Source of the DNA: Thermoplasmata archaeon | GTDB lineage: Archaea > Thermoplasmatota > SW-10-69-26 > JACQPN01 > JAJPHT01 | Reading direction: 5' to 3' | Length of the DNA stretch: 64,000 bases | Assembly (NCBI GenBank): GCA_034667685.1 | Contig: JAXDQU010000079.1 | Coordinates: forward strand, 44,107-108,106 | Part shown: positions 1 through 64,000 of the stretch, one piece after another | How the letters are laid out: each line of letters starts with the position of its first letter | Position numbering within the stretch: position 1 is the stretch's first letter | Notes under the pieces: model-generated | Databases searched by the model: none | What the model saw: the letters and a program-made list of their open reading frames with translations, nothing else | What the model was told of the DNA's origin: nothing | Position numbers and translations under genes: made by a program

Positions 1-627
1 GAGCAGGATGACGCCCTTCAGGCCGACGAACTCGGGGGCGCGGACCGCGGCGCTGCGCTCCAGGTAGGCCGTTTCCGCCGTCGCGGGCGTGCCGCCGCAT
101 TCCTCCTCGATGGCCGCCTTCGCCGTCACGGCGGTCGGGTTGCCCGAGGGGGAGAGCGCGGTCGCGCCGGCCCACGTCTCGTGGAGCATCGCGAGCCCCT
201 CGTTGTCGACCCAGTACGTGAAGACGCCCGGCATGTCGGCGAGCACCATGCCCGCGACGGCCGTGCCCATGCTCACGCTGTAGAGGATCGCGTGGTCGAA
301 GCCGTACGTCGCCAGGAGGTCGCGCGTCGCGGCCTCGGTCTGGTCGGCGCCGGCGCGCAGCGGGAAGGCGCTCGCGGGGCCGAAGTCCATGGCGACCGCG
401 ACGTACCCCTCGTCCGCGAGGCGCTGGAGGTGCGCGTCGTGGTCCACCGCCTGGTGCGCGTAGCCGTGCGCGATCACCACGAGGCCCAACGGCGCGCCGA
501 CGGGCACCGCGAGACGGCCGTGCGCGCCCCCGACGAAGTAGTCCGAGACGCCCGCCGCGGGCGCGCCGGCATGGAGCGCGGGCACCAGGAGGACGAGGGC
601 GATCGCGGCGGCGGGGGCGGCGCGCAT
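1..627 (-). CDS. Secreted alpha/beta-hydrolase-fold protein (partial, runs off window start)
   Basis: ATG at 627; signal-like [23 protein letters not shown] motif, [13 protein letters not shown], nucleophile-elbow-like YSVSMG; absent from ORF track because it is truncated. Confidence 0.65.
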
Positions 628-671
628 GGGCGCGCAGCCGGGGCTCCGGCCTTGAGTCGTTTCGTGGCAGC

Positions 672-1436
672 CTAGTCGGAAGCGCCGCGCGCCGGCTTGC
701 GCGCATACTCGAGGATCGCCTTGACGACGACGGGCAGGACGATGACGCAGAGCGTGACGGCGACGCTCACGATGCGCTCGATGTGCTCGTCCACGAGCGG
801 CGCGCCCTTCCACATCTCCCAGGCCGTGAGCACGAGGAGCTTGAGGCCGACGTAGCCCACCGCCACGTAGGCGAGGCTCTCCAGCGCGGGGAACCAGTCC
901 ATCAGCCTGCCCACGTAGTACGCCGCGATCCGCAGCAGCAGGATGCCCGTGAACGAGGCGGCGATGATGATGAGGACCTTCTGCGAGAGAGCGACCGCCA
1001 CGAGCACCTGGTCGAGCGCGAAGGCGAGGTCGGCCAGCTCCACGGCCACCACGAGGCTCCAGAACGCCGAGAGGAAGAGCCACCGCTTCTGGCTGAAGGT
1101 CGGCGCCTCGTGCCCCGGCGCGCCCCCTTCGTGCTTGCGGATGTTGACGAAGTGGCTCCCGCAGAGGTAGAGCAGGTAGCCGCCGCCGATGAGCTTCAGG
1201 ACGGGGTACTGGATGATCACGCTCGCGAAGAGGATGACCGTCGCGCGGAGCACGTACGCGCCGCCCAGGCCGTAGAGGAGCGCCTTGCGCCGCTGCTCCT
1301 CGGGGAGCCGGCGGACCATCGCCGCCAGGATCGCGGCGTTGTCGAACGACAACACGCCCTCCAGGAAGAGGAGCGTGAAGTACACCACGAGGTCCACGGG
1401 CTCGAACTGGTACGACGTGATGAATTCGAAGACCAT
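672..1436 (-). CDS. TerC/Alx family integral membrane protein
   Basis: [11 protein letters not shown] and [12 protein letters not shown] motifs, multiple TM segments. Confidence 0.85.
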
Positions 1437-1510
1437 TCAGGCCAAGCTCGGGAGGAGGCTGCACCCTGCAAAGCCGCTGATAAGCTTGCCTGGAAGGTTC
1501 CCAGCGCCTC

Positions 1511-1609
1511 CGGCGAAGGGAACTGGGGAAGAAGGGAAGGCGAGGGAAGAAGGGAGCCTTGCAATGGGGCCCTTCTTCCCTCCGCTTCCCTTCTTCCCCA
1601 GTTCCGCCG
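1511..1609. repeat. Intergenic palindrome built of ~9-nt GGGAAGAAG-like tandem units
   Basis: GGAACTGGGGAAGAAGGGAAG...CTTCCCTTCTTCCCCAGTTCC inverted arms. Confidence 0.85.
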
Positions 1610-1640
1610 CTTCCCTTCGGCGGGCTCCCCCCGCCTCCCC

Positions 1641-1656
1641 GCGAATCGTTATATGG
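1641..1656 (+). promoter_or_regulatory. Probable BRE/TATA box for rps10
   Basis: GAATCGTTATATG, an AT-rich island ~140 nt upstream of the rps10 ATG. Confidence 0.5.
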
Positions 1657-1790
1657 GGGTCCTGGCATCGCCGCGGCAGCGCGAGCACGCGCGTCCCCGG
1701 ACGCACGGCGCGGTGAAGACCCCTCGGGGCCCCATCCCGCGCACGACGCCCCGAGCCCCGGACGCGGGACCTCGCGCCGAAGGAATCGTC

Positions 1791-2102
1791 ATGGCTCACA
1801 CCGCCCGCATCAGCCTCGCCGGCAACGACCCCAAGAAGATCGACGGCGTCGCAGGCCAGATCAAGACCATCGCGGAGCGCACCGGCGTCCGCATCGCCGG
1901 CCCAATCCCGCTCCCGACGCGCCGCCTCAACATCCCCGTCCGCAAGGCGCCCAACGGCTCCGGCTCGGAGACGTACGACCACTGGGAGATGCGCATCCAC
2001 AAGCGCCTCATCGACATCGACGCGGACGAGCGCGCCCTGCGCCAGCTCATGCGCATCCAGGTCCCCGACTCGGTGAACATCGAGATCGTTCTGAGGACCT
2101 GA
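1791..2102 (+). CDS. rps10: 30S ribosomal protein uS10 (archaeal type)
   Basis: [11 protein letters not shown]...GPIPLPT...[26 protein letters not shown]...VNIEIVLRT. Confidence 0.96.
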
Positions 2103-2180
2103 GCCGCAGCGAAGGCCGAAGAACGGTCTCGATAGGCCGGACCGAAGTCCGGCCGTGTCGAGATCGTCCTGCGCACCTGA
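2079..2180 (+). mobile_element. Mini hairpin insert duplicating the rps10 3' end
   Basis: ATCGAGATCGTTCTGAGGACCTGA (2079-2102), inverted partial copy (2120-2133), hairpin GGCCGGACCGAAGTCCGGCC, second copy GTCGAGATCGTCCTGCGCACCTGA (2157-2180). Confidence 0.7.
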
Positions 2181-2192
2181 AATCCCATGCTC

Positions 2193-2321
2193 GGGTCCGG
2201 CTGGGGCTCCGCCCCAGACCCCGCGATGCGGAGCGCGCGGAGACAGCCTGACACATTCACCTCGTCCGTCGCGGCCTCCGCGCGCCTCGCATCGCGGTCC
2301 AGGGCGGAGCCCTGGCTGCCC
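2193..2321. repeat. Composite palindrome: two inverted REP-like hairpins flanking a CCGCGATGCG...CGCATCGCGG stem
   Basis: CTGGGGCTCCGCCCCAG at 2201 and CCAGGGCGGAGCCCTGG at 2299; inner stem resembles the 15176 and 32821 elements. Confidence 0.7.
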
Positions 2322-2434
2322 GTCTGGACGCCGGCCCTGCGCTCCATTCTTCATCTCCCCTGTCGATTCCCGCCGAGTCGGACGAGGGACGTGAGGCGAC
2401 ATTTCATATCGAGGACGCGACGCACTTCCGCCGC

Positions 2435-2644
2435 ATGGCCGACCTGCGCGCCTTCCTGGGAAGCAAGTGCCCCTCCTGCCGGAACGACATCCTCCAGCCG
2501 GAGCCGAGCACGAACCGCATGCCCGGCCCGGCGCGCGCCTGGTGCCCTTCGTGCCACGCAAGCCTGAGCGCGGAGGAGCTGGCGGCCGGTCCCCGGCGCG
2601 GCGGCTTGCTCAAGCGCCTCTTCTCCAAGCCGTCGCGGACATAA
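2435..2644 (+). CDS. Small Zn-ribbon protein
   Basis: Two CPSC motifs, basic C-terminus, TTTCATAT box ~30 nt upstream. Confidence 0.65.
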   Translation: MADLRAFLGSKCPSCRNDILQPEPSTNRMPGPARAWCPSCHASLSAEELAAGPRRGGLLKRLFSKPSRT

Positions 2645-2681
2645 CGATAGATTTTCCCGCCCGGCCGGGGCTGCGCGCGCC

Positions 2682-3254
2682 ATGAGCCGCGTCGCCTTGC
2701 TGCGTGCCGGGTATGCGGCGTTCTGCGTCGCGTTCCTCGCCGTGGCCGTGACCATCCAGGGCGTGGGCGTCGCGTTCTTCCTCGGCCTGCTCGCCGCGCT
2801 GGCCGCGGGCTTCCTCCTGGCCTTCTCGCGGGACGAGCTTCCCAAGTGGGCCGGGCTCGCGCTCCTGGCGTACTTCGGCCTCACGATCCTCGCGTTCCTC
2901 GCCGCCACGCCCGTCACGATCGACAAGGGCGGGGGATACTTCGTGAACGACAAGCCCTCCGCGACGTTCCAGGCCGTCTCGGGCTACCTGGTGCTCGCGT
3001 TCCCGATCATGCTCGGCGGCGCCGCGCTGGCGGCTGCGTGGGAGCGCGAGCGCGGGCCCAAGACACTGCTCTTCGCGGCGCTCGCGGCCTCCGTGGTCTG
3101 GGCGGTCCTCTCCTTCGCCCTCCTGCCGCCCAGCGCGCAGGCCACCGCCGCGCAATCGCAGAACCACCTGCTCGACCTTCTCGCCATCGTCGCGTGCCTC
3201 GTGGGCGCGGCGGGCGCGCTCTGGGCCGCGCTGCGCCCCGACGAGTACGCATGA
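2682..3254 (+). CDS. Hypothetical multi-pass membrane protein
   Basis: 190 aa, about 6 hydrophobic helices, host codon usage. Confidence 0.75.
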   Translation: MSRVALLRAGYAAFCVAFLAVAVTIQGVGVAFFLGLLAALAAGFLLAFSRDELPKWAGLALLAYFGLTILAFLAATPVTIDKGGGYFVNDKPSATFQAVSGYLVLAFPIMLGGAALAAAWERERGPKTLLFAALAASVVWAVLSFALLPPSAQATAAQSQNHLLDLLAIVACLVGAAGALWAALRPDEYA

Positions 3255-3814
3255 TCGCGATCGTGCTCTACGAGGGCGCGAGCGCCTTCGAGGCCCTGGG
3301 CGCGCTGGCCGCGCTCCGCGCCGCGGACGAGCCCGCGAGGCTCGTGGCCGCCGAGGCGCTCGTGCCCACGCGCGAGGGGGCGCGCCTCGTCCCGCACGCC
3401 TTGGGCTACGACGCGCTCGCCGAGGCGCCGGCGGTCGTGCTTCCGGGCGGCGACGTCGCGAAGCCGCTCGCCGACGCCGCGCTCCTGCGCGCGCTCCGCG
3501 CCCGCCGCGGCCGCTGGCTCCTCACCTCGGGGGACGCGCTGCGCCTCGCCGCCGCCGCGGGGTACGCCGAAGGCCGCCGCGTCGCGACGCTCCCGGGCGA
3601 GCCCGTGCTCTCCGGCACGCACGGCGTGGGATCGCGCCTGGTCGCCGACGGCCGTCTCCTGACGTGCTTTCCCGGCGATCCGCTCGTCGACCTCGTCCTC
3701 CACTGGGTCGAGCGCGAGCGCGGAAGCCCTGCCGCCGCGCGCGCCGCGCATGCCCTCGGGCGCGAGCTGCGCACGTTCGCGGAAGGCGCGAAGGATGATG
3801 CGCCCGCGGCCTGA
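3251..3814 (+). CDS. DJ-1/PfpI family protein (catalytic Cys apparently absent)
   Basis: MIAIVLYEG, VVLPGG, LVADGRLLT; LLTSGDA where the family has xCxG; ATGA overlap with upstream gene. Confidence 0.7.
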   Translation: MIAIVLYEGASAFEALGALAALRAADEPARLVAAEALVPTREGARLVPHALGYDALAEAPAVVLPGGDVAKPLADAALLRALRARRGRWLLTSGDALRLAAAAGYAEGRRVATLPGEPVLSGTHGVGSRLVADGRLLTCFPGDPLVDLVLHWVERERGSPAAARAAHALGRELRTFAEGAKDDAPAA

Positions 3815-3823
3815 TGGCGCCGC

Positions 3824-4279
3824 ATGCCCGTCGACGACCAGATCATGAAGACGCTCCACATCCCCAGGGAGGAGGCGCCCGTCGCGCGCTTGATCGGGAT
3901 GCGCCTCGCGAGCGCGGGCCCGGGCCTCGCGACCTTCGTGCTCGACGTCGACGCGCGCCACCACAACCCGATGGGCAGCGTCCATGGCGGCGTGCTCGCG
4001 GACCTCGCGGACGCGGCGATGGGCTACGCCGTGATCTCGACGCTGGCGGAGGACGAGACGTTCACGACGCTGGAGATCAAGATCAACTTCCTGCGCCCCG
4101 CGTTCGAAGGGCGGCTGCGCTGCCACGCGAAGGTCGAGAGCCGCGGCAAGACGATCGTGTACGCGACGGCGGACGTGCTCAACGACGAGGGCAAGGTCGT
4201 CGCGAAGGCCGTGGGCACCAACCTCGTGCAGAAGCGGCCCGGCGCGACCGACGCGTTCCACCACCGGCCGCGCGGCTGA
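3824..4279 (+). CDS. PaaI family hotdog thioesterase
   Basis: HHNPMGSVHGGVLADLADAAMG, TLEIKINFLRP. Confidence 0.92.
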   Translation: MPVDDQIMKTLHIPREEAPVARLIGMRLASAGPGLATFVLDVDARHHNPMGSVHGGVLADLADAAMGYAVISTLAEDETFTTLEIKINFLRPAFEGRLRCHAKVESRGKTIVYATADVLNDEGKVVAKAVGTNLVQKRPGATDAFHHRPRG

Positions 4280-4282
4280 GTA

Positions 4283-4312
4283 GGGCCACAAAAGTATAAG
4301 GAACGGGCCACA
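4283..4312 (+). promoter_or_regulatory. TA promoter/operator: TATA-like box between GGGCCACA direct repeats
   Basis: GGGCCACA-AAAGTATAAGGAAC-GGGCCACA, repeats 22 bp apart. Confidence 0.5.
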
Positions 4313-4323
4313 GGCTCGAAGCC

Positions 4324-4596
4324 ATGCCGCGCGCGGCGACCTCCGGAGGAGATTCAAGCCAACCTCGTCGGCCGAGGAAGGACGTGGCCAGCGTCATGAA
4401 GAAGGTCCGCGTCACGCCGCAGGAGGCGCGCACCCTCGCCCGCCTCGCGAAGCGCCAACGGAAGACGGAGAGCCAGGTCCTGCGCGAGGCGCTCGCGCGC
4501 GCGGACCTGCTGCAACGGCGCGCTGAGGCCGTCGAGAAGCTCATCGCCATGATCGAGGACCCCAAGCCCAAGCGCGTGCCGTGGGGCCTCCGATGA
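4324..4596 (+). CDS. Ribbon-helix-helix (CopG-like) antitoxin; start may be 4384 or 4396
   Basis: KKVRVTPQEARTLARLAKRQRKTESQVLREAL; ATGA overlap with PIN gene. Confidence 0.75.
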   Translation: MPRAATSGGDSSQPRRPRKDVASVMKKVRVTPQEARTLARLAKRQRKTESQVLREALARADLLQRRAEAVEKLIAMIEDPKPKRVPWGLR

Positions 4597-4958
4597 GGAT
4601 CGTGCTCGACACGGGCGTGTTCTTCCGTCCCGCCGTGCTGCGCGAGCTGGCCGCCGCCGAGGACGCGGACGTCGTCGTGCCCGCGGTCGTGCTCGCCGAG
4701 CGCAGGCGGCAGCTCGCGCTCGCGGGCCGGCGCCCCGAGGAGCTGCTGGAGATCCTGGAGGGCAACGGCTTCGCGATCGAGCCCTTGGGCCGCGACGAGG
4801 CGATGCGCGTTCCGCTCGCCGACGACGCGCGGTGGCGCCGGCACGCGCGCGACGCCCTCATCGCCTCGCACGTGGGACCGGTCGACGTGCTCTGGACGAC
4901 GAACCCGCGCGACTTCCTCGCGTTCGGGCTCGCGCCGGCGCAGGTGCGCGGCGTCTAG
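4593..4958 (+). CDS. PIN-domain (VapC-like) toxin
   Basis: MRIVLDTGV, VLAE, DALIA, TTNPRDF. Confidence 0.88.
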   Translation: MRIVLDTGVFFRPAVLRELAAAEDADVVVPAVVLAERRRQLALAGRRPEELLEILEGNGFAIEPLGRDEAMRVPLADDARWRRHARDALIASHVGPVDVLWTTNPRDFLAFGLAPAQVRGV

Positions 4959-5195
4959 AACCAGGTTCATGACCTCCTCGGTTGCTGCGAGGTTTTTCTT
5001 TTCATTTTCTGCGTGGCGCTCCGCTTTCCGCCATCACGCCAAGACGCCAACAGACCGCGTGTTGGCGTCTTGGCGTGATGACGGCAAGGGGAGCCGTGGC
5101 CCATCAGGCATTCCTCGCCGCGGAAGGGCGGACGTCGGGCGCAACCACGGGGGAATCCTGCGCGACTGCGACAGAGGTTGTGAAACAGATTCTAG
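4955..5195. mobile_element. MITE-like element, copy A
   Basis: CTAG at both ends, imperfect TIRs (AACCAGGTTCA / TGAAACAGATT), homologous to the reverse complement of 57510-57692. Confidence 0.8.
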
Positions 5196-5410
5196 TCCGC
5201 CTTGTCGTCGCCGCGCGGCTTTGGCTCGCGGTTGCTGACGTTCTCGGGCCGCGCGCCGTAGCGGCCGGCGTGCGCGCTGCCCTGCGAGCGGCCCACGACG
5301 CCGCCGCCCGCCTTGTCGTCGCCGCGCGGCTCCTCGACGCCAGCCATCGTGGACTCGTTGCGCGCCTCCAGGTCCTCGAAGCCCCGGAACGAGTCGTCCG
5401 CCGGGCGCAA
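5192..5410 (-). CDS. Small hydrophilic protein with PRGDDKA repeat
   Basis: 72 aa ORF directly downstream of the methyltransferase; internal ~24-bp direct repeat. Confidence 0.45.
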   Translation of the reverse strand: MRPADDSFRGFEDLEARNESTMAGVEEPRGDDKAGGGVVGRSQGSAHAGRYGARPENVSNREPKPRGDDKAD

Positions 5411-5431
5411 GGCTTGCGGCCGATGCCTCGT

Positions 5432-6016
5432 TCAGAGCCGGCCGACGCGGGCGTGCCAGGCACGCGCCCCACCCTCGTGCATGCGCGAGAGGAAGCGCGC
5501 CGGCTCGACGGACTCCACGCGCCAGCCCTCGCGGAACGCCTGGTCGATCTCCTCGCGGCGGATCCTGCGCGGCCCGAGCGGGCCGGGCTCGGCGTCGCTG
5601 AAGCAGAGCAGGAGGAGCCTGCCGCCGGGCGCCAGCGCGTCGTGGAGGCTGCGCACGTATCGCGCGCGCTCCGCGTCGTCGAACACGTGGAAGAGGCCCG
5701 CGTCGACCGCGATATCAAAGTGCTGGTCGAGGCGCGCGAGGTCCAGCGCGTCGCCCACGACGAAGCGCGCCGCGAGCCCCCGCGCGGCGGCCTTGGCGCG
5801 CGCCTGCGCGATGGCGAGGTCGACGCCGTCCACGCCCCACGCCTCGTGCCCAAGCTGGGCGAGGAGCGCATGCTCGCCCGTGCCGCAGCCCACGTCGAGG
5901 ACGCGCTGGCGCGGCGGGAGCGCGCGCAGGTCGGCGGCGAGCGCGGGCTGCGGCGCGCCGATGTCCCAGGGCGCGCCGCCCGACTCGTAGGCGGGGCGGA
6001 ACCGGTCCACGCTCAC
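5432..6016 (-). CDS. Class I SAM-dependent methyltransferase
   Basis: PWDIGAPQP, VLDVGCGTGE, DAGLFHVF; GTG start overlaps elp3 stop. Confidence 0.9.
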   Translation of the reverse strand: MSVDRFRPAYESGGAPWDIGAPQPALAADLRALPPRQRVLDVGCGTGEHALLAQLGHEAWGVDGVDLAIAQARAKAAARGLAARFVVGDALDLARLDQHFDIAVDAGLFHVFDDAERARYVRSLHDALAPGGRLLLLCFSDAEPGPLGPRRIRREEIDQAFREGWRVESVEPARFLSRMHEGGARAWHARVGRL

Positions 6017-7587
6017 ACGTCCTTCGCCATGTAGGGGCCCAGACGCGCGTAGCCGAGCTTGGCGTAGTAGGGTCGCACGCCCACGCCCGCGGTGACGACG
6101 ACGCGGCGCTTGCCAAGCTCGCGCGCCAGGTCCTCGGACTCGCGCACGAGCCGCGCGCCGTGCCCCTGGTGCTGATGGAATCCCTCGGGGTGCTCGCCCA
6201 GCGGTACCTCGCTGCCGAAGACCTTCAGCTCGCGCAGGAGCAGCGCGCCGCGGCACTCCTCGCGGTGGGCCGCGGGGCTGGGCTCGCGCAGCCGCACGAA
6301 GCCCGCGATGATGTCGTTCTGCTCGTCCTCCAGCGCGAGGAAGCGCTCGCGGCCGCCCGCGCTCGCGTAGTCGCGCCGGACGAGGCTTAGCGTCCCGACG
6401 CGCCGGCCCTCCTTGTTCTCGACGTGGCCCGCCTCGCGGCAGCGGATGCAGCGGCAGCGCGTGCCCCGCTTCGCCATCTCGGCGTGCACCAGCTCGCGCA
6501 GGTTGAGCTTCTTGACGCCCGCCTCGATGCGCGGCGTCGGGATGTCGCGGTCGATGCGCTGGATGCGCATCCACGGCGGGCACTCGGCCTTCGCCTCCGC
6601 GAGCAGGTCGACGCACTCGGCCTCCTCCAGCGCCCGGAACTTGCCGGCGGCCCAGAGCTTGTGGAGCGGCGTGCCGGGGATCACGAGTGTCGGGTAGATC
6701 TTCAGCATGTCCGGCGCGAAGCGCGGGTCGGAGAACATCGCGCGCAGCGTCGCGAGGTCCATCTCGCGCGTGCTGCCCGGCTGGCCGGGCATGACGTGCG
6801 CGCAGAGCTTCAGCCCCGCGTCCTTGACCGCCTGGAAGCTCTCCACGGTCTCCTTCATCGTGTGGCCGCGGTGCGTGATCTTCAGCACGTGGTCGTCGAT
6901 CGTCTGCACGCCGATCTCCAGGCGCGTGCAGCCCAGCGAGAGCGCGTGGTCGACGTGGGGCGCCAGCGCCCAGTCGGGCTTCGTCTCCAGCGTCAGGCCG
7001 ATCATCCGCGCGGGCGCCGACTCGTTGCGCGCCTGCGCCTCGGCCAAGGTGGCGCTCGGCTCGCCCCCGTTGAGCGCGTCGAGCGCCCGCCGCACGAACC
7101 ACGATTGATAACTCGGGTCGCGCGCGGTGAACGTGCCGCCCTGGACGATCATGTCCACCTTGTCGATGGGGTGGCCCGTCTTCGTCAGGTCGGCGAGCCG
7201 CGCCGCGGTCTGGTCGTGCGGGTCGAAGCCGTGCCGGGCCGCGCGGCGGGCGGCGGGCTCGTCGCCGGTGTAGGATTGCGCGGTGCCGAACTCGGGCCCG
7301 CCCGGACAATAGACGCACTTCCCGTGCGGGCACGCCTCGGGGCTCGATTGGATGGTGACGATCGTGACGCCGCTGATGCTGCGCGTGGGCCGGATGCGCA
7401 GGGCCGGCTCGACGCGGCGGCGCTCCTCCACGGTCGCGTGCGCCAGGATGTCGGCGTTGGTGGGCAGGTGGTCGACGCGAAGCTCGGCGGCGAGGCGGAG
7501 CTTCTCGTTCTGGACGTCGGCGCGGCGGAGCCGGCCCGCGAGGATGCCCTCGACGATCAGCCGAGCGAGGGCCTGCTGCGCTTCCAC
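6013..7587 (-). CDS. elp3: tRNA uridine(34) acetyltransferase Elp3 (radical SAM + GNAT)
   Basis: CPHGKCVYCPGG, QSYTGDEP, LKIYPTLV, RIQRIDRDIP, CRCIRCRE, QHQGHG. Confidence 0.95.
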   Translation of the reverse strand: MEAQQALARLIVEGILAGRLRRADVQNEKLRLAAELRVDHLPTNADILAHATVEERRRVEPALRIRPTRSISGVTIVTIQSSPEACPHGKCVYCPGGPEFGTAQSYTGDEPAARRAARHGFDPHDQTAARLADLTKTGHPIDKVDMIVQGGTFTARDPSYQSWFVRRALDALNGGEPSATLAEAQARNESAPARMIGLTLETKPDWALAPHVDHALSLGCTRLEIGVQTIDDHVLKITHRGHTMKETVESFQAVKDAGLKLCAHVMPGQPGSTREMDLATLRAMFSDPRFAPDMLKIYPTLVIPGTPLHKLWAAGKFRALEEAECVDLLAEAKAECPPWMRIQRIDRDIPTPRIEAGVKKLNLRELVHAEMAKRGTRCRCIRCREAGHVENKEGRRVGTLSLVRRDYASAGGRERFLALEDEQNDIIAGFVRLREPSPAAHREECRGALLLRELKVFGSEVPLGEHPEGFHQHQGHGARLVRESEDLARELGKRRVVVTAGVGVRPYYAKLGYARLGPYMAKDV

Positions 7588-7647
7588 GCCGCGCCCAGGC
7601 CGTTCCTGCCAGAAAAGGTATGCTGCCGCGCCGGGAAGGACGCCACG

Positions 7648-7935
7648 ATGCGCGACGTCGGCGTGGACGAGATCCGAGGCATGAGCGTGCTCGACCGCAA
7701 CGGGATGCGCCTGGGCCACGTCAAGGACGTGACCTTCGATCCCGAGGCGTGGCGCGTCACCGGCCTGCGCGTCGGGCTCGACCGCGAGGCCGCCGACCGC
7801 CTGCGCGTGCCCCATGCGCCGTTGCGGGGCGCGGAGCTGACGTTCGCGGCCGATCGCGTGCGCAGCGTCGGCGACGCCGTCATCCTCAACGTGGACGAGC
7901 GGGGCATCGCCGACCTGATGATGCGCGGGTCCTAG
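7648..7935 (+). CDS. PRC-barrel domain protein
   Basis: GMSVLDRNGMRLGHVKDVTFD...VRSVGDAVIL. Confidence 0.85.
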   Translation: MRDVGVDEIRGMSVLDRNGMRLGHVKDVTFDPEAWRVTGLRVGLDREAADRLRVPHAPLRGAELTFAADRVRSVGDAVILNVDERGIADLMMRGS

Positions 7936-8597
7936 GCAAGGGGCCCCAGCGACTCCGCGAAGCCGCGCGAGAGCGTCTCCACGAGCTTCTCGCGCGAGAC
8001 GCGCACGCCCTCCTCCGCGAGGCTCGTGACGCGCGTCGTGATATCGCCAGGAGGCGTGCGGAAGAGCCGCGCCATGCGGTCCTCGTCGCGCTCCACGATG
8101 ACCGTGCCGTGCTGGAGGAGCGCCTTGCCGTCGCGCCGCTGCGCCCCGCCGCTGATCTTGCGCCCGTTCACCACGACGTTCGTCCCCTGCCTGCGCACGT
8201 AGCAGAGCGTCTCGCGCGTGTTGTCGGGCACCGTCTCGATCTGCGCGGGGAGGCCCAGGTGCCGCAGCGCGCGCACCACGCCGTCCGACACGAACGCGAA
8301 CGAGCCGGTGATATCACGGGGGAGCCCCGGGTGGTCGAGCGGCAGCACGACGGCGTACGTGACCTCGCTCTCGTTGTGCAGGATCGCGCCCCCGCCCGTC
8401 GCGCGGCGCACGACGTCGAGCCCCCAGGCGCGCGCGGCGTCGAGGTCGACGTCGGCCTCCGTCTGCGAGCGCCCCAGGCTCACCGCGGCCGGGCGCCAGC
8501 CGTACAGGCGCACCGTCGGCGCGCCCTCCGCGAGCAGCGCCTCGTCGCGCGCCATGTTCTCCCGCGCAGGAAGGGGGGCGTCCAGGAGGAGGCGCAT
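7932..8597 (-). CDS. Lipoate-protein ligase / octanoyltransferase (LplA/LipM family)
   Basis: NMARDEALL, VVRRATGGGAILH, RKISGGAQRR, LLQHGT. Confidence 0.92.
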   Translation of the reverse strand: MRLLLDAPLPARENMARDEALLAEGAPTVRLYGWRPAAVSLGRSQTEADVDLDAARAWGLDVVRRATGGGAILHNESEVTYAVVLPLDHPGLPRDITGSFAFVSDGVVRALRHLGLPAQIETVPDNTRETLCYVRRQGTNVVVNGRKISGGAQRRDGKALLQHGTVIVERDEDRMARLFRTPPGDITTRVTSLAEEGVRVSREKLVETLSRGFAESLGPLA

Positions 8598-8683
8598 GCG
8601 GGCCCACGAGGCGGGTCCGACCAAGAAGTTTCCTCAAGCCCGGCCACCAGAACGGCCAAGAGCGCGCACCTTGTGGCACGGAC

Positions 8684-9694
8684 GTGCGAAGGCTTCTGGC
8701 GGCGACGATCGCCCTCGTGGCGCTGGCGGGGTGCCTCACGGCCCCGACCGTCCAGACGGCCCGCGTCGCGCCCCCCGCGCTCCCGGCCTGGCACGAGGCG
8801 ACGCGCCTGCTCGACCTGCCCGCGGGCGACTCGTTCGGCGCCTTGCTCGTCACGTTCGACGCGGGCGACGTGGGCAAGCCGTTCGGCGCGCCCGCCTACG
8901 GGCTCGCGTTCGAGCGCCCCACGATGGGCGACCAGGATTTCATTGAGGCCGACCTCTTCGGCGTCAAGGACGGAAACGCGACGTGGATCGTGACCGGATC
9001 GAGCTTCGGCCATGGCGTCACCGCGCTGAGCCTCCCTCCCCTCGCGGGCGGCGGCCCGCCCACGGCGCTCTTCGTCCTCTTCGCGCACCTGGCCCACGCC
9101 ACGACGCTGCGCGCCGGCGCGTGGACCACGAGCGAGTTCCCGCCGACGCTGCCCAACGCGACCGTCGCCGGCGCATGGACGCGCGCCGGCCCCGCGCAGG
9201 TCTCGTACTTCGTGTCGGGGTATCGCGGCACCGCGTTCTTTTCCGAGAGCCACGACGTCACGCAGTCCGGCACGGGGACAGGCCCGACCGCGCCGCTCTC
9301 CGCGGGCGCGTTCTCCCTCGCCACGCGCCACGCGGCGGGCGGCTTGAGCCTGTCCACCGGCATGGTCCGCCCCACGGCGGGTGCCGGCACCGCGGACGTC
9401 TCGTGGACCTCCGGGGGCAAGACGCAGCGCGGCGCCGCGCCCTTCGCCACCACGCCCGCCGGAGGCCAGATCGCGGACTTCCTCGCGGCGGGCGCCTCGC
9501 CGGACGCGTCGGCCGCGGAGCTCGACCTCACCGGGGCGAGCGCCCTGGACACCGTCATCCTGACGCACGTCACCGGCGACTTCGATGCGGCCGAGCTGGG
9601 CATCGCGGTGACGCCCCAGTACCGCGGACCGGCTTCTCTCCTCGCGACAGGTGCGTGCCTGCGGGCCAGCCCGGCCGCGGCGTGCGAGACCTAG
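8684..9694 (+). CDS. Hypothetical lipoprotein
   Basis: Signal peptide with LAGC lipobox. Confidence 0.7.
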   Translation: MRRLLAATIALVALAGCLTAPTVQTARVAPPALPAWHEATRLLDLPAGDSFGALLVTFDAGDVGKPFGAPAYGLAFERPTMGDQDFIEADLFGVKDGNATWIVTGSSFGHGVTALSLPPLAGGGPPTALFVLFAHLAHATTLRAGAWTTSEFPPTLPNATVAGAWTRAGPAQVSYFVSGYRGTAFFSESHDVTQSGTGTGPTAPLSAGAFSLATRHAAGGLSLSTGMVRPTAGAGTADVSWTSGGKTQRGAAPFATTPAGGQIADFLAAGASPDASAAELDLTGASALDTVILTHVTGDFDAAELGIAVTPQYRGPASLLATGACLRASPAAACET

Positions 9695-9745
9695 GCGACC
9701 CCTGCGCCCGAAAGGCTCTTGGCGGGGTCCCGCCTCGGCAGAAGC

Positions 9746-10651
9746 ATGACCGCCTCCGGCCTCTCGAAGCCGCGCTGGCTGCTGCGTCCCCTGCCCAGCG
9801 GGCCGAAGGTCGCGCAGATCCAGGGCCTTCTTGCGGAGCACGGCCTGCACACGGTGTGCGAGGAGGCGCGCTGCCCCAATCGCGGCGAGTGCTGGAGCCA
9901 GGGCGAGGCGACGCTCATGATCCTGGGCGACACGTGCACGCGCGCGTGCCGTTTCTGCGACGTGGCGACGGCGACGAAGGGGCAGATCCTTCCGATCGAT
10001 CCGCTGGAGCCCGCGAAGGTGGCGAACACGGTCAAGACGCTCGGGCTGACGTACGCCGTCATCACGAGCGTGGACCGCGACGAGCTGGAGGATCAGGGCG
10101 CGGACCACTGGGCGCGCACGATCCAGGCGATCCGCTTCCTCTGCCCCGAGACGGTGATCGACGTCCTTCTCCCCGATTTCCGCGGCGATCGCGCGCTGAT
10201 CCGGAAGGTCGTCGACGCGAAGCCCCACGTGCTCGCGCACAACGTCGAGACCGTGGAGCGCCTGCAGGACAAGGTGCGCGACCACCGCGCGAGCTATCAG
10301 CAGACGCTCGACGTGCTGCGCGCGTTCAAGGAGATGAGCCCGCGCACGCCCACCAAGAGCGGCGTCATGGCGGGGCACGGCGAGACGCGCGAGGAAATGA
10401 TCTCGACGCTGCGCGACCTCCGGGCGGCGGGCGTCGACTTCGTCACCATCGGCCAGTACCTGCGGCCCAGCGAGTGGCACCTCAAGGTCGAGGAGTTCGT
10501 CCACCCCAACGACTTCGTGGCCTACGAGCAGGCCGCCTGGAGCATGGGGTTCAAGCACGTCGTCGCGGGGCCCTTCGTGCGCTCCAGCTACCGCGCGTGG
10601 GAAGTCGAGAAGATCGTGCGCGACGCGCATGGCGCCAGCAAGAACCCTTAA
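9746..10651 (+). CDS. lipA: Lipoyl synthase
   Basis: CEEARCPNRGEC, CTRACRFC, VRSSY. Confidence 0.96.
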   Translation: MTASGLSKPRWLLRPLPSGPKVAQIQGLLAEHGLHTVCEEARCPNRGECWSQGEATLMILGDTCTRACRFCDVATATKGQILPIDPLEPAKVANTVKTLGLTYAVITSVDRDELEDQGADHWARTIQAIRFLCPETVIDVLLPDFRGDRALIRKVVDAKPHVLAHNVETVERLQDKVRDHRASYQQTLDVLRAFKEMSPRTPTKSGVMAGHGETREEMISTLRDLRAAGVDFVTIGQYLRPSEWHLKVEEFVHPNDFVAYEQAAWSMGFKHVVAGPFVRSSYRAWEVEKIVRDAHGASKNP

Positions 10652-10676
10652 GGAATCCTGCCTCGCGTGCGCGCGC

Positions 10677-12257
10677 ATGAAGGGCACCTCTGCCGCGCTC
10701 CTCCTCGTCGCCATGATGCTGGGCGCCGGCTGCCTCGCCTCCACCGAGACGCCCGCCTCGACCTCCGCCGCCGCGGGCGTCGGCGCCACCGTGAAGACGG
10801 CCGCCGCGCTCGCCTTCACCGCGGGCGACAACCTCTCCGGCGCGCCCATCGCGGGCGTCGTGCCGGCGACGCTCTACATCAAGCACGACGGGGGCGAGCC
10901 CACCCTCGGCATCACGAAGGACGGCACGCTCTTCTACGCGGGCGCCACGTTCAAGAACGATATCGCGGGCCAGGACGTCTGCGCCAGCCAGCCCGTCGTG
11001 GGCGCGCCGGCGTGCCTGCCGCGCACCGACATCCTGCGCAGCAGCGACGGGGGGAAGACCTGGAAGGACGTCACGCCCTACCTGCCCGGCGGCCTCGTGC
11101 GCGAGCACCCCGACACGGGCGATCCGTACGTCTACGTCGACCCCGCGACCTCGCGCGTCTTCGACATCGACCAGCGCCTCTCGACCACGTGCCACACGGT
11201 CACGTACAGCGACGACAAGGGCGACTCGTGGGACCCGGTGGACGCGAAGGCGTGCCAGTCGCCGCCCGCGGACCACCAGACGATCGTGGCCGCCAAGCCC
11301 CGCCTGATCCCGGCGATGCCCGTCTACCCCGAGATCGTCTACTACTGCAACAACCAGATCGCCGCGTCCTCGTGCGCGCGCAGCCTGGATGGCGGCCAGA
11401 CGTTCACCGCGACGCCGCCCCCCTTCCTGGGCGTCGAGAGCGACACGAGCGTCGCCCCCAACATGACGGACCCGACCAACCCCGATATCAACAACCTCTG
11501 CGGCGGCCTGCACGGCCACCTGAAGGCGGCGCCCGACGGCACGGTCTACCTGCCCAAGGCGCAGTGCGGCCGCGCGATGGTCGCCGTCACGCAGGACGAC
11601 GGCACCTCGTGGACGGCGCAGACCGTCAGCGACATGCCCGCCACGGGCGACCCGAGCGTCGCGGTCGACAAGGCCGGCACGGCGTACTACCTCTTCCTGG
11701 GCGCGAAGGACCTCCACGTCTACCTGGCGAGCAGCAAGGACGCGGGCGCCCACTGGACGAAGCCCGTGGACGTGACCGCGCCGGGCATCGCGATCGCCAA
11801 CCTGCCGCAGATCACGGCCGGCGATGCGGGCCGCGTGGCGCTGGCCTACGTGGGCACGACGACCAAGGACGCCTACAAGATCCCCGACAACGACACGAGC
11901 GCGCTCAACAACGAGACGTGGGACGGCTACCTCTCCATCATCACGGGCGCCGACACCGCGAAGCCCGGCGTCGTCACCACGCGCGTGAACGACGCGGGCG
12001 ACCCGCTCGTGCGCGGTCCGTGCGGGCCCGGCCGCTGCCGCAGCCTCTTCGACTTCCTCGACGTGCAGATGGACGCCGACGGCCGCCCGTGGGTCGCCAT
12101 GGTCGACAACTGCATGGACAACTGCAGCAAGGCCGACGGCACCGCGAAGGAGAGCACCGCGTCGGCGGGCTTCGTGGCGACGCTCGCCGAGGGCCCGGGC
12201 CTCCTGGCCAACGAGATCGCGCTGCCGCCGATCCACGCCGCTGGGAAATCGGGCTGA
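10677..12257 (+). CDS. BNR/Asp-box sialidase-like beta-propeller lipoprotein (paralog 1)
   Basis: GAGC lipobox; repeated SxDGGxTW boxes. Confidence 0.85.
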   Translation: MKGTSAALLLVAMMLGAGCLASTETPASTSAAAGVGATVKTAAALAFTAGDNLSGAPIAGVVPATLYIKHDGGEPTLGITKDGTLFYAGATFKNDIAGQDVCASQPVVGAPACLPRTDILRSSDGGKTWKDVTPYLPGGLVREHPDTGDPYVYVDPATSRVFDIDQRLSTTCHTVTYSDDKGDSWDPVDAKACQSPPADHQTIVAAKPRLIPAMPVYPEIVYYCNNQIAASSCARSLDGGQTFTATPPPFLGVESDTSVAPNMTDPTNPDINNLCGGLHGHLKAAPDGTVYLPKAQCGRAMVAVTQDDGTSWTAQTVSDMPATGDPSVAVDKAGTAYYLFLGAKDLHVYLASSKDAGAHWTKPVDVTAPGIAIANLPQITAGDAGRVALAYVGTTTKDAYKIPDNDTSALNNETWDGYLSIITGADTAKPGVVTTRVNDAGDPLVRGPCGPGRCRSLFDFLDVQMDADGRPWVAMVDNCMDNCSKADGTAKESTASAGFVATLAEGPGLLANEIALPPIHAAGKSG

Positions 12258-12272
12258 CGCTGCGCGGCTTGT

Positions 12273-12348
12273 CCCGTGGCGCCCGAGGGACCCGAGGCGC
12301 CCGAGGCCTCCAAACCACGGGTGCCACGGGCGCCTCGGGTCCCACGGG
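12273..12348. repeat. Periodic palindrome of CCCGAGGCG-like 9-mers
   Basis: CCCG(A/T)GG units followed by CC(A/T)CGGG units. Confidence 0.75.
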
Positions 12349-12409
12349 CGTGGCCCGCCGCAGGCGCCGGCACGAAAGCGCCAAATCCCCGCGGCCGGAT
12401 CGCCCCGGC

Positions 12410-13456
12410 ATGCAGGGCGCCCCGACGCGGAGCTTCGCGAGCGACAACAACAGCGGCGTGCACCCGCGCGTCATGCAGGCGCTGGCCGAGGCCAACCGCG
12501 ACCACGTGCTGGCGTACGGCGACGACGCCTGGACGCAGCGCGCCGAGGCGAAGCTGCGCGAGGCGTTCGGGGCCGACGCGCGCGCCTTCTTCGTGTTCAA
12601 CGGCACGGGCGCCAACGTGCTCGGCCTGGCCGCGATGATGCGTCCGTGGGAGTGCGTGCTCACGACCGAGTGGGCGCACCTGGCGAGCGACGAGTGCGCG
12701 GCGCCCGAGAAGTTCCTGGGCAGCAAGGTCGTCACGATCCGCGCGCCGGAGGGCAAGCTCACGCCCGAGTCGGTGAAGCCGTTCGTGAAGGGGATCGGCG
12801 ACCAGCACCACGCGCAGCCGCGCGTCATCTCGATCACGCAGAGCACCGAGCTTGGCACCGTGTACCGCCCCGAGGAGATCCGCGCGCTGGCCGACTTCGC
12901 GCACCAGCGCCAGATGTACCTTCACGTGGATGGGGCGCGGCTCGCCAACGCCGCCGCCGCGCTGGGCGTGCCGCTGCGCGCGATCACGACCGACGCGGGC
13001 GTGGACGTGCTCTCGTTGGGCGGCACGAAGAACGGTCTCATGTTCGGCGAGGCCGTCGTCGCGCTCCGCCCCGAGCTGGCCAAGGACATGCGGTTCCTGC
13101 GCAAGCAGGGCATGCAGCTCGCCAGCAAGATGCGCTTCGTCTCCGCGCAGTTCGAGGCGCTCCTCACCGACGACCTGTGGCGGGAGAGCGCGGGGCACGC
13201 GAACCGCATGGCGCGGCTCCTGGCCGACGAGGCGTCTCGCGTGCCCGGCGTCAAGCTCGCGCGCCCGTGCGAAGCCAACGCCGTCTTCCCGATCCTGCCG
13301 AAGCCGGCGGCCGACGCGCTGCTGCGCGACTGGCTCTTCTACCCGTGGAACGAGGCGACCGGCGAGTACCGCTGGGTGTGCAGCTTCGACACGACCGAGG
13401 ACGACGTGAAGCGCTTCGTCTCCGCGCTGCGCGACGCCATGACGAAGCACCGTTGA
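12410..13456 (+). CDS. ltaE: Low-specificity L-threonine aldolase
   Basis: FASDNNSG, NGTGANVL, HVDGARLANA, GGTKNG. Confidence 0.92.
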   Translation: MQGAPTRSFASDNNSGVHPRVMQALAEANRDHVLAYGDDAWTQRAEAKLREAFGADARAFFVFNGTGANVLGLAAMMRPWECVLTTEWAHLASDECAAPEKFLGSKVVTIRAPEGKLTPESVKPFVKGIGDQHHAQPRVISITQSTELGTVYRPEEIRALADFAHQRQMYLHVDGARLANAAAALGVPLRAITTDAGVDVLSLGGTKNGLMFGEAVVALRPELAKDMRFLRKQGMQLASKMRFVSAQFEALLTDDLWRESAGHANRMARLLADEASRVPGVKLARPCEANAVFPILPKPAADALLRDWLFYPWNEATGEYRWVCSFDTTEDDVKRFVSALRDAMTKHR

Positions 13457-13477
13457 GGACGCTGGCGCTTCGCGCCG

Positions 13478-13539
13478 AGGGAAGACGGGAAGACGGGAAG
13501 ACGTTGGAACGAATGTCTTCCCGTCTTCCTGTCTTCCCT
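13478..13539. repeat. Periodic palindrome (GGGAAGAC)x3 / (GTCTTCCY)x3
   Basis: Read directly from sequence. Confidence 0.85.
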
Positions 13540-13601
13540 GCTCCGCCGGAGGCGGCCCGCACTACAAGAAACGCTAAGAGCCCGGCGCGGGTGCGAAACG
13601 C

Positions 13602-15164
13602 ATGCGTCTCGGCGCCCTCGCGCTCCTCTCCATGCTCCTCGCGGCCGGCTGCGTCACGTCGAACGCGCCGGGCGCCACGACCCAGCCTCCCGGCGCGGTG
13701 GGCGCCACCTTCGCCACGGCCGACGCCATCGTGCACGTCGCGGGCGACAACGCCTCGGGCCGCCTCGCCTCGGGCATCCTGCCCGCGAGCTTCCTCGTGA
13801 ACCACGACGCCGGCGAGCCGACGCTGGGCGTGGCCAAGGACGGCGCGCTCTACTACGCGGCCGTCACGTTCCAGAACGACGTCGCCGGCCAGCCCGCGTG
13901 CGCCCCCGAGACGCCCATCAGCGGCGGCACGTGCCTGCCGCGCACGGACATCCTCAAGTCGGTCGACGGCGGCAAGACGTGGAAGGACGTCACGCCCTAC
14001 TTCCCCGGCGGCGCGGTGCGCATGCACCCCGAGACGGGCGACGGCTACGTCTACGTCGACGCGGAGACGGGCCGCATCTTCGACGTCGACCAGGAGGGCC
14101 TCGTCACGTGCTACAACCTCGCGTACAGCGACGACGGGGGCGCCTCGTGGATGGGCGACTTCCCCGCGTGCCAGTCGCCGCCCGCGGACCACCAGACGAT
14201 CGTCGCCGCCAAGCCGCGCCTGCTGCCCGCGAGCCCCGCCTACCCGAAGATCGTCTACGTCTGCTACAACCAGATCGCCACCTCGACGTGCGTGCGCAGC
14301 GTGGACGGCGGCGTCAACTTCGCCACGACGGGCCCCGTGGGCGACGCGGGCGCCGACCCGAGCCAGGGCGCCGGCACGAAGGCCGTGTGCAGCGCGCTCG
14401 TGGGGCACCTCAAGGCCGCGCCCGACGGCACGGTCTATCTTCCGCGCCGCCAGTGCGACCTCCCCGAGGTCGCCGTGACGCAGGACGACGGCACCACGTG
14501 GAGCCTCGTCCAGGTCTCCGACGTCAAGACGTACTACGGCGGCGGCACCGTGGGCATGGACCCCGCGGTGGCCGTGGACGCCAAGGGGACGGCGTACTAC
14601 GTCTTCGAGGGCGCGGACGGCCACATGTGGCTCTCGCACAGCAAGGACGCCGGCAAGACGTGGAGCAAGGCGCAGGACGTGACGGGCCCCGGCCTCACGG
14701 TCGCCAACCTCGCGGCGCTCACCGCAGGCGATGCCGGCCGCGTGGCGCTCACCTACGTCGCGTCCAACGTGCCGGGCGGCTACGCGGCCAAGCAGGAGGC
14801 GATGGACAACGCGACTTGGGACGGATTCCTCAGCGTCATCGTCGGCGCGGACACCGACAAGCCCACGCTCACCACCGTGCGCATCAACCCGGGTGACGAC
14901 CCGCTGGTGCGCGGCGCGTGCGGGCCGGGCCGCTGCAAGAACCCGGGCCTCGTGGACTTCCTCGACGTGCAGATGGACCCGCGCGACGGCCGCCCCTGGG
15001 CGAGCTTCGTGGACAACTGCGTCGAGAAGTGCGCCATGCCCAACGGCACGGCCAAGGACTCGACGGGCGACAAGGGCTTCGTGGCGACCCTGGCGAGCGG
15101 GCCTTCGCTCCTGGAGAAGGTCGGGACGCTCGGGCCGATCCTGCCGGCTTCGAAGAGCGGCTGA
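13602..15164 (+). CDS. BNR/Asp-box sialidase-like lipoprotein (paralog 2)
   Basis: AAGC lipobox; long identical blocks with 10677-12257 (CLPRTDIL, ACQSPPADHQTIVAAKPRL, CGPGRC). Confidence 0.85.
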   Translation: MRLGALALLSMLLAAGCVTSNAPGATTQPPGAVGATFATADAIVHVAGDNASGRLASGILPASFLVNHDAGEPTLGVAKDGALYYAAVTFQNDVAGQPACAPETPISGGTCLPRTDILKSVDGGKTWKDVTPYFPGGAVRMHPETGDGYVYVDAETGRIFDVDQEGLVTCYNLAYSDDGGASWMGDFPACQSPPADHQTIVAAKPRLLPASPAYPKIVYVCYNQIATSTCVRSVDGGVNFATTGPVGDAGADPSQGAGTKAVCSALVGHLKAAPDGTVYLPRRQCDLPEVAVTQDDGTTWSLVQVSDVKTYYGGGTVGMDPAVAVDAKGTAYYVFEGADGHMWLSHSKDAGKTWSKAQDVTGPGLTVANLAALTAGDAGRVALTYVASNVPGGYAAKQEAMDNATWDGFLSVIVGADTDKPTLTTVRINPGDDPLVRGACGPGRCKNPGLVDFLDVQMDPRDGRPWASFVDNCVEKCAMPNGTAKDSTGDKGFVATLASGPSLLEKVGTLGPILPASKSG

Positions 15165-15175
15165 GCGCCCCCGTT

Positions 15176-15267
15176 GGCTCCGCATGCGGAGACGCGGAGA
15201 GCGCGGAGGCCGCGGAGGTTGAAGGCACCGCGGTCACCGCGTCCTCCGCGCCTCCGCATGCGGAGCC
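15176..15267. repeat. Periodic palindrome with CTCCGCATGCGGAG ends and CGCGGAG units
   Basis: Same family as 32821-32912. Confidence 0.85.
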
Positions 15268-15319
15268 CGTCGAGGCGCCAAAAGAGCCTTAGCGGAAGCC
15301 CAGCCTGGCGCGGCGTAGC

Positions 15320-16012
15320 ATGAGCCGCAAGTGGCTGCGCGAGCGCAGCAAGGACTTCTGGTACAAGCTCGCCAAGAAGGAAGGGTGGCGCACCCGCGCG
15401 AGCTTCAAGCTCATGCAGATCGACGAGAAGTTCGACCTCTTCTTCGAGGGCGCGCGCGTCGTCGACCTGGGCGCGGCGCCGGGCGGCTGGAGCCAGGTCG
15501 CGGTGGAGCTGGTCGGCCCCGAGGGCAAGGTCGTGGGCGTGGACCTCGACCGCATCGAGCCCATGGAGGGCGTCACGTTCCTGCGCGGCGACATGACGCA
15601 GCCGGACACGGTGGCGCGCACCATGGAAGCGTGCGGCGGGGTCGCCGACGTCGTGATCAGCGACATGAGCCCCAACATCAGCGGCGCGTACGCCACCGAC
15701 CACGCGCGCTCGATCCACCTCTGCGAGATGGCGCTCGACTTCGCGGGCAAGGTGCTCGTGCGCGACGGCGCGTTCGTCTGCAAGGTGTTCGAGGGCGACA
15801 TGTTCCATCCGTTCCTGGAGCAGGTGCGCGCGCAGTTCCGCGACGTGAAGGTCGCCAACCCCGCCGCCAGCCGCGCCGCGAGCAGCGAGGTCTACGTCGT
15901 CGCGCAGGGCTTCAAGGGGCCGGGCAGGTACCCGCCGCTCGCGAAGCCCGCCGAGTGGGAAGAGGGCGACGAGCTGCCGGCCTCGCGGAAGGAGCGCAAG
16001 GCGCGCGGCTGA
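15320..16012 (+). CDS. rlmE: 23S rRNA Um2552 methyltransferase RlmE/FtsJ
   Basis: RASFKL, VDLGAAPGGWSQV, SDMSPNISG, KVFEG, SSEVY. Confidence 0.95.
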   Translation: MSRKWLRERSKDFWYKLAKKEGWRTRASFKLMQIDEKFDLFFEGARVVDLGAAPGGWSQVAVELVGPEGKVVGVDLDRIEPMEGVTFLRGDMTQPDTVARTMEACGGVADVVISDMSPNISGAYATDHARSIHLCEMALDFAGKVLVRDGAFVCKVFEGDMFHPFLEQVRAQFRDVKVANPAASRAASSEVYVVAQGFKGPGRYPPLAKPAEWEEGDELPASRKERKARG

Positions 16013-16060
16013 GGCTGCGGCGCCGGCAGGATCATCCGCGCCGCGACGCTCGGCGCGGTC

Positions 16061-16642
16061 ATGCTCGTTCCCGCCACGACGCCCCTCGCCATCGCCACGT
16101 CGATCCTCGCGCTCGTCGCGGGGCTCGTGCTCACCTTCTCGGGCTATCGGCTCGCGCGCAGCCTCGCGACGATCGCGGGCTTCATCACCGGCTTCGTCAT
16201 CGGCCTCGGCCTGGGCGCCGCGCTGGCGGGCCCCGTGGGCGCGCTGGTCGGCGCCATCGTGCTGGGCATCGCGCTGGCGCTCCTCTTCCGGTTCGCGTTC
16301 CGCTTCGCGGGCGCGGTCGTGGGCGCGCTGGCGGGCATGTCCGTCGCGGCGAACCTGGGCTGGCCGATCTGGGCGCTCGTCGTGGCCGCCATCGTGGGCG
16401 GCGTCGCGGGCCTCCTGCTCAACAAGATCGCCATCGTGACGTTCACCGCGCTCGTGGGCGCGTCGCTCGCCGTCAAGGCGGGCGCCGAGCTGCTCTACGG
16501 CCTGACGCCGTACTACCTGAAGATGGAGGTGCTGGGGCTCCTCCTCGCCACGATCGTGCTCGCGTCGGCGGGCATCCTCTCGCAGATGCGCAGCCTGCGC
16601 GGCGAGGACGAGGCGCCCGGGGTCCGCGGCAGCGCGAGCTAA
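16061..16642 (+). CDS. DUF4203/TM7S3-like membrane protein
   Basis: FSGYRL...GFITG, Gly-rich TM helices. Confidence 0.7.
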   Translation: MLVPATTPLAIATSILALVAGLVLTFSGYRLARSLATIAGFITGFVIGLGLGAALAGPVGALVGAIVLGIALALLFRFAFRFAGAVVGALAGMSVAANLGWPIWALVVAAIVGGVAGLLLNKIAIVTFTALVGASLAVKAGAELLYGLTPYYLKMEVLGLLLATIVLASAGILSQMRSLRGEDEAPGVRGSAS

Positions 16643-16675
16643 GCCTCAAGCCCCGTCGCCTGCTCGCCCGCGAGC

Positions 16676-17503
16676 ATGCAGGTCGTGCGCATCGCCCACA
16701 GCCCTGACCCGGACGACGCCTTCATGGCGTGGGCGCTGCACGCGGGCGTCGTGCGCGACCCGGAGCTGCGCGTCGAGCTCGTGCCCCTCGACATCGAGAC
16801 GGCCAACCAGATGGCGCTCCGCGGCGAAGGCCCTGAGGCGACGGCGCTCTCGATGGCGACGTTCGCCCGTGTCGCGGACCGCTACTGGCTGCTGCCGCAC
16901 GGCGCGTCGTTCGGCGAGGGCTACGGGCCGATCGTCGTCGCGCGCAAGGAGGTCGATCTCCGCGAGGTCGAGATCGCGGCGCCCGGCGCGGGCACGACGG
17001 CCTACGCGACACTCCGCATGGCGCTCCCGCGGGCCCGCTGCCGCCAGATGCCCTTCGACGCGATCCTGCCCGCCGTCCAGCGCGGCGAGGCCGAGGCGGG
17101 CCTGCTCATCCACGAGGGGCAGCTCACCTGGCAGCGCGAGGGCGTCGTGAAGCTGCTGGACCTCGGCGTCTGGTGGAAGGAGGAGACCGGCCTGCCGCTT
17201 CCCCTGGGTGTCACCGCGATCCGCAAGGACGTGGGCCCCGCGCTCGCCGCGCGCGTCGACGCGCTCATGCGCGCCAGCATCGAGGCGGGCCTCGCGCGCC
17301 GCGCCGAGGCGCTCGCCTACGCGCGCGGGTTCGGGCGCGGCATCCCCCTGGAGGACGCCGATCGCTTCGTCGCGATGTACGTGAACGACCTGACGCGCGA
17401 CATGCGCCCGCGTGGCCTCGCCGGTGTGCACGAGTGGGTCCGGCGCGCCGCGGAGGCGGGCATCGTGCCGCGCGCGGACGTCCACATGGCGCCATCTCCA
17501 TAA
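16676..17503 (+). CDS. mqnD: 1,4-dihydroxy-6-naphthoate synthase (futalosine pathway)
   Basis: IAHSPDPDDAFM, GASFGEGYGP, LIHEGQLT, LPLPLG, MYVN. Confidence 0.88.
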   Translation: MQVVRIAHSPDPDDAFMAWALHAGVVRDPELRVELVPLDIETANQMALRGEGPEATALSMATFARVADRYWLLPHGASFGEGYGPIVVARKEVDLREVEIAAPGAGTTAYATLRMALPRARCRQMPFDAILPAVQRGEAEAGLLIHEGQLTWQREGVVKLLDLGVWWKEETGLPLPLGVTAIRKDVGPALAARVDALMRASIEAGLARRAEALAYARGFGRGIPLEDADRFVAMYVNDLTRDMRPRGLAGVHEWVRRAAEAGIVPRADVHMAPSP

Positions 17504-17534
17504 TCTTCATGAGCGAGCCTCCCGAGTCCGCCGC

Positions 17535-20500
17535 GTGGCGTCGCTCCGGCTCGCAGCGCGCATGGCGTGGCGCAACCTCGTGCGCCGCCGCGCGCAGACG
17601 GCCATCGTGCTCGCCGGGCTTCTGGTGGGCACCGCGGTCGTGACCGCCTCGCTCACCGTGGCCGACAGCCTGCGCTACGGCATCCGCAAGGCGACGTACG
17701 ATGGCCTGGGCCCCGCCGACGAGTTCGTGCAGCTCGCCGGCCAGCGCTACTTCCCGCAATCGGCGTACGGCGCGCTCGCCAACGACAGCGCCCTGAGCGC
17801 GGCGAGCCATGCGCTCTCGCCCGTCGTCATCGACGTGGGCAGCGTCCGCGACGCGCGCACGCGCGAGACCGAGCCGGGCGTCGGGCTCGCGGGCTTCGAC
17901 GCCAAGCTCGACGCACCCTTCGGGATGCTGACGCTCACCGATGGCCGGCGCGTGGACGGCAGCGCGCTGGGCCCGAACGACGCCTACCTGCGCGAGGACG
18001 TGGCCCGGCGCCTCGACGCCAAGGTGGGCGACACGCTGGTCGTGGGCGTGCAGCAGGCGGGCCTCCCGCTCACCGACCTCTCGTACCCCGTCTCGGGAAG
18101 CATCAGCGGCGCGGGCGCGGGCTGCCCGACGGCGCCCGTCCCGGTCCCGAACCTGCCCGTGCAGCCGCCCTGCGCGTACACGCCCGACCCGGCCGACAAC
18201 ACCAGCTACACGATCCCCGTGGCGCGCGGCGCGGCGCTCATCACGATCCTGCTGGAGCCCATCGGGCCCGAGGACTCGCCCACGCGCCCCGACCTTGATA
18301 TCATCGCGACCTCGCCCAGCGGCAACCGCACCGCGGCCACGGGCGGAGCGCCCGGCTCGCCCAGCGACCCCGCCGTCCTCCGCATCGAGGGCAACCGCTA
18401 CCTGGAACGCGGCAACTGGATCGTCCAGGTCACGACGAAGGGCGGCGCGGCGGGCAAGTTCACGGGCGCGATCTTCGTCTCCTACGCGCAATACGACGCG
18501 ACCGGCAGCGGCGCGGGCGAGGGCGCGACCGTCGTGGGAGACGCGGACGCGAGCGCGTACCTCGCGGTGGGCGCCAGCAGCGCCGCGCACGCCAACCTCA
18601 CGCTCAAGGGCATCGTCACGCGCGAAGGGAAGGGTGCCTTCCTGGGCACGACGGGCCTCTTCGTCGGCCTCGCCACCGCGCAATCGCTCGTGGGCCAGCC
18701 CGGCATGGTCAACGCGGTCAAGATCAGCAACGCGCACGACGCCGCGCCCCCGACGCAGGCCGCCACGCGCGTGCTCGACGGCCTGCGCGCCGCGAACCCG
18801 GACGATCCGGTCTACGATCACCTCGCGGTCGCGCCCGTGAAGGCGCAGGGGCTCGCCGCCGCCGAGCAGGAGAGCAAGTTCTACCGCGACTTCCTCGCCG
18901 CCGTCTCCACGCTGACGCTCCTCGCGGGCGCGCTGCTCGTCGTGCACGTCTTCATCCTGCTCGCCGCCGAGCGCAAGCGCGAGCTGGGCGCCGCGCGCGC
19001 CATCGGCCTCCAGCGGCGCGACGTCGTGCTGTCGTTCACGATCGAAGGCTTCCTCCTCGCTCTCCTCGCCGCGGCGGGCGGCGTGCTCGTGGGCGTCGCG
19101 GGCGCGGGCGGCGTGCTGCTCGGCTTCGACTACATCCTGAGCGCGGTGGGCACGAACCTCGGCACGTTCGTGCTGCACCCCGAGGCGCAGAGCCTCCTTC
19201 TCGCCGCCGCGCTGGGCTTCGGGCTCACGCTCGCCGCCGCGGCCGGCGCCTCGTGGCGCGTGGGCGGCATGAACCTCGTGCGCGCGCTGCGCGGCCAGGA
19301 AGATGATATCACCGCGCCGCGCCGCTCGTGGACGGGCGTCGCGGGGCTCGCCGTGCTGGGCGCGCTCTCGCTCGCGGCGGGCCCCTTCGCGGCGCTCGCC
19401 TTCGGCCCCGCGTGCCTGATCGGGATCCTCGCGCTGCTGCCGCGCCGCGCGTGGGCCCTCGCGCTGGGCGGGCTCGCGCTGCTCGTCGAGGGCGCCCTCT
19501 CCATCTTCCTCCTGACGCCGCCGGCCGACGCCGCCGGCCGCGTGATGGGCGTCCTGCGCGGCGTGCCCCCCGCGCTGGGCCTCGCGCTCCTCGCGCTCAA
19601 CACCGACGCCCTCGCGCGTGGCGCCGAGCGCGCCCTCTCGATGGTGAAGCGGCTGCGCCCCACCGCGCCCCTCGCCGTGCGCTACCCGTTCCGCCGGCGC
19701 GGGCAGACCGGCCTCACCGTCTCGATGTTCGCCTTCGTGACGCTCGTGCTGGTCTTCTTCAGCATCTTCGGCACGACGTTCGCCCTTGATATCAACGGCG
19801 AGACGGGCGGCTACCACGTCTACGCGACGACGGACGCGCCCTACAGCGACCTGCGCTACGCCTATGACTTGCTGCCCGCGGCGGCGCGCGACCCGTACGC
19901 GCTGGCGAACGTGACCGTCCAGGACCCGTTGCTCGTGGCGACCGTGCCCGGCGGCGACCTGCTGATGCTCGACCACGCGCGGCCGCACTACAAGGGCGCG
20001 CCGGTGGACCGCGTCTACGCGACGCTGCCCGACTTCCCGCGCCGCGAGCAGTTCGCCTTCGCCGAGCTCGACCCGCACTATCCCAACGGGAGCGCGGCGT
20101 TCGAGGCGATCCTCAAGGACCCGACGCTCGCCATCGTCAGCGTCGCGTACACGCTCGACGAGACGGGCAATCCCGGCGCGCACCACGTCGGCGCCGACCT
20201 CGACCTGCGCCTCGCCAGCGGCGAGAAGCACCTGCGCGTCATCGGCGTCATGAAGGAGCTGTACCTGGGCGGCGTGTGGGTCAATCCGCTCGTGTTGCGC
20301 ACCGGCTTCCAGAGCGTGCAGGGCGCCTACCTCCTGCGCACCGCGCCGGGCCACGATCCCGCCGAGGTCGCGCGCCAGCTCGAGCGCAGCTTCGACGGCA
20401 CGGGCCTGCACGCGGTCGACCTCAAGACCGAGGCGGGCACCGTGCTGGAGGAGAACGAGCAGTTCCTCCGCATGTTCCAGATGTTCCTCGGCTTCGGCCT

Positions 20501-20864
20501 GCTCGTGGGCATCGCGAGCCTCGCCGTCGTCTCCGCGCGCAGCGTGCTGGAGCGCCGCCCGCACATCGGCGTGCTGCGCGCCCTGGGCCACACGCGCGTC
20601 TCGATCCTCACGTGGCTCGTGGGCGAGTCGCTCCTCGTCACGATCCTCGGCACGCTCGTGGGCGTCGCGGCGGGCTCGCTGCTGGCCTTCGGCGTCTGGT
20701 TCACCACCGTGCGCCCCGTCATGGACGTGCCGTTCAGCTACTCGTACGTCGTGATCCCGGTGATCCTGCTGATCACGTACGGCGCCGCGGTGGCCGCGGT
20801 CTTCCTGCCCGGATTCCTGGCGACCCGGGAAAGCCCGGCCGGCATGGTCAGGCGCGTGGACTAA
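17535..20864 (+). CDS. Large ABC transporter permease with two MacB/FtsX domains
   Basis: AWRNLVRRR, AERKRELGAARAIG, ERRPHIGVLRALG; large extracellular insert. Confidence 0.88.
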   Translation: MASLRLAARMAWRNLVRRRAQTAIVLAGLLVGTAVVTASLTVADSLRYGIRKATYDGLGPADEFVQLAGQRYFPQSAYGALANDSALSAASHALSPVVIDVGSVRDARTRETEPGVGLAGFDAKLDAPFGMLTLTDGRRVDGSALGPNDAYLREDVARRLDAKVGDTLVVGVQQAGLPLTDLSYPVSGSISGAGAGCPTAPVPVPNLPVQPPCAYTPDPADNTSYTIPVARGAALITILLEPIGPEDSPTRPDLDIIATSPSGNRTAATGGAPGSPSDPAVLRIEGNRYLERGNWIVQVTTKGGAAGKFTGAIFVSYAQYDATGSGAGEGATVVGDADASAYLAVGASSAAHANLTLKGIVTREGKGAFLGTTGLFVGLATAQSLVGQPGMVNAVKISNAHDAAPPTQAATRVLDGLRAANPDDPVYDHLAVAPVKAQGLAAAEQESKFYRDFLAAVSTLTLLAGALLVVHVFILLAAERKRELGAARAIGLQRRDVVLSFTIEGFLLALLAAAGGVLVGVAGAGGVLLGFDYILSAVGTNLGTFVLHPEAQSLLLAAALGFGLTLAAAAGASWRVGGMNLVRALRGQEDDITAPRRSWTGVAGLAVLGALSLAAGPFAALAFGPACLIGILALLPRRAWALALGGLALLVEGALSIFLLTPPADAAGRVMGVLRGVPPALGLALLALNTDALARGAERALSMVKRLRPTAPLAVRYPFRRRGQTGLTVSMFAFVTLVLVFFSIFGTTFALDINGETGGYHVYATTDAPYSDLRYAYDLLPAAARDPYALANVTVQDPLLVATVPGGDLLMLDHARPHYKGAPVDRVYATLPDFPRREQFAFAELDPHYPNGSAAFEAILKDPTLAIVSVAYTLDETGNPGAHHVGADLDLRLASGEKHLRVIGVMKELYLGGVWVNPLVLRTGFQSVQGAYLLRTAPGHDPAEVARQLERSFDGTGLHAVDLKTEAGTVLEENEQFLRMFQMFLGFGLLVGIASLAVVSARSVLERRPHIGVLRALGHTRVSILTWLVGESLLVTILGTLVGVAAGSLLAFGVWFTTVRPVMDVPFSYSYVVIPVILLITYGAAVAAVFLPGFLATRESPAGMVRRVD

Positions 20865-21001
20865 CGCAGGACCCACGCGCCCGCGACGACGCCGCCCACC
20901 ACGAGCACGCCGCCCGCCGGTGCGTTCCACGCCGACGCGACGGCGCCCACGCCCAGCAGGGCGAGCCCGACGGCGGCGCGCGTGCGGCGCGGGACGATCA
21001 T
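20861..21001 (-). CDS. 46-aa two-TM microprotein with WNAP motif
   Basis: MIVPRRTRAAVGLALLGVGAVASAWNAPAGGVLVVGGVVAGAWVLR; stop overlaps permease stop. Confidence 0.55.
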   Translation of the reverse strand: MIVPRRTRAAVGLALLGVGAVASAWNAPAGGVLVVGGVVAGAWVLR

Positions 21002-21100
21002 GCCCCGCCCTCGGCGCGGAGGGGCGCAAGACGCCCGCGGCCAGCGGACCTCGTGCGATAAGCACCACGGGTTGAAGCCCGGCCGGGCCGCTCGCCCCGC

Positions 21101-22087
21101 ATGGAACGAGGCGGGGGCCTGCTGTACCTGTGGCGCCTCTCGCGCCCCGAGGTCTGGCTCGTCACGATCATCCCGATGCACGTGGGCTGGCTCCTCGCCT
21201 CGCGCCAGATCGTGCCGGGCTTCGCTCAGTGGGCCGCGTTCTGGGCGAAGGCCTCGCAGGGCGGCGCCACGAGCGCGGACTTCCTCGCGACGCTCGCGGC
21301 GTGGTGGGGCGACGCGCGCGGCTGGGTCCTCGCCGCGATCGCCATGGGTCCCCTGGTCTGGCTCGCCACGCTTTGCATCAACGACGTGCACGACCTGGAG
21401 AGCGACCGCGCCAACCCGCGCAAGGCGTCGAGCCCGCTCGTGCAAGGCGTCGTCTCGCGCGGCTGGGCGCGCGCGTGCGCGTACCTCGCCGCCGCGGCCG
21501 CGCTCCTCGTGGGCGCGTTCGCGGGGCTCGCCTTCGACCTCCTTTTGCTATCGTGCCTCGTCCTCGCGTGGCTCTACAGCGCGCCGCCCGTCCGCCTCAA
21601 GACGAAGCCGGGCGCCGACGTGCTCGTCAACGCCGTGGGCGTGGGCGCGCTGGCCGCGCTCGCCGGCTTCTCGCTTGCCGCGCCGCTCTCGCAGGCGCCC
21701 TGGCCCTTCCTGCCGCAAGGCCTGCTCGTCGCCGCGGCGGTCTACGTCCCCACGACGATCGTGGACCTGGAGCCCGACCTCGCGGCCGGGTACGCGACGT
21801 TCGCCCCCGCGCTGGGACGCGAGCGAGCCTACCGCGTCGGCTTCGCCTGCTGGATCGCCGCGAACCTCGGCGCCGTCGCGCTCAGCGCCTCTGATATCAT
21901 CCTGCCGCGGCGCATGCTCCCCCTGCTCCTCGTCTTCGCCCCGCTCCTCGTCTGGGAGTACCACCAGTTCATCGGCAAGGCGCGCGACGCGCCCGCCATG
22001 ATCCAGGGCGTCATCCTCTGCTCGCTCAGCTTCGCCGCCGTCAACGCGCTCTGGGCCCTCATGTGGACCGGGCTGTGGATAGGTTGA
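21101..22087 (+). CDS. UbiA family prenyltransferase, lycopene elongase (CrtEb/LyeJ)-like
   Basis: LSRP, NDVHDLESDRANPRK, YSAPPVRLK, DLEPD. Confidence 0.85.
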   Translation: MERGGGLLYLWRLSRPEVWLVTIIPMHVGWLLASRQIVPGFAQWAAFWAKASQGGATSADFLATLAAWWGDARGWVLAAIAMGPLVWLATLCINDVHDLESDRANPRKASSPLVQGVVSRGWARACAYLAAAAALLVGAFAGLAFDLLLLSCLVLAWLYSAPPVRLKTKPGADVLVNAVGVGALAALAGFSLAAPLSQAPWPFLPQGLLVAAAVYVPTTIVDLEPDLAAGYATFAPALGRERAYRVGFACWIAANLGAVALSASDIILPRRMLPLLLVFAPLLVWEYHQFIGKARDAPAMIQGVILCSLSFAAVNALWALMWTGLWIG

Positions 22088-22145
22088 TATCGGAGGCCAA
22101 CGGCCCACCGAAGGGCGTATCCTCCCGAAGCGCCGAGGCGCCAGC

Positions 22146-22307
22146 ATGACGCGCAGGATGGAGGACGCGCTGGTCGCCAGCGCCATCGGCCTGCTGCTCT
22201 TCGCCGCGCTCTGGAACGCGCCCGTCGCCGCGCTCCTGAGCATCCTCGTGCTCGCCTGGACGCTGGCCCGCGAAAGCACGCGCGGACGCGCGAGGCCGAA
22301 GGGTTAG
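22146..22307 (+). CDS. 53-aa two-TM microprotein with WNAP motif
   Basis: MTRRMEDALVASAIGLLLFAALWNAPVAALLSILVLAWTLARESTRGRARPKG. Confidence 0.55.
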   Translation: MTRRMEDALVASAIGLLLFAALWNAPVAALLSILVLAWTLARESTRGRARPKG

Positions 22308-22481
22308 CGCCCGCGCATCTCCCACGTCGTCTTCTTCACGAACGCGTCCATGGAGCCCTTCCGCTCGCACCCTTTTTGCGCGAGCGCGCAGCGCTCGCGC
22401 AAAAAGCGCGCCCGGAAAGCGGGCTACTTGCCCCGCATCTCCCACGTCGTCTTCTTCACGAACGCATCCATCGAGCCCTTC
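22304..22481 (-). mobile_element. Hairpin insert between two copies of the dehydrogenase 3' end
   Basis: 58-bp near-direct repeats 22304-22361 and 22424-22481; perfect 16-bp stem with GCA loop at 22372-22406. Confidence 0.75.
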
Positions 22482-24313
22482 TGGTCCTCGGTCGCAAAGC
22501 ACTGCGACACCGCTTCGAGCTCGTAGGCCAGGCCCGTGTTGAGGTCGACGTCCAGGCCGCGGTTGACGCTCGCCTTGGCGAGGCCGACGGCGACGGGCGC
22601 GTTCTTCGCGATCGCGTTCGCGAGCGCCATCGCGCGCTTCATGAGCTCGGCTGCGGGCACGACGTCGAGGACGAGCCCGAGCGCCTTGGCCTCGGCGGCG
22701 TCGAAGCGGCGCGCCGTGAAGATCAGCTCCTTGGCCTTCTGGGGCCCGATGAGGCGCGGGAGGCGCTGCGTGCCGCCGAAGCCGGGGTGGATGCCCAGCG
22801 TGACCTCGGGCAGCGCGAAGAGCGCCTTGTCCGAGGCCAGGATGATATCACAGGCGAGGGCCAGCTCCAGCCCGCCGCCGAACGCGAAGCCGTTGACCGC
22901 CGCGACGACGGGCTTGCCGCACAGCTCCAGCTCGCGGATGGCGCGCTGGCCCAGCTCGGTGAAGCGGCGCGCGTCGGCCACGGTCTTCGTCGCCATCTCC
23001 TTGATGTCGGCGCCCGCGATGAAGGACTTCTGCCCCTCGCCGGTCACGACGAGCACGCGCACCTCGGGGTCCGCGGCCGCGGCCTGCACCTGCTTCTGGA
23101 AGTCCATGAGGACCTTGTTGTTGAGCGCGTTGAGCGCGTCGGGCCGGTCGAGGGTGAGCACGCCGACGTGCCCCTCCTTCTCGAAGCGCACGAGCGGCAG
23201 GTCCCACGGCGCGTTCGCGGCGCCCAGGCGGCGCAGCTCGGCCGCGACCGGGAAGCTCGCGCCCCACTTGGCGTGCAGCTTCTCCACGAGCGCGAGCGCC
23301 CGCTTCGTGCCCATGGCGTTCATCATCGCGAAGGGGCCCTTGGCCCAGCGCAGGCCGACCGTCGCGCCCTTGTCGGTGTCCACGGCGGTGGCGACGCCCT
23401 CCTCGACCAGGCGCGCCGCGATGCCGAACGTGACGCCGAGCAGGCGCTCCTGCACCGCGACGAACTTCGCGGGGTCGGGCGTGCCCGCGAGATCCCAGTT
23501 GGCCTTCGCGACCTCGACCTGGTGGACGAGCTTCGCCGCGGGCGCATACGCCTCGCCGAAGCCCTGGTGCAGCGTGCGCTCGGCGTGCAGCGAGATCGGG
23601 ACGCCGGTGACGTTCATCAGCTCGAAGGGACCCATCGTGATGCCGAACGCCTCCTTCGCCGCGGCGTCGATCGTGCTGATATCAGCGACTCCTTCCTCCA
23701 GCAGCCGGACGGCCTCGTTGACCCACGGCACGAAGAAGCGGTTCACCGCGAAGCCGTACGCGTCCGCCGTCGGGATGGGCACCTTGCCGATCGCGCGCGT
23801 CACCTTCACGAGCGCGTCCGTCGTCGCCGCGTCCGTCTCGCGCCCCGCCACGACCTCGACGAGCTTGTTGACCGCCGCCGGGAAGAAGAAGTGCATGCCC
23901 CCGAACTGGCGCGGGCGGTCGGTCGCCGCCGCGATGTCGGACACCGCGAGCGAGGACGTGTTCGTCGCAAAGATCGCGCCTGGCTTCGCGTGCCTCGACG
24001 CCTCCGCGAAGACCTCCTTCTTGACCTTCAGGTCCTCGAAGACGGCCTCGATCACGAGGTCCGCGTCCTTCACCGCCGCGTGCAGGTCCGTCGTGCCATT
24101 CAGCCGCGCCATGATCGCGTCGACCTCCCCCGCGCTCTGCTTGCCCTGCTCGACGCGCTTGCGAAGCGGGCCCTCGATCCGTGCCCGCCCCTTCTCGACG
24201 AGCTCGGGCTTGACGTCCCGCATCTGCACCTCGAAGCCGGCTTGCGCGAACGCCTGCGCGATGCCCGACCCCATGTTGCCCGCGCCCAGCACGGCGACCT
24301 TCTGGATGGCCAT
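22424..24313 (-). CDS. 3-hydroxyacyl-CoA dehydrogenase / enoyl-CoA hydratase fusion
   Basis: VLGAGNMGSGIA, ATNTSSL, GMHFFFP, MGPFELM; C-terminal crotonase FIAGADI, GGGLELAL, PGFGGTQRLPR. Confidence 0.95.
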   Translation of the reverse strand: MAIQKVAVLGAGNMGSGIAQAFAQAGFEVQMRDVKPELVEKGRARIEGPLRKRVEQGKQSAGEVDAIMARLNGTTDLHAAVKDADLVIEAVFEDLKVKKEVFAEASRHAKPGAIFATNTSSLAVSDIAAATDRPRQFGGMHFFFPAAVNKLVEVVAGRETDAATTDALVKVTRAIGKVPIPTADAYGFAVNRFFVPWVNEAVRLLEEGVADISTIDAAAKEAFGITMGPFELMNVTGVPISLHAERTLHQGFGEAYAPAAKLVHQVEVAKANWDLAGTPDPAKFVAVQERLLGVTFGIAARLVEEGVATAVDTDKGATVGLRWAKGPFAMMNAMGTKRALALVEKLHAKWGASFPVAAELRRLGAANAPWDLPLVRFEKEGHVGVLTLDRPDALNALNNKVLMDFQKQVQAAAADPEVRVLVVTGEGQKSFIAGADIKEMATKTVADARRFTELGQRAIRELELCGKPVVAAVNGFAFGGGLELALACDIILASDKALFALPEVTLGIHPGFGGTQRLPRLIGPQKAKELIFTARRFDAAEAKALGLVLDVVPAAELMKRAMALANAIAKNAPVAVGLAKASVNRGLDVDLNTGLAYELEAVSQCFATEDQKGSMDAFVKKTTWEMRGK

Positions 24314-24354
24314 GCGGCGCGCAAGGCGGACGGGGCTCATGGCGTTTTCCGGCC

Positions 24355-24464
24355 GCCAGGTGGGCCAAGTGGCGCCACGTGCGCCAGGTGGCCCGCATGG
24401 CCCACCTGTGCCACCTGGCCCACCTGGCCCACCTGGCGCACCTGGCGCACCTGGCGCACCTGGC
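24355..24464. repeat. Periodic palindrome of GCCAGGTG / CACCTGGC 9-nt units
   Basis: About 4 forward and 7 reverse units. Confidence 0.85.
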
Positions 24465-24513
24465 AGAACAATCCTCCAGCCGGGTCCCGGCGCTTCGTGC
24501 AAGCGGCGCGTCA

Positions 24514-24575
24514 GGGGGTCCAGGGGGCCGCAGCCCCCTGGCGCGGGGGTGCAGGGGGGCGCGTAGCCCCCCTGC
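24514..24575. repeat. Tandem REP-like hairpins
   Basis: GGGGGTCCAGGGGGCCGCAGCCCCCTGG and GGGGGTGCAGGGGGGCGCGTAGCCCCCCTGC. Confidence 0.7.
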
Positions 24576-24656
24576 CACGGAGTGCCACGCCGAGGCGGAG
24601 TCGGCGCGCCAGCGCCGACGCAGCACGAGGCGTGGCACGAAGTGCGGGAAGAAAAA

Positions 24657-24728
24657 AGCAGGGAGAGGGGATCGAACCCTCGATCTTCAGATCTGCAGTC
24701 TGACGCCTAACCGCTCGGCCATCCCTGC
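24657..24728 (-). tRNA. tRNA-Cys(GCA)
   Basis: GCAGGGA acceptor stem, anticodon arm TCAGA-CTGCAGA-TCTGA, GGTTCGATCCC T-arm, U73 discriminator, T-run downstream, no encoded CCA. Confidence 0.95.
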
Positions 24729-25167
24729 GGGGTTGGTGGGGCGGCGGACGCCGTGAGCCGTATTTCAGGGTTTTGGACGACCCGGGCTGGCAGGTCCGGC
24801 CCGCTCCCCGTCGCGCCTTCACGGGCGGGGGGCGTGTCGGGTGGTCGCGGTTGGAGCGCGCGCCTCCGGGGAATCGGACTTGGACGATGTTGGAGGTATC
24901 TTCCTGTTCCTGAAGCCACCCAGAGGAGCCCACGTCCCGGCGTGCGACCGTCGGGACACGGGCGACCGCGCGCTCCAGCCGCGGCCGCGGGCCTGATTTG
25001 CGTGCGACGCAAAAAGGAGTCGGCTCGCGGGGGGCGAGTAACGTGGAGGTGTTGCGTGATTGTCGGCATCGCTCCATTGAGCGCTCTCCGAGGGCAGCCG
25101 ATCGACCAGCCGGGGAGCGAGGCAAGGTGGCGCTGCAGAGAAAGCGCAGGCGTGGCGAAGGGGCGCC

Positions 25168-25689
25168 ATGCGTTCGCTCGAGCCGTCGCTTTCCCAGGGT
25201 CCGCGCGCGGACATCTACCGCACGGTGGCCCGCGTGCCCGGGGCGCACCTGCGCGGCATCGAGCGGATGACGGGGCTGCCGCTCGGGCAGGTGCTCTACC
25301 ACCTCGATCGGCTGGAGCGGATGGGGCTCGTGACGTCGGCGCGCGACTGGGGCTTCCGGCGTTATTTCCTGGCGTGGGAGATCGACCGGCGCGAGAAGAA
25401 GGTGCTCGGCGCGCTCCGGCACGAGGTGCCGCGGCGGGTGCTGCTGGCGCTGCTGGAGCGGGAGCCGCAGGCCCACAAGGATCTCCAGGCGGCGGCGGGC
25501 GTGGCGGGCAGCACGCTTTCGTTCCATCTCCAGCGGCTCGTGGCGAGCGGCGTGCTGCGGCGCGAGCGCGAGGGCGTCTCGCAGCGCTACAGCCTGGCGG
25601 AGCCCGAGCTGCTGCGGCGGGAGCTGCTCGCCTACGGCGCCAGCTTCGAGGACCCTCTCGTCGACCGGTTCGTGCGCGATCATTCGTGA
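25168..25689 (+). CDS. Tandem winged-helix transcriptional regulator (archaeal ArsR-like)
   Basis: PGAHLRGI...YHLDRLER; STLSFHLQRL. Confidence 0.85.
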   Translation: MRSLEPSLSQGPRADIYRTVARVPGAHLRGIERMTGLPLGQVLYHLDRLERMGLVTSARDWGFRRYFLAWEIDRREKKVLGALRHEVPRRVLLALLEREPQAHKDLQAAAGVAGSTLSFHLQRLVASGVLRREREGVSQRYSLAEPELLRRELLAYGASFEDPLVDRFVRDHS

Positions 25690-25698
25690 GGCGTACCC

Positions 25699-26376
25699 AT
25701 GCGCTTTTTCCCCGGCCCGCCCGCGTGGGGCCTGGGTGCGCCCCTGGTCCTCGGCGATGGCACGTACGTGAGGGACGGCCTCTCCGCGATGGTGGATTTC
25801 CTGCATCGCTACGCGGCGCCCACCGGCGCGCGGGGCAGCGTCCTCCTGATGGCGGGGGGCCTTCTCGTGCTCACCTTCCTCTTCACGGCGTTCCTCTTCC
25901 GGAGCACGATCGTGGGCGACCTGGCGCCCGTGGCGAACGCGCGCCGCCCCCTCCCCCGTGCCCGGCTGCCCGGCGAGCGCCCGCGCGCGGCGGCCGGTCC
26001 CGCGCGCGCGACGCCGGTGCCCTTCGACGCGGCGCGCAAGCTGGGCCACGAGAGCGCGACGGGGCTCGACGAAGCCTTCGACGAGCTGGCGGGCATGGGC
26101 GTCGAGGCGCGCATCGTGCAGAGCCGTGCGACGCAGAAGCTGGTGCGCCTCTACGCGTGCGCGTCGTGCGCGCAGGGCGGCGCGGGCATCTCCGGGTGCG
26201 AGCATGAGCGTGGCCTCGTCGCGGGCGTCTTCGAGCGCCTGAGCGGCGAGCTCGCCAAGGTCGAGGAGGTCGCGTGCGCGGCGCGCGGCGCGCCCCACTG
26301 CGAGTTCGAGGTCCGCCACGCGCCGCTCCTGCGCATCCGGCCCGTGGCGCGTCGTGGCGGGAGGGCGCGCGCGTGA
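25699..26376 (+). CDS. Membrane-anchored V4R-domain protein
   Basis: One TM helix, CASC, CEHERGLVAG, EEVACAARGAPHCEFEV. Confidence 0.8.
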   Translation: MRFFPGPPAWGLGAPLVLGDGTYVRDGLSAMVDFLHRYAAPTGARGSVLLMAGGLLVLTFLFTAFLFRSTIVGDLAPVANARRPLPRARLPGERPRAAAGPARATPVPFDAARKLGHESATGLDEAFDELAGMGVEARIVQSRATQKLVRLYACASCAQGGAGISGCEHERGLVAGVFERLSGELAKVEEVACAARGAPHCEFEVRHAPLLRIRPVARRGGRARA

Positions 26377-28472
26377 GGCGCCGCTTCCTGGGGCTCGTCG
26401 CGATCCTCCTGGCGGGCGGCGCGGGCGCGCTCTTCGGCCTCGCGGGGCACGCGGCGTTCCTGCTGGTGTCTCACAAGGCGCTCTCGCTCAACGGCGCCCT
26501 GCGCGCGCGCTGGGACACGGCGCGCCAGGCGTGGGTGCTGGGCGCGGCGCTCCTCTCGCTCCTGCTCGCGAGCAAGGCGGCCGGGCTCCTGCGCCTGCGC
26601 GACCTCGCGCGCGACATGCTCGGCGCCGCGGTGGGCGCGGGCGCGGGCTTCCTTCTCTACGCGCTTGGCTACGTCGCGGCGGGCCATCCCACGGGCGCGG
26701 CGGGCAGCTTCTATGCGATGGACTACTGGGGCGTGCTCGACACGCTCACCGTCGCGGAGCTCGTCGCGGCGATCCTGGGCGGCGTCGTGGGGCTCATCGT
26801 CATCCGCTTCGGCTGGAAGCTCTACGGGGTGCTCGCCTACGTCGCGTTCGTGAGCATCGTGGCGGGCTACTTCGCGTACGTGTTCAACGTCGCGCTCCCC
26901 AAGGTCCCGCTGCAGGCGCTGCCGTTCAGCATCTTCCTCCTGTGGGCCGAGGGGATGAGCCTCGCGATGGTCGTCGTGCACGCCTTCTACGGGCTCGACA
27001 ACTTCGTGAAGCGCCGCTGGGAGCGCACGCCCGACAAGGTCGCGTTCAGCCGGCACTACCTGCCGCGCGTCGCGTTCCACTACGCGTGCTTCAACGAGCC
27101 GCCCGAGATCGTCTTCGACGCGCTCGCGCGCTTCAAGGAGCTGGACTATCCGAAGGACCGCTATCTCGTCATGGTGTGCGATGACAGCACCGACGAGAGG
27201 TGCCGCGCGCCCGTCGAGCAGTTCTGCCGCGAGAACGGCTTCGTCTACGTCCACCGCACGGACCGGCGCGGCTTCAAGGCCGGCGCGCTGAACAACGCCC
27301 TGCGCCTCACGCCGCCCGACGTGGAGATCATCAGCGTCATCGACGCGGACTACCACCTGGAGCCCGAGTACCTGCGCGAGACGGTGGGCTACTTCATCGA
27401 CGCGCGCCTCGGCTTCCTCCAGACGCCGCAGGATTACAGGAACGTCCACCAGTCGTTCCTCACGCGGCAATATTACTTTGCGGACGGCTACTTCTACCGC
27501 GCCATCATGCCCAGCCGGAACGAGGCGAACGCGATCAGCTTCTGTGGCACGATGGGCATGGTGCGCCGCGAGGCGCTCGAAGGCGTCGGGGGCTGGGCCG
27601 AGAAGCACGTCACGGAGGACTGCGAGCTTTCGGTCCGGCTGCTCGACGCGGGCTGGCGCTCGCTCTTCATCCCGAAGACGTTCGGCAAGGGGCTCATCCC
27701 GCCCACCTACGACGCGTACAAGAAGCAGCACCACCGCTGGGCGTTCGGCGGCGCGAAGGTGCTCAAGGCCCACCTGGGGAAGCTCATCGGCCCCAGCGGG
27801 ATGACGCTGCGCCAGCGCTTCGACTTCTTCATCTCCTGCCTGCAGTGGTTCGACGGCGTCTACACCGTCATCATCGCGGGCGCGGTCGCGGCCATCGCGA
27901 TCGGCGAGATCCGCGGCCATCCGCTGGAGATCTACCACCAGAACGAGATCGCGCTCTTGGGCCTCGTGCCGATCTTCCTCCTGCTCGACGGCTTCGCGCG
28001 CCTGCACCTCGCGCTGCGCCGCTCGATGAACCTCTCGATGTGGGGCACGCTCAAGGTGATGGGCGTCTGGTACGCGATCAAGTTCGTCCACATGCGGGCC
28101 GCGCTGAAGGCCGCGCTCGGGTTCAAGGTGCCCTTCGTGCGCACGCCCAAGGCGCCCGCGGGGCGGCCCACCGCGAGCCAATCCTTCTGGCGCGCGATCC
28201 GCCTGACGCCCTTCGAGACGGGCTTCTTCCTCGTGCTCACGAGCATCAGCGTCGCGCTCTTCGCCATGAGCTGGGGCACGTGGGGCCTCTCGAAGGTGCT
28301 CCTGGAGGTGTGGGTCACGATGTACGCGCTCGTGTTCCTCGCGGCGCCGCTCTACGCGTACAAGTCGTTCCGGACCTTCGTGCCCGACGACGAGATGCCC
28401 ACGCTGGCCGCCGGCTTCTCGCTGCGCCGCCGCTCCGCGCCCCCGAGCGTGGGGCGCGCGCCGGGGCCGTAG
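26373..28472 (+). CDS. Processive GT2 glucan synthase (BcsA/NdvB-like)
   Basis: FNEPPE, DDS, FKAGALN, DAD, QTPQDY, TED, QHHRW; many TM helices. Confidence 0.9.
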   Translation: MRRRFLGLVAILLAGGAGALFGLAGHAAFLLVSHKALSLNGALRARWDTARQAWVLGAALLSLLLASKAAGLLRLRDLARDMLGAAVGAGAGFLLYALGYVAAGHPTGAAGSFYAMDYWGVLDTLTVAELVAAILGGVVGLIVIRFGWKLYGVLAYVAFVSIVAGYFAYVFNVALPKVPLQALPFSIFLLWAEGMSLAMVVVHAFYGLDNFVKRRWERTPDKVAFSRHYLPRVAFHYACFNEPPEIVFDALARFKELDYPKDRYLVMVCDDSTDERCRAPVEQFCRENGFVYVHRTDRRGFKAGALNNALRLTPPDVEIISVIDADYHLEPEYLRETVGYFIDARLGFLQTPQDYRNVHQSFLTRQYYFADGYFYRAIMPSRNEANAISFCGTMGMVRREALEGVGGWAEKHVTEDCELSVRLLDAGWRSLFIPKTFGKGLIPPTYDAYKKQHHRWAFGGAKVLKAHLGKLIGPSGMTLRQRFDFFISCLQWFDGVYTVIIAGAVAAIAIGEIRGHPLEIYHQNEIALLGLVPIFLLLDGFARLHLALRRSMNLSMWGTLKVMGVWYAIKFVHMRAALKAALGFKVPFVRTPKAPAGRPTASQSFWRAIRLTPFETGFFLVLTSISVALFAMSWGTWGLSKVLLEVWVTMYALVFLAAPLYAYKSFRTFVPDDEMPTLAAGFSLRRRSAPPSVGRAPGP

Positions 28473-28557
28473 GCACGGACGTCACGGCCGGAACGTTCCA
28501 CTCCGTTCAACGAGCGATCCGAAACGCTTGCGGCCCCGTCCCGGTCTGGCCGCGTCC

Positions 28558-29115
28558 ATGCGAGGAATGCTTCTGGCCTTGGCCCTGCTCCTGCCGCTCG
28601 CGGGATGCGCGGCCCCTTCGACGACTCCGCAGCCCGACGTGGCGCCCGCCGCCGCCCCGCCGCCCGTGGACGCCGCCCCCACCCAGCCGCTCGCGTTCGA
28701 AGGCATGATGCCCGCCTACGCGGAGGCGTGCGGCTGGACCCCCGTCGTGGGCCAGTGCGCCGACGCGCCGCCCACCGCGGACTTCTCGAAGGCGATCTAC
28801 GAGCCCGCGCTCAACGGCACGCCCGCCGCCGCGCGCGTGACGTTCACGTGGGAGGCCGCGTCGCCGGCGAACACGCAGATGACCGGCTTCATCCAGGATC
28901 GCAGCGACCAGGGCGTCGTGGACCTGGCGTACCTGACCGGCGCGTCGCCGCTGACGCTGGAGGTCAAGGACCTGCACCTGAAGGGCAAGCTCTCGTTCGT
29001 GCTCGCGGGGCCGCTGGAGAACACGCCGGACGGGCCGGGCGGCGCCGCGGCCAGCGAGAGCCCCGCGGACCAGCCCTGGAAGCTCGCGGGAAACGTCACG
29101 CTGGCGCCGCGGTGA
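28558..29115 (+). CDS. Hypothetical lipoprotein
   Basis: LAGC lipobox. Confidence 0.7.
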   Translation: MRGMLLALALLLPLAGCAAPSTTPQPDVAPAAAPPPVDAAPTQPLAFEGMMPAYAEACGWTPVVGQCADAPPTADFSKAIYEPALNGTPAAARVTFTWEAASPANTQMTGFIQDRSDQGVVDLAYLTGASPLTLEVKDLHLKGKLSFVLAGPLENTPDGPGGAAASESPADQPWKLAGNVTLAPR

Positions 29116-30169
29116 CGATCGCGCGCAGCGCGCGCTCCAGCACGCGCACGCTGCGCTCGAAGTCCGCGATCTCGATGCGCTCGTGGGGCGTGTGGTCCAG
29201 CGTGCTATCACCCGGGCCGTACGCGACGGTCGGGCACCTCCACACCGGCGCGAGCAGGTTCGCGTCCGAGGTGCCCGTCTTGCGCACGTAGCGGGGCGCC
29301 AGGCCCTCGTCGCGGATGGCGCCCACGAAGGCGCGCGTCAGGAGCGCGTTCTTCTCGCCCAACCACGCGGGCGCCCACTCGGGCACGTCGAGCTTGGCGG
29401 CGGGCCCCGCGCGCTCGCGCAGGAAGCCCAGGAACGCGGGCGTGTCGAAGCCCGGCGGAGTGCGCGTGCTCCCCGAGAGCCTCGCGCGGACGCGCCCCGA
29501 AGGCAGCAGCTCCGTGTGGAACTCGTTGAGCTTCACGGTGGGCATCTCGAACATGCTATCACCGTGCCGCTGGCCGAGGTACATCTGCACGGCGTGCCAG
29601 AAGGCGAGGCCGCGGTCCGGGACGCTGGGATGCGGCGCGCCGGTGTGCTGCAGGTCGTCCTCGACCTCGTAGCGGATCTTCACGATCCCCTTGTAGCCCA
29701 GCGTGACGCCGTTCGTGCCAGAGGGCTCGCCGATGACGAGCGCCTCGGGGCGGTGCTTGTCCAGAAGATGTCGCGCGCCGTTCGATGGTCCTTCCTCGTC
29801 GCACGCGCCCACCACGACGAGCCGGTGCGTGTCGCAGTCGAGGAAGCGCGCGGCGGCGCACGCGAAGGCGGCGAGCGGCCCCTTGGCGTCGACCGCGCCG
29901 CGCCCGTGGAGCCAACCCCCCTCGCGCCGCACGGGGAGCGGGGGCGCCACGGTGTCGATGTGGCCCACCAGGAGGATCTCGCGCGGCCCGCGCCCCGCGA
30001 CGGCGACGGCGTTCCCGGCCGCGTCGCGATGCGCGGCAAGCCGGCGCGCGCGGCACGCATCCACGAACGCGGAGACGGCGCGCTCGGTGTCGCCCGTGAC
30101 GCTGTCGACCGCGACGAGCGCGTGCAGAAGGTCCGCGTCCTCCACGAGGGGCGCGAGGCCGCGACCCAT
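29096..30169 (-). CDS. lysK: [LysW]-lysine hydrolase (M20 family)
   Basis: LVGHIDTV, GRGAVDAKGP, GEPS, KTGTSD, YGPGDS..DHTPHE; lys operon context. Confidence 0.9.
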   Translation of the reverse strand: MGRGLAPLVEDADLLHALVAVDSVTGDTERAVSAFVDACRARRLAAHRDAAGNAVAVAGRGPREILLVGHIDTVAPPLPVRREGGWLHGRGAVDAKGPLAAFACAAARFLDCDTHRLVVVGACDEEGPSNGARHLLDKHRPEALVIGEPSGTNGVTLGYKGIVKIRYEVEDDLQHTGAPHPSVPDRGLAFWHAVQMYLGQRHGDSMFEMPTVKLNEFHTELLPSGRVRARLSGSTRTPPGFDTPAFLGFLRERAGPAAKLDVPEWAPAWLGEKNALLTRAFVGAIRDEGLAPRYVRKTGTSDANLLAPVWRCPTVAYGPGDSTLDHTPHERIEIADFERSVRVLERALRAIVTAAPA

Positions 30170-30187
30170 GAAAACGTTGTCGCCGCG

Positions 30188-30826
30188 TCAAGCGGCGCTG
30201 GGCGCGCGGAAGGCCGCGAGCATCGCCACGAACGCCACGGCCAGAAGCACGGCGGCCCACGCGGGCGGCACGACGGTGGCGATCCACCCCAGGAGCGTGC
30301 CCAGGCCGGTCCACGCGCACGACCACACGACGCACGCCACCAGCGAGAGCACCAGGAACACGCCCGGCTCCATGCCGGCCTTGCCCGAGGCGTAGGCGAG
30401 GCGGGCGCGGTCGCGCGTCGAGAACTTCGCGGCCAGGAACCGCGAGAGCGGCGCGCGGGCCAGCCCGTCGCTCAGGTCGTCCACGTCGAGCCCCGCGCGC
30501 CACCACGCGCCGTGCCGCCGCATCGTGCGCAGCGGGCGCAGGCGGTACCAGGCGTAGAACGCGACGTCCGAGAGGAACGCGCCGGCGAGCGCGGCCGCGA
30601 AGAGCGCGACGGAGGGCCCGCGCCACGCGGTCGCGATGCACGCCACGGCCGCGAAGCCGAGGTGGCCGGGCACGTAGCGCCCCCAGAGCGGCACCGCCTC
30701 CAGCGAGGCGACGAGGAAGAGGACGAGCGCGTAAGCCGCATCGGGGCCCCAGGCCGGGAACATCGTGCGCGTTGAGGCGCGGGGTGACATAAGCGCCTCG
30801 GTTTGGATGCGGACCGCAAAGCGCAC
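30188..30826 (-). CDS. DedA/VTT family membrane protein (start uncertain)
   Basis: LE...VPG, GAFLSD..FY, AKF; hydrophobic profile. Confidence 0.7.
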   Translation of the reverse strand: MRFAVRIQTEALMSPRASTRTMFPAWGPDAAYALVLFLVASLEAVPLWGRYVPGHLGFAAVACIATAWRGPSVALFAAALAGAFLSDVAFYAWYRLRPLRTMRRHGAWWRAGLDVDDLSDGLARAPLSRFLAAKFSTRDRARLAYASGKAGMEPGVFLVLSLVACVVWSCAWTGLGTLLGWIATVVPPAWAAVLLAVAFVAMLAAFRAPSAA

Positions 30827-30835
30827 CGGACGTGA

Positions 30836-32005
30836 TCAGGCACGCGCGGCCTTCGCCGTCGCCTCGACCGCGCGGTCCACCTGCGCTTCGTCCACGACCA
30901 GGGGCGGGAGATAGCGGATCGTCGTCGCCCCGGTGGGAAGGGTGAGCACGCCCTCGGCCATCAGCGCGTTGAGGACCGGCACGTTGCGGCTGCGCAGCTC
31001 CAGCCCGACCATCAGGCCGCGGCCGCGCACCTCGCGCGCCCCCTCGCCCGCCGCGCGCGCCAGGCCGTCCAGGAGGCGCGGGCCCAGCTTCGCGGCGCGC
31101 TCGGCGAGACGCTCCTCGGCGATGACATCAAGGACCGCGAGGCCGGCCGCGCAGGCGAGCGGCGAGCCGCCGAACGTGTTGCCGTGCGCGCCGGTGGGCA
31201 GCTTCGCGGCGTCGTCGGTCAGGAGCACGCCGCCCATCGGGATGCCCGCCGCGACGCTCTTCGCGAAGCAGAGGATATCAGGGGCGACGTTCTCCTGCTG
31301 GCAGGCCCAGAAGCTGCCGGTGCGCGCGAAGCCCGTCTGGATCTCGTCGAGGACGAGCAGCGCGCCGGCATCGTGCGCGATGTCGGCCGCCGCGCGCAGG
31401 TAGCCGGGCGGAGGGACCTGCACGCCGCCCTCGCCCTGGATCGGCTCGAGGACCACGGCGGCGGTCTGCGACGTGACGGCGGACTTCAGCTCCTCCTCGC
31501 TCCCGTACGTGACGTGCGTCACCGGCTCCAGGAGCGGGAGGAACGGCTCGCGGTACTCCGCCTTGTGCGTGAGCGAGAGCGCGCCGAACGTCCGGCCGTG
31601 GAACGCGCGCTTCGTGGCGACGAACCCGCTGCGGCGCGTCGTGCCGCGGGCGAACTTGAGCGCAGCCTCGATGGCCTCCGTCCCGCTGTTCGCCAGGAAA
31701 GCACGCTCCAACCCACGCGGCGCGGTGGCGACGAGGCGCTCCAGGAAGAGCGCGCGCTGGTCGTTGTGGTACGTCTGGGGCAAGCCGATCAGCCGCCCCG
31801 CCTGCTCGCGGATCGCCTCGACGACCTTCGGGTGGCAGTGGCCCACGTTGCCCACGCCGTAGTTCGCGCCGAAGTCGAGGTACTCCCGCCCCTCCGCGTC
31901 CCACAGCCGCGCCCCCGCGCCGCGCATGATGCTGATGGGGCGCTTGGGGAAGACGCCCGACTCGCGGCGCTGCTCGATCGCCTTCATCTGGTCGGTGCTC
32001 AGCAA
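30836..32005 (-). CDS. lysJ: [LysW]-aminoadipate semialdehyde transaminase
   Basis: GHCHP, NSGTEA, FHGRT, EPIQGEGG, DEIQTG, HGNTFGG; TTG start overlapping lysZ stop (alternative ATG at 31987). Confidence 0.92.
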   Translation of the reverse strand: MLSTDQMKAIEQRRESGVFPKRPISIMRGAGARLWDAEGREYLDFGANYGVGNVGHCHPKVVEAIREQAGRLIGLPQTYHNDQRALFLERLVATAPRGLERAFLANSGTEAIEAALKFARGTTRRSGFVATKRAFHGRTFGALSLTHKAEYREPFLPLLEPVTHVTYGSEEELKSAVTSQTAAVVLEPIQGEGGVQVPPPGYLRAAADIAHDAGALLVLDEIQTGFARTGSFWACQQENVAPDILCFAKSVAAGIPMGGVLLTDDAAKLPTGAHGNTFGGSPLACAAGLAVLDVIAEERLAERAAKLGPRLLDGLARAAGEGAREVRGRGLMVGLELRSRNVPVLNALMAEGVLTLPTGATTIRYLPPLVVDEAQVDRAVEATAKAARA

Positions 32006-32799
32006 ACGTGCGTGCCTCCTCCCTGGAGCGCGGCCGTGACGGGCGCGGCCGTGTTGGCCGTGGCGAAGACGATCCGCGGCACGCCAAGGTCGAGCGCCTC
32101 GCGCGCGCCGAGGATCTTCTTCTTGAAGCGCCCCTGCGCGAAGCCCTCGTAGCTCGCCAGCTCCGCGACAGGGATCGTGGGGATGAGGGAGGCGGGATCG
32201 GCGACGTCGCGCAGCAGGCCGGCGACGTTGCTGAGGATCAGCAGGTGGCTCGCCCCGAGCGCGCCCGCGATCGCGGCGGCCGCGCGGTCCGCGTCGGCGT
32301 TCACGGCCTCGCCCGCGGTGCTGATGGCGGGCACGGTGACCACCGGGAGATAGCCGTTTGATAGCAGCAGCCGCAGCAGGCCCGCGTTCACCGTCTCGAT
32401 GGTGCCGGTGTGGTCGCCGCGCAGCATGACCTTCTTGCCGTCCACGACGGCCTTGATCGCCTCCTTGCGCTGGCCTTCGAGCAGGCGCCCGTCGACGCCC
32501 GTGAGCCCGACCGCGTTGCAGCCGCGCTTCTGGAGCGACTCGACGACGCGCAGGTTGAGCTTGCCGCTCGCCATCGCGAACGCGTCGAGCGTCGCCGCGT
32601 CGGTGAAGCGCGAGACGTGGCCGCTCGCGGACGTCACGAAGCGCGGCGGGATGCCGAGCTTCTCCGAAAGCTGGTTCGTCTCGTCGCTCGCGCCATGCAC
32701 GAGGACGACGCGCTCGCCGTCCTTCCACATCTGTGCGACGTCGGCGAGGACGGCCTCGACGTCGATGCCGGCGCCGCCGCCCACTTTCACGACGATCAT
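31999..32799 (-). CDS. lysZ: [LysW]-aminoadipate kinase
   Basis: MIVVKVGG, VHGAS, SRFTD, NADADRAAA. Confidence 0.92.
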   Translation of the reverse strand: MIVVKVGGGAGIDVEAVLADVAQMWKDGERVVLVHGASDETNQLSEKLGIPPRFVTSASGHVSRFTDAATLDAFAMASGKLNLRVVESLQKRGCNAVGLTGVDGRLLEGQRKEAIKAVVDGKKVMLRGDHTGTIETVNAGLLRLLLSNGYLPVVTVPAISTAGEAVNADADRAAAAIAGALGASHLLILSNVAGLLRDVADPASLIPTIPVAELASYEGFAQGRFKKKILGAREALDLGVPRIVFATANTAAPVTAALQGGGTHVC

Positions 32800-32820
32800 G
32801 ACGTCGCCCTCCGACCCAGT

Positions 32821-32912
32821 GCTCCGCATGCGGAGACGCGGTGCGCCGCGGAGGTCGCGGAGTCCGAGAGGCGCCGCGGTCCCCGCGCGCTCCGCGTCGC
32901 CGCATGCGGAGC
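32821..32912. repeat. Periodic palindrome inside the lys operon (CCGCATGCGGAG family)
   Basis: Homologous to 15176-15267. Confidence 0.85.
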
Positions 32913-32932
32913 CGCGAAGCGTGGAAGCGCGC

Positions 32933-33973
32933 TCATGGATGCAACCCCGTGAGGTCGCCCAGGCCGGTCGTCTCGGGCAGCCCGAACGCGACGTTGAAGT
33001 TCTGGATCGCGGCGCCCGCCGTGCCCTTGCACAGGTTGTCCAGCGCGCCGAGCACCACGAGGCGGTTCGTCTCGGGGTCGAGCTCGAAGCCGACGTGGAA
33101 CTCGTTCGTGCCCGCGAGGAGCTTCGGCTCGGGGTAGCGGTACAGGCCGGTCCGCTCCTTCACGATGCGCACGAAGGGCTCGTTCTGATAGCTCGCGCGG
33201 AACGCCCTCCAGACGTCCTTCTCGGTGACGCCCGGGCGGACCCACACGTGGCTCGTGGCGAGGATGCCGCGCACCAGTTCGATCGCGTGGCACGAGAGGC
33301 CCGCGCGCAGGCCCGTCTCCTGGAGGATCTCCGCCTCGTGGCGGTGCCCGGCCGGAGCGTAGGGGCGCACGACGTCGCGCCGCTCGGGGTGGTGCGTCGA
33401 GGGGCTCGCCTCGGCGCCCGCGGCGCTGCTGCCGACCTTCGCGTCCACGACGACGGGCATCCCATCCTGGAGCAGGCCGCGGATCGGCGCGAGCGAGAGG
33501 ATCGCGGTCGTGGCGATGCAGCCCGCGCCGCTGACGAGCCTCGCGCCGCGGATCTCGTCGCGGTGCAATTCGGCGATGCCGTAGGCGCGCTGCGCGAGAA
33601 GCTCGGGGTGCGGGTGCTGCCAGCCCTTGTAGTGCTTCGCGTACGCCTCGACGTCGCGCAGGCGGAAGTCGGCGCTCAGGTCGAACACGCGGTCCGCGGC
33701 CTTGAGGTACTGCGTGATCGCCGGCGCGCTCGTGCCGTGCGGGCCGCAGAGGAACACCGCATCGACGTTGCGCGTCAGCGCGTCCTCGTGCCGGTGGAAC
33801 GTCATCTCCGGCGCCGGGCCGCGCAGGTTCGGGTGGACCGTCTTGACCTTCTCGCCCGCGAATCGGTTGCTCGTGGCGTACGCGACCTCGATCTCGGGGT
33901 GCCGGAGCGCGAGGCGCAGCAGTTCGCCGCCGCCGTAGCCGCTCGCGCCGACGATGCCGATCTTGAACGTCAT
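32933..33973 (-). CDS. lysY: [LysW]-aminoadipate phosphate reductase (ArgC family)
   Basis: [35 protein letters not shown]. Confidence 0.93.
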
Positions 33974-34824
33974 CGCTTCGCCACCTCGACCACGTGGTCG
34001 ATGATGTGGCCCGGGATGTCGACGCCGGTGGGCGCGACGCTGTTCTTGAACTCCATCGTGTGGTTGACCTCGTGGCACGTCAGGCCATCCGCGGTCTCCA
34101 TGAGGTCCATCGCCAACACGCCACCGCCCACGGCGCGGGCCGCGCGCTCGCAGATGTCCTGGATCTCGGGCGTCACGGGGCAGTTGCTCGCGCGGCCGCC
34201 CTGCGCGGTGTTGGTGATGAAGTGCTGGTCGTTGGTGCGGTAGATCGCCGCGACGACGCGGTCGCCGACCCAGAACGCCCGGATGTCACGGCCCGGCTTG
34301 TCGACGTACTCCTGCGCGTAGGTGATGCCGTGCTGCACGGAGCCCAGCACGCGCTTGTGCTCCAGGAGGGCGAGCGCCGTCTCGCGGTCGGGCGCCTTCG
34401 CAATGAGCCGGCCCCACGAGCCCACGGTGGGCTTGAGCACGGCGGGATAGCCCGCGGACTCGACGGCGCGCAGGCTGCTCTCCTCCTCGAACGCGAGGTA
34501 CGTGCGCGGCGTGGGCACGCCGGCGCGCGCGAGGAGCATGCTTGTTAGCGCCTTGTCGCCGCAGTTGACCAGCACGTCGTGCGGGTTCACGCAGCGCATG
34601 CCGTAGCTCTGGAGCGCCATCGTGACGTAGTGGCTCGCGTAGTACGAGATGCCGCGCTCCAGGAAGGCGTCGAAGCCGAGCAGCTCCTTCGGCGGCTCGT
34701 GCACCGGCAGGACCAGCTCGCGGTCGTCGATGGGCACCAGCTCCACGCCGCGCTGGGCGGCGGCGTCCATGAGCATCTTCTCGTCGTTGCGGATGCGGCT
34801 CCAGATCAGGCCGATGCGGACCAT
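33970..34824 (-). CDS. lysX: Alpha-aminoadipate--LysW ligase (ATP-grasp)
   Basis: [36 protein letters not shown]. Confidence 0.95.
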
Positions 34825-35967
34825 TCAGATCACCTTCACAAGCTCGCGCATGGCGCAGAGGTCCTCGTGGATCCTCCTGAGATCGTCGTCGCTCGCGTCG
34901 TTGACGTGGCGGCGCTTGACGTAGGCGAGCACGAGGTCCACGATCTCGTCGCTCGCGTCCAGGCCCAGCGCCTCCAGGCGGTGCTTCACGGTGGGGCGCC
35001 CCGCCATCTTGTCGACCACGAGCCTCCGGGTGCGGCCGACGAGGTCGGCGGGGATGCTCTCGTAGTGCTGCGGGTTGAGCAGCACCGCCGCGACGTGGAG
35101 CCCCGCGTTGTGCGTGAACGCGTTCGCGCCGACGATGGGCGCCTGCCGCCACGTCGGGATGCCGCTGGCGCGCTCCACCTGCTCCGAGAGCGCGGGGAGG
35201 CGCTCCAGCCTCCAGTTTGCCTCCACCTCCCCGCGCAACCGGAGCGCCACCGCCATCTCCGCCAGGGGCGCGATGCCGGTGCGCTCGCCCAGGCCGTTGA
35301 CCGTGACGTCGACGACGCTCGCGCCGGCCTCCACGGCGGCGAACGAGTTGGCGACGGCCATGCCCAGGTCGTTGTGGCAGTGGACGCCGATCGCGGTCCG
35401 GCTCGGCACGGCCTCCCGCAGCGCCGAGACGAAGCTGAACATGCGCGAAGGCGTCATGTGCCCGGTGGTGTCCGCGACCCCGATGCGGTCCGCGCCGGCC
35501 TCCGAGGCGGCGTTCGAGATGCGGATCACCTTCGCCAGGTCGGAGCGCACCGTGTCCTCGGGCGTGTAGCGCACCTTCAGGCCGTGGGCCTTCGCGTACG
35601 CCACGCAGTCCTGGATCAGCGAGATCGCCTGGTCGATGTCCTTGCGGAACTGCTCCTCCAGGCGCTTGTCCGCGACGCTGAAGAAGATGCCGACCCAGTC
35701 CGCCTCCGTCTTGAGGACCAGGTCGATATCACTCTTCAGCGCGCGCGAGTGCGCCACGATCTCCGCGTCGAGGCCCAGCCGCGCGACCTCCCGCGTCGCG
35801 CGGAAGACCTCGTCGGAGACCGCGGGGTGCCCCGCCTCGATGAAGTCGATGCCGAACGCGTCCAGCTCCCGCGCGATGGCGAGCTTCTGCTCCAGCGTGA
35901 ACGACACGCCGGGCGTCTGCTCGCCCTCACGCAGGGTGCTATCAAGGAGCTGGACGCGCCGCGCCAT
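34825..35967 (-). CDS. Homocitrate synthase
   Basis: DSTLREGEQ, HCHNDLG, NGLGER, HNAGLH; operon context. Confidence 0.88.
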   Translation of the reverse strand: MARRVQLLDSTLREGEQTPGVSFTLEQKLAIARELDAFGIDFIEAGHPAVSDEVFRATREVARLGLDAEIVAHSRALKSDIDLVLKTEADWVGIFFSVADKRLEEQFRKDIDQAISLIQDCVAYAKAHGLKVRYTPEDTVRSDLAKVIRISNAASEAGADRIGVADTTGHMTPSRMFSFVSALREAVPSRTAIGVHCHNDLGMAVANSFAAVEAGASVVDVTVNGLGERTGIAPLAEMAVALRLRGEVEANWRLERLPALSEQVERASGIPTWRQAPIVGANAFTHNAGLHVAAVLLNPQHYESIPADLVGRTRRLVVDKMAGRPTVKHRLEALGLDASDEIVDLVLAYVKRRHVNDASDDDLRRIHEDLCAMRELVKVI

Positions 35968-35968
35968 C

Positions 35969-36130
35969 CTACTCGCCCCAGTCCTCGGCGACCTCGGGAG
36001 CGGGCTCCAGGGTGATCGGCGTCAGGTTGCGGACCTCCAGCTCGAGGCCGCAGTCGGGGCAGTCGACGATCTCGCCGACGACGGGGTTGCGCAGCGCGAT
36101 GTCGGCGCCGCAGTCTAGGCATTCGGTCAT
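35969..36130 (-). CDS. lysW: Amino-group carrier protein LysW (53 aa, not in ORF track)
   Basis: MTECLDCG...CPDCGLELEV...APEVAEDWGE. Confidence 0.95.
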   Translation of the reverse strand: MTECLDCGADIALRNPVVGEIVDCPDCGLELEVRNLTPITLEPAPEVAEDWGE

Positions 36131-36357
36131 GGGCACACCGGTCGACGGATTTCGCAGCCATGTTGCTGGAATCCGACTTGCGAGGCGCCGAAAGCGTAGG
36201 CTCGATATGTAGTTTTGGCCGATTCCAGGGATTTGGCTGCGACCCTCGCGCCCGGGTCGGAGTTTCGCCCCACCCCCCGCCGCTCCGCCAAGCTGCCGGC
36301 CCTTGTGCGAGAATCGTATTCGCGGCTTCGGCGCCGCGGAGCACGGGGAAGACCGGC

Positions 36358-37686
36358 ATGACCGACCGCTTGCAGGCGACCCAGCGGCGCCTCGCCAGCC
36401 AGGGGCAGTTCACGCTGCGCCACCGCGCGGCCGCCCCCTTCGCGTGGACGCTGACGCTGGAGGGCGAGCACGGCGCCGCGACGTGGGCGCTGCCCGCCGG
36501 CGTGCCGTGGGCGGAGGGGGAGACGCGCCCCGCGACGAGCCGCGACGAGCCCCCCGAGCCCCCGCCCGAGTGGGACGCGGGGCGCTACGCGATGCGCCAG
36601 GGCGAGCTCGTGCTCGCGGGCCGCCGCGTGCTGGGGCGCTACCGGCTGGCGCACGAGCGCGGCGTGCAGTGGCGCCTGACGCGCCTCGACCCGGCCGAGG
36701 TCAAGCCGATGCCGGAGCGCGTGCTGCCGATGCTCGCGCACGCGGCGGCCTACCCCGCGGACGAGGAGCGCTGGGCCTTCGAGATCAAGTGGGACGGCAT
36801 CCGCGCGCTCGTGCATTCGCACGATGGACGAGTCAAGGTCCACACGCGCACGCTCCAGGACGTCACGTCGCAGTACCCCGAGCTGCGCTGCGTGGGCGAG
36901 AGCCTGGCGGGCAGGCAGGCGATCCTCGATGGCGAGGTCGTCGCGTTCGACGACGCCGGGCGGCCAAGCTTCCAGCGCCTCCAGGGCCGCCTCGGCCTTG
37001 GATCGATAAGCGCCGTCGAAGAGAAGCGCCGGGAGGTCCCGGTGGCGTACGTGGCGTTCGACATCCTCTACCTGGACGGACGCGACCTGACCGGGCACCC
37101 GTACGCGGAGCGCCGCGGAATCCTCGAAGGCCTCGGCCTGGAGGGCGGCGCGTGCCGCGTCTCGCAGGCCGTGGTGGGAGACGGGCACGCCATGCTCGCG
37201 ATCCCCGGCATCGAGGGCATCGTGGCGAAGCGCCTCGACTCGCCCTACGAGCCGGGGGCGCGAAGCTCGCTCTGGCGCAAGATCAAGCTCCAGCGCAGGC
37301 AGGAGCTCGTGATCGGCGGATACACGCCGGGCCGCGGCGCCCGCGCGGGCCGCATCGGCGCGCTCCTCCTGGGCGTGCACGACGCGCCGCCCGACGAGGC
37401 CCGCGAGCGCGGCGCGCCCCAACGCCTGCTCTACGCGGGCAGCGCGGGCACCGGCTTCACCGAGGAGGAGCTGGCGCGGCTGCGCTCGCTCCTGGAGCCG
37501 CTGCGCCGACCCTCCTCGCCCTTCGCGAACGCGGTGGACAAGAAGGACGCCGTGTTCGTGGAGCCGCGCCTGGTCGCCGAGCTCGAGTTCACCGAGTGGA
37601 CCGGCTCGGGGCGCCTGCGCCATCCGTCCTACAAGGGGCTGCGCTTCGACAAGCAGGCGCAGGACGTCGTGCGCGAGGAGATGTGA
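36358..37686 (+). CDS. ligD: NHEJ ATP-dependent DNA ligase (LigD ligase domain) with degenerate N-terminal phosphoesterase domain
   Basis: EIKWDGIR, LDGEVV, AFDILYLDG, EGIVAK, YEPG.RS..WRKIK, LRHPSYKGLR. Confidence 0.92.
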   Translation: MTDRLQATQRRLASQGQFTLRHRAAAPFAWTLTLEGEHGAATWALPAGVPWAEGETRPATSRDEPPEPPPEWDAGRYAMRQGELVLAGRRVLGRYRLAHERGVQWRLTRLDPAEVKPMPERVLPMLAHAAAYPADEERWAFEIKWDGIRALVHSHDGRVKVHTRTLQDVTSQYPELRCVGESLAGRQAILDGEVVAFDDAGRPSFQRLQGRLGLGSISAVEEKRREVPVAYVAFDILYLDGRDLTGHPYAERRGILEGLGLEGGACRVSQAVVGDGHAMLAIPGIEGIVAKRLDSPYEPGARSSLWRKIKLQRRQELVIGGYTPGRGARAGRIGALLLGVHDAPPDEARERGAPQRLLYAGSAGTGFTEEELARLRSLLEPLRRPSSPFANAVDKKDAVFVEPRLVAELEFTEWTGSGRLRHPSYKGLRFDKQAQDVVREEM

Positions 37687-37690
37687 GATC

Positions 37691-38482
37691 ATTCCCGCCC
37701 GCTCGATCTGGAAAGGCTCGCTGAGCTTCGGCCTCGTGAACGTCCCCGTGCGCGTCGTGACCGCGCAGCGCAGCAAGGACGTCCGCTACCACCAATTGCA
37801 CGACGCCGACGGCGCGCGCATCCAATACAAGAAGGTGTGCAGCGCCGAGGGCGCGGAGGTCGAGGCCGAGCACATCGTCAAGGGGTGGGAGGCCGGGGGC
37901 GGGGCCTACGTGACCGTCACCGACGAGGAGCTCGCCAAGCTCGACCCCCAGAAGAGCGAGACGATCGACATCCAGGACTTCGTGCACCTCGAGGAGATCG
38001 ACCCGCTCTACTTCGAGAAGGGCTACTGGCTCGTCCCCGACAAGGGCGCCGGGAAAAGCTATCGCCTCCTGGTCGAGGCCATGCGCAAGTCGGGGCGCGT
38101 CGCCATCGCGCGCGTCGTGATGCGCGGCAAGGAGAGCCTCGTCGCGGTGCGCGCGGTGGGCGACGTGCTCGCGATGGAGACGATGCTCCACGGCGACGAG
38201 CTGGTGCCGCAGGAGGACCTGGAGGTGGCGCAGGCCGCCGCGCCCGGCGAGCGCGAGCTGGACATGGCCGAGAAGCTCATCGACGCGCTCACCACAACCT
38301 TCGAGCCCGAGAAGTATCCCGACGAGCATCGCCAACGCGTGCTCGCCTACCTGGAGAGCAAGGCCGAAGGGCGCGAGGTCGTGCTGCCGCCCAAGGCGGA
38401 GGCGCGCCGGCCCGCGGACCTCGTCGACGCGCTCCAGAAGAGCCTCGAGGCCGCGCGGCGCAAGGGCAAGGCGGAAGGATGA
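37691..38482 (+). CDS. ku: Ku protein; conserved N-terminus implies non-canonical ATT start
   Basis: (I)PARSIWKGSLSFGLVNVPV, IVKGWE, IDPLYFEKGYWL, FEPEKYPDE, DLVDALQKSL. Confidence 0.93.
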   Translation: MPARSIWKGSLSFGLVNVPVRVVTAQRSKDVRYHQLHDADGARIQYKKVCSAEGAEVEAEHIVKGWEAGGGAYVTVTDEELAKLDPQKSETIDIQDFVHLEEIDPLYFEKGYWLVPDKGAGKSYRLLVEAMRKSGRVAIARVVMRGKESLVAVRAVGDVLAMETMLHGDELVPQEDLEVAQAAAPGERELDMAEKLIDALTTTFEPEKYPDEHRQRVLAYLESKAEGREVVLPPKAEARRPADLVDALQKSLEAARRKGKAEG

Positions 38483-39378
38483 AGGTCGCGATCCAGGGCC
38501 AGCAGGTGGAGCTGTCGAACCTCGACAAGGTGCTCTATCCGCAGGCCGCCTTCACGAAGGCGCACGTCATCGACTACTACCGGCGCGTCTCCCCCGCCCT
38601 CCTGCCCCACCTGCGCGATCGGCCCGTGACGCTGAAACGATATCCCGACGGCGTCGAGGGGAAGTTCTTCTACGAGAAGTCGTGCCCGCCCTACCGCCCG
38701 GCGTTCGTGCGCACGGCGCCGGTCTGGAGCGAGGGGCGCGGCGAGGACATCGACTACTGCGTGCTCGACACGCTGCCCGCGCTCGTGTGGGCCGCGAACC
38801 TCGCCGACCTGGAGATGCACACGTTCCTGCACACCGCGCCCGACGTCGCGCGCCCCCACGCGCTCGTCTTCGACCTCGACCCGGGCCCGGGGACCGACAT
38901 CGTGGACTGCGCGCGGCTCGGCCTGCGCGTGCGCGACCTCTTCGAGGGCTTCGGCCTCGCCTGCCTCGCCAAGACGTCGGGCAGCAAGGGCTTGCAGGTG
39001 TACGCGCCGCTCAACACCCCCGCTTCCTACGAGGAAACGAAACCGTTCGCGCGTGCCGTGGCCGAGATGCTGGAGCGCGAGACGCCCGCGACGGTGACGA
39101 GCAACATGAGCAAGGCCGAGCGCGCGGGCCGCGTGCTGGTCGACTGGTCGCAGAACGACGCCCACAAGACGACCGTGTGCGCCTACTCGCTTCGCGCCAA
39201 GGCGCAGCCGACCGTCAGCACGCCCGTCACGTGGGAGGAGATCGCGCGCTGCGCGTCGGAGGGCAAGGCGGACCTGCTGCGCTTCCTGACGGAGGACGTG
39301 CTGGAGCGCGTGGAGACGCACGGCGACCTGTTCCGGCCCGTCCTCGACCTCGAGCAGGCGCTGCCGGCGCTTGCCTAG
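38479..39378 (+). CDS. NHEJ primase-polymerase (LigD Pol domain)
   Basis: SNLDKVLYP, RYPDG, FDLDP, KTSGSKGLQ, DWSQN, YSLRA. Confidence 0.93.
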   Translation: MKVAIQGQQVELSNLDKVLYPQAAFTKAHVIDYYRRVSPALLPHLRDRPVTLKRYPDGVEGKFFYEKSCPPYRPAFVRTAPVWSEGRGEDIDYCVLDTLPALVWAANLADLEMHTFLHTAPDVARPHALVFDLDPGPGTDIVDCARLGLRVRDLFEGFGLACLAKTSGSKGLQVYAPLNTPASYEETKPFARAVAEMLERETPATVTSNMSKAERAGRVLVDWSQNDAHKTTVCAYSLRAKAQPTVSTPVTWEEIARCASEGKADLLRFLTEDVLERVETHGDLFRPVLDLEQALPALA

Positions 39379-39379
39379 A

Positions 39380-39457
39380 CGACACAGGAAGGGGAGCAAG
39401 GGGACGCAAGAAGCTCCTGAGACCACCTTGCTTCCCCTTGCTCCCCTTCCTGTGTCG
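39380..39457. repeat. Periodic palindrome of AAGGGGAGC-like 9-mers
   Basis: CGACACAGGAAGGGGAGCAAGGGGA...TCCCCTTGCTCCCCTTCCTGTGTCG. Confidence 0.85.
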
Positions 39458-39509
39458 GAGCGCCGCGCCGACACACTTCATATCCTTGGCCGACCCGACC
39501 GCGCGCTCG

Positions 39510-40925
39510 ATGCGCGACGGGTTCTCGGCTGGGGTTTGCGTCGATCTGGGTGCGTTCGATCCGACGCAGGAGGACGCCGGCGCCGGCGCGTGGCTCTCGC
39601 GCGCGCAGGGCGTCCCCACGTGGGTCTGCCTCATGGAGGACCGCCAGCCCGTCTTCTTCCACGAGTACCGGGGCTACGAGCCGGACGCCGTCGCGCCGCT
39701 CAACCGCCACGGGCCGAACAAGCATGCGTGGCGCCAGGCGGACGTGCGCCGGCTCGTCGCCGCCTTCCACGCGCTGGGCGTGAAGGTGCTCTACGGCTAC
39801 TGGCTCCACGAGTGCGCGTGGGTCGACCAGCGCCACCCCGAGCTCCTCATCCGCGACCAGCACGGCGCGCTCTGGCAGGACGAGGTCGAGATGAACGCCG
39901 ACTTCTCCCCGCTGCGGCGCCTGCGCGCGGATCCCGAGCACGACGTGCGCGAGGGCGAGCGCTACGCCGCCTGGAGCGCGCGGCGGTACGCGCAGCTCGC
40001 CCGCGACTTCGGCTTCGACGGGCTCTTCCTGGGCGACGGCGGCATGGGCTTCCGGCGTCACGGCAAGGACTGGAAGGACCTGCGCCACTTCGACTTCCAC
40101 GAGGACTGGACCGCCGAGCTCGCCGCCGACCACGCGTTCGAGCGGCACGCCGGCTGCAAGGTCGGCTCCGCGGACGCCGAGGAGCGCGCCCATGATATCA
40201 AGGCGCACCACTGGGAGCACTGGGTCGCGTTCAACTGCGAGCGCTGGACCGCGTACTACCGCGACGTGGCGGAGGCCGTGCACGCGACGGGCGGCGTCCT
40301 CGCGGCGTACAACTGCATGAACTACGACCCCGCGCTCGCGCGGCTCCACGGCGTCGACTACCGCGGCATCGCCGAGTCGGGCCTTGACATCATGGTCTTC
40401 CAGGCGTACGACTATGCGTGGGGACCGCTGGGGCCGTTCGGCTTCCTGCACATCGCGCGCAAGGACAACGCGACGAACCTCGCCGCGCTCCTGCGCACGC
40501 GCGCCGCCATCGGCCACGACACGCCCATGCGCCTCGTCGTGACGGTGGAGACGGAGGACGAGGTCGAGGGGTGGGACGCTCCCGCGTGCCACACGCTGGG
40601 CGAGCTGCACGCGCTGGGCCACGCGGTCTCGTACGACGGCGAGCGCTGGCGCCGCGCGGCGGACGGCGCGTTCGTCGTGTGGGGCAACTCGGTCCCCGCC
40701 CCCGAGTGGCGCGGCCTCGCCGACGCCTTCGCGCAGCTCTCCGCCGACCCGCCCGTGCCGGTCGCGTCGATGCGCTACGACGAGCGCGAGGCGCACGCGC
40801 ACGCCGCGGACGTGCCCGCCGAGGTCGAGCCGGAGGCGCTCTACGCGCACCTGGACGGCCAGCGCGGCTACGCCATCACGCGCGTCGCGGCCCCGCCGCT
40901 CGCCATCCGGCCCGCGCGGCGCTGA
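39510..40925 (+). CDS. Hypothetical protein, possibly TIM-barrel glycoside hydrolase-like
   Basis: 471 aa; AFHALGVKVLYGYW, HPE, FGFDGLFLGD; Trp/His-rich. Confidence 0.6.
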   Translation: MRDGFSAGVCVDLGAFDPTQEDAGAGAWLSRAQGVPTWVCLMEDRQPVFFHEYRGYEPDAVAPLNRHGPNKHAWRQADVRRLVAAFHALGVKVLYGYWLHECAWVDQRHPELLIRDQHGALWQDEVEMNADFSPLRRLRADPEHDVREGERYAAWSARRYAQLARDFGFDGLFLGDGGMGFRRHGKDWKDLRHFDFHEDWTAELAADHAFERHAGCKVGSADAEERAHDIKAHHWEHWVAFNCERWTAYYRDVAEAVHATGGVLAAYNCMNYDPALARLHGVDYRGIAESGLDIMVFQAYDYAWGPLGPFGFLHIARKDNATNLAALLRTRAAIGHDTPMRLVVTVETEDEVEGWDAPACHTLGELHALGHAVSYDGERWRRAADGAFVVWGNSVPAPEWRGLADAFAQLSADPPVPVASMRYDEREAHAHAADVPAEVEPEALYAHLDGQRGYAITRVAAPPLAIRPARR

Positions 40926-40927
40926 GA

Positions 40928-41036
40928 AGAGGGGGTTTCAGGGGGCGAAGCCCCCCGACGTCAAGAAAAGACTCTCCTTGTAGGGCGCTTGCAGGGACGC
41001 AGACTTCAGGGGGCTCCGCCCCCTGAAACCCCCTCT
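40928..41036. repeat. BIME-like pair of inverted REP-like hairpins
   Basis: AGAGGGGGTTTCAGGGGGCGAAGCCCCC ... GGGGGCTCCGCCCCCTGAAACCCCCTCT (28-bp IR, 1 mismatch). Confidence 0.8.
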
Positions 41037-41957
41037 GGCGAGCGCCGCGAGCCCCTCGAGCGTGCCCACGCCGCGCGCGGTCTCCTTGGCGAGGCTCAGC
41101 GCGAGGCGCGGCGCCGTCTCGACGCCCGCGGGCTCGGTGCGCCCCCAGGCCCGCGCCACGAGCGCGGCGGCCGCGCCCGCCAGAAGCATCGGCTTGCGCG
41201 CGAGGAGCGCGCCGCCCGCGAGGAGCAGCGCGGCCGCGGGGACGAGCGCGTCGCGGATGGGCGCGACCGCGCGGTTGCGGCCCCAGGCGCGCGCCTGCGC
41301 CGGGACGTCGTTGCGCGCGTACCAGCGCTGCTTGCGCAGGTAGCCCGCGAGCGTGCCGTCGATCTCGGGCGGGTCATGGAGTACGAGGGGGCGCGGGTCC
41401 CAGACGACCTCGAAGCCCGCGTCGCGCAGGCGCCAGGCGAGGTCGTAGTCCTCGGCGCAGCAGAGCGTCTCGTCGAAGCCGCCCACCGCGAGGATCGCGT
41501 CGCGCCGGTACGCGACGTTGCTCGTGATGAAGCCGCGGTAGCGCACGCGCGCGTCGTCGTCCTCCATGCGGCCCAGGAAGGTGCGGCGGGGCATGCGCAG
41601 CGCGCCGCCCACGCCCGTGATCCAGGGCTTCTCGGCGAAGACCTCGGCGATGGCGGTGAGCCAGTCGCGCTCCGGCGCGCAGTCGCCGTCGGTGAACGCG
41701 ACGATCGGCGCGCGCGCGCCCAGGACGCCCACGTTGCGCGCCGCGCTGGGGCCGTGGCCCAGGTCTTCGAGCACGCGGATGCCGCTGGCGCGCGCGATGT
41801 CGCGGCAGCCGTCCGTGCTGCCCCCGTCCACGAGCACGACCTCGAAGCGCTCGGGCGGGAAGTCCTGCGCCTCGAGCGCGTCCAGGCACGCGGGCAGCGT
41901 CGCGGCCTCGTTGCGGCACGGGATCACGACGCTGATGGCCGGATCGTCCCCCCTCAC
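40938..41957 (-). CDS. GT2 glycosyltransferase (C-terminus runs into REP-like element)
   Basis: ISVVIPCRNE, VDGGSTD, ARNVG, FTDGD, GGFDE, AEDYDL. Confidence 0.88.
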   Translation of the reverse strand: MRGDDPAISVVIPCRNEAATLPACLDALEAQDFPPERFEVVLVDGGSTDGCRDIARASGIRVLEDLGHGPSAARNVGVLGARAPIVAFTDGDCAPERDWLTAIAEVFAEKPWITGVGGALRMPRRTFLGRMEDDDARVRYRGFITSNVAYRRDAILAVGGFDETLCCAEDYDLAWRLRDAGFEVVWDPRPLVLHDPPEIDGTLAGYLRKQRWYARNDVPAQARAWGRNRAVAPIRDALVPAAALLLAGGALLARKPMLLAGAAAALVARAWGRTEPAGVETAPRLALSLAKETARGVGTLEGLAALARGGFRGRSPLKSASLQAPYKESLFLTSGGFAP

Positions 41958-42628
41958 GCGCCCGCCTCCTGCGCGGGGAGCCACGACTCGGAGACCCAGT
42001 GCGCCACGCCTTCGCCGCCTGGCAGCAGGAGCACCTCGTCGGCCTGCTCCTTCAGCTCGGGCACCGCGTTCATGACGGCCATGCCGTGGCCCACGGCGCG
42101 CAGGAGCGGGACGTCGTTCTCGCCGTCGCCCGCCGCGGCGCACTCGCGCGGATCGACGCCCAGCGCGCGCAGCGCCGCGAGGAGCCCGACCGCCTTGTCG
42201 ACGCCGCGCGGGAGGATCATCACGCGGTCGCGGTTGCGCACGAGGTCCCACGGCTGGCCGCGCAGGTGCTCGGCGACGCGGTCGTGGTGCGCGGCGTCGA
42301 AGCTGGCGAGGACCTCGCCGAACTCCGCCTCGACGTCGAGGCCCTCGATCGCCTTGCGCACGTCGCCCAGCGTGGGGTGCGTGCGGCGCGCGGGGCCCCC
42401 GGCGAGCTTCCAGATCGCGCCGTTCTCCGCGACGAAGGCGTCGACGTGCTTGCCCACGCGCGCCTCGATCTCGCGCATCGTGCGGCCGGTGACGACGACG
42501 ACCTTGAGCCCCCGCGCGCGGGCGCGGTCGAGCACGTCGAGCGCGCGCGGCACCGGAAGGAGGTCGACGGTGGTGAGCGTGCGGTCGTAGTCGACCGCGA
42601 GGGCGCGGATCTCACGTGGCCCGGACAC
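41954..42628 (-). CDS. HAD family phosphatase (Cof/SPP-like)
   Basis: DYDRT, VTGR, ENG, DK, GDGEND. Confidence 0.9.
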   Translation of the reverse strand: MSGPREIRALAVDYDRTLTTVDLLPVPRALDVLDRARARGLKVVVVTGRTMREIEARVGKHVDAFVAENGAIWKLAGGPARRTHPTLGDVRKAIEGLDVEAEFGEVLASFDAAHHDRVAEHLRGQPWDLVRNRDRVMILPRGVDKAVGLLAALRALGVDPRECAAAGDGENDVPLLRAVGHGMAVMNAVPELKEQADEVLLLPGGEGVAHWVSESWLPAQEAGA

Positions 42629-44015
42629 GCGTCACCTCCGCGGCGAGGAGCGGCGCGAAGACCTCCTCCAGCGCGGCGCGTCCCACCTCCAGCGTGGCCT
42701 CGCGCGCCGCGAGCCGCCCCTCGGCGCCCATCTGCACGCACCGCTCGGGGTCGCGCAGCAGGCTCACGAGGTCGTCGGCGAGCGACTCGGGGTCCGAGCA
42801 GTCGGCGACGTAGCCGTTGACGTCGCGCTCCACCAGCTCCGCCACGCCCGTGCGCTCGGAGACCACCACGGGCTTCGCGTGCAGCCACGCCTCGATCGCC
42901 GCCAGGCCGAAGCCTTCGCGCGTCGAGGGGAGCGCGAACACGTCGCTGGCGTGGTAGGCCGCCGGCAGCAGCGCGTCGTCGAGGTGCCCGGTGAAGGTGA
43001 CGCGGTGCGCGACGTCCAGCTCCTTGGCGAGCCGCTCCAGCTGGGCGCGCCACTTGGCGCCCTTGGTCAGGCCCAGGCCGCTCTTGCTCGACGAGAAGCT
43101 GCCGTTCCCCACGAGCACGAGGCGCGCCTCGGGCAGTGCGCGGAGCACCTGCGGCATCGCGCGGACGAGGCGGTCCTGTCCCTTCATCGGGTCCATGCGC
43201 CCCACGTTGAGGATCACGCGGTCCTCCTCCGAGACGCCGTAGCGCGCGCGGTAGTCGTCGACCTCGCGCGGCGCGGGCGCGCGCTGCTCGGTGGCGTCGA
43301 TGAACGGGCGCACGACGCGGATCGGGCGGGTCAGGCCGTCGCGGCGCAGGTTGTGCGCGTAACGCCGCGTGCTGACGATCACCTGGTCGTAGCGCTCCAG
43401 TTGGGCGACGAACCAGTCGCGCCACCCCGGGGGCATGACCGAAGGGTACGGCGTGTGCAGGTGGAAGACCTTGGGCACCGCCGGGCCGCGCCACGCGGAC
43501 GCGACGCCGATCTGCTGGAAGTCGTGTACGTACAGGAGGTCGAGCCCGCCCATGCGGCGCGCCGCCTGCTCGAGCGCCTCCGCGCTGCGCGCCTGGTGAG
43601 CGTCGAACGCGACCCACGCCCGCTCGGGGAGCCCCTGCTCGCCGTACGGCGTGGGTCCGCCCGGGTACGAGTTGAGCAGCGCCCAGAGCCGCTCCTTGAC
43701 GCGCGCGTACCCCTTGCGCGTGGGCTCGTCGTGCCCCACGAACGAGAGCGAGACGCCCCCGTGCGACAGGCTCGGCGCGCGCTCGCCCGCGGCCAATGCG
43801 ACCCACTCGGCTTCGCGCATGAACCCGCTCGCCTGCCAGCTCGTCAGGAGCGGCAGCAGCATCCGCGTCACGCCGCCCGTCGTGAACTTGTAGTCCTCGC
43901 CCTCGCGCAACGCGTCCAGGCGCACGGGGCCCGGCAGCCGGGCGGCTGGTTCCCGGAAGCGCACCAACGGCGTCTGCGTGTTGACGGCGAGGCGCAGGCC
44001 CCGGGTCGTCTCCAT
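42612..44015 (-). CDS. GT-B glycosyltransferase (OtsA-like N-lobe, GT4-like C-lobe)
   Basis: GGVTRML, LWALL, VHDFQ, FHLHTPYPS, GRMDPMKG, EGFGLAAIEA. Confidence 0.88.
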   Translation of the reverse strand: METTRGLRLAVNTQTPLVRFREPAARLPGPVRLDALREGEDYKFTTGGVTRMLLPLLTSWQASGFMREAEWVALAAGERAPSLSHGGVSLSFVGHDEPTRKGYARVKERLWALLNSYPGGPTPYGEQGLPERAWVAFDAHQARSAEALEQAARRMGGLDLLYVHDFQQIGVASAWRGPAVPKVFHLHTPYPSVMPPGWRDWFVAQLERYDQVIVSTRRYAHNLRRDGLTRPIRVVRPFIDATEQRAPAPREVDDYRARYGVSEEDRVILNVGRMDPMKGQDRLVRAMPQVLRALPEARLVLVGNGSFSSSKSGLGLTKGAKWRAQLERLAKELDVAHRVTFTGHLDDALLPAAYHASDVFALPSTREGFGLAAIEAWLHAKPVVVSERTGVAELVERDVNGYVADCSDPESLADDLVSLLRDPERCVQMGAEGRLAAREATLEVGRAALEEVFAPLLAAEVTRVRAT

Positions 44016-44085
44016 CGCGCCCGAGCCTGGTTTCGCGCCGGTCAAGGGTTCCGGCTCAAACGTCGTTGTCACGATGAATGATCGA

Positions 44086-44207
44086 GTTCCCGATTCCTCT
44101 TCCGAGCCCTCTTCCGATTCCCCTCTTCCGATTCCGAGTCCGACGCACGCCTGGCAGGACGCTCGGAATCGGAATCGGAAGAGGGAATCGGAAGCGGGCT
44201 CGGGAAC
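44086..44207. repeat. Periodic palindrome of TTCCGA / TCGGAA 6-mers in divergent promoter region
   Basis: CTCTTCCGATTCCGAG...CTCGGAATCGGAATCGGAAGAG. Confidence 0.8.
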
Positions 44208-44243
44208 GGTGGCGCTCCGCCCCTCGCGAAACGGGGATAACCC

Positions 44244-46061
44244 GTGCCCACTCACCGCGCGCCCGTGCCCACCACCGCCCGGAGCCTTCTTGCGACCGTC
44301 CGGGAGCGCGCGATCGCGGACCACGGCGCGGTGGGCGACGGGCGCAGCGTCGCGCTGCTCGCCAGCGACGGCACGCTCGACTGGTGGTGCCCCGGCCGCT
44401 TCGACGCGCCCAGCGCGTTCGGCGCGATCCTGGACGCGGAGCGCGGCGGCCACTTCCGCCTCGGGCCCACGGTGGAGGCCGCCAGCCTGATGCGCTACGT
44501 CTCCGACACGAACGTGCTCGAGACGCTCCACACGACCCGCGCCGGGCGCGTGCGCGTCTGCGACTTCATGCCCTTCCCCGACGAGAGCGGCGTCGAGGAC
44601 GCGGTGCTCGTCCGCCGCGTGGAGGGCATCGAGGGCACGGTCGAGCTGGCGCTCTCCTTCCAGCCGCGCTTCGCCTACGGGCAGGTGACGCCGCGCCTCT
44701 CGCGCACGCCCGCCGGCCTGCTCGCGCGGGGCGCCGGCGAGATCATGCTGCTCCAGGCGCCCGAGGCGATCTGCGCGCCCGAGGCCCGCGTCCTGGTCGG
44801 CGAGGGCGAGCGCTTCGACGTCATGCTGCGGCACCGGCCCTTCGACGCGCCCGTGCCGTTCGACGCGCCGCTGGCCGCCTCCCCCGCGCGGCTGGAGGCG
44901 AAGACCGTCGCGCGCTGGCGGGCGTGGAGCGCGCAGACGCGCTTCGAGGGCCCCGAGGCGCCCATGGTCCGCCGCAGCGCGCTCGCGCTCAAGCTCCTCC
45001 AGTACGCGCCCACCGGCGCACTCGTGGCGGCGCCCACGACCAGCCTGCCCGAGGGGATCGGCGGCGTGCGCAACTGGGACTACCGGTTCGCGTGGCTGCG
45101 CGACGCGGCGCTCTGCGCGAAGGCGCTCCAGGACGTCGGGCACGCCGAGGAGGCGCAGCGCTTCACGCGCTGGGTCGAGGCGACGCTGCGCGACCCGGCC
45201 GACATGCGCGTGATGTACACCGTCTCGGGGCAGAGCGACCTCGACGAGCGCGAGCTGCCCCACCTGCGCGGCCACCGCGCCAGCGCGCCCGTCCGCGTCG
45301 GCAACGGCGCGGCCACGCAGCGCCAGCTCGACGTCTACGGCGAATTGCTCGGCTACCTGCGCGAGTCGGGCACCGCCGGCGCCGCGACGTGGCCCCTGGC
45401 GCGCGGCCTGGCCGACCACGTGGCGCGCACCTGGCGCGAGCCGGACAGCGGCATCTGGGAGATGCGCGCCGAGCCGCGCCACTTCGTGCTCAGCAAGGCG
45501 ATGGCGTGGGTCGCGCTGACCTCCGCTGCCCAGATGGCGCGCGAGCAGGGGTTCGCCGGTGATATCACGGGCTGGGAGCGCGAGGCCGACGCGATCCGCG
45601 CGCAGGTCGAGCAGCAAGGCGTCGACGCCCGGCTGGGCTTCGTCCAGGCCTATGGCTTCGCCGCGCCCGACGCCTCGAACCTGCTCCTGCCCATCGTCGG
45701 CTTCGTGGACGCGCGCGACCCGCGCATGCTCGCCACGACGCGCGCCGTCCTCGACAAGCTCACCGCCAACGGCCTCGTCTACCGCTATCACAACGCGGAC
45801 GGGCTGCCCGGCGGCGAGGCGACGTTCGCCTACTGCACGTTCTGGCTCGTCGAGGTGCTCGCCATGCAGGGCGAGACGCAGCAGGCGCGCCAGCTCTTCG
45901 AGGCGCTGCTCGCCCGCGCGACGCCCCTGGGCCTCTTCGCCGAGGAGATCGACGAGAAGACCGGCGAGCACCTGGGCAACTTCCCGCAGGGCTTCCCGCA
46001 CGCGGGCCTGATCGCGGCTGCCTTGGCGCTCAAGCGCGCGGAAAGCTCCGCGCTCCGCTGA
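44244..46061 (+). CDS. GH15 glycoside hydrolase (trehalase/glucoamylase-like)
   Basis: AAPTTSLPE..GG.RNWDYRFAWLRD, QLDVYG, GIWE, FAEE, GNFPQ. Confidence 0.93.
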   Translation: MPTHRAPVPTTARSLLATVRERAIADHGAVGDGRSVALLASDGTLDWWCPGRFDAPSAFGAILDAERGGHFRLGPTVEAASLMRYVSDTNVLETLHTTRAGRVRVCDFMPFPDESGVEDAVLVRRVEGIEGTVELALSFQPRFAYGQVTPRLSRTPAGLLARGAGEIMLLQAPEAICAPEARVLVGEGERFDVMLRHRPFDAPVPFDAPLAASPARLEAKTVARWRAWSAQTRFEGPEAPMVRRSALALKLLQYAPTGALVAAPTTSLPEGIGGVRNWDYRFAWLRDAALCAKALQDVGHAEEAQRFTRWVEATLRDPADMRVMYTVSGQSDLDERELPHLRGHRASAPVRVGNGAATQRQLDVYGELLGYLRESGTAGAATWPLARGLADHVARTWREPDSGIWEMRAEPRHFVLSKAMAWVALTSAAQMAREQGFAGDITGWEREADAIRAQVEQQGVDARLGFVQAYGFAAPDASNLLLPIVGFVDARDPRMLATTRAVLDKLTANGLVYRYHNADGLPGGEATFAYCTFWLVEVLAMQGETQQARQLFEALLARATPLGLFAEEIDEKTGEHLGNFPQGFPHAGLIAAALALKRAESSALR

Positions 46062-46092
46062 TGAGACAGCGGATGCCGGCGCGCCCCGCGCG

Positions 46093-46160
46093 GAAAGCCA
46101 CGGAATCTCCGAATCTCCGAATCACGCCGTAGATTCCGAGATTCGGAGATTCCGTGTTTC
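46093..46160. repeat. Periodic palindrome of GAATCTCC 8-mers
   Basis: CACGGAATCTCCGAATCTCCGAATC...GATTCCGAGATTCGGAGATTCCGTG. Confidence 0.85.
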
Positions 46161-46237
46161 TCCGCCGGAGGCGGCCGAGGCCGAGCCTCATGCAGCGCGC
46201 CAGAAGGGTCATCCACAGCGGGGCGGCTGCCCCGCGC

Positions 46238-46516
46238 ATGGCGACGATGCAGTGGCCCAAGGGCTGGAACGTGAGCGCGGACGGCAAGCGCGTCGAGACC
46301 AAGGTCGAAACAGAGGACTTCCTCGCCGCGATGAAGCTCTTGAATGACCTCGCGCCCGTGGCGGAGAAGCTGGAGCACCACCCCGACCTGCACGTCGAGC
46401 AGTGGAACCACGTCCGCATCGTGAGCTACTCGCACGACGTCGGGCACCTCACGGAGCGCGACGAGAAGCTCGCCGCCGAGATCGAGAAGGTCCTGGCGAA
46501 GCACGGCCTTCGGTAG
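46238..46516 (+). CDS. Pterin-4-alpha-carbinolamine dehydratase
   Basis: AE...HHPD, SHDVG.LTERD..LA. Confidence 0.88.
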   Translation: MATMQWPKGWNVSADGKRVETKVETEDFLAAMKLLNDLAPVAEKLEHHPDLHVEQWNHVRIVSYSHDVGHLTERDEKLAAEIEKVLAKHGLR

Positions 46517-46549
46517 GGCTTTACACGCTCAGCGGGTGTTCCAGGCGCG

Positions 46550-46831
46550 ATGGCGGGGATCACGCTCACGCTGCCGCGCTCCTTGCGCGACTACTGGGCC
46601 GGGGACCCCGAGGTCCGCCTCGAGGCGAAGACGCTCGCCGAGGCGCTCGCGGAGGTGGGCCGCCGATGGCCCGGCCTCGCCGAGCGCATCCTCGACGACG
46701 CGGGCCGCGTGCGCCCGCACGTCGGCCTCTTCGTCAACGCGCTTCCGGTGATGCACCGCGACCCGCGCGAGGTCGGCCTGGCCGAGGGTGATATCATCCG
46801 CGTGCTGCCCGCCGTGAGTGGAGGATGCTGA
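46550..46831 (+). CDS. MoaD/ThiS ubiquitin-like protein ending GG-C
   Basis: RPHVGLFVN, LAEGDIIRVLPAVSGGC. Confidence 0.88.
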   Translation: MAGITLTLPRSLRDYWAGDPEVRLEAKTLAEALAEVGRRWPGLAERILDDAGRVRPHVGLFVNALPVMHRDPREVGLAEGDIIRVLPAVSGGC

Positions 46832-47924
46832 GTTGGTGTCGAAGGGCGAGACGGTCGTGGTCGTCGGAACGCGCAAGGGACTCTTCGTCGCGCACAGCCG
46901 CGACCGGCGCCGCTGGAAGATGGACGGCCCCTTCTTCGAGGGCATCGAGGTGCCGCACGCCTTCCTCGACCCGCGCGACGGCAAGACCGTCTGGGCCGCG
47001 CCGCACAGCATGCACTGGGGGCCCACCGTGCGCGCCACGAAGGACTGGGGCAAGCGCTGGACCAAGCCCGCCTCGGGCCCGAAGTACCGCGAAGGGAGCG
47101 GCCTCTCCGTGGCCAAGGTCTGGCACGTGGAGCCCGGCCTCGAAGGCGACCTGTGGGCGGGCGTGGAGCCCGCGGGCCTCTTCCGCAGCGTGGACGGCGG
47201 CGCGAGCTGGGAAGGCGTCGACGGCTTCAACGACCAGCCCACGCGCAAGGACTGGACGCCCGGAGGCGGCGGTCTCTGCCTCCACACGATTCTGCCCTAC
47301 CCCGGAGAGCCGAAGCGCATGGTCGCGTCCGCGAGCGCCGTGGGCATCTTCGGCACGAACGACGGCGGCGCCTCGTGGCGCGTCATGAACGGCGGCATCC
47401 GCGCGGACCACCTGCCCGCCGGCAAGCTCGACGAGGGCATGATCGGCTCCTGCCCGCACAAGCTCGTGCGCGACGCGAAGGACCCCGCGACGCTCTACAT
47501 GCAGAACCACTTCGGGATCTACAGGCGCAAGCGCGGCGACGCGGCGTGGACCGACATCAGCAAGGGGCTGCCCAGCCGCTTCGGCTTCCCGATGGTCGCG
47601 CATCCGCACGACGCGGGCACCGTCTACACCGTGCCGCTGGAGGCCGATAGCAATCGCGTGACGCCCGAGGGCGCGATGGCCGTGTGGCGCACGAAGAACG
47701 GCGGCAAGACGTGGCAGCGCCTCAGCAAGGGCCTGCCGCAGAAGGGCGCGTACCACACGATCCTGCGCGAGGGCATGGCGACCGACGGCAAGGACCCCGC
47801 GGGCCTCTACGTCGGCACGACGACCGGGCAGCTCTACGCGAGCCGCGACGAGGGCGCGGCGTGGACCGAGATCGCCGCGACGCTGCCGCCGATCCTCAGC
47901 GTCGAAGCGGGCATCGCGCGATAG
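46818..47924 (+). CDS. BNR-repeat beta-propeller (exo-sialidase-like), no signal peptide
   Basis: VGTRKGLF, LFRSVDGGASW, GGGGLCLH, CPHK, QNHFG, GLPSRFGF. Confidence 0.85.
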   Translation: MEDAELVSKGETVVVVGTRKGLFVAHSRDRRRWKMDGPFFEGIEVPHAFLDPRDGKTVWAAPHSMHWGPTVRATKDWGKRWTKPASGPKYREGSGLSVAKVWHVEPGLEGDLWAGVEPAGLFRSVDGGASWEGVDGFNDQPTRKDWTPGGGGLCLHTILPYPGEPKRMVASASAVGIFGTNDGGASWRVMNGGIRADHLPAGKLDEGMIGSCPHKLVRDAKDPATLYMQNHFGIYRRKRGDAAWTDISKGLPSRFGFPMVAHPHDAGTVYTVPLEADSNRVTPEGAMAVWRTKNGGKTWQRLSKGLPQKGAYHTILREGMATDGKDPAGLYVGTTTGQLYASRDEGAAWTEIAATLPPILSVEAGIAR

Positions 47925-47929
47925 TCTGG

Positions 47930-48778
47930 TCAGGATCTGCGAAGCGCCCGTTTCGTGTACCGGCGTCTGACCTCGTTGCCAAGGCCAGCGAGGTCGCCGT
48001 AGAGGTTGGCGTCGGCAACTCCGAGGTTCAGGAGGTAGTCGTGGTTCTCGTCGTTCTTCGACGTCTCGATGACAATCTTCGTCAACGCATCCCCCTGGAG
48101 CTCCTGGAGCGGCTCGGTCGCGGTTCCGAACACGACGGAACACCCGCTCTGGGCCCCGACGCGGTGGTTTGAGTGGGGAAGGATGACGGCCGCGGGCAGG
48201 CGGGGCAGGCTGGAGCCGTCCACGCCAGCCTTCGTGAAGTGCGGCGGCCAATACGAGGCGAGGTCGCGCGCCTTGGGAACTCGACGACGCCGGCGTTCTC
48301 GTTGAACTTGCTCCAGTTCATCATCCAGAGGACCGGATTGGCATCGGCGTACTTCTCCAGCGTGAAGAACAGGGCCGGCAGCGGGCTGAACGTCCAATCA
48401 AGGAGCCGCGTGGGCACGCCATAGTGTTGCATCAGGCAGAGCCATTCGTACCCGGTTCTCGGGGGCGGCTGCGAGCCGAGGAAGCGCGGAGAATGCGTCG
48501 TGAAGTGGTGGTGCATGTCCCACTCCTGCTCCCGCATGGACTTCTCGCGTTCTTGGGCGCCATGTTGGGCGATAGAGGGACGGGAGCAGGGCGCGACCCT
48601 CAGACTCGCCTCGGAATGCCGGGCGAGCGACCCGGGACTTTCCGGCAGCGATCGCGTCAAGCTCCCATTCCTGAGATATTTGCTCGACGGCGGCCAAGGC
48701 CGAGACGATCGTGTCGACACGGATCTCGCGGATCTTTCCCACGGCTAACACCGACGCGCGAGGGCCGCGGGGCCTCAT
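47930..48778 (-). pseudogene. FRG-domain gene split over three reading frames
   Basis: AFRGES..LLPSLYR in one frame, MQHYGVPTRLLDWTFSPLPALFF in a second, N.RV.AQSG and LYGDL in a third; lower GC. Confidence 0.8.
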
Positions 48779-49165
48779 GAAGGCGCACCGTTGACTCTTT
48801 TCACCGAGTTATCCCAGCTATCAGCCCAGGTCTCAGAGCCCCATCCCGCGTTACCGCGAAGGCAAGCGCCTCGGGGCGCCATGCCCAGGCGCGCGCCGAC
48901 GAACGTGTCCCAGCCGGCCTCTGCCTCGCGCCGCCGTGCGACGCCCGCGACGTCGAGACCCGCGATGGTGCCCAGCAGCGGGTCGGGCTGTCGCAGGACG
49001 AGCAGGTCAGCGGCCCGGATGGCACGAGCGCCGCGATGCCCCCTCAGGAGGCCGGCGCGCGCGGCCTCCCCGCGTCGGGAGCGGCGGGCCGGCGCAAGAT
49101 CATGCTGCGTCGGAAAGCCGTTGCACCACGAACCCTAACCCGGCCCGCGCGCGTGGCTGGCCACC

Positions 49166-49369
49166 ATGCGAGCCATGTCCCTTGTCCTCGTCGGCGCGCT
49201 GCTGGCGATGGCCGTCGTGTCCTTCGTCCCCTCGGCGTCCGCGACCTGCGACCCGCGCGACCCGTCCCAGACCGTCCCGTGCGTCGAGGACTTCGTCGTC
49301 AACGGCGGCTGCATGGTGAACCCGCTCTACGGCACCGTGCCCAAGCAGGCCGAGTACCAGTGCTGGTAG
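49166..49369 (+). CDS. Small secreted 4-Cys peptide
   Basis: Signal peptide ending ASA, ~41-aa mature part with 4 Cys. Confidence 0.7.
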   Translation: MRAMSLVLVGALLAMAVVSFVPSASATCDPRDPSQTVPCVEDFVVNGGCMVNPLYGTVPKQAEYQCW

Positions 49370-49627
49370 GCGGTCACGCCGCGCTTGCGCGCTCGGGCGC
49401 GTAGCGGCGCAGCGAGGAGGCGAGCGAGGCCCACCCGGGCCTGCACGGCCTCCGCGGCGAGGCGCAGCATGGCGATGCCCGCGCGCGAGCCCTGCGACGA
49501 AGCCCACGACGAACGACGCGGCGAAGCCGAGCGCGCCCCACTGGGGCGGCGTCACGGCCGCGGAGCGGATCGCGGAAGCAAGGAACGGATCGGAAATGTT
49601 CAAGCGCCGCGCCACGCGCTCCGGCCC

Positions 49628-50470
49628 ATGCGTCGGGCGCTCGTCCTGATGGTCCTCGTTCTCGCCGCGGCGCCGCTCGCGCAGGCGCAGTCCGCCATGC
49701 GCCTCGACGTCGCTCCCTTCACGGGCCCGCAGCCGGTGCTCCGGAACCTGACGGTGGCCGCGTCGGTCGTGGTGCCCTGCTCGGTCCTCCAGAACGGGAC
49801 CGCGTCGGGCGTCGTCGCGCTGCTCGGCGCGCCCAGCTGGCTGACGATGGAGCCCAACGGGACGGAGTTCACGGTGGGCCCGTGCGGCGCGGACCCGCAG
49901 GTGGCGGACCTCCAGCTCACGCTGCGCCTCGACGCCGACGCGCCCGCGCTGGCAGGCGCGAACGCGGTGCTCGAAGCGCGCCTCCTGGGGCAGCGCGCCG
50001 ACGCCTCGTTCCCCGTGACGGCGGCCATCTACACGCTCGTGGACGTCTCGCCCGACCGCACGCTGCTCCAGGGCAAGCCGCAGAGCGTGCTCACGTTCCC
50101 GATCCACGTGCGCAACCTGGGCAACGCCGTGACGCGCGTGACGTTCGACGTCGCCGACGCGCCGGCGGGGTGGATCGTGCTCCAGCCGCAGCCCGTCACG
50201 CTCCAGAGCCGGCAGGAGGGCGGGCTCGTCACGGAGGGGACGGTGAACCTCGTCGTGCAGACGCCGCACCGCTTCGGCTCGATCGACGAGTCCGCGACGC
50301 TCCACGTGCACGCCATCGCCGCGCCCGCGCTGGGCTCCGGCCCCAGCGAGGAATCGAACCTGACGCTGACCGCGACGGCGAAGGGATTCGACGCGCCGGG
50401 GCCGGGCGTGCCGCTGCTCGTCGTGGGGCTCGTGGCGGCGGCCGCGCTACTTCGCAAACGCCTGCCGTAG
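49628..50470 (+). CDS. Ig-like surface protein with PGF-CTERM-like anchor
   Basis: Signal peptide, NLGNA motif, C-terminal APGPG-TM-RKR. Confidence 0.78.
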
Positions 50471-52378
50471 GCGCTCCACCACGGCGGGATCGGCGAGCGT
50501 CGTCGCGTCGCCCGCGGGCCTGCCCTCGGCCACGTCGCGCAGCAGGCGGCGCATGATCTTCCCGCTGCGCGTCTTGGGGAGGTCGGGCGTGAGGATCACG
50601 CGCTCGGGGCGCGCGATGGCGCCCAACGTCTTGGCGACGTGCTCGCGGAGGTCGGCTTCGCGGACCTCCGCGCCCGCGCGAGGGATGACGTAGGCGACGA
50701 TGGCCTCGCCCTTGATCGGGTCGTGCTTGCCGATGACGGCGGCCTCGGCGACGGCGGGGTGGCTCACGAGCGCGCTCTCGACCTCCATCGTGCCGATGCG
50801 GTGGCCGGCGACCTTGATCACGTCGTCCACGCGCCCGAGGATCATGTAGTAGCCGCGGTCGCGCTTGGCGCCGTCCTTCGGGAAGTAGGCGCCGGGGAAG
50901 CGGCTCCAGTATTCCTTTTGATAGCGCCCGTCGTCGTTCCACAGCGTGCGGAACATCGCGGGCCACGGCTTCTTGAGCACGAGGTAGCCGCCCGCGTGCG
51001 GGTCGTCCACGGGCTGGCCCTGCTCGTCGAGGATGTCGGCCTCCACGCCCGGAAATGGGCGTCCGGCGAAGCCCGGCCGCGCGGGGTCGACGCCGGGCAG
51101 CGTGGTGATCATGATCATGCCCGTCTCGGTCTGCCACCACGTGTCCACGATGGGGCAGCGTCCGCCGCCGATGCGCTCGCGGTACCACATCCACGCCTCG
51201 GGGTTGATCGGCTCGCCCACGGTGCCCAGGAGGCGCAGCGTGGAGAGGTCGTGGCGCGCGGGCCACTCCGGGCCCCACTGCATGAACTGACGGATCGCGG
51301 TGGGCGCCGTGTAGAAGATGGTCACGCCGTGCTTCTGCACGATGTCCCAGAAGCGCCCCTTGTCGGGGAAGTCGGGCGAGCCTTCGTACATCACGACGGT
51401 GGCGCCGTTGGCGAGGGGCCCGTAGACGACGTAGCTGTGGCCCGTGACCCAGCCGCAGTCCGCCGTGCAGAAGTAGATATCATCTTCGCGCAGGTCGAAG
51501 ACCATCTTCGTCGTCGCGTACACGCCCGTGAGGTAGCCGCCGGTGGTGTGCAGCACGCCCTTGGGCTTGCCCGTCGTGCCGCTGGTGTAGAGCGTGTAGA
51601 GCGGGTCCTCGGCGTCCATGGGCTCGGGCGGAGCGTGCTCGCTCTGCGAGGGGACGAGGTCGTGCCACCACACGTCGCGGCGCGGCGTCATGGGCACCTC
51701 CTTCCCCGTGCGGCGCAGCACGAGCACGCGCTCGATGGTGGGGCATTGCGCGACGGCCTCGTCCACCGTGAGCTTGAGCGGCACCACGTTCCCGCGGCGG
51801 TAGCCCCCGTCGGCCGTGATCACGAGCTTAGCGCCCGCGTCCTGGACGCGGCTGGCGAGCGCCTGCGCGCTGAAGCCGCCGAAGACGACGCTGTGGATCG
51901 CGCCCACGTGCGCGCACGCGAGCATCGCGATCGCGATCTCGGGCACCATGGGCAGGTAGATCGCGACGCGGTCGCCCTTGGCGATGCCCAGCTCCCGGAG
52001 CGCGTTGGCGAGCTTGCCGACCTCGCGCGAAAGCTCGGCGTAGGTGAGCGTACGCGTCTCGCCTGGCTCCCCCTCCCACACGATCGCGGGCTTGGCGCGC
52101 CGGGGACCGCGCGCGTGGCGGTGGGCGCAGTTCTCCGCGACGTTGAGCTTGCCGCCGACGAACCACTTCGCGTGCGGCGGGTCCCACTCCAGGACGTTTT
52201 GCCACGGGCGGATCCAGAGCAGCTCCCGGGCGAGGTCGCTCCAGAACGTCTCGGGGTCCGCCGCGGCGCGCGCGTACACGTCGGGGTCGCGCACGAGCGC
52301 CTGGTCGCGGAACGCGGGCGGGGGCGGGAAGGCGCGCTCCTCCGCGAGCAGCGACTCGATGGTCGGCGCGTCCGGCAT
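50447..52378 (-). CDS. acs: Acetyl-CoA synthetase (AMP-forming)
   Basis: [40 protein letters not shown]. Confidence 0.96.
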
Positions 52379-52450
52379 CGAGCCTCAAGCAAGGCGACGG
52401 CAAGCTTGATGTTGCCGCTTGGCGAGCGGCCCTTCGTGCGCGGCGCGCCC

Positions 52451-53362
52451 ATGATCCTCGTCCTGCTGGCTCTTCCGCTCGTGGCGGCGCAGCCCGGCCC
52501 GCTCGCGGCGCCCGCCGTCTCGCTGATGCCGGACCCGCCCAAGGACCCGATCCAGCCCCTCGCCGGCGCGGTCAGCTTCCCCGTGCGCGTGCACCTGACG
52601 TGCGACGCCTCGAACGCGGGCCAGCCGATCCACCTCGCGTTCCGCGTCACGCGCTCGCCCGCGTGGGCGACGCCGGTCCTCTCGCCCACCTCGATGGACG
52701 CGGACGGCTCGACGTGCGCGCAGCAGGGCGGCGTCGACCTGAGCCTCTCGGTCAACGTCCAGGCCAGCGACCAGGCGCCGGCGTTCGTCCCCGACGCGCT
52801 GGAGATCGACGCGCTCGCCGACGAGCCCTTCCACGCGACGGGCGAGACGAAGGCGACGACGCAGATCGCGGCCGGCTACTTCTCGATCATCGACGCGAGC
52901 GCGCCCGAGACGGAGCGCGGCCTCCCGCCGGGCGGCATCACGACCTTCCCCGTCGACTTCACCAACATGGGCAACGGGGCGACGAAGATCGTCTTCGAGA
53001 CCGCGACGACCAGCCGGGACGTCATCGCCGTGGCGCCCACGCCGATCGTGCTCCAGAGCAAGCAGACTGGCGGGACGCAGATCGGCGCCGTCGTGCCGCT
53101 CCAGGTCCACCGCGCCGCCGACTCGCCGCGCACGCAGGAGACGGTCACGCTCCGCTGGCGCGCCTCCTACGCGCTCGACGGCAAGCTCGCGGGAGACAGC
53201 GGCGTGCTGACCTTCGTCGTGGGCAACGGCGCCGCGGCGCCCGACACGCGGCAGCAGGCCGACGACGCGCTCAACCAGGTCAAGCAGGCGCCCGGGCCGG
53301 GCCTCGGGATGCTCGTGCCCGCGCTCGCCGGCCTCGCGATGCTGGCGCGCCGCCTGCGCTAA
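52451..53362 (+). CDS. Ig-like surface protein with PGF-CTERM-like anchor (paralog of 49628)
   Basis: NMGNG, LQSKQ.GG shared motif, APGPG-TM-RR. Confidence 0.78.
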   Translation: MILVLLALPLVAAQPGPLAAPAVSLMPDPPKDPIQPLAGAVSFPVRVHLTCDASNAGQPIHLAFRVTRSPAWATPVLSPTSMDADGSTCAQQGGVDLSLSVNVQASDQAPAFVPDALEIDALADEPFHATGETKATTQIAAGYFSIIDASAPETERGLPPGGITTFPVDFTNMGNGATKIVFETATTSRDVIAVAPTPIVLQSKQTGGTQIGAVVPLQVHRAADSPRTQETVTLRWRASYALDGKLAGDSGVLTFVVGNGAAAPDTRQQADDALNQVKQAPGPGLGMLVPALAGLAMLARRLR

Positions 53363-54123
53363 CGCCGCCGCCGGACCAGGAGCGCCCCGACGAGCAGCGC
53401 TCCGAGCGGCACGAGCCACGAGAACGGCACGCGGTGGTCGCGCGCCCGCGCCTCGGCCTGGAGCTGCGACGCGTGCAGCAGGACCCAGCCGTCGTAGAGC
53501 AGCGAGGCCGCGACGAAGGCCGCCAGCGTGCCCACGAGCGCGAGGTAGGGCGCCCCCGCGTGCCGCCCGCCCACGGCCGCGCCCGCGATGAGCGCGCCCG
53601 CCGCCGCGAAGGCAAGGAGGAAGGCCGCGCCGCCGAAGGCGTCCGCCGAGATCGCGAGCACGGGCGAGGTCGCCATCCGCTGCGTCTCGCCGATGAGGAC
53701 CGACGCCACGAGCGCGCCGGCGCCCGCGCCCACGCCCCACGCGGCCCAGGTCGGCCCCTGCGTCTCGACGCGGCGCGAGGCGCCCACGTGCGCGGCGATG
53801 GCGCCCGCGGCGGCGCCCGTGGCGACGAGGATGCCGAGGCTCGCGTCGGGCACGAGGAGCGCGCCGTCGGAGAACGTGGAGAGCGAGCTGCCCGCGAGGA
53901 TGAGGAGGAACGCGCCGACCATCGCGACGGGCGCCGCCGCGACGCCCAGCGCGACGCGCGCGCCCATCGGCATCGGGAGCCACGCGCGGGTCGCGCCGCT
54001 GGGCTCCGAGACCGCCGAGAGCGAGATCGTCTGGACCGGGCCCGCGGCCTCGGCGCGGGCGCCGCACCGGGCGCAGAACGCCGCGCCGGCCACGAGGGGC
54101 GAGCCGCACCGTCCGCAGTCCAT
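53359..54123 (-). CDS. Zinc-ribbon membrane protein
   Basis: CGRCG...FCARCG followed by multiple TM helices. Confidence 0.75.
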   Translation of the reverse strand: MDCGRCGSPLVAGAAFCARCGARAEAAGPVQTISLSAVSEPSGATRAWLPMPMGARVALGVAAAPVAMVGAFLLILAGSSLSTFSDGALLVPDASLGILVATGAAAGAIAAHVGASRRVETQGPTWAAWGVGAGAGALVASVLIGETQRMATSPVLAISADAFGGAAFLLAFAAAGALIAGAAVGGRHAGAPYLALVGTLAAFVAASLLYDGWVLLHASQLQAEARARDHRVPFSWLVPLGALLVGALLVRRRR

Positions 54124-54189
54124 GCGCCGCCCGACGCCGCGCCGGGTCTTGAGCGCTTCCTTCATGCCGCGTCGGCGGCTTCGCGCCCC

Positions 54190-55668
54190 GTGCACGCCGA
54201 CCTGCTCTTCCTCGACGGCCCCGTCCTGACGCAGGACGCGCGCCGCCCCGTCTCGGACGCGCTCGCGGTCGTGGGCAACCGCATCGCGGCGCTCGGGGCG
54301 GAGGCGCGCGCCCTGCGCGGACCCGCCACGCGCGTCGTGGACCTCCGGGGCCGCGCGCTCGTGCCCGGCTTCATCGACGCGCACAACCACCTCGTGAGCT
54401 TCGGGATGCGCCTGATGCGCCTCGACCTCGCGCGCGTCGAGGACAAGGCCGAGCTGCTCGCGGCCCTCGCGGAGCGCGCCGGCATGACGCCCGCCGAAGG
54501 CTGGATCGTGGGCCACTCGTGGGACGAGGCCAAGTGGCGCGACCCCGCGCTCCCCACGCAGGAGGAGCTCGACCGCGCCGCGGGCGGGCGCAAGGCGTTG
54601 CTATCACGCGTCGACCGGCACGGCGGGCTCGCCACCACCGCGGCGCTGCGCGCGGCGAACGTCCAGGCCCACGGACCCTTCGTCGCGGAGGCCGACTACG
54701 ATCCGCTCGTGCGCGCGACCGCGCCGACGCTCCAGACGCTCGTGAAGGCCGTGGCCGCCGCGAGCCGCCGCGCGCACGAGCTGGGCGTCACGAGCAGCCA
54801 CGTCATGTGCGGCGGCGAGGACTTCGCGGCGCTCCAGGCGGCGCGCGACCAGGGCGCCCTGGGCGTGCGCGCCTCGTGCTTCGTCTACGAGGAGCACCTC
54901 GACGCGGCGATCCAGCTCGGCGCGCGCCGCGGGCTGGGCGACGCCTGGGTCCGCCTGCTCGGGCTGAAGCTCTTCGCGGACGGCTCGTTCGGCAGCCGCA
55001 CCGCCGCGATCTCGTTCCCCTTCCGCGACGGCGCGGGCAACGGCATGTTCGTCCACCCCGAGGGGCGGCTCGAATCGCTCGTGAAGCTCGCGCGCGAGAA
55101 GCACCTCCAGGTGGCCGTGCACGCCATCGGCGACCGCGCGGCCCGGCGCGTGCTCGACGCCTTCGAGCTCGCCAACGTGGCGCCCGCCGAGCGCGCCCGC
55201 ATCGAGCACCTGGAGATGGCCGAGGACCATGATATCACCCGCGCCGCGCGCATGGGCGTCGTCGCCAGCGTCCAGCCCAACTTCACCGGCGAGTGGGGGC
55301 ACAAGGGCGGGATGTACGAGGCGCGCCTGGGCTGGGACCACGCGCGCCGGCTCAACCGCTTCGGGGCGTACGCGGAGGCGGGGCTCCCGCTCGCGTTCGG
55401 CAGCGACGACATGCCGCTGGGCCCGCTCTACGGCATCCGCAGCGCGGTCGAGGCGCCCGAGCCCGCCCAGCGCGTCGGCGTCGCGCAGGCGCTCCACGCC
55501 TACACCGCGGGCGCGGCGTTCGCGGGCTTCGCCGAGGACGAGGTGGGCACGCTGCGCGAAGGCCTGCTCGCGGACCTCGTGGTGCTCTCGGCCGATCCGC
55601 GCTCCGACCTCGGCGCGGCGCGCGTGGCGATGACCGTCGTGGACGGGCGCGTCGTGCACGAGGGTTGA
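54190..55668 (+). CDS. Amidohydrolase (YtcJ/Amidohydro_3 family)
   Basis: PGFIDAHNH, KLFADGS.GSRTA, HAIGDRA, RIEH, GSD. Confidence 0.92.
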   Translation: MHADLLFLDGPVLTQDARRPVSDALAVVGNRIAALGAEARALRGPATRVVDLRGRALVPGFIDAHNHLVSFGMRLMRLDLARVEDKAELLAALAERAGMTPAEGWIVGHSWDEAKWRDPALPTQEELDRAAGGRKALLSRVDRHGGLATTAALRAANVQAHGPFVAEADYDPLVRATAPTLQTLVKAVAAASRRAHELGVTSSHVMCGGEDFAALQAARDQGALGVRASCFVYEEHLDAAIQLGARRGLGDAWVRLLGLKLFADGSFGSRTAAISFPFRDGAGNGMFVHPEGRLESLVKLAREKHLQVAVHAIGDRAARRVLDAFELANVAPAERARIEHLEMAEDHDITRAARMGVVASVQPNFTGEWGHKGGMYEARLGWDHARRLNRFGAYAEAGLPLAFGSDDMPLGPLYGIRSAVEAPEPAQRVGVAQALHAYTAGAAFAGFAEDEVGTLREGLLADLVVLSADPRSDLGAARVAMTVVDGRVVHEG

Positions 55669-55725
55669 GGCCCGAAGTTCCCCAGGCCCGTTGGCGGCGG
55701 AGGCTACGCGCCCGCCCTCCGAGCG

Positions 55726-57513
55726 ATGCGCGTGCGCGCGTGGGTCGCCGTCCTGATGCTCGCCCCCCTCCTCGCGCCTGCCGCCGCGGGCGCGTCCGCG
55801 GGCGCGATCGTCGTGACGCTCAAGCCCGCCGCGCACGCCCCTCTTCCTGCCGGCGCGATCCCGCTGGGCGTCGAGCCCGGCTTCGTCCTGCTGCACGCCA
55901 CCGCGCGCGACGCGCAGGCCTGGCGCTCCGACCCGCGCGTGCTGCGCGTGGACCCCGCCGAGCCGCTCGCCTACGCCGACGCGCCCATGTCAGGGGGACC
56001 GCCCGACGACGCGCTGCGCCTGACGCGCGCCACGCCCGACGCGCTCGCCCCCTTCGGCGCGGACGGCCGCGGCGTCACCGTCGCGGTGGTGGATTCGGGC
56101 GTCGACGCAACGCACCCGGACCTCGCGGGGCGCGTCGTGGGCGATTGGCGATTGGTGGACGGACAATTCGTGCCGGCGGCGGGCGACCCCAACGGCCACG
56201 GCACGCACGTCGCGGGCATCGTCGCCGCGGATGGCGCGTCGAGCCAGGGCGCGCACGTGGGCACCGCGCCGGGCGCCTCCATCGTCGCGCTCGACATCCT
56301 CTCGGAGAGCTTCACCACCACGAGCGCGCTCCTGGCCTACGACTGGCTCGACGCCCACCACGCGGAGTACGGCATCCGCGTCGTCGTCAACGCCTGGGGG
56401 CGCGTGGGCGACCCGCGCACGTTCGACCCAGACGACCCGCTCGTGCGCGCCATCGACCGCGTCGTGGACGACGGCGTCGTCGTGATCTTCAGCGCCACCA
56501 ACCACGGGCCCGCCGCCGGCTCGCTCTCCGTCGAGGCGCAGGACCCGCGCGTCGTGACCGTGGGCGCGGTGGACGACGCCGCCATCGTCACCCCCTACTC
56601 CTCGCGCGGCCCCGTCGCCGCCACCGTCGCGGTCACGTGGACCAAGCCTGACGTCATGGCGCCCGGCGAGTCGATCGTGGGCCTGCGCAGCCAGGAGACG
56701 GCGCCCAACCCGAGCATCGACCCCGACCCGCTCCACCGCGTGCTATCAGGAACGAGCCAGGCCGCGCCGCACGTCGCGGGCGTCGTCGCGCGCATGCTCG
56801 ACGCGCAGCCCGACCTCAAGCCGCTCGACGTCCTGCGCGCGCTCCGCGCCAGCGCCGTGGACCTCGGCCCGACGGGCCCCGACGACGGCTACGGCTACGG
56901 CCTGCTCGACGCGCCCGACGCGCTGCGCGCCGCCATGGGCGAGCCGCTCCGCCGCGACAACCCGCTCGCGGCCGGGGGCGACGCGCGCTACGACGACGCG
57001 GCCCAGGTCGCCGCCACGCCCACCGGATTCCTCGGCCTCACGCCCGAGCAGAGCGACGTCTGGAAGACCACGTTCCCCGTGCAGCCAGGCGCCACGGCCA
57101 TCGGCTTCGAGCTCGACGCGCCCAGCCTCGCGCAGGGGCTCGAAGCGCGCCTCGAAGGGCCGCGCGGCGGAGGCGGCGCCTGGACCGGCCCGACGCAGGA
57201 AAGCGGACAATCCGTGCTGCGCGGCCGCCTCGACGGCCCCGAGCCGGGCACGTGGACGCTGCACGTCCGCGCCGCGCTCCCCGCCAGCGCGCAGCTCGCG
57301 AGCCACGTCGACGTGCAGCTGGGCCGCAACCTCACGCGCCTCGCGCCGCTCGACCCACGCGCCCGCGCCCCCGACGCGCCCGAGCAGGGCTCCTCGCGCG
57401 CGCTCTCCGACGTGCTCGTCCTCGCCGGCGACCACGCCTGGGCCGCGCCGCTCGCCGCCGCGTTCGTGGTCGCCCCCTTCGGCTGGCTCGCCTGGCGCGC
57501 GCGCAGGGCCTAG
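55726..57513 (+). CDS. Secreted S8 subtilisin-like protease with C-terminal membrane anchor
   Basis: VVDSG, HGTHVAG, SGTSQAAPHV catalytic triad. Confidence 0.92.
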   Translation: MRVRAWVAVLMLAPLLAPAAAGASAGAIVVTLKPAAHAPLPAGAIPLGVEPGFVLLHATARDAQAWRSDPRVLRVDPAEPLAYADAPMSGGPPDDALRLTRATPDALAPFGADGRGVTVAVVDSGVDATHPDLAGRVVGDWRLVDGQFVPAAGDPNGHGTHVAGIVAADGASSQGAHVGTAPGASIVALDILSESFTTTSALLAYDWLDAHHAEYGIRVVVNAWGRVGDPRTFDPDDPLVRAIDRVVDDGVVVIFSATNHGPAAGSLSVEAQDPRVVTVGAVDDAAIVTPYSSRGPVAATVAVTWTKPDVMAPGESIVGLRSQETAPNPSIDPDPLHRVLSGTSQAAPHVAGVVARMLDAQPDLKPLDVLRALRASAVDLGPTGPDDGYGYGLLDAPDALRAAMGEPLRRDNPLAAGGDARYDDAAQVAATPTGFLGLTPEQSDVWKTTFPVQPGATAIGFELDAPSLAQGLEARLEGPRGGGGAWTGPTQESGQSVLRGRLDGPEPGTWTLHVRAALPASAQLASHVDVQLGRNLTRLAPLDPRARAPDAPEQGSSRALSDVLVLAGDHAWAAPLAAAFVVAPFGWLAWRARRA

Positions 57514-57692
57514 AGGCCGTTTCACAACTCTGTCGCAGTCGCTTGGCCCGCAGCTTCGCTTGCCGCCATCACGCCAAGACGCCAACACGCGGCGTGTTGG
57601 CGTCTTGGCGTGATGGCGGCAAGCGAAGCGCCACACGGAAGATGAAAAAGAAAACCTCGCAGCCAACCGAGGAGGTCATGAAAAGGTTCTGG
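57510..57692. mobile_element. MITE-like element, copy B (inverted relative to copy A, shorter internally)
   Basis: Reverse complement matches 4955-5195; starts CTAG-AGGCCGTTTCACAAC; internal CCATCACGCCAAGACGCCAACA palindrome. Confidence 0.8.
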
Positions 57693-58622
57693 TCATCGTG
57701 GCGTCGGGCGGGCCGTCTTCTGAGCGGCCTCGGCGACCGCGCGCCGCACCGTCTCCTCGATCGTGGGCACGTGGCCGAAGACCTCGCGCTGGAGACGCGT
57801 GTCGGCGACGTACTTGCCCGAGCCGAAGTAGCGCGCCATTGCCGTCATGTCGCGCCGGCGCGCCTCGCCCGCCGCGTCGTCGCCGCCCCAGCGCTGCATC
57901 GCCGCGTCCGGCTCCGCGAGGCGGATCTCGCGCCCCGCCTCCGCCGACACGAGGCGCGCAAGCTCGCGCAGCGTCACGGGCCGGTCGGAGCCCACGTCGA
58001 TCTTCCTCCCCTCGACGCCGCGCGCGTCCACCGCCTGCGCCAGGAGATCGGCGACCTCGTCCGGGTGCACGTACGTCCACGCGACGTCGGGCGGGCCGAA
58101 CGCCAGGATCGCGCCGCCCGCGAGCTGCTGGGTCCACCACGGGCTCCCGCCCAGGTACGCGCCCGGCCGCAGCGACACGGCGGGCACGCCGCTGGCCGCG
58201 AGGTGGTCCTCCGTGAGCTTCTTCGCCCAGAAATGGGGCACGCTGGGCGCCTGGTCCGCCGTCAGGATGCTGGTGAACACGAAGCGCCGGACGCCCGCCG
58301 CATGCGCCGCGTCGACGAGGCTCCGGTTGCCCTTGATATCAACGGCCTCGATCGAGTCGCCCGGCTTGCGCATCGAATAGCCGATCGCCGTCGTCACCAC
58401 CGCGTCCACGCCGCGCAACGCCGCCGGCAACGTCTCCGGCCTCGTGAGGTCGCCGCGCGCGATCTCCACCCCGCGCGCCTCGAGCGCGCCCGCCTCCGTG
58501 CCCGCGCGCACCAGCGCCCGCACGCGCTTCCCCCGCGCGAGAAGGGCGTTCACGACGCGGCTGCCGAGGTTGCCGGTGGCGCCCGCCACGAGCACCGGGC
58601 CCTGCGAGTCCGAAGCGGTCAT
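57693..58622 (-). CDS. NmrA/SDR family NAD(P)-binding oxidoreductase
   Basis: VLVAGATGNLG, GVRRFVFTS, HFWAK. Confidence 0.9.
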   Translation of the reverse strand: MTASDSQGPVLVAGATGNLGSRVVNALLARGKRVRALVRAGTEAGALEARGVEIARGDLTRPETLPAALRGVDAVVTTAIGYSMRKPGDSIEAVDIKGNRSLVDAAHAAGVRRFVFTSILTADQAPSVPHFWAKKLTEDHLAASGVPAVSLRPGAYLGGSPWWTQQLAGGAILAFGPPDVAWTYVHPDEVADLLAQAVDARGVEGRKIDVGSDRPVTLRELARLVSAEAGREIRLAEPDAAMQRWGGDDAAGEARRRDMTAMARYFGSGKYVADTRLQREVFGHVPTIEETVRRAVAEAAQKTARPTPR

Positions 58623-58734
58623 GACGGACCCAGCGCCCTGCGTCGGTTTATTCGTGATGGCTGCCACGCGGCCCGCATCGCAAGGTTCACGCCCGGCCAA
58701 GGAGCACGCGGCGCGTGGGACCATGGGCCGCCGG

Positions 58735-59247
58735 ATGATCCTTCCCCACGAGCGGGACCCGCGTCTCACCACCCTGCGCCGCGGCGGCACGCTCACGGAC
58801 GCCCACCACCGCCTCCTCGCACTCTGGGCGGCCGACTGCACCGAGCACGTCCTCCACCACTTCGAGGCCGCCCGCGCCGACGACCGCCCCCGCCGAGCGA
58901 TCGAGCAGGCGCGCGCCTGGACACGCGGCGAGATCACGATGACGCAAGCCCGCGAAGCCGCCGGCGCGGCGAACGACGCCGCCCGCGACCTCGCAGGCGC
59001 CCCCCGCCACGCCGCCCACGCCGCCGGCCAAGCCGCCGCCGTCGCGCACGTCGCCGCCCACTACCTCGGCGCCGCCGCCTACGCCATCAAGGCCGCGCGC
59101 GAAGCCGCCCCCGAGAACGAACGCGACGACGCAGCGCGCGCGGAACGCTCGTGGCAACGCGCGCGGATCCCGAGCGAGATCCGGACGCTCGTGCTCGACG
59201 ACCAGAAGGCGCGGAACGCGCTCTGCTGGTTCGTGTTCGAGGACTGA
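58735..59247 (+). CDS. Imm5-like putative immunity protein
   Basis: LALWAADCTEHVL, DDRPRRAIE.ARAW, AAGQAAAVAHV. Confidence 0.8.
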   Translation: MILPHERDPRLTTLRRGGTLTDAHHRLLALWAADCTEHVLHHFEAARADDRPRRAIEQARAWTRGEITMTQAREAAGAANDAARDLAGAPRHAAHAAGQAAAVAHVAAHYLGAAAYAIKAAREAAPENERDDAARAERSWQRARIPSEIRTLVLDDQKARNALCWFVFED

Positions 59248-59316
59248 CGTCGACCAAGGCAAGTTTCAAGGCGTCGCGGCCGGTCATGCGAATGCCGGCC
59301 CGCGCGCCAGCGAAAC

Positions 59317-59389
59317 AGCCCCATGGTCTAGTGGCCAATGATTCGGGACTTTGGATCCTGCGACCTCGGTTCGAATCCGAGTGGGGCTA
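59317..59389 (+). tRNA. tRNA-Gln(TTG)
   Basis: AGCCCCA/TGGGGCT acceptor, CGGGA-CTTTGGA-TCCTG anticodon arm, GGTTCGAATCC. Confidence 0.95.
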
Positions 59390-59468
59390 TGCTCGGAGCG
59401 CAGCGACGAGCATCGCCCCGCGAGGATGAGGCCGAACCGCAGTTCGGCCGGAATCCGAGTTGGGCTAT
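59373..59468 (+). mobile_element. Mini hairpin insert duplicating the tRNA-Gln 3' end
   Basis: GAATCCGAGTGGGGCTAT (59373), inverted copy (59407-59427), hairpin GGCCGAACCGCAGTTCGGCC, then GAATCCGAGTTGGGCTAT (59451). Confidence 0.75.
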
Positions 59469-59482
59469 CAAAATCGTCGCGT

Positions 59483-59776
59483 TCAGCACGTGTCCAGGAT
59501 CCACGTGGGGCCGCCGCCGGTCAGGCAGACGTAGGCGATGGGGCCGTAGGTCTGCGGGTCGATCCAGGGGCAGTGGGTCGTGAGGACGCAGACGGGGCCG
59601 TCGTTGCCGACGGTGTAGCCGTCGATCGTCTTGTTCTCGGTGCAGGCGTAGACGACGCCGAAGTTCTGGATCCAGATGATCTGGGTGCAGTGGGCGGGGA
59701 TGCCGATGCTGGCGCTCGCGGCGGGAAGGGTGGCAAGGGCGGCCAGGAGGGCGAGGAGGGCGAAGGTCGGTCGCAT
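59483..59776 (-). CDS. Small secreted 6-Cys protein
   Basis: Signal peptide ending ASA; 6 Cys including the C-terminal residue. Confidence 0.7.
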   Translation of the reverse strand: MRPTFALLALLAALATLPAASASIGIPAHCTQIIWIQNFGVVYACTENKTIDGYTVGNDGPVCVLTTHCPWIDPQTYGPIAYVCLTGGGPTWILDTC

Positions 59777-59921
59777 GCGTCCCGCGGATGGGCGTGGGGG
59801 ACAAGAACGTGGTGGGCAGCGGCGAGGTTGCATGCCGCCGCGGCGCGGCCGGCCCGGACGCGCGCGTGGGGCAGCATGCTATCAAAAAAGAAAGGCAGGG
59901 GCGCGTGGCCCCCACGGGCGC

Positions 59922-60236
59922 CTACTTCGCGCCCAGGTTCGTCTTGAAGCCCTTGCCGGGGCGGAACTTGACCTTCGTGCTGGCGGGCTTGGGCTTGGTG
60001 ACGTATTCCTCGCCGGTGAAGGGGTTCTTGGCCTTCTGGCCGCCCTTCTGGGCGGGCTTGACGGTCTTCGAGAAGGTGCCGACGCCGGTGACGCTGACGC
60101 GGTCGTTCTTCTTGAGGAGGACGGCGACGCCATCGAAGGTGGCCTTGATGGCCTCGCGGGCCTGCTTGGGGGCGAGGCCGGTCTTCTTGGCAACGTGCTC
60201 GGCGATGTCGGTGGTCTTGGCAGTCTTCGCGGCCAT
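59922..60236 (-). CDS. HU-family DNA-binding protein (HTa-like)
   Basis: VSVTGVGTF, KNPFTGE, KVKFRPGK; Lys-rich. Confidence 0.92.
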   Translation of the reverse strand: MAAKTAKTTDIAEHVAKKTGLAPKQAREAIKATFDGVAVLLKKNDRVSVTGVGTFSKTVKPAQKGGQKAKNPFTGEEYVTKPKPASTKVKFRPGKGFKTNLGAK

Positions 60237-60442
60237 GCGGGGTTTCTCCCGCGGGGCGCAAAGCGCTCCTCCCGCTTGGATTCGACGGGTCCGCGGGTGC
60301 TGAACCCACGTTTTCCGGGCCTTTTCCGTGGGGGGAGCGTTGCCACTGCATCGGCTCCGCGGGGGAAGTGCCGGGCAGCGCCGCGGGCGGGGCGCGCGTT
60401 TCGGCCGCAACGACCATGCCGGCCGGGGGCGCTCGCGAGGGC

Positions 60443-61156
60443 ATGGGTCTCGCCGACGATCTTCGGGGCATGGTGGTGCGGGCGTTCTACGGGGCCGATC
60501 CGCCCGAGGGGATGCGGCGGGTCTACAGCCCGGACGCCGCGTTCATCAAGGCGATCGTGTACGAGCACTGGCAGTTCCTGCAGCACTTCCCGCGCTGGTG
60601 CGGCGCCGTCATGGCGCGCGCTCCGCACGAGGACGTGTGGATCTATGAGGTGGACAACCTGCACGAGGAGCTGGTGCACGACGAGGGGGCGGGCTCCGGC
60701 CACTACCAGATCATGCGCGATGCGGCGCGCGAGGTGGGCTGGACGGAGGCGGACCTGGCGCGCGGGCCGGGCCCGAAGATGGCGCGGGCGATCCGCGACT
60801 GGTGGGACATCTGCGCGACGCGCCCCTGGCCCGAGGCGATGGCGGCGATCCACGGCACGGAGATGCTCGCCGACCAGCGCCTCAAGAAGCACCCGGAGTT
60901 CCGGCAGCCCGCGATCGTCAGCGACAGCGGCTTCTCGGCGTCGCGCGGCTACGGGCCCGCCGTGCAGCGCTGGCTGAACACGACGGCGGCGGACACGGCG
61001 CACGCGGGCCGGGCGGCGGCGCTCGTGGAGAAGTACGCGGCGACCGACGCGACGGAGGAGGGCGTGCGGCGCACCTTCGCGCGGAGCATGGACGACATGC
61101 GGCTCTACTTCGAGGCGGTGGTGGACCGGCGCGCCGAGGTGCTGCGGCATGGCTGA
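60443..61156 (+). CDS. Heme-oxygenase-like (TenA/PqqC/CADD) putative diiron enzyme
   Basis: FPRW, NLHEE...H, E(TEM), D..H ligand pattern. Confidence 0.75.
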   Translation: MGLADDLRGMVVRAFYGADPPEGMRRVYSPDAAFIKAIVYEHWQFLQHFPRWCGAVMARAPHEDVWIYEVDNLHEELVHDEGAGSGHYQIMRDAAREVGWTEADLARGPGPKMARAIRDWWDICATRPWPEAMAAIHGTEMLADQRLKKHPEFRQPAIVSDSGFSASRGYGPAVQRWLNTTAADTAHAGRAAALVEKYAATDATEEGVRRTFARSMDDMRLYFEAVVDRRAEVLRHG

Positions 61157-61460
61157 GCCCGAGCCGGGCGACACGAAGGAGGCGGGCTGCGCGCTCTGCG
61201 GCTCCTCGTGGGGCAACTGGTGGGAGGAGGCGGAGGGCAAGCGCCTCTTCTTCTGCTGCTCGATCTGCGCGGTCGCGTACCAGGACGCCATCCGCCACGT
61301 GAAGCGGCTCACCGGCTGGCCGCGCGTCGACCGCCTCTACCTTGAGGACGTGCGCGGCAACGAGGGCGAGGGCTGGGCGCGCGACGGCCACGGGAAGCGC
61401 GTCACGTTCTGGCTGACCGGCGAGGACTCGGGGATAATCACGGAGATGAGGCTCACGTGA
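61149..61460 (+). CDS. TA0938-family Zn-binding protein
   Basis: GTK-like DTKEAGCALCGSSWG, LFFCCSICA, VKRLTGW. Confidence 0.8.
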   Translation: MAEPEPGDTKEAGCALCGSSWGNWWEEAEGKRLFFCCSICAVAYQDAIRHVKRLTGWPRVDRLYLEDVRGNEGEGWARDGHGKRVTFWLTGEDSGIITEMRLT

Positions 61461-61636
61461 CGTGCCCGGTCTGCCCGGCCCCCATGCCCGACGCCGACGC
61501 GCTGGCCCGCCATCTGCGCGAGCAGGCCGACGCCAGCGAGGGGCGGCACGTCATGTGGCTCAACCGGCGCGTGTCGCTCCGGGAGATCCCCGAGGCGCAA
61601 ATCGCGGCGCGGTTGCGCGAGCTAGGCTTGCCTTAG
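61457..61636 (+). CDS. 59-aa C2H2-type Zn-finger protein (not in ORF track)
   Basis: GTGA overlap; MTCPVC...LARHL...HVMWLNRR. Confidence 0.75.
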   Translation: MTCPVCPAPMPDADALARHLREQADASEGRHVMWLNRRVSLREIPEAQIAARLRELGLP

Positions 61637-61647
61637 TGGCCGACGGG

Positions 61648-61723
61648 ACACGAAGGCACGAAGCCACGAAGAGCACGAAATCTCCTCGGACTTCGTGCTC
61701 TTCGTGGCTTCGTGCCTTCGTGT
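61648..61723. repeat. Perfect 32-bp periodic palindrome of CACGAAG units
   Basis: ACACGAAGGCACGAAGCCACGAAGAGCACGAA and its exact reverse complement, 12-nt loop. Confidence 0.92.
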
Positions 61724-61733
61724 TGAAGCGGCC

Positions 61734-62456
61734 TCAATTCCCCGCGACGGGCGCCTGGGCCTTCCGCGCCGCACGAACCCGCACGTTCAATTCGAGGTGC
61801 GGCGCCATGCCGCCCAGCAGCGTGTTCTCGGCCTTCCGCAGGTGCTCCTCGAACGTGGAGCGCGAGAGGCCCACGGAGTCCGCGATCGCGGCGGCGGTCG
61901 TGCGGCGCGGCGAGGCGTACAGGCCGTGGCGGTTGGCGAGCACGACGGCCTCCGCTTGCTTGTCGGTGAGCGCGTCGAAGAGCGAGCCGAGGCCCGGACC
62001 CTCGGCGGCCAGGAGCGCCTGCCGGTTGAGCGGCTTCTTCGCCACGAGCTCGACCTCGGCGCCCTCCTTGCGCAGCCGCGCGAAGACGTCGCGCGTCCTC
62101 TCCTCGCTGAAGCTCACCATCTTGAACTCCTCCCAGCCGGCGTGGATGCGCGCGGGCGGCACGTGCAGGCAGCGCGACTCGTCGATGTGCTCGACGGCCG
62201 AGCCATGCGGCGTGTTGGAGCAGAGCCCGACGATCACGTGGAGCGCGCCGTCCAGCTCGTGGATCTCCGCGTCGCCCTCGTGCATGCCCATCGTCGCGGC
62301 CAGCGCATCGGCGTCCGCGCGCGTGGCGCCCGAAAGCTCGTACACGTCGAACTCCCAGTTGCACCAGACGGTCAGCGCGACGCCGGGACGCTGCGCCGTG
62401 AACGCGCCCAGGGGCGTGTCGTGGCGCACGCGGAAGTGGACCGACTCGGGGGCCAT
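61734..62456 (-). CDS. Bacterio-opsin activator (Bat/HTH-10) family regulator
   Basis: LTDKQAEAVVLA...GLY..PR...IA..VGLSRSTFEEHLRKAE. Confidence 0.9.
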   Translation of the reverse strand: MAPESVHFRVRHDTPLGAFTAQRPGVALTVWCNWEFDVYELSGATRADADALAATMGMHEGDAEIHELDGALHVIVGLCSNTPHGSAVEHIDESRCLHVPPARIHAGWEEFKMVSFSEERTRDVFARLRKEGAEVELVAKKPLNRQALLAAEGPGLGSLFDALTDKQAEAVVLANRHGLYASPRRTTAAAIADSVGLSRSTFEEHLRKAENTLLGGMAPHLELNVRVRAARKAQAPVAGN

Positions 62457-62556
62457 GCGGGGGATTCGGCCGCCCTCTGCAAATAAGCTGACCCGGCGCA
62501 CGCCGGCCCCGCGCGCTGGCGCAAGCCAGGAGCCCACGCGCCGCGTGGTGGATCTC

Positions 62557-62676
62557 ATGGACCCGCGATTCCCGCCCGAGACGGCCTGGTACGTGAAGAA
62601 CGAGCGCGCGTGGATCCCGCCCGAACCGGAGCGGGCGGGCCTGCTCGCGGCGCTCGCTCGCCTGCTGCGGTCGTGA
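62557..62676 (+). CDS. Putative 39-aa microprotein divergent from the Bat regulator
   Basis: MDPRFPPETAWYVKNERAWIPPEPERAGLLAALARLLRS, host codon usage, GGTGG upstream. Confidence 0.45.
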   Translation: MDPRFPPETAWYVKNERAWIPPEPERAGLLAALARLLRS

Positions 62677-62717
62677 GGCGAACCATTTTCCGGGGCGCGC
62701 GCCTCGCCGCTCCGCCC

Positions 62718-63965
62718 ATGACCGAGCGCCCCCTCCTCGCGCCCGCGAACCTTGACGCCGCGCGCCGCGCCCAGGAGGAGTTCGGCCTCTGCGACGCCTG
62801 CCTGGGCCGCCGGTTCGGCAAGGTCGAGACGGGGCTCACGAACCAGCAGCGTGGCGCGCTCGTGCGCGAGGCCATCGGCGCCTCCGAGGTCGCGCCCTCC
62901 GCGTGCTTCGTCTGCGAGGGCCTCAGCGCCGACACCGACCTCTTCGCGGAGGCCGCCGTCGCCGCGATGGCGCCCTACGAGCACCGCCACTTCCTCGTGG
63001 GGACGCGCGTCGACCCCGCCATCGAGAGCCGGGACGCCGAGGTCAACGCCGCGCTGGGCACCGCCGCCACGGCCGAGCGCATCCAGGCGGAGCTCAACCG
63101 CGAGACGGGCAAGAAGGTCGCCGCGCGCAGCGGCAAGCCCGTGGACCTCAAGGCGCCCGACCTCGCCGCCGTCGTCGACACGCGCTTCCTCGACGCGGAG
63201 CTGCAGCACGGCGGGCTGTGCGTCTTCGGCCGTTACCGCAAGCTCGACCGCACCATCCCGCAGACGCGCTGGCCCTGCCGCCGCTGCCAGGGCAAGGGGT
63301 GCGTCGAGTGCCACGAGACGGGCAAGCAGTACGCGACCTCCGTCGAGGAGCTGGTCGCCGCGCCGTTCCTCGACGCCACCGGCGCGACGGAGGAGAGCTT
63401 CCACGGCGCCGGGCGCGAGGACATCGACGCGCGCACGCTGGGCACCGGCCGCCCGTTCATCCTGGAGCTGAAGGACCCGCGCGTGCGCGAGATCGACCTC
63501 GCGCGCTTCCCCCCGCTCGTGCAGGAGGTCAGCGGCGGCCGCGTCGAGGTCGAGGGGCTGCGCTTCGCGCCCAAGGCCGAGATCGTCGCCATCAAGGAGC
63601 ACCGCGGCAGCAAGACGTACCGGGCGGTCGTGGCGTTCCAGACGCGGGTCAGCGAGGCCTCGCTTCGATCGGCCCTGGACGTGCTCCGCGGCGCCACGAT
63701 CCAGCAGCGGACGCCCGAGCGCGTGCAGCACCGCCGCGCCGACCTCGTGCGCGAGCGCCGCGTCCTCGACATCCAGGCCGAAGCGCACCACGGCGAGACC
63801 GCGACGATCCGCGTCCACGGCGACGCGGGCCTCTACATCAAGGAGCTGATCTCCGGCGACGAGGGGCGCACCGAGCCTTCGTTGGCTGGGCTGCTTGGCG
63901 TCGGGGCGAAGGTCACGGAGCTTGATATCTTGGCCGTGGAGTACGAGGCGCCGTCCTCGACATGA
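62718..63965 (+). CDS. pus10: tRNA pseudouridine(54/55) synthase Pus10
   Basis: GRYRKLDRTIPQTRW, HGAGREDIDA, GRPF, QRTPERV.HRR, GLYIKEL. Confidence 0.95.
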   Translation: MTERPLLAPANLDAARRAQEEFGLCDACLGRRFGKVETGLTNQQRGALVREAIGASEVAPSACFVCEGLSADTDLFAEAAVAAMAPYEHRHFLVGTRVDPAIESRDAEVNAALGTAATAERIQAELNRETGKKVAARSGKPVDLKAPDLAAVVDTRFLDAELQHGGLCVFGRYRKLDRTIPQTRWPCRRCQGKGCVECHETGKQYATSVEELVAAPFLDATGATEESFHGAGREDIDARTLGTGRPFILELKDPRVREIDLARFPPLVQEVSGGRVEVEGLRFAPKAEIVAIKEHRGSKTYRAVVAFQTRVSEASLRSALDVLRGATIQQRTPERVQHRRADLVRERRVLDIQAEAHHGETATIRVHGDAGLYIKELISGDEGRTEPSLAGLLGVGAKVTELDILAVEYEAPSST

Positions 63966-64000
63966 TCCGAAAGGGGCTCTGGACGCCGGGGCGCTGGGCT

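Follow-up and report, generated by a model that had tools for sequence, protein, structure and literature searches.

The question raised by this locus is why rps10, the gene for archaeal ribosomal protein S10, should end twice. Within the 64,000-nt window (the whole stretch of DNA that was analysed, part of the 3.48-Mb genome of a soil archaeon, referred to here as G000), rps10 occupies positions 1791 to 2102 of the plus strand and is an intact open reading frame of 103 amino acids (Pfam Ribosomal_S10, E = 6.8e-28), with orthologues detected in 40 of 41 relatives. The final 23 nt of the gene, stop codon included, are present at 2080-2102 and again at 2158-2180; with the preceding base the two ends read ATCGAGATCGTTCTGAGGACCTGA (2079-2102) and GTCGAGATCGTCCTGCGCACCTGA (2157-2180). 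A pattern describing these 23 nt gave two matches in the window and none in 100 shuffles, and at zero mismatches it is found only at these two sites in the entire genome.

The arrangement is that of a 78-nt unit on the plus strand, which we refer to as a cassette, running from the T of TCGAG at 2080 to the G of GTG at 2157 and consisting, in order, of a replacement tail with its stop, a linker, an inverted segment and a hairpin that we call R1. The proximal tail, A (2080-2102), is the current working end of the gene and comprises its last seven codons and TGA, including the rare codons GTT and AGG, while the distal tail, A' (2158-2180, plus strand), apparently the displaced original gene end and stop, uses the commonest codons, GTC and CGC. 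The 54-nt spacer between the tails (2103-2156), which includes CGCAGCGA, begins with the linker GCCGCAGCGAAGGCCGA (2103-2119, plus strand), which forms the apical part of the first hairpin and whose motifs GCCGCAG/GCGAAG are also found just 3' of the stop at loci C118, C12, C124, C19, C76, C84 and C68. It continues with the inverted segment, invA, AGAACGGTCTCGAT (2120-2133, plus strand), which is complementary at 13 of 14 positions (93%) to the start of the tail at 2079-2092 and forms one G.T pair, and leads into R1 itself, TAGGCCGGAC-CGAA-GTCCGGCC-GTG (2133-2157, plus strand), the 25-nt constant part of the family described below, the core of which, GGCCGGAC-CGAA-GTCCGGCC, has its stems at 2135-2142 and 2147-2154. 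The two tails, spacer, inverted copy and hairpin listed in an earlier sequence-only reading of this DNA are all present base for base.

An assembly artefact was considered as a trivial source of the second end and could be ruled out, as two source-like runs carry positions 1800-2450 in one contig with no differences, and an independent soil run also has a contig over 2080-2180, with three differences. The joints were absent in four runs, and no excised or empty form was seen among their contigs, which drop rare variants. In run X3, contig ends lie at 2080/2109/2180.

The sense strand of 2079-2156 is predicted to fold into two hairpins with a free energy of -50.1 kcal/mol (z = -8.1), a value equalled by none of 200 shuffles, and over a 121-nt stretch the sense strand scored z = -4.69 versus -2.25 for the antisense strand. 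The stem formed by tail and inverted segment has 9 G.T versus 4 A.C at its non-Watson-Crick positions, and the tandem GA mismatch that had been described in it does appear in the predicted fold, where 14 bp are followed by unpaired GA on both sides and then by more pairs. A K-turn built on these mismatches was rejected, there being no 3-nt bulge adjoining the tandem GA. The R1 stem is well conserved as a structure, with 99% of cells paired, four pairs changed on both sides and a covariation score reached by none of 500 shuffles; in addition, the rps10 hairpin of the relative G008 differs from that of G000 by two compensatory pair changes. Rfam gave no match at the gathering score anywhere in the window, and in 1750-2450 nothing notable at E values up to 5.

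The sequence-only reading had taken this to be a unique mini-element at an essential gene, but the rps10 cassette belongs instead to a dispersed family with members at many gene ends. R1 (TAGGCCGG..CCGGCCGTG) is a dispersed repeat with near-identical copies on more than 12 contigs of G000; a search with its motif that demanded a hairpin of 7 bp or more gave 23 matches, of which about 18 are compact, and a strict pattern gave 12 matches where reversed-pattern controls gave none. In 150 further genomes of the phylum the same strict pattern was matched only 0 to 2 times per genome, and this restriction of R1 abundance to one genome is what would be expected of a recent burst. The layout recurs at other genes: a recognisable proximal tail accompanies 11 R1 copies, and these follow the order of rps10, in which the gene tail with its stop is succeeded by a linker, the tail start in inverted copy, R1 and the second tail. 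These tail-linked copies all lie in one orientation, downstream of stops, and the arms that flank R1 vary from one locus to the next, in each case matching the tail of the gene found there. A further 8-9 copies lack a recognisable second tail, and some R1 copies lie inside long ORFs.

More widely, a genome-wide scan of G000 found 23 small-insert tail duplications belonging to several hairpin families, the inserts being non-coding hairpins of 30-115 nt and the flanking duplications ranging in length between members from 12 to about 190 nt. This set leaves out 11 rows as paralogues, tandem repeats or long inserts (C54, C62, C101 (two), C40, C106:125173, C34, C63, C118:31339, C72:5556, C20 and C88), as well as rows having inserts longer than 130 nt or fewer than four duplicated codons. 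The motif-anchored set was limited to cases with 75% identity or more and a hairpin of 7 bp or longer, a looser version having admitted spurious low-identity alignments. One other small-insert tail duplication lies within the window, at 22307-22480 on the minus strand. On this basis we consider it probable that 2080-2157 is a non-coding cassette in the 3' end of rps10 and that it belongs to a family of small hairpins at gene ends in this Thermoplasmata lineage. On this reading the cassette sits directly 5' of the original tail, which has been displaced past the new stop and is left unread; the gene stays intact, and therefore the insertion is tolerated even though the gene is essential.

The architecture recurs at rps10 and other genes in relatives, where the cassettes are sometimes stacked two deep. 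Duplications at rps10 were found in G000, G001, G002, G004, G008 and G010, thus in at least 6 of the 15 genomes of the order, with stacked triple tails in G008, G004 and G001, and the junction G|TCGAGAT is common to all four of the short-type rps10 elements. One relative, G003, has an rps10 without insert that encodes an S10 protein 100% identical to that of G000. More distant relatives from metagenomes, represented by 80 loci with S10 identities of 66-78%, gave no adjacent duplicates (0/80) except two chance-like matches with five mismatches.

Given two tails, one or the other must be asked for its origin, and it had been proposed that the distal copy is the original end and that the proximal copy came with the insert. 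The comparison at rps10 bears this out: the distal tail is identical to the functional rps10 end of G004 (23/23) and differs from the single end of G003 at two positions, whereas the proximal tail differs from the latter at four and carries the rare codons. In a crude set of 614 long ORFs of high GC3 from G000, GTT makes up 1.1% of valine codons against 59% for GTC, and AGG 3.2% of arginine codons against 78% for CGC, so that the contrast drawn between an atypical proximal and a host-typical distal tail also holds. The proximal tail is identical to the functional rps10 end of G001, and there too the GTT/AGG end is followed by an insert and a distal copy. A relative with this end and nothing behind it, which had been named as counter-evidence, is thus not what G001 presents.

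At rps10 alone, however, polarity would be read from only 24 bases, and the stronger case comes from a second locus, C78. Here the proximal and distal tails differ at 23 of 60 bases, with 7 amino acids changed; the distal tail matches the single end of G003 at 55/60, and the proximal tail matches that end at only 37/60 but the end of G002 at 52/60. The body of the gene is 90% G003-like versus 81% G002-like, and the inverted segment fits the proximal allele. The proximal tail thus resembles the allele of another species and the distal tail the native end of a close relative, and therefore the proximal tail arrived with the cassette. Single-copy sites, available in G003 for rps10, C17, C111, C84:8797 and C78 and in G001 for C9 and C82, extend the comparison. 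At C17 the distal tail and its flank are colinear with the empty site of G003, and the proximal tail has AGA/AGG, used by none of eight relatives; at C111 the stop is TAA in G003 and in the distal copy, as expected of the native end, versus TGA in the proximal copy; and at C9 the empty site of G001 resembles the distal tail, with decayed distal tails found at this locus in G003 and G004. At two loci with long tails neither copy is clearly native, namely C84 (77% and 81% identical to G003, with a body at 89%) and C72 (81% and 78%, body 86%). In every diverged family member examined, the inverted segment matches the proximal tail as well as or better than it does the distal tail. Taken together, these data support the assignment of the proximal tail to the cassette and of the distal tail to the host gene.

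Both tails have a history as working gene ends. In the motif-anchored set the two tails differ by 45 synonymous versus 3 non-synonymous codons, and a non-synonymous count this low came up in none of 20,000 random placements. Stop codons change only to other stop codons, and the tail pairs show switches between TCG and AGC for serine and between AGR and CGC for arginine. Across members the divergence forms a continuum, from no differences to differences at nearly every degenerate codon, the tails being identical at C82, C84, C53, C8 and C111:10518.

How new cassettes come about is suggested by the young end of this continuum. Because the tails of young copies are identical, a new cassette probably originates in an insertion event in which the local tail is duplicated. 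In some cases identity extends past the stop, by 4 nt at C82, by 6 nt in the 29-nt duplication at rps10 of G004 and by 28 nt in the 110-nt perfect duplication at rps10 of G002, a pattern more readily explained by local target duplication than by import of a tail.

It could be argued from the same data that the origin is purely local, i.e. that a hairpin (R1 plus linker) entered behind rps10 and duplicated a long, variable stretch of the target from a TC site to the stop, that the tails were identical at first and diverged in place, and that no tail moves between genomes. The identical tails, the perfect duplications running past the rps10 stop and the continuum of divergence are all as this proposal predicts, and insertion with a long variable target duplication, in the company of no other mobile elements, has already been described (Furuta, Abe and Kobayashi 2010, PMC2853133). 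On the other hand, a distal copy that is not read should decay at random, yet the differences are overwhelmingly synonymous and stops are exchanged only for stops, and the serine and arginine switches speak against divergence in place as well. Furthermore, the tails at C78 differ at 23 of 60 bases and yet the distal one matches the working end of G003 at 55, and therefore the proximal tail is no recent local copy. We therefore regard a wholly local origin as unlikely.

A more ambitious possibility, which we put forward only tentatively, is that the cassettes are self-guided mobile units, in which the inverted segment pairs with the tail of an unoccupied gene and positions cleavage and joining at N|TC by R1. 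On such a scheme the sense strand of the cassette would fold as two adjacent hairpins, and the inverted segment could have one of two partners, the tail inside the cassette or that of an unoccupied gene; in both cases pairing would set the bond N|TC beside the foot of R1, where the 3' end of R1 (GTG|) lies. Cutting and joining could then take place at this position at both ends. The inverted segment would thereby guide the cassette to the corresponding gene of another genome, and that gene would be kept whole by the tail brought along. The boundaries N|TC and GTG|TC are seen again at other members, TC being the only constant at the boundary. However, the inverted segment has built-in mismatches that a guide function leaves unexplained, and C84 and C111, both young members, already carry them.

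Alternatively, the hairpins might be host-serving RNA, acting in 3'-UTRs as mRNA stabilisers, terminators or protein-binding sites and spread by ordinary recombination, with the duplicated tails as by-products of hairpin gain or exchange and not as parts of a selfish element. The fold is indeed strongest on the mRNA-sense strand, G.T pairs outnumber A.C, compensatory changes keep the hairpin, and the tail-linked copies share their orientation downstream of stops. An RNA contig from a relative spans rps10 up to the stop, which shows only that the gene is present in the RNA library; its sequence diverges after 2104. A function for the host is difficult to reconcile with a distribution that is patchy among close relatives, including G003, which has the identical S10 protein and no cassette, or with a burst of R1 restricted to one species, R1 copies within long ORFs, stacked copies and the absence of a matching Rfam family, and it leaves the second complete tail and stop unexplained. 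We consider this distinctly improbable.

The coding-like behaviour of both tails, the sense-strand specificity of the structure and the self-complementary TCGA with which many tails start would also be expected if the cassette were removed from the transcript, by bulge-helix-bulge splicing or otherwise, such that translation reaches both tails in a fraction of the mRNAs and keeps them under selection. The predicted fold presents a directly opposed 2 x 3 internal loop (TA versus GTG) at the foot of an 8-bp stem, unlike the archaeal bulge-helix-bulge intron with its two 3-nt bulges 4 bp apart; an exon-exon helix could not be drawn; and the distal tails at the C9 locus of G003 and G004 have decayed. 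Removal at the RNA level thus appears very improbable. Read-through in frame into the distal tail was rejected separately, the spacing being 78 nt at rps10 and 70 nt at C9, and therefore there is no common frame across loci.

The least credible proposal is a classical integrative-element scar, left by a virus or plasmid with a tyrosine integrase at the 3' end of rps10 whose interior was lost so that attL and attR now stand 54 nt apart, since, for all that the recoded gene-end repeat resembles that of phage 21 and e14 at icd, that G000 has five tyrosine recombinases and that an IMG/VR provirus adjoins rps10-tRNA-Ala in another archaeon, one hairpin family occupies at least 11 genes with its own repeat at each, no distant second rps10 end marking a large island occurs in 21 genomes, the 80 metagenome loci carry no duplicate and no integrase lies within 2.5 kb of the cassette. 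The attL/attR logic suggested for this site thus does not fit. The provirus record ends in an S10 fragment beside tRNA-Ala, and use of rps10 is not demonstrated there; an exact pattern scan for a viral attP in IMG/VR gave no match. Searches for an enzyme were similarly negative, with no Y1/HUH transposase (PF01797) in G000, which is 99% complete, or in any of the 21 genomes of the class, and no reverse transcriptase (PF00078) match in G000; a control search with the PF01797 profile matched 6 of 14 reference genomes.

A literature search found no description of hairpin elements with recoded tail duplications, and the cassettes combine features of several known systems. At icd of E. coli, phage 21 and e14 leave the gene end repeated in direct orientation, the proximal copy being recoded. 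The rps10 locus shares with these the gene-end direct repeat, the mostly synonymous, element-derived proximal copy, the native distal copy and a gene that remains functional; it differs in that the cassette is 78 nt, with 54 nt between the repeats and no integrase or cargo, in the use by one family of at least 11 genes each with its own repeat, and in the inverted copy of the target inside the element.

Furuta, Abe and Kobayashi 2010 (PMC2853133) describe direct repeats that are longer and more variable than transposase footprints, around inserts without a mobility gene, that align with a single copy in an insert-free genome and in some cases overlap a gene 3' end. Long variable repeats, single-copy sites in insert-free genomes and the lack of a mobility gene are common to both systems, but their inserts are bacterial restriction-modification gene units, kilobases in size and flanked by near-identical repeats, whereas the cassettes are 30-115-nt hairpins whose repeats end at a stop and can be strongly recoded. 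REP/BIME elements with RAYT transposases (Nunvar et al. 2010, PMC2817692) are likewise imperfect palindromes, short and rich in GC, that are scattered over gene ends and carry a conserved head ahead of the stem. The roughly 18 compact R1 copies, with a stem kept by compensatory changes, have the many dispersed imperfect palindromes of a REP/RAYT system; a RAYT gene (PF01797) was not found in any of the 21 genomes of the class.

At the ends of IS608, a segment 5' of a hairpin pairs with sequence 3' of it. The cassettes resemble elements derived from IS200/IS605 in that a segment 5' of the hairpin can pair 3' of it, beside the presumed cut, but that segment is 12-25 nt and locus-specific as opposed to about 4 nt, the duplications are 12 to about 190 nt with only TC constant where IS200/IS605 has no duplication and a fixed 4-5-nt target, and no TnpA was found in the 21 genomes. 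With classical prokaryotic MITEs they share small size, non-coding content, multiple copies, patchiness among relatives and species-specific bursts; unlike MITEs, the inverted repeats flanking R1 are locus-specific and not element-specific, the direct repeats of 12 to about 190 nt are not a fixed few bases, and no parent insertion sequence was identified. Integron attC sites offer a further parallel, being imperfect hairpins with conserved unpaired bases behind a stop that fold on one strand and are recognised by shape more than by sequence; here there is no array, there are none of the RYYYAAC/GTTRRRY boxes of the attC consensus, and the best of the five tyrosine recombinases of G000 on TIGR02249 scores 97.6 bits, versus a cut-off of 265 for an integron integrase. 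A group II intron or retroelement finds no counterpart, given the negative PF00078 search in G000 and the absence of Rfam matches at the gathering score in the window.

Were the tentative self-guided reading correct, a non-coding dumbbell of about 80 nt, of DNA or derived from RNA, would home to one gene across species with a spare tail, using a host or an undescribed enzyme. A locus-specific inverted segment beside a constant hairpin is a layout typical of systems in which nucleic-acid pairing picks the target, and the cassettes would amount to a programmable insertion system without protein genes and to a general route for swapping gene 3' ends between lineages; an enzyme able to read them could prove useful in practice. 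If the cassette reading as such holds, tiny non-coding elements can invade even essential genes such as rps10 because each element brings the last codons with it, and gene ends would become mosaic, their final 5-60 codons differing in history from the remainder of the gene. With about 18 R1 copies and 23 tail duplications in one genome, and with variation among close relatives, the family lends itself to tests of these proposals by comparison and at the bench.

The tail duplications also create pseudo-duplicated ends that may confuse gene calling, and cassette-borne tails could account for unusually rare codons at gene termini. A fixed recoding rule between the tails was rejected, the differences being merely swaps among preferred G/C-ending codons, and an excess of A/T-ending codons in the proximal tails (13 versus 6) was unconvincing. 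The choice of stop codon is suggestive only, with TGA ending 16 of 23 proximal and 11 of 23 distal tails against a genome background of 61%.

The rps10 gene, which encodes an archaeal-type ribosomal protein S10 (1791-2102, plus strand; Pfam Ribosomal_S10, 6.8e-28), closes with the codons ATC GAG ATC GTT CTG AGG ACC TGA (2079-2102, the proximal copy), and 54 nt beyond this, on the same strand, stands a second end, GTC GAG ATC GTC CTG CGC ACC TGA (2157-2180, the distal copy). The spacer holds, also on the plus strand, a linker behind the rps10 stop, an inverted arm, AGAACGGTCTCGAT (2120-2133), with 13 of 14 bases complementary to 2079-2092, and the hairpin GGCCGGAC-CGAA-GTCCGGCC (stems 2135-2142 and 2147-2154). 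The 23-nt pattern of the rps10 end matched twice in the window and in none of 100 shuffles, and at zero mismatches it occurs at the same two places only in the whole 3.48-Mb genome. The region 1800-2450 lies within one contig, with no differences, in two source-like runs, and a contig from an independent soil run spans 2080-2180 with three differences. The duplicated end is a real feature: every part of the layout described in the sequence-only reading was found where it had been placed. The proximal end is, as had also been claimed, written in atypical codons. Among 614 long open reading frames GTT makes up 1.1% of valine codons and AGG 3.2% of arginine codons, which are rare, against 59% for GTC and 78% for CGC, the commonest, a contrast somewhat exaggerated by the choice of frames with high GC3.

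We regard 2080-2157, with fair confidence, as a tail-replacing hairpin cassette, one of a family with present or past mobility, and 2158-2180 as the displaced native end of the gene. When 2128-2162 was searched against the organism's genome by short-word BLAST, the hairpin and the bases directly beside it turned up, almost unchanged, on more than 12 other contigs. When the constant part of the hairpin, R1 (2133-2157), was defined as (T/C)AGGCCGGNC-CGNA-GNCCGGCC-GTG, a motif scan of this genome gave 23 matches whose stems reach 7 bp or more, some 18 of these being compact; a strict form gave 12 matches here and none in controls, against 0-2 per genome in 150 others of the phylum, and the abundance in this genome looks like a burst at species level. 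The rps10 copy of the relative G008 was aligned with 11 copies from this genome; the alignment of these 12 had 99% of its stem cells paired and both-sided changes at four stem pairs, with a covariation score reached by 0 of 500 shuffles.

The rps10 layout, for which the sequence-only reading had proposed a genome scan, recurs at different genes for many R1 copies, in the order tail with stop, linker (frequently starting GCCGCAG or GCGAAG), inverted segment, R1, and a second tail that starts TC and ends in a stop. The inverted segment repeats the tail's beginning in inverted orientation and always has GA at its end. At some copies it matches the first bases of the tail together with the last few (as at locus C78), but with long tails (C72, ~160 nt; C84, ~147 nt) it matches the first bases alone, and therefore it marks the boundary and not the stop. 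Some R1 copies (C21:19424, C39:43762, C11:31924, C55:25127) show no recognisable duplicated tail and are located inside long open frames, and some such frames end at R1's own TAG, including an 816-codon frame on C98; these copies may be in-frame insertions or element-supplied new stop codons.

The R1 motif selects loci blind to coding, and a proximal tail was counted where at least 9 nt aligned at 75% identity or more. By this measure 11 R1 copies have a recognisable proximal tail, and the paired tails differ at 55 bases, which amounts to 45 synonymous codon differences and 3 non-synonymous ones; when an equal number of changes was placed at random, non-synonymous codons averaged 37.5 and never fell below 25, and three or fewer came up in 0 of 20,000 trials. 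Stop codons are exchanged only for other stop codons, and switches between Ser TCG and AGC and between Arg AGR and CGC are present. Given the synonymous bias and the stop-to-stop changes, decay in place of an unread copy cannot yield such a pattern; both tails are former working gene ends. Some pairs have not diverged at all (C82, C84:8797, C53, C8), and in the most diverged almost all degenerate codons have changed, 5 of 5 at C78 and 5 of 7 at C9.

Among relatives, for which the 21 genomes of the class in the collection were searched, a duplicated rps10 end is present, besides in the organism itself, in G001, G002, G004, G008 and G010, and so in at least 6 of the 15 genomes of the order, a survey in which G012 offered a fragment only and the G005 contig stops 141 nt past the rps10 stop. 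There is no insert at rps10 in G003, whose S10 protein is 100% identical. A distant second rps10 end was found in none of the 21 genomes, and a nearby one at 0 of 80 metagenome loci (S10 66-78% identical). The right junction G|TCGAGAT is common to four short-type rps10 elements, and the G008 element shares the architecture of the one in the window, its hairpin having five differing bases, of which four make up two compensatory pairs. Copies are also stacked, with three tails at a C9-type gene in G008, three each at a C84-type gene in G004 and G001, and three at the C19-locus gene in G004, which by the look of its sequence is Rpo10-like (an RNA polymerase subunit). This last locus consists of three tandem units, each made up of a gene tail and a hairpin segment of 39 nt; tails one and three are the same, the middle one departs from them by two synonymous changes, and the unit contains ~20 nt of native downstream sequence. 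One 32-kb IMG/VR record with a provirus classification terminates in an S10 gene fragment (residues 73-102) and then tRNA-Ala(CGC); another archaeon thus probably has a provirus next to its rps10-tRNA-Ala, with rps10 as a candidate site only.

The distal copy had been read as the original end and the proximal one as a replacement brought by the insert, and four other loci agree with this polarity. At C78 G003 has a single working end, with which the distal tail shares 55 of 60 bases; the proximal tail shares only 37 of 60 with that end but 52 of 60 with the working end of G002. Over the gene body, identity is 90% with G003 and 81% with G002. These identities indicate that a G003-like gene received the tail of another lineage together with hairpins. 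At protein level 7 of 19 residues differ between the two tails, and the inverted segment corresponds to the proximal allele. The import landed exactly at N|TCGAC, with the native tail displaced behind it. At C17 the distal tail and the flank beyond are colinear with the empty site of G003, and the proximal tail uses AGA and AGG, as do 0 of 8 relatives; at C111 the stop is TAA in G003 and the distal copy, and TGA in the proximal copy; at C9 the empty site in G001 is similar to the distal tail. The rps10 distal tail is the working end of G004 and 2 positions off that of G003, and the proximal tail is 4 positions off that of G003 and identical to that of G001, itself insert-bearing; taken by themselves, these 24 bases are suggestive of a native distal and an insert-borne proximal tail.

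Against a clear polarity, the tails at C84 are 77% and 81% identical to G003 (body 89%) and those at C72 81% and 78% (body 86%), neither being clearly native at either locus. Against imported tails, young members have identical tails, the identity sometimes extending past the stop, which indicates local duplication at birth. A mixed history is likely, with birth through local duplication and later spread with a carried tail.

The sense strand of 2079-2156 is predicted to fold into two adjacent hairpins, the tail with its inverted segment and then R1 (-50.1 kcal/mol, z -8.1, 81% of the ensemble), and this fold contains the tandem GA mismatch earlier noted in the fold-back stem. A 121-nt stretch gave z -4.69 in sense against -2.25 in antisense, the first 14 positions of ten tail/inverted-segment stems hold 9 G.T against 4 A.C, and 7 of 9 isolated interior stem mismatches are G.T. 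The sense-strand z score and the G.T excess indicate that selection on the structure acts on the mRNA-sense strand, be it as RNA or as single-stranded DNA. The inverted segment fits the proximal better than the distal tail at C19, C118, C106, C12 and C124; at rps10 the proximal fit is no worse than the distal.

The inverted segment can pair with either tail, and each of the two pairings brings N|TC to the base of R1, next to the 3' end of R1 itself. We infer that a single structure-guided cut-and-join rule acts at the cassette boundaries. Such a rule would account for both boundaries and the exact C78 junction, for the cassette starting with a copy of its target, and for the return to the same gene in other genomes. 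The ends of IS200/IS605 elements have a geometry of guide, hairpin and cleavage site. The cassette layout seems to resemble this geometry, but that family's enzyme is absent here: none of the 21 genomes of the class yielded a Y1/HUH transposase (the control was positive in 6 of 14 reference genomes). The organism's genome contains no reverse transcriptase and five tyrosine recombinases, none inside the window and none near the integron-integrase cut-off, and the window has no Rfam match. Among the closest known systems, including those of PMC2853133 and PMC2817692, none is a ~80-nt non-coding hairpin bringing a recoded tail, and the literature searched held no description of hairpin elements that bring recoded gene tails.

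R1 is one of several hairpin families at duplicated gene ends. All stop-to-stop frames of at least 80 aa were scanned for a second occurrence, no more than 450 nt downstream, of their final six residues and stop, giving 74 cases against 10 in a reversed-sequence control; removal of low-complexity frames, paralogues, tandem repeats and inserts above 130 nt left 23 small-insert tail duplications, with several hairpin families. In one of these, within the window (22307-22480, minus strand), the last 18 codons and the stop of a FadB-like gene stand on both sides of a 63-nt insert. The hairpin of this insert, GCGCTTTTTGCGCGAGCGC..., is a different one, similar to one in the G010 rps10 insert; the FadB-like tails differ by four synonymous and one conservative codon differences and end in TAG and TAA. 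A ~90-nt repeat family (GGCTTATCGCCCCCG...) is likewise placed between the two copies of a gene tail at C31, C81, C88 and C111; this genome contains seven copies or more (the C31:20150 region and C122, C35, C41, C105, C88 and C68), and G003 has copies too. A separate ~65-nt dispersed repeat has ~24 copies in this genome, one at 915-990 of locus L127 on C84 and over 20 elsewhere, among them C79:34389-34450.

Genes next to rps10 encode TerC, a zinc-ribbon protein, a membrane protein, a thioesterase and a PIN pair. Directly behind the displaced tail is a second, long hairpin (2190-2325; predicted -97 kcal/mol), with partial copies at C76:1002 and C31:12503, and the spacer from rps10 to the zinc-ribbon gene, which includes it and the cassette, is 332 nt, against 126 nt in G003. 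At 4324-4958 of the window, a small open reading frame overlapped by a PIN-domain frame (Pfam PIN, 1.5e-05) resembles a VapBC-type toxin-antitoxin pair.

Follow-up and report, generated by a model that had tools for sequence, protein, structure and literature searches.

The window analysed here, a stretch of 64 kb from a Thermoplasmata archaeon, contained twelve exact copies of the palindromic 8-mer TGATATCA and seven of a variant, TGCTATCA in one orientation and TGATAGCA in the other; the genes hosting them had unrelated functions, as assigned by Pfam. These copies had been listed previously in a reading of the sequence alone (the sequence-only reading), and 12/12 palindromes and 7/7 variants were recovered at the positions given. 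The first palindrome (8309..8316) was located outside our gene calls. Three were found in the gene of an FtsX/MacB-type permease (17412-20861, plus strand; Pfam), written as CTT GAT ATC ATC (LDII) at 18296..18303, GAT GAT ATC ACC (DDIT) at 19304..19311 and CTT GAT ATC AAC (LDIN) at 19787..19794, and another, TCT GAT ATC ATC (SDII, 21892..21899), in a UbiA prenyltransferase gene (21101-22084, plus strand). A 3-hydroxyacyl-CoA dehydrogenase/enoyl-CoA hydratase gene (22427-24502, minus strand) carried TGT GAT ATC ATC (CDII, 22843..22850) and GCT GAT ATC AGC (ADIS, 23677..23684), and a minus-strand gene with no Pfam family at E 1e-5 (39378-40850) carried CTT GAT ATC ATG (LDIM, 40193..40200). The remaining palindromes were GGT GAT ATC ACG (GDIT, 45560..45567) in a GH15 glycoside hydrolase gene (44244-46058, plus strand), GGT GAT ATC ATC (GDII, 46789..46796) in a small ORF (46550-46828, plus strand), GTT GAT ATC AAG (VDIK, 58334..58341) in an NmrA-like gene (57696-58937, minus strand) and, in the second permitted frame, GTG ATA TCA TGG (VISW, 55230..55237) in a gene at 54888-55412 (minus strand).

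The variant was found on both strands. Two plus-strand copies of TGCTATCA lay in an M20 peptidase gene (29099-30169, minus strand), where the gene strand reads GGT GAT AGC ACG (GDST, 29203..29210) and GGT GAT AGC ATG (GDSM, 29554..29561), and a third in an HMGL-like/homocitrate-synthase-like gene (34828-35967, minus strand), with CTT GAT AGC ACC on the gene strand (LDST, 35937..35944). A minus-strand copy (32359..32366) was read as CTG CTA TCA AAC (LLSN) on the gene strand of an amino-acid kinase gene (32002-32829, minus strand). In the gene of an S8 subtilase (55726-57510, plus strand; Pfam), TGCTATCA on the plus strand (56741..56748) was written as GTG CTA TCA GGA, and the encoded VLSG directly precedes the GTS catalytic-Ser motif (...VLSGTS...). 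Two further plus-strand copies of TGCTATCA (54599..54606 and 59877..59884) were outside the gene calls. These calls were made with our own crude caller, on which all of the coding/non-coding splits rest; they contained 11/12 palindromes and 5/7 variants. The codon contexts cited for them (CTT GAT ATC, TCT GAT ATC, GGT GAT AGC, and GTG CTA TCA by the S8 Ser) were also right. Copies of TGATATCA with one mismatch numbered 18 in the window and included all eight places mentioned beforehand, although the one given as 51474 begins at 51475.

Both words were far more abundant than expected. Dinucleotide shuffles predicted 0.06 copies of TGATATCA and 0.16 of the variant in the window, and the observed counts were matched by 0/100 shuffles. 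In the whole genome (3.48 Mb, 71.1% GC; 124 contigs, the largest of 167 kb; rated 99% complete), whose archaeal primase PriS and archaellin genes are consistent with an archaeon, 378 copies of TGATATCA were counted against 4.0 expected. This excess of 94x, over a chance level of about one copy per Mb in DNA of 71% GC, placed it at rank 1 among all 8-mers. The variant was present in 329 copies with its two orientations nearly equal (173 vs 156), giving 707 sites altogether and a density of 109 per Mb for TGATATCA, or 203 per Mb including the variant. The GC content of ~73% assumed previously was slightly high for the genome; in the window it was 0.709-0.761 per 4 kb. Confinement of the enrichment to the window, which the sequence-only reading had named as refuting its proposal, was not seen, and 55/55 contigs of at least 20 kb carried a site.

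About three quarters of the copies were inside genes, and neither protein sequence nor codon usage accounted for them. Shuffling synonymous codons with the amino acids preserved gave 7.2 +/- 2.1 copies (maximum 13 in 100 shuffles) against the 280 coding copies observed, and a dicodon-preserving Markov null gave 10.3 against 250, so the loss of enrichment that the sequence-only reading had named as evidence against itself did not occur. Outside the gene calls, 98 copies of TGATATCA were found against 0.97 expected (~100x), an enrichment equal to that in genes. The word used both stop-free frames and both gene orientations, 250/280 coding palindromes being in the single frame NNT GAT ATC A, and the bias of the variant relative to genes flipped between frames. 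These results support the core of the earlier proposal, a genome-wide signal acting at the DNA level and written against codon preference.

Furthermore, the occupancy of potential sites climbed as the number of changes needed to reach the word fell. The full word was present at 250/554 Asp-Ile-(A..) sites and, as TGC TAT CA, at 31/32 Cys-Tyr-(His/Gln) sites; occupancy was 151/982 at [LMV]-Leu-Ser and 67/421 at Asp-Ser-(A..), and just 7/670 and 6/708 where both deviations would sit in the same half. GAT usage reached 56% only if the next base was A (5-18% otherwise), and the codon before GAT ended in T in 50% of cases vs 7-14%. Of the 256 left halves that could precede ATCA, only TGAT (27x) and TGCT (6.6x) stood out, the next reaching 3.9x. 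Deviations by a single base fell mainly into two groups: 164 sites differed at an outer position, having C at one end of the word, and 329 differed at position 3/6. Beyond the 8-mer, ten positions on each side showed codon periodicity only and no conserved base, unlike a MITE/REP-type repeat. A polar signal of the Chi/KOPS type was also rejected, since the word reads the same on both strands and the orientations of the variant are balanced.

The sites were spread at random. Their spacing was exponential and Poisson-like (CV 1.0 over 595 gaps), and there was no cluster of three or more sites in the genome. Distances to gene starts were broad and without a peak, and intergenic sites showed no bias among divergent (38/574), convergent (30/390) and tandem (94/1298) spacers. 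Hence a transcription-factor regulon or a promoter/terminator element was rejected, as no position was preferred with respect to gene starts or ends.

The word was restricted to one genus. Between 53 and 378 copies of TGATATCA were found in 5/5 genomes of the genus, with a density differing more than six-fold among the five species, and 0-7 copies in the ten other genomes of the order; the variant followed the same pattern. In a sister genus of equal GC content (70.8%), 366 kb of sequence contained 0 copies, nor was there an alternative palindrome. In a 386-kb sample of the nearest relative (G003), TGATATCA was again the 8-mer of rank 1 (26 vs 0.37 expected).

Orthologous sites of this genome (G000) and G003 were compared in 468 genes (446 kb aligned, 80.8% nucleotide identity), a sample of about a third of that one relative. 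The proposed check on conservation gave a different answer in each direction. Sites of G000 were shared with G003 no more often (14/65, 22%) than control rare-codon 8-mers (19-23%). Their GAT codons were conserved no better inside motifs (20/59) than outside (191/668), and their Ile codon was less conserved (32/59 vs 3678/5133, p 0.005). Sites of G003, in contrast, were kept in G000 above the control level (14/29 vs 22-25%, p 0.008), and at the sites usable by both genomes (n = 40) the words co-occurred 14 times against 10.2 expected (odds ratio 6, p 0.02); site-specific selection may explain this, but so may shared ancestry alone. Proteins were reshaped as well: G000 had 112 Asp-Ile-(A..) contexts against 77 in the same aligned columns of G003, and 21 against 9 in the comparison with G007. 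The recent net gain of the word in G000 takes its polarity from a small outgroup sample of 8 sites. In this uncultured, GC-rich genus of soil archaea, an AT-rich palindrome overrides codon choice and even amino acids.

With a probability of roughly 55%, we consider TGATATCA to be a lineage-specific, highly iterated palindrome similar to HIP1, the best fit among the options listed beforehand, that arose from a directional pressure blind to location. A factor that arose or was activated in this genus would recognise some 8 bp of duplex DNA in a symmetric manner, the simplest form being a protein dimer, and would exert a weak, lasting pressure toward TGATATCA at every genome position, wherever located. 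Point mutations moving a site nearer to the word would be preferentially retained, whether by biased repair or gene conversion, because DNA with the word is taken up or recombined preferentially, or because each site brings a small fitness gain. The word would therefore build up wherever protein coding permits. Rare synonymous codons would be used first (NNT GAT ATC A; xTG CTA TCA; TGC TAT CA), and conservative replacements, for example of Val or Leu by Ile, would contribute as well. Where coding holds one half at TGCT/AGCA and the opposite half is driven to a perfect ATCA/TGAT, the variant TGCTATCA would result. We infer a dimeric reader and a location-blind drive rather than selection at particular places; drive and weak per-site selection are indistinguishable from sequence, and the three routes are alike in population-genetic terms. 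No methyltransferase, repair or uptake gene was found to track the occurrence of the word.

HIP1 is the palindrome GCGATCGC of cyanobacteria, in which alternate highly iterated palindromes are also known (PMC4390886; PMC5861425). HIP1 and TGATATCA are alike in being perfect palindromes of 8 bp that rank first among the 8-mers of their own genomes. Each is found inside and outside coding sequence, uses several frames in spite of codon preference and comes with enriched one-off variants, and each is lineage-restricted with big differences in density between relatives. The excess of TGATATCA compares with the 15-300x reported for HIP palindromes (PMC4390886; PMC5861425). By its abundance and rank, and by an excess independent of composition in coding and non-coding DNA alike, TGATATCA falls in the HIP class, but it is not HIP1 proper, given a word other than GCGATCGC and an archaeal host. 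It differs from HIP1 in its AT-rich composition against a GC-rich genome and in its core, GATATC where HIP1 has GATC, in occurring in one archaeal genus and not nearly phylum-wide in cyanobacteria, and in its lower density (HIP1, 300-2700 per Mb). HIP1 was more conserved than controls in 8/8 pairs (Xu, Lawrence and Durand 2018, PMC5861425), whereas the conservation of TGATATCA positions and codons toward the nearest relative was not above control in one direction of the one pair tested. A periodic distribution, with periods of 10-90 kb, is also reported for HIP1 (PMC5861425); the spacing of TGATATCA at short range was exponential. HIP1 has the DmtA/DmtC methylases, and no cognate methyltransferase was identified for TGATATCA. 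A literature search found no iterated palindrome of the HIP kind reported in archaea, in line with the earlier remark that no such motif is described for Thermoplasmatota.

A possible but doubtful alternative is that the word is a tag for the preferential import or recombination of DNA, spreading by molecular drive. The USS of Pasteurellaceae and the DUS of Neisseriaceae are the most over-represented short words of their genomes and spread in this way, with no function at each site. TGATATCA resembles them as a top-ranked, lineage-specific oligomer with preferred frames in genes and effects on peptides, spread evenly over all permitted frames and non-coding DNA, with graded one-off variants and a scarcity in lower-GC, probably acquired contigs; an AT-rich word in DNA of 71% GC would also be a very distinctive tag. 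Known uptake sequences, however, are non-palindromic and several-fold denser, and they need a competence machinery with a sequence-specific receptor, whereas the Pfam families Competence (ComEC) and DNA_processg_A (DprA) had 0 matches in this nearly complete genome. The uptake machinery of archaea is poorly known, and no archaeal uptake sequence was found reported in the literature search. An uptake hypothesis for HIP1 was reportedly put forward in a bioRxiv preprint of 2024. Uptake or self-recognition has recently been proposed for HIP1 (PMC13756078). Of the uptake option raised by the sequence-only reading, the genomic signatures of a tag were thus present and the bacterial-type genes were not found. 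Tentatively, this could be the first archaeal uptake or self-recognition signal, in which a genus-specific protein would recognise TGATATCA on incoming or recombining DNA and drive would, in the time that a single genus has existed, have overwritten about half of the compatible codon contexts and changed amino acids.

It seems unlikely that an orphan methyltransferase marks TGATATCA or its GATATC core and that repair, methyl-directed or specific for mismatches, resolves near-copies toward the word, although this would be a concrete mechanism for the drive and is Elhai's model for HIP1 (PMC4390886). In that study, a methyltransferase for the word or an internal sequence was present where HIP was abundant (Elhai 2015, PMC4390886). 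A perfect palindrome is the kind of site recognised by Type II methyltransferases, and the genome encodes two predicted orphan DNA methyltransferases, neither with a nuclease partner close by: a C5 type of 314 aa adjoining primase PriS and an SPPY type of 352 aa. Moreover, the deviations at the ends and at position 3/6 are like the end-biased deviations described for HIP1 (PMC4390886). Nevertheless, both enzymes have orthologues across the order, including the genera with 0-7 copies, and the variable region of the C5 enzyme, the one compared, showed no genus-specific change. No Vsr homologue was found in the genome, and MutS-like and NucS genes are also present in sister genera free of the motif. 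The products of deamination of the single C, TGATATTA/TAATATCA, were not in excess (1 site in both orientations vs 0.7 expected). No convincing match to an EcoRV-type D12 methylase was found in the genome, and one weak match lay on a defence island. The genes compared did not reveal the previously suggested tie to a methylase or repair process.

It is also improbable that the words are selected as binding sites of a protein that organises the chromosome or associates with the nucleoid, the matS/parS/Noc idea of the sequence-only reading. A genome has between a few and roughly a hundred sites of the matS, parS, Noc and SlmA type, all within one chromosomal region. TGATATCA is like them a short palindromic word that can lie inside genes, and its symmetry over 8 bp, with a single half-site variant tolerated, resembles the binding site of a dimer. 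The retention of G003 sites in G000 above control also favours this explanation, and for HIP1 itself, selection and a link with chromosome structure have been argued (Xu et al., PMC5861425). The 707 sites, however, lie on every contig of at least 20 kb, with exponential spacing and no clusters, and G000 sites were no better kept in G003 than control words. The density range within the genus and the absence of the word from sister genera argue in the same direction, and the near-saturation of one-step sites (31/32) exceeds what a spacing function needs.

Finally, an origin from biased codon or dipeptide usage, from mutation that is biased by context, or from copies of a small mobile repeat, with no sequence-specific reader, is effectively refuted: the concentration of coding palindromes in one frame looks at first sight like an Asp-Ile codon-pair effect, but the excess outlasts shuffles preserving amino acids, codons and dicodons, is equal outside genes and has unconserved flanks, GAT and the preceding T are favoured only in the context of the word, and a sister genus of the same GC content has none.

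Iterated palindromes such as HIP1 have been known for some thirty years without an agreed function or mechanism, partly because the nearly phylum-wide presence of HIP1 leaves little contrast to exploit. TGATATCA is a signal of this kind in another domain of life, and a young one. As all five genomes of the genus carry it at very different densities and sister genera of the same GC content are free of it, the causal gene should be findable by comparative genomics; if the uptake explanation were true, this six-fold gradient and the motif-free sister genera would form a tighter natural experiment than is available for HIP1. The word also illustrates how strongly a DNA-level pressure can prevail over codon preference and protein sequence despite an opposing base composition. 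In practice, it sharply distinguishes native from acquired DNA in these genomes and may be useful as a signature of the genus for binning or classification. The two motif-poor contigs had a lower GC content (66-67%) and are probably acquired DNA, and one of them carried a defence-type island.

All 12 copies of the AT-rich palindrome TGATATCA (core GATATC) and the seven copies of its variant, TGCTATCA or the complement TGATAGCA, that the sequence-only reading had listed in the window were recovered, and the codon contexts quoted for them were correct. The window expectation was 0.06 for the palindrome and 0.16 for the variant, and the observed counts were reached in 0 of 100 dinucleotide-preserving shuffles. 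The eight one-mismatch places named in that reading all belong to the 18 one-mismatch copies of the palindrome in the window, with one correction: the copy given as 51474 begins at 51475. The 12 motif-bearing genes of the window, among them those for an FtsX/MacB permease, UbiA, a FadB-like enzyme, an M20 peptidase, an amino-acid kinase, a homocitrate-synthase-like enzyme, GH15, S8 and NmrA, had no functional theme. In the Pfam S8 subtilase, the variant copy at 56741 is written GTG CTA TCA GGA (V-L-S-G) and immediately precedes the G-T-S catalytic serine motif.

The enrichment was not confined to the window. Across the whole assembly that contains the window contig, C79 (3.48 Mb, 124 contigs, 71.1% GC; G000), the palindrome ranked first of all 8-mers for over-representation: base composition predicts 4.0 copies, and 378 were present. 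The variant was present in 173 copies as TGCTATCA and 156 as its complement, each 16–18 times expectation, and CGATATCA and TGATATCG reached 82 copies apiece (8-fold). Genes were taken from our own simple codon-usage caller (3070 genes, 81% coding). When synonymous codons were shuffled within each gene, 7.2 ± 2.1 palindromes were expected in coding sequence and 280 were observed, while the variant gave 189 against 9.3 and 73 against 2.0. A first-order Markov chain over codons, with all dicodon counts preserved, was used as a further null, which is conservative because those counts already contain the motif. Under it, NNT GAT ATC ANN was found 250 times for 10.3 expected and NNT GAT AGC ANN 67 times for 3.6, and the three-codon forms stood 2.6–3.4 times over the null. 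In the 648 kb outside gene calls, 98 palindromes were counted for 0.97 expected. The excess thus extended through the genome and survived amino-acid-, codon- and dicodon-aware nulls, so that the genome-wide signal proposed in the sequence-only reading was upheld on both points.

Within the order, this abundance was a property of a single genus. In descending order, its five genomes (G000–G004) carried 378, 210, 141, 111 and 53 copies of the palindrome, motif density falling from G000 through G003, G002 and G001 to G004, and the remaining 10 genomes of the order (nine genera; 15 genomes in total) carried 0–7; the reversed word, used as a control, gave 0–2. Both orientations of the variant together amounted to 72 copies in G001, 229 in G002, 151 in G003, the nearest relative, and 63 in G004, compared with 5 in a sister genus (G007). 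The palindrome was again the top 8-mer in a 386-kb sample of G003 (26 against 0.37), and 366 kb of G007, at the same GC (70.8%), contained neither the palindrome nor a substitute palindrome. More distant genomes of the phylum held 8–52 copies, but their control counts were higher too. One genome of the same phylum, with 215 copies, was rejected as a second case because a 107-kb sample of it was 48.9% GC, the enrichment was modest (13 against 1.75, about 7-fold) and the word was outside the top 8-mers; the enrichment there is probably a codon effect. A GC-rich palindrome, CGACGTCG, was 10.9-fold over-represented in G007 (167 in 366 kb) and 3.8-fold in G003 (63 in 386 kb), with 1058 copies in G000. 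DNA near-identical to G000 was also present in two other soil samples.

The unit of the signal was the full octamer. No conserved base was seen within ten positions on either flank, codon periodicity alone being visible. Both frames in which no TGA stop arises were used by the palindrome, NNT GAT ATC ANN in 250 copies and NTG ATA TCA in 30, in genes on either strand. At Asp-Ile pairs with A as the first base of the next codon, Asp was written GAT in 56% and the preceding codon ended in T in 50%, compared with 5–18% and 7–14% before other bases; this context dependence shows that the unit is the 8-mer and not a codon pair. The word was present at 250 of the 554 Asp-Ile-(A..) sites, at 31 of 32 Cys-Tyr-(His/Gln) sites (as TGC TAT CA), at 151 of 982 (Leu/Met/Val)-Leu-Ser sites, at 30 of 292 (Leu/Met/Val)-Ile-Ser sites and at 67 of 421 Asp-Ser-(A..) sites. 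The Leu-Ser form, xTG CTA TCA, draws on rare codons, with shares of 1% among Leu codons and 2% among Ser codons. Ala-Ile-(A..) and (Leu/Met/Val)-Ile-Ala would yield the same double-stranded variant, yet they were nearly unused (7/670 and 6/708). Where a form of the variant is frequent, coding fixes the half TGCT/AGCA and the free half matches ATCA/TGAT perfectly; where a form is rare, two deviations would fall in one half of the intermediates.

Out of 256 possible left halves, TGAT (27-fold) and TGCT (6.6-fold) were the only two to stand out in front of ATCA, and the double variant TGCTAGCA occurred in three copies. A table of flanks around the 6-mer core showed that the TATCA side was essential, the opposite side tolerating TGA (94-fold), TGC (17-fold), AGC (6.6-fold) and an outer C (8-fold). 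Such a grammar would be expected of a putative symmetric dimer that reads two half-sites and tolerates deviations non-additively, and it predicts the binding order TGATATCA > TGCTATCA >> TGGTATCA. The words AGCTATCA/TGATAGCT were likewise enriched in G000 (130 copies, 6.6-fold), as was CGCTATCA (2.7-fold), which suggests that tolerance on the left half is graded and not limited to two discrete words. A depletion of precursors was considered and rejected: TGCTACCA and similar words were low against an independent-halves expectation, but not against a maximal-order Markov model (4 against 5.1).

The placement of the sites in the genome was that of a random process. The 707 palindrome and variant sites amounted to one per 4.9 kb and reached every one of the 55 contigs that measure at least 20 kb. 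The 595 within-contig gaps followed an exponential distribution (CV 1.0), gaps shorter than 200 bp being mildly under-represented. No 250-bp stretch of the G000 genome contained three sites, and tandem rows of the word were absent. Sites were roughly uniform along genes, and compatible sites were occupied at 39–59% in every GC3 class of genes. Copies outside genes kept no preferred distance to gene starts, and spacers were occupied equally whether divergent (38/574), convergent (30/390) or tandem (94/1298). Two contigs were significantly site-poor, C42 (66.4% GC; 3 sites against 12.7 expected) and C118 (67.4% GC; 7 against 16.5). At about 30000–42500 on C118, outside the window, a DUF499 ATPase, a 1055-aa DUF1156 methyltransferase-like protein and a SNF2 helicase with a NOV_C domain form a cluster that looks like an acquired defence island. 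One-mismatch pairs 39–40 bp apart were observed at C17:50831-50877 (CGATATCACCA twice) and, in an AT-rich spacer, at C109:23237-23284 (GGATATCA/CGATATCA); these may have nothing to do with the genome-wide signal and instead represent local operator-like repeats.

The history of the sites was followed in protein-anchored codon alignments of G000 with G003, which were adopted because the orthologous stretches that a DNA comparison gave between the window and five relatives were too fragmentary. They covered 468 genes and 446 kb, from 1.17 Mb of G003 (about a third of its genome), at 80.8% nucleotide and 79% amino-acid identity. Conservation at orthologous sites, proposed as a check in the sequence-only reading, gave a mixed result. 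Palindrome sites of G000 were identical in G003 at the control level (14/65, 22%; control 8-mers in the same frame 208/1076 with two rare W-ending codons and 94/404 with two T-ending codons), whereas those of G003 were identical in G000 in 14 of 29 cases (48%), above the 22–25% of controls (p 0.008). Codon conservation was also assessed as described by Xu et al. (PMC5861425, section 18). Codons of G000 were kept in G003 no better when inside the motif than when outside it (GAT 20/59 against 191/668; NNT 16/59 against 1055/3731), and the Ile codon was less conserved inside the motif (32/59 against 3678/5133, p 0.005); motif codons of G003 were better conserved in G000 (GAT 17/25 against 194/444; NNT 13/25 against 1058/3376).

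Opposite the unshared G000 sites, the commonest state in G003 was the common-codon spelling CGACATCA (seven sites) or another amino acid, as in CGACGTGC (five) and CGACCTCA (three), which encode Asp-Val and Asp-Leu. The residue opposite the 59 motif Ile codons was Ile in 32, Val in 13, Leu in eight and another in six, compared with an Ile conserved in 169 of 228 motif-free Asp-Ile pairs (p 0.004). In the same aligned columns, Asp-Ile-(A..) contexts numbered 112 in G000 against 77 in G003, and 21 in G000 against 9 in G007; occupancy in the conserved genes was 59/95 in G000 and 25/65 in G003. At seven of the eight G000 sites that could be aligned with G007, the motif-free outgroup, the amino-acid context there was different. 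Ortholog conservation, Asp-Ile counts and outgroup contexts together point to net gain and retention in G000. Most of its sites appear to have been gained after the split from G003, the polarity being drawn from a small outgroup sample (eight sites), and the gains would have come partly by conservative amino-acid replacement, with sites, once made, tending to persist. Forty sites were compatible with the word in both genomes; both carried it at 14 of these, where independence predicts 10.2 (odds ratio 6, p 0.02). Shared ancestry could account for this modest excess. Construction of the word by C-to-T and G-to-A transitions alone was rejected, because some states in G003, TGCTCTCG opposite TGCTATCA for example, need transversions.

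These results indicated that the signal is a DNA-level word read on double-stranded DNA, whatever the frame, strand or gene function and whether or not the DNA is coding. Its placement is random, it is young and continues to accumulate, and it overrides codon preference and conservative amino-acid choice. We consider it somewhat better than an even bet (about 55%) that a factor reading some 8 bp of double-stranded DNA symmetrically exerts a weak, location-blind directional pressure toward the word. Biased repair or conversion, a bias in uptake or recombination, or a small uniform advantage per site could each underlie it; an uptake or recombination tag and methylation-linked repair are roughly equally likely routes. 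Drive and weak uniform selection would look alike from sequence alone, and selection stays in play because G003 sites were kept in G000 above control. The properties of the word speak for a directional process blind to location over a set of sites that must lie at particular places. That the copies are architectural binding sites, selected as such, is unlikely. Composition or repeats retain very little probability as a source.

For HIP1, the highly iterated palindrome of cyanobacteria, a recent preprint (bioRxiv 10.1101/2024.09.10.611283) reportedly proposes a role in DNA uptake. HIP1 and the alternate HIPs are the closest described class (PMC4390886, PMC5861425). Methylation-linked repair (PMC4390886), selection for chromosome structure (PMC5861425) and, lately, DNA uptake (PMC13756078) are among the explanations put forward for HIP1 in these sources. 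The archaeal word shares the defining genomic properties of HIP1. It differs in the word itself, in its density, in belonging to another domain of life at the depth of one genus, in having no identified cognate methylase and in its mixed conservation result. No report of an iterated palindrome or uptake sequence in archaea was found in the open-access papers and preprints searched.

Several candidate readers were examined. A weak Pfam RHH_1 match (E 0.0017) lies in a small ORF of about 90 aa at 4405–4500 (+) of the window, with no motif-like site within 1.2 kb. A ribbon-helix-helix reader (RHH_1 only) was rejected, since none of five matches had a site of at most one mismatch within 1.2 kb and tandem rows were lacking. 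ComEC, DprA and Vsr were not found in G000, and MutS-like and NucS genes were discarded as the genus-specific factor, both occurring in motif-free genera too. A C5 methyltransferase that runs off the end of C103 (8376 bases) is accompanied by a Cdc6/Orc-like AAA+ protein and an ArdC-type anti-restriction protein (zincin peptidase domain); this contig is probably a plasmid or an integrated element, and the homologues of the enzyme in relatives are sporadic and distant. A further C5 fragment lies on the mobile-looking contig C51. The N4/N6 and D12 types were otherwise represented by weak matches, one N4/N6-type match on C97 and a single D12-type match inside the C118 island, the D12 and N6_Mtase families giving only weak matches in G000. 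Two orphan methyltransferases without a nuclease neighbour were also found: a 314-aa C5 enzyme at C63:5378-6319, which adjoins the primase gene PriS and showed no genus-specific substitutions in its variable region, and a 352-aa SPPY-type N4/N6 enzyme at C106:108905-109960. Both have orthologues throughout the order, motif-free genera included, and their presence therefore does not explain a genus-specific word. In eight of the 13 strong matches to the C106 enzyme in relatives, one in-frame stop (TGA, TAG or TAA, depending on the genome) was observed, most likely where the alignment runs past a shorter C-terminus.

Follow-up and report, generated by a model that had tools for sequence, protein, structure and literature searches.

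Why should the last bases of an intact tRNA gene be found again a few dozen nucleotides downstream, with an inverted copy of the same bases and a hairpin in between, and why should a ribosomal protein gene in the same DNA end in the same manner? This question is raised by the tRNA-Gln(TTG) gene of the window examined here, i.e., the whole stretch of DNA that was analysed (64 kb, G+C content 72%). We compared the window with the rest of its own assembly (G000; 3.48 Mb in 124 contigs) and with eight other genomes of the same archaeal family, f1 (G001 to G008), all of the compared genomes being metagenome bins. Throughout, T denotes the gene-proximal tail, T' the antisense tail, T2 the displaced distal tail and core the conserved hairpin; positions given without a contig refer to the window.

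Architecture of the tRNA-Gln and rps10 inserts

The tRNA-Gln(TTG) gene occupies positions 59317..59389 on the plus strand (ARAGORN; Rfam RF00005, 56.9 bits). Its last 17 bases are shared with T (59373..59390, plus strand), the functional tail of the intact tRNA, which runs from the T-loop to the discriminator plus one base and is an exact copy of the 18-mer GAATCCGAGTGGGGCTAT. The original prediction was that this 18-mer recurs at 59451 with one mismatch, and it does: T2 (59451..59468, plus strand) agrees with it at 17/18 nt. At ≤3 mismatches, GAATCCGAGTGGGGCTAT has two matches in the window, and two matches were reached in 0/100 shuffles. The single mismatch, G to T, would unpair 6:67 in the acceptor stem (pairing derived from the sequence), and ARAGORN shows that tRNA-Gln stays intact using T. 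Here the tRNA uses T, which leaves T2 as a dead tail. The insert between the two tail copies spans 60 nt and holds no gene.

Next to T stands a cap hairpin, GCTCG-GAGCGCAGCGA-CGAGC (59391..59411, plus strand; sequence and predicted fold), which tops a rod formed by T and T' and carries CGCAGCGA in its loop (59399..59406, plus strand; from the sequence). The cap contains GCGCAGC, an instance of the GCGNAGC mini-hairpin motif, and similar cap motifs (GCGAAGCGAA, GCCGCAGCGAA and GCGTAGCGAA) come after the new stop codon of other cassettes. The stability claimed beforehand for GNA-type loops is in line with this cap, whose GCGNAGC type fits a DNA mini-hairpin motif called extraordinarily stable (PMC13037366). 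T' (59412..59427, plus strand) repeats the tail in inverted orientation. According to the predicted ssDNA fold, it pairs with T through a stem that includes a symmetric 2x2 GA/GA internal loop, which agrees with the tandem GA/GA that had been proposed for this stem. A K-turn reading of the tandem GA was rejected by inspection, the internal loops being symmetric (2x2 or 2x3) and without a 3-nt bulge.

The core of this insert is a type B hairpin, AGGCCGAAC-CGCA-GTTCGGCCG (59429..59450, plus strand; pattern search and covariance model), with GA on its 5' side and GRA on its 3' side. As single-stranded DNA, the unit is predicted to fold as the T:T' rod plus the core hairpin, with z = −3.5 on one strand and −3.3 on the other. 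An Rfam 15 scan of the 64-kb window returned only two tRNAs at the gathering score. Beyond the insert, a 116-aa frame on the minus strand (59483-59833) ends 15 nt past T2; judging from its hydrophobic, signal-like start and Cys-rich sequence, it may be a small secreted protein.

A sister cassette lies behind rps10 (2080..2180, plus strand; sequence and fold), whose S10 protein we take to be archaeal-type from its translation. It comprises T (EIVLRT*, 2080-2102), a cap (2103-2113), T' (2114-2133), a type A core AGGCCGGAC-CGAA-GTCCGGCCG (2134-2155) and T2 (2158-2180), all on the plus strand. T2 again encodes EIVLRT* and differs from T by gtt/gtc and agg/cgc, and the ssDNA fold of the insert gave z = −4.7 and −3.8 for the two strands. 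One pattern describing the hairpin shared by rps10 and tRNA-Gln matched only these two places in the window and 0/100 shuffles, and the stem change between the two is compensatory (A-T to G-C), as had been claimed. At both loci, the gene ends with T, and T2 is left behind as a silent end whose differences are conservative; this is the hallmark of gene-end replacement. Read-through translation into T2 was considered and discarded by inspection: an in-frame TAG stands between T and T2 at rps10, and the T2 of a gene on contig C9 (hereafter the C9 gene) is out of frame. The third and last unit of the window is an end-duplication at a FadB-like gene (22304..22490, minus strand; sequence). Here, two ~64-nt copies of the 3' end, ending ..WEMRGK* and ..WEMRGR*, are parted by another GC hairpin, and the type A/B core is absent.

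Core hairpins across the archaeal family

A strict regular expression for the hairpin matched 11 times in the whole G000 assembly, and a wider pattern 17 times, versus 0 for the reversed pattern. Among 41 genomes, the wider pattern was found in the window's own family only, with matches in 4/8 of the other family genomes and in 0/32 genomes of other families. We aligned 28 cores (20 from G000 and eight from relatives), which form 27 distinct rows; the pattern that collected them let non-complementary bases stand at variable positions, and none occurred. Across the 27 distinct cores, the 8-bp stem was 100% paired and three pairs carried compensatory changes, among them pair 12-21 (16 A-U, 11 G-C) and pair 13-20 (18 A-U, 6 G-C, 2 G-U and 1 C-G). 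The target-derived helix that flanks the core was 75% paired, with covariation at 4/4 pairs, and the covariation score of the alignment was matched by 0/500 shuffles.

At E ≤ 0.01, a covariance model of the core recovered 32 copies in G000, 22 in G008, 13 in G003, five in G007, two each in G001, G004 and G005, one in G002 and none in G006, so that copies are present in 7/8 of the other family genomes. Such a model had been proposed as the check on the rps10/tRNA-Gln hairpin, with a lack of further instances and of covariation as the outcome speaking against a common family. That outcome did not occur: many further copies were found in G000 and its relatives, and the stem covaries.

Core type one reads GAY-A-GGCCGGNC-CGNA-GNCCGGCC-G-T-GTC and core type two GA(G)-A-GGCCGAAC-CGNA-GTTCGGCC-G-RA; variants with longer loops exist, and type A/B cores stand at >12 different genes. 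Some cores carry extra hairpins of 30-40 nt in the loop, e.g., AGGACGAA..35 nt..TTCGTCCG (L161 = G008:C51; also L245 and L243), so that the core can serve as a shell that encloses additional inserts.

Type A and type B cores were both absent from a viral contig collection (2/2 scans). A scan of metagenome contigs gave three core matches, two of which are seemingly the loci at G003:C37 and G008:C62, and the third resembles C68/C108. With a loose hairpin pattern, at least 119 stretches were matched in GTDB genome contigs; among the matches listed, nearly all were bacterial, many of them from high-GC genomes such as Streptomyces, and these bacterial stretches are chance matches. A pair search for a larger element with hairpin halves as its terminal repeats gave noise only.

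Two further repeats were observed in G000. A region of ~200 nt at 84% identity occurs at G000:C11:51560-51750 and C111:12590-12790, and also at C11:64482-64529 and C120:1057-1102. In this region, three hairpins come after a long palindrome (GTCAGGTGACTAGACAGGTGAC .. CAGGTGTCTAGTCACCTGAC), the third of them being a type B core; the region may represent an operator or the terminus of a larger element. Downstream of rpoN (G000:C19, about 3250-3400), a short repeat was found that occurs at >30 places in G000 and at several in G003.

Duplicated gene and tRNA ends genome-wide

Outward from the gene, the general order is gene body, T (with stop), cap, T', core and T2 (with stop). This layout is clear at 3' ends and inside the HflX gene, and partial at one 5' end and at one other internal insert. 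The parts of a cassette are the working end T, a small GC cap (often the GCGNAGC mini-hairpin), the antisense T' and a conserved hairpin core of 22-50 nt. The cassette brings a working end ahead of the displaced T2, and the gene therefore stays intact.

Duplicated ends were also searched for without using the hairpin sequence. The last 21 nt of a gene recurred 10-260 nt downstream at ≥17/21 for 22/3,490 gene ends, these ends being crude candidates, and for 0/3,490 with the reversed query. Long duplicated tails of 36, 55, 71 and 100 nt were found, with several other hairpin types between the copies. The last 18 nt of tRNA genes recurred within 305 nt at ≥15/18 for 11/48 tRNAs (control 0/48). 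Among the 32 model hits outside the training set, the T2 16-mer was present upstream at ≥13/16 in 12/32 (control 0/32), and several further diverged T/T2 pairs were recognized by eye. Overall, the repeat length varies from about 11 nt to about 100 nt. A filter for 10-mer inverted copies was weak in GC-rich DNA (11 cases versus 3 in the control) and was not used for case selection.

The proposal of a single family, uniform in architecture, that targets tRNA as well as protein-gene ends is thus upheld by many instances genome-wide and in relatives, and by a shared hairpin that covaries. That the tRNA-Gln insert belongs to a family of non-coding DNA cassettes carried by the uncultured archaea of f1 is well supported.

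Other hairpin families, type C among them, show the same T/T2 layout, and a general recombination process, rather than one element, could consequently be involved. The type C repeat, of about 85 nt, begins GGCTTATCGCCCCCG.. and ends ..GCCGGCTGG..CCAGCC. It separates T from T2 at four loci, two of them protein genes and two of them tRNAs, namely at G000:C111:18935-19021, on C81 (minus strand) behind the stop at 30289, at C68:31442-31538 and on C41 behind tRNA-Leu(TAG), and at least seven copies are present in G003. We also observed that tRNA-Arg(TCT), located 26.5 kb before the window (G000:C79:17572-17732), is followed by two extra tails, i.e., three stacked in all; each extra tail is preceded by a TGACC-GCAG-GTCA-type cap and an antisense arm, forming a stacked pair of cassettes. 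On the same contig, C79:9800-11700 contained no frame resembling a rolling-circle Rep.

Presence and absence in relatives

The end of rps10 is plain (empty) in G003, the closest relative. In G008, which belongs to another genus, it shows the T-T'-core-T2 layout with a covarying core, and in G004 it carries nested copies. In G002 (L004, G002:C13 about 10190-10450), rps10 ends in a perfect 110-nt tandem repeat composed of the last 86 nt plus 24 nt of flank, which is either a very recent duplication or an assembly effect. The tRNA-Gln of G004:C48 is 100% identical to that of the window and lacks the insert; the one on G003:C27 is also empty, and both run into unrelated DNA. In G008, a cap and T' stand behind tRNA-Gln, followed by a decayed core.

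The end of a BCCP-like gene that carries a cassette in G000 is empty in 4/4 relatives. The end of rpoN has one unit in G000; in G004 the tails number three and are stacked, with a different hairpin; G005 has two, and in G003 a cap-like GCGCAGCGAAGGCGC is all that was found. Related units follow the C9 gene in G000, G002, G003, G004 and G008, with none in G001. At the same gene, a native covarying hairpin with the stop codon in its loop is present in G000-G004 and G008, including the core-free G001.

Contigs from four soil DNA runs, two of which are possibly the source of this DNA, contained no joint across the insert. No insertion intermediate, enzyme or excision event was seen. In soil run X4, two 151-nt pieces end to the left and right of the cassette, which is typical of unitigs that run into repeats.

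Comparison of working, antisense and displaced tails

Codon differences between T and T2 were counted in 17/22 strong repeats (T2 stop kept, spacer ≤130 nt), trimmed by a nucleotide rule. The T2 stop is kept in 17/22 strong repeats, the spacer is ≤130 nt in 16 of them, and C106:41674 is without the stop. We counted 24 synonymous, 5 non-synonymous and 4 stop-to-stop differences in the 17 repeats, with three of the five non-synonymous changes sitting in one probable chance hit; synonymous swaps of two and three bases, such as agg/cgc and agt/tcg, also occur. The five excluded repeats (T2 without stop or spacer >130 nt) gave 3 synonymous and 8 non-synonymous differences, and some of them look like other repeats or chance matches. 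Because the differences are almost only synonymous, T and T2 appear to behave as two functional alleles, which would not be the case for a neutrally decaying silent copy. For the same reason, the earlier suggestion that the inserts are rolling-hairpin copies made in situ is not supported, as it cannot explain this pattern.

In 13 cassettes, with the differing sites masked in the alignment, T' complements T at 15/20 informative sites, T2 at four and neither at one. T' thus tracks T, and T-cap-T' evolves together as a single unit. The same count led us to reject a snap-back origin of T2 from T', since T' follows T and not T2.

As to which copy is new, T2 of the BCCP-like gene equals some relative at 5/6 differing codons and T at 3/6, with both doing so at two, and its T uses unusual A/T-ending codons. 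At rps10, T2 equals the G004 allele and T carries agg. Comparisons of this kind at the BCCP-like gene, at rps10 and at the 5' end of a gene on contig C39 (the C39 gene, below) point to T as the probable incoming copy in these three cases. At the C9 gene and rpoN, T is like the alleles of the closest relatives and T2 like a more distant one, and the direction is ambiguous there because those relatives carry cassettes or remnants too. In young copies, T is identical or nearly identical to T2.

One core at unrelated targets, inside genes and at a 5' end

An identical 49-nt core follows both tRNA-Ile(GAT) and a protein gene with the terminus ..EDMDF*, and BLAST finds only these two copies. The adjoining arms fit each copy's own target, with T nearly identical to T2. 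An identical core with different arms implies that the arms were rewritten at the new target, which would be the behaviour of a mobile element, unlike that of a recombination scar. The caps differ between the two copies in spite of the shared core and do not point to one defined mobile unit.

Copies are also found within reading frames. The HflX gene contains an in-frame 51-nt unit with its own T, a CGAA-capped T' and T2, and alignment with the eight other family genomes revealed no hairpin at the insertion point in any of them. A second gene has an in-frame insert of 42 nt that is absent in G003 and G004, and G001 has a different hairpin insert at this spot. At the 5' end of the C39 gene, T lies nearest the gene body, followed by the core and then T2, and the antisense arm measures only about 8 nt. 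The outer copy (T2) retains the native ATG start (MRRVVLFD), and the inner copy is preceded by GGAGGTG, which may give a new start. In relatives, no core was found at this 5'-end locus. The 5'-end cassettes are oriented opposite to transcription, and transcription cannot set the polarity of a cassette, given that 3' and 5' ends share the order body-T-core-T2.

How the cassettes may move, and what else they might be

Our best reading, favoured with moderate confidence, is that of a DNA-level gene-end replacement cassette that takes aim at a new target by copying it and is subsequently exchanged among lineages through recombination. We infer two steps for its movement. In the first, copy-back or template switching at the DNA level, probably on single strands or linked to replication, would bring the core to a new target. 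Copy-back would write the target into the arms, giving young copies in which T = T2 and the arms are target-matched, and the two stable hairpins would serve as turn-arounds; this would explain identical cores at new targets. In the second step, the T-cap-T'-core unit would later pass between related lineages by recombination, the conserved gene body acting as one homology arm and T2, possibly paired with T' around the hairpin, setting the other junction. Pairing of T' with the native tail around the core would place the joint exactly where the pairing ends, and exchange between lineages would explain T and T2 as functional alleles with synonymous differences.

A bolder version, which we put forward tentatively and regard as possible but doubtful, is an enzyme-less, self-folding mobile DNA aimed by base pairing. 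The core strand would fold, the antisense arm would pair with the target end, and host replication or repair enzymes would fill the arms with a copy of the target and ligate the rod into place, such that the address would be rewritten at every hop and the entered gene always repaired. Recombination of the cassettes as folded ssDNA would be an attractive possibility. Integron attC sites and CTX attP recombine as folded single strands, and the cassettes are likewise short imperfect palindromes in which structure is conserved over sequence and for which a folded single strand is plausible. They differ from attC in that the centre is conserved and the arms are target-derived, which is the reverse of attC, and in that the target end is duplicated.

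Among the alternatives, the original prediction had named remnants of attachment sites. A virus or plasmid with a tyrosine integrase and a replacement end could have integrated and lost its interior, leaving attL, a few arm bases and attR as a mini cis-mobilisable remnant that a related integrase may move in trans. The insert is flanked by direct repeats of the target end, as attL and attR would flank it, and the tRNA repeats begin in the T-loop, where one class of integrase att sites starts. Tails of tRNA genes are hot spots for integrative elements, too. The tandem stacks of units (rpoN of G004 with three tails, G008 loci L252 and L244) resemble the tandem accretion of CIMEs (PMC5704250). 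Prophage e14 supplies the end of icd and the native fragment remains as the icdC pseudogene (PMC13626634); in e14 and phage 21 at icd, as in tRNA-targeting islands, the incoming DNA brings a working 3' end, and in the e14/icd type the native end is pushed downstream, silent and with mostly synonymous differences. Nonetheless, we consider such remnants unlikely. Integrative elements have one attachment specificity per family, which cannot give an identical 49-nt core with different arms at two unrelated targets, whereas one cassette core serves many unrelated targets with rewritten arms. The variable repeat length of about 11 to 100 nt, the antisense target copy, which has no counterpart in att sites, and the copies in frame inside genes and at a 5' end also speak against them, as does the absence of the core from viral contigs in 2/2 scans. 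The cassettes, unlike integrative elements and CIMEs, measure 40-110 nt and have neither gene nor integrase. At the stacked tRNA-Arg(TCT), no far att copy of the tail was found on its contig.

That the inserts are purely recombination scars seems improbable to us. In such a case, the gene end of a related lineage, together with its native hairpin flank, would have been placed before the native end, with homology serving one junction and an illegitimate join the other, and no mobile element would be involved. The almost exclusively synonymous T/T2 differences are in line with this, as are the likeness of T2 to relatives' alleles (rps10, BCCP-like gene) and the native, covarying stop-codon hairpin at the C9 gene, core-free G001 included. 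At rhs/CDI loci, C-terminal displacement proceeds by one-sided homologous recombination: a new end recombines in and the old one stays downstream as an orphan. The new end there is kilobases long and changes the function, whereas the cassettes leave the protein unchanged and have a conserved hairpin at the joint. Scars would also have to account for several further observations: the same core recurs at 32 places in G000, beside T2 in unrelated genes; a tRNA and a protein gene share the identical 49-nt core, both with T = T2, which indicates young in-situ events; the in-frame insert of HflX has a T, a T' and a T2 that belong to it; and the join coincides in every case with the point at which pairing of T' stops (flank helix).

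An ordinary small transposon (MITE or REP-like), with T and T2 as its target-site duplication, is still less probable. Young copies with T = T2, the varying presence and absence among relatives and the palindromic core would fit it, but the duplication varies in size (about 11 to 100 nt), unlike that of DDE-type MITEs, which is of fixed length and identical at birth; the inverted third copy T' is unaccounted for, and we know of no transposase that makes one; and diverged T/T2 pairs differ synonymously, not neutrally. No recombinase was linked to the cassettes, and the Y1 HUH transposases (PF01797) of REP/RAYT and IS200/IS605 systems were found in 0/9 family genomes, the control search finding them in 6/14 known genomes. 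BIMEs and REPs with RAYT, and palindromic elements derived from IS200/IS605, are likewise GC-rich extragenic hairpins in dozens of copies, often behind genes, but REP elements neither duplicate nor replace gene ends. Rickettsia palindromic elements are likewise small hairpins tolerated in frame in coding genes. Similarly, mitochondrial double-hairpin elements are small hairpin pairs, tolerated in coding or rRNA genes and potentially mobile without an enzyme of their own (PMC10085805); such elements differ from the cassettes in having no target or antisense copy and no gene-end replacement.

A functional RNA kept by selection is very improbable, be it a pair of 3'-UTR hairpins for transcript termination or stability, or a small RNA antisense to the tail of the tRNA or mRNA. 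Strong predicted folds, a location directly after stop codons and the conserved, covarying stop-codon hairpin at the C9 gene are in its favour. Against it stand T2, for which it gives no explanation, the 5'-end cassettes that run opposite to transcription, the copies inside reading frames, the restriction of Rfam matches in the window to two tRNAs, and the equally good folding of both strands.

Implications of the gene-end replacement cassettes

A full-text literature search found no description of such cassettes. The gene-end-replacing hairpin cassette is real and recurrent and apparently an undescribed kind of DNA. For annotation, cassettes explain the silent gene-tail copies and partial tRNA genes behind many loci. 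If they are mobile, essential genes (rps10, rpoN, tRNAs) can be entered harmlessly by gene-less DNA of about 50-100 bases that brings a spare end along, and the re-aiming of one core at unrelated targets, by copying them into its arms, would be a new principle of target choice; the cassettes would also offer a natural template for small, scar-tolerant insertion tags. Finally, displaced tails form a fossil record of past alleles, making recombination between lineages of uncultured, presumably soil-dwelling archaea directly measurable.
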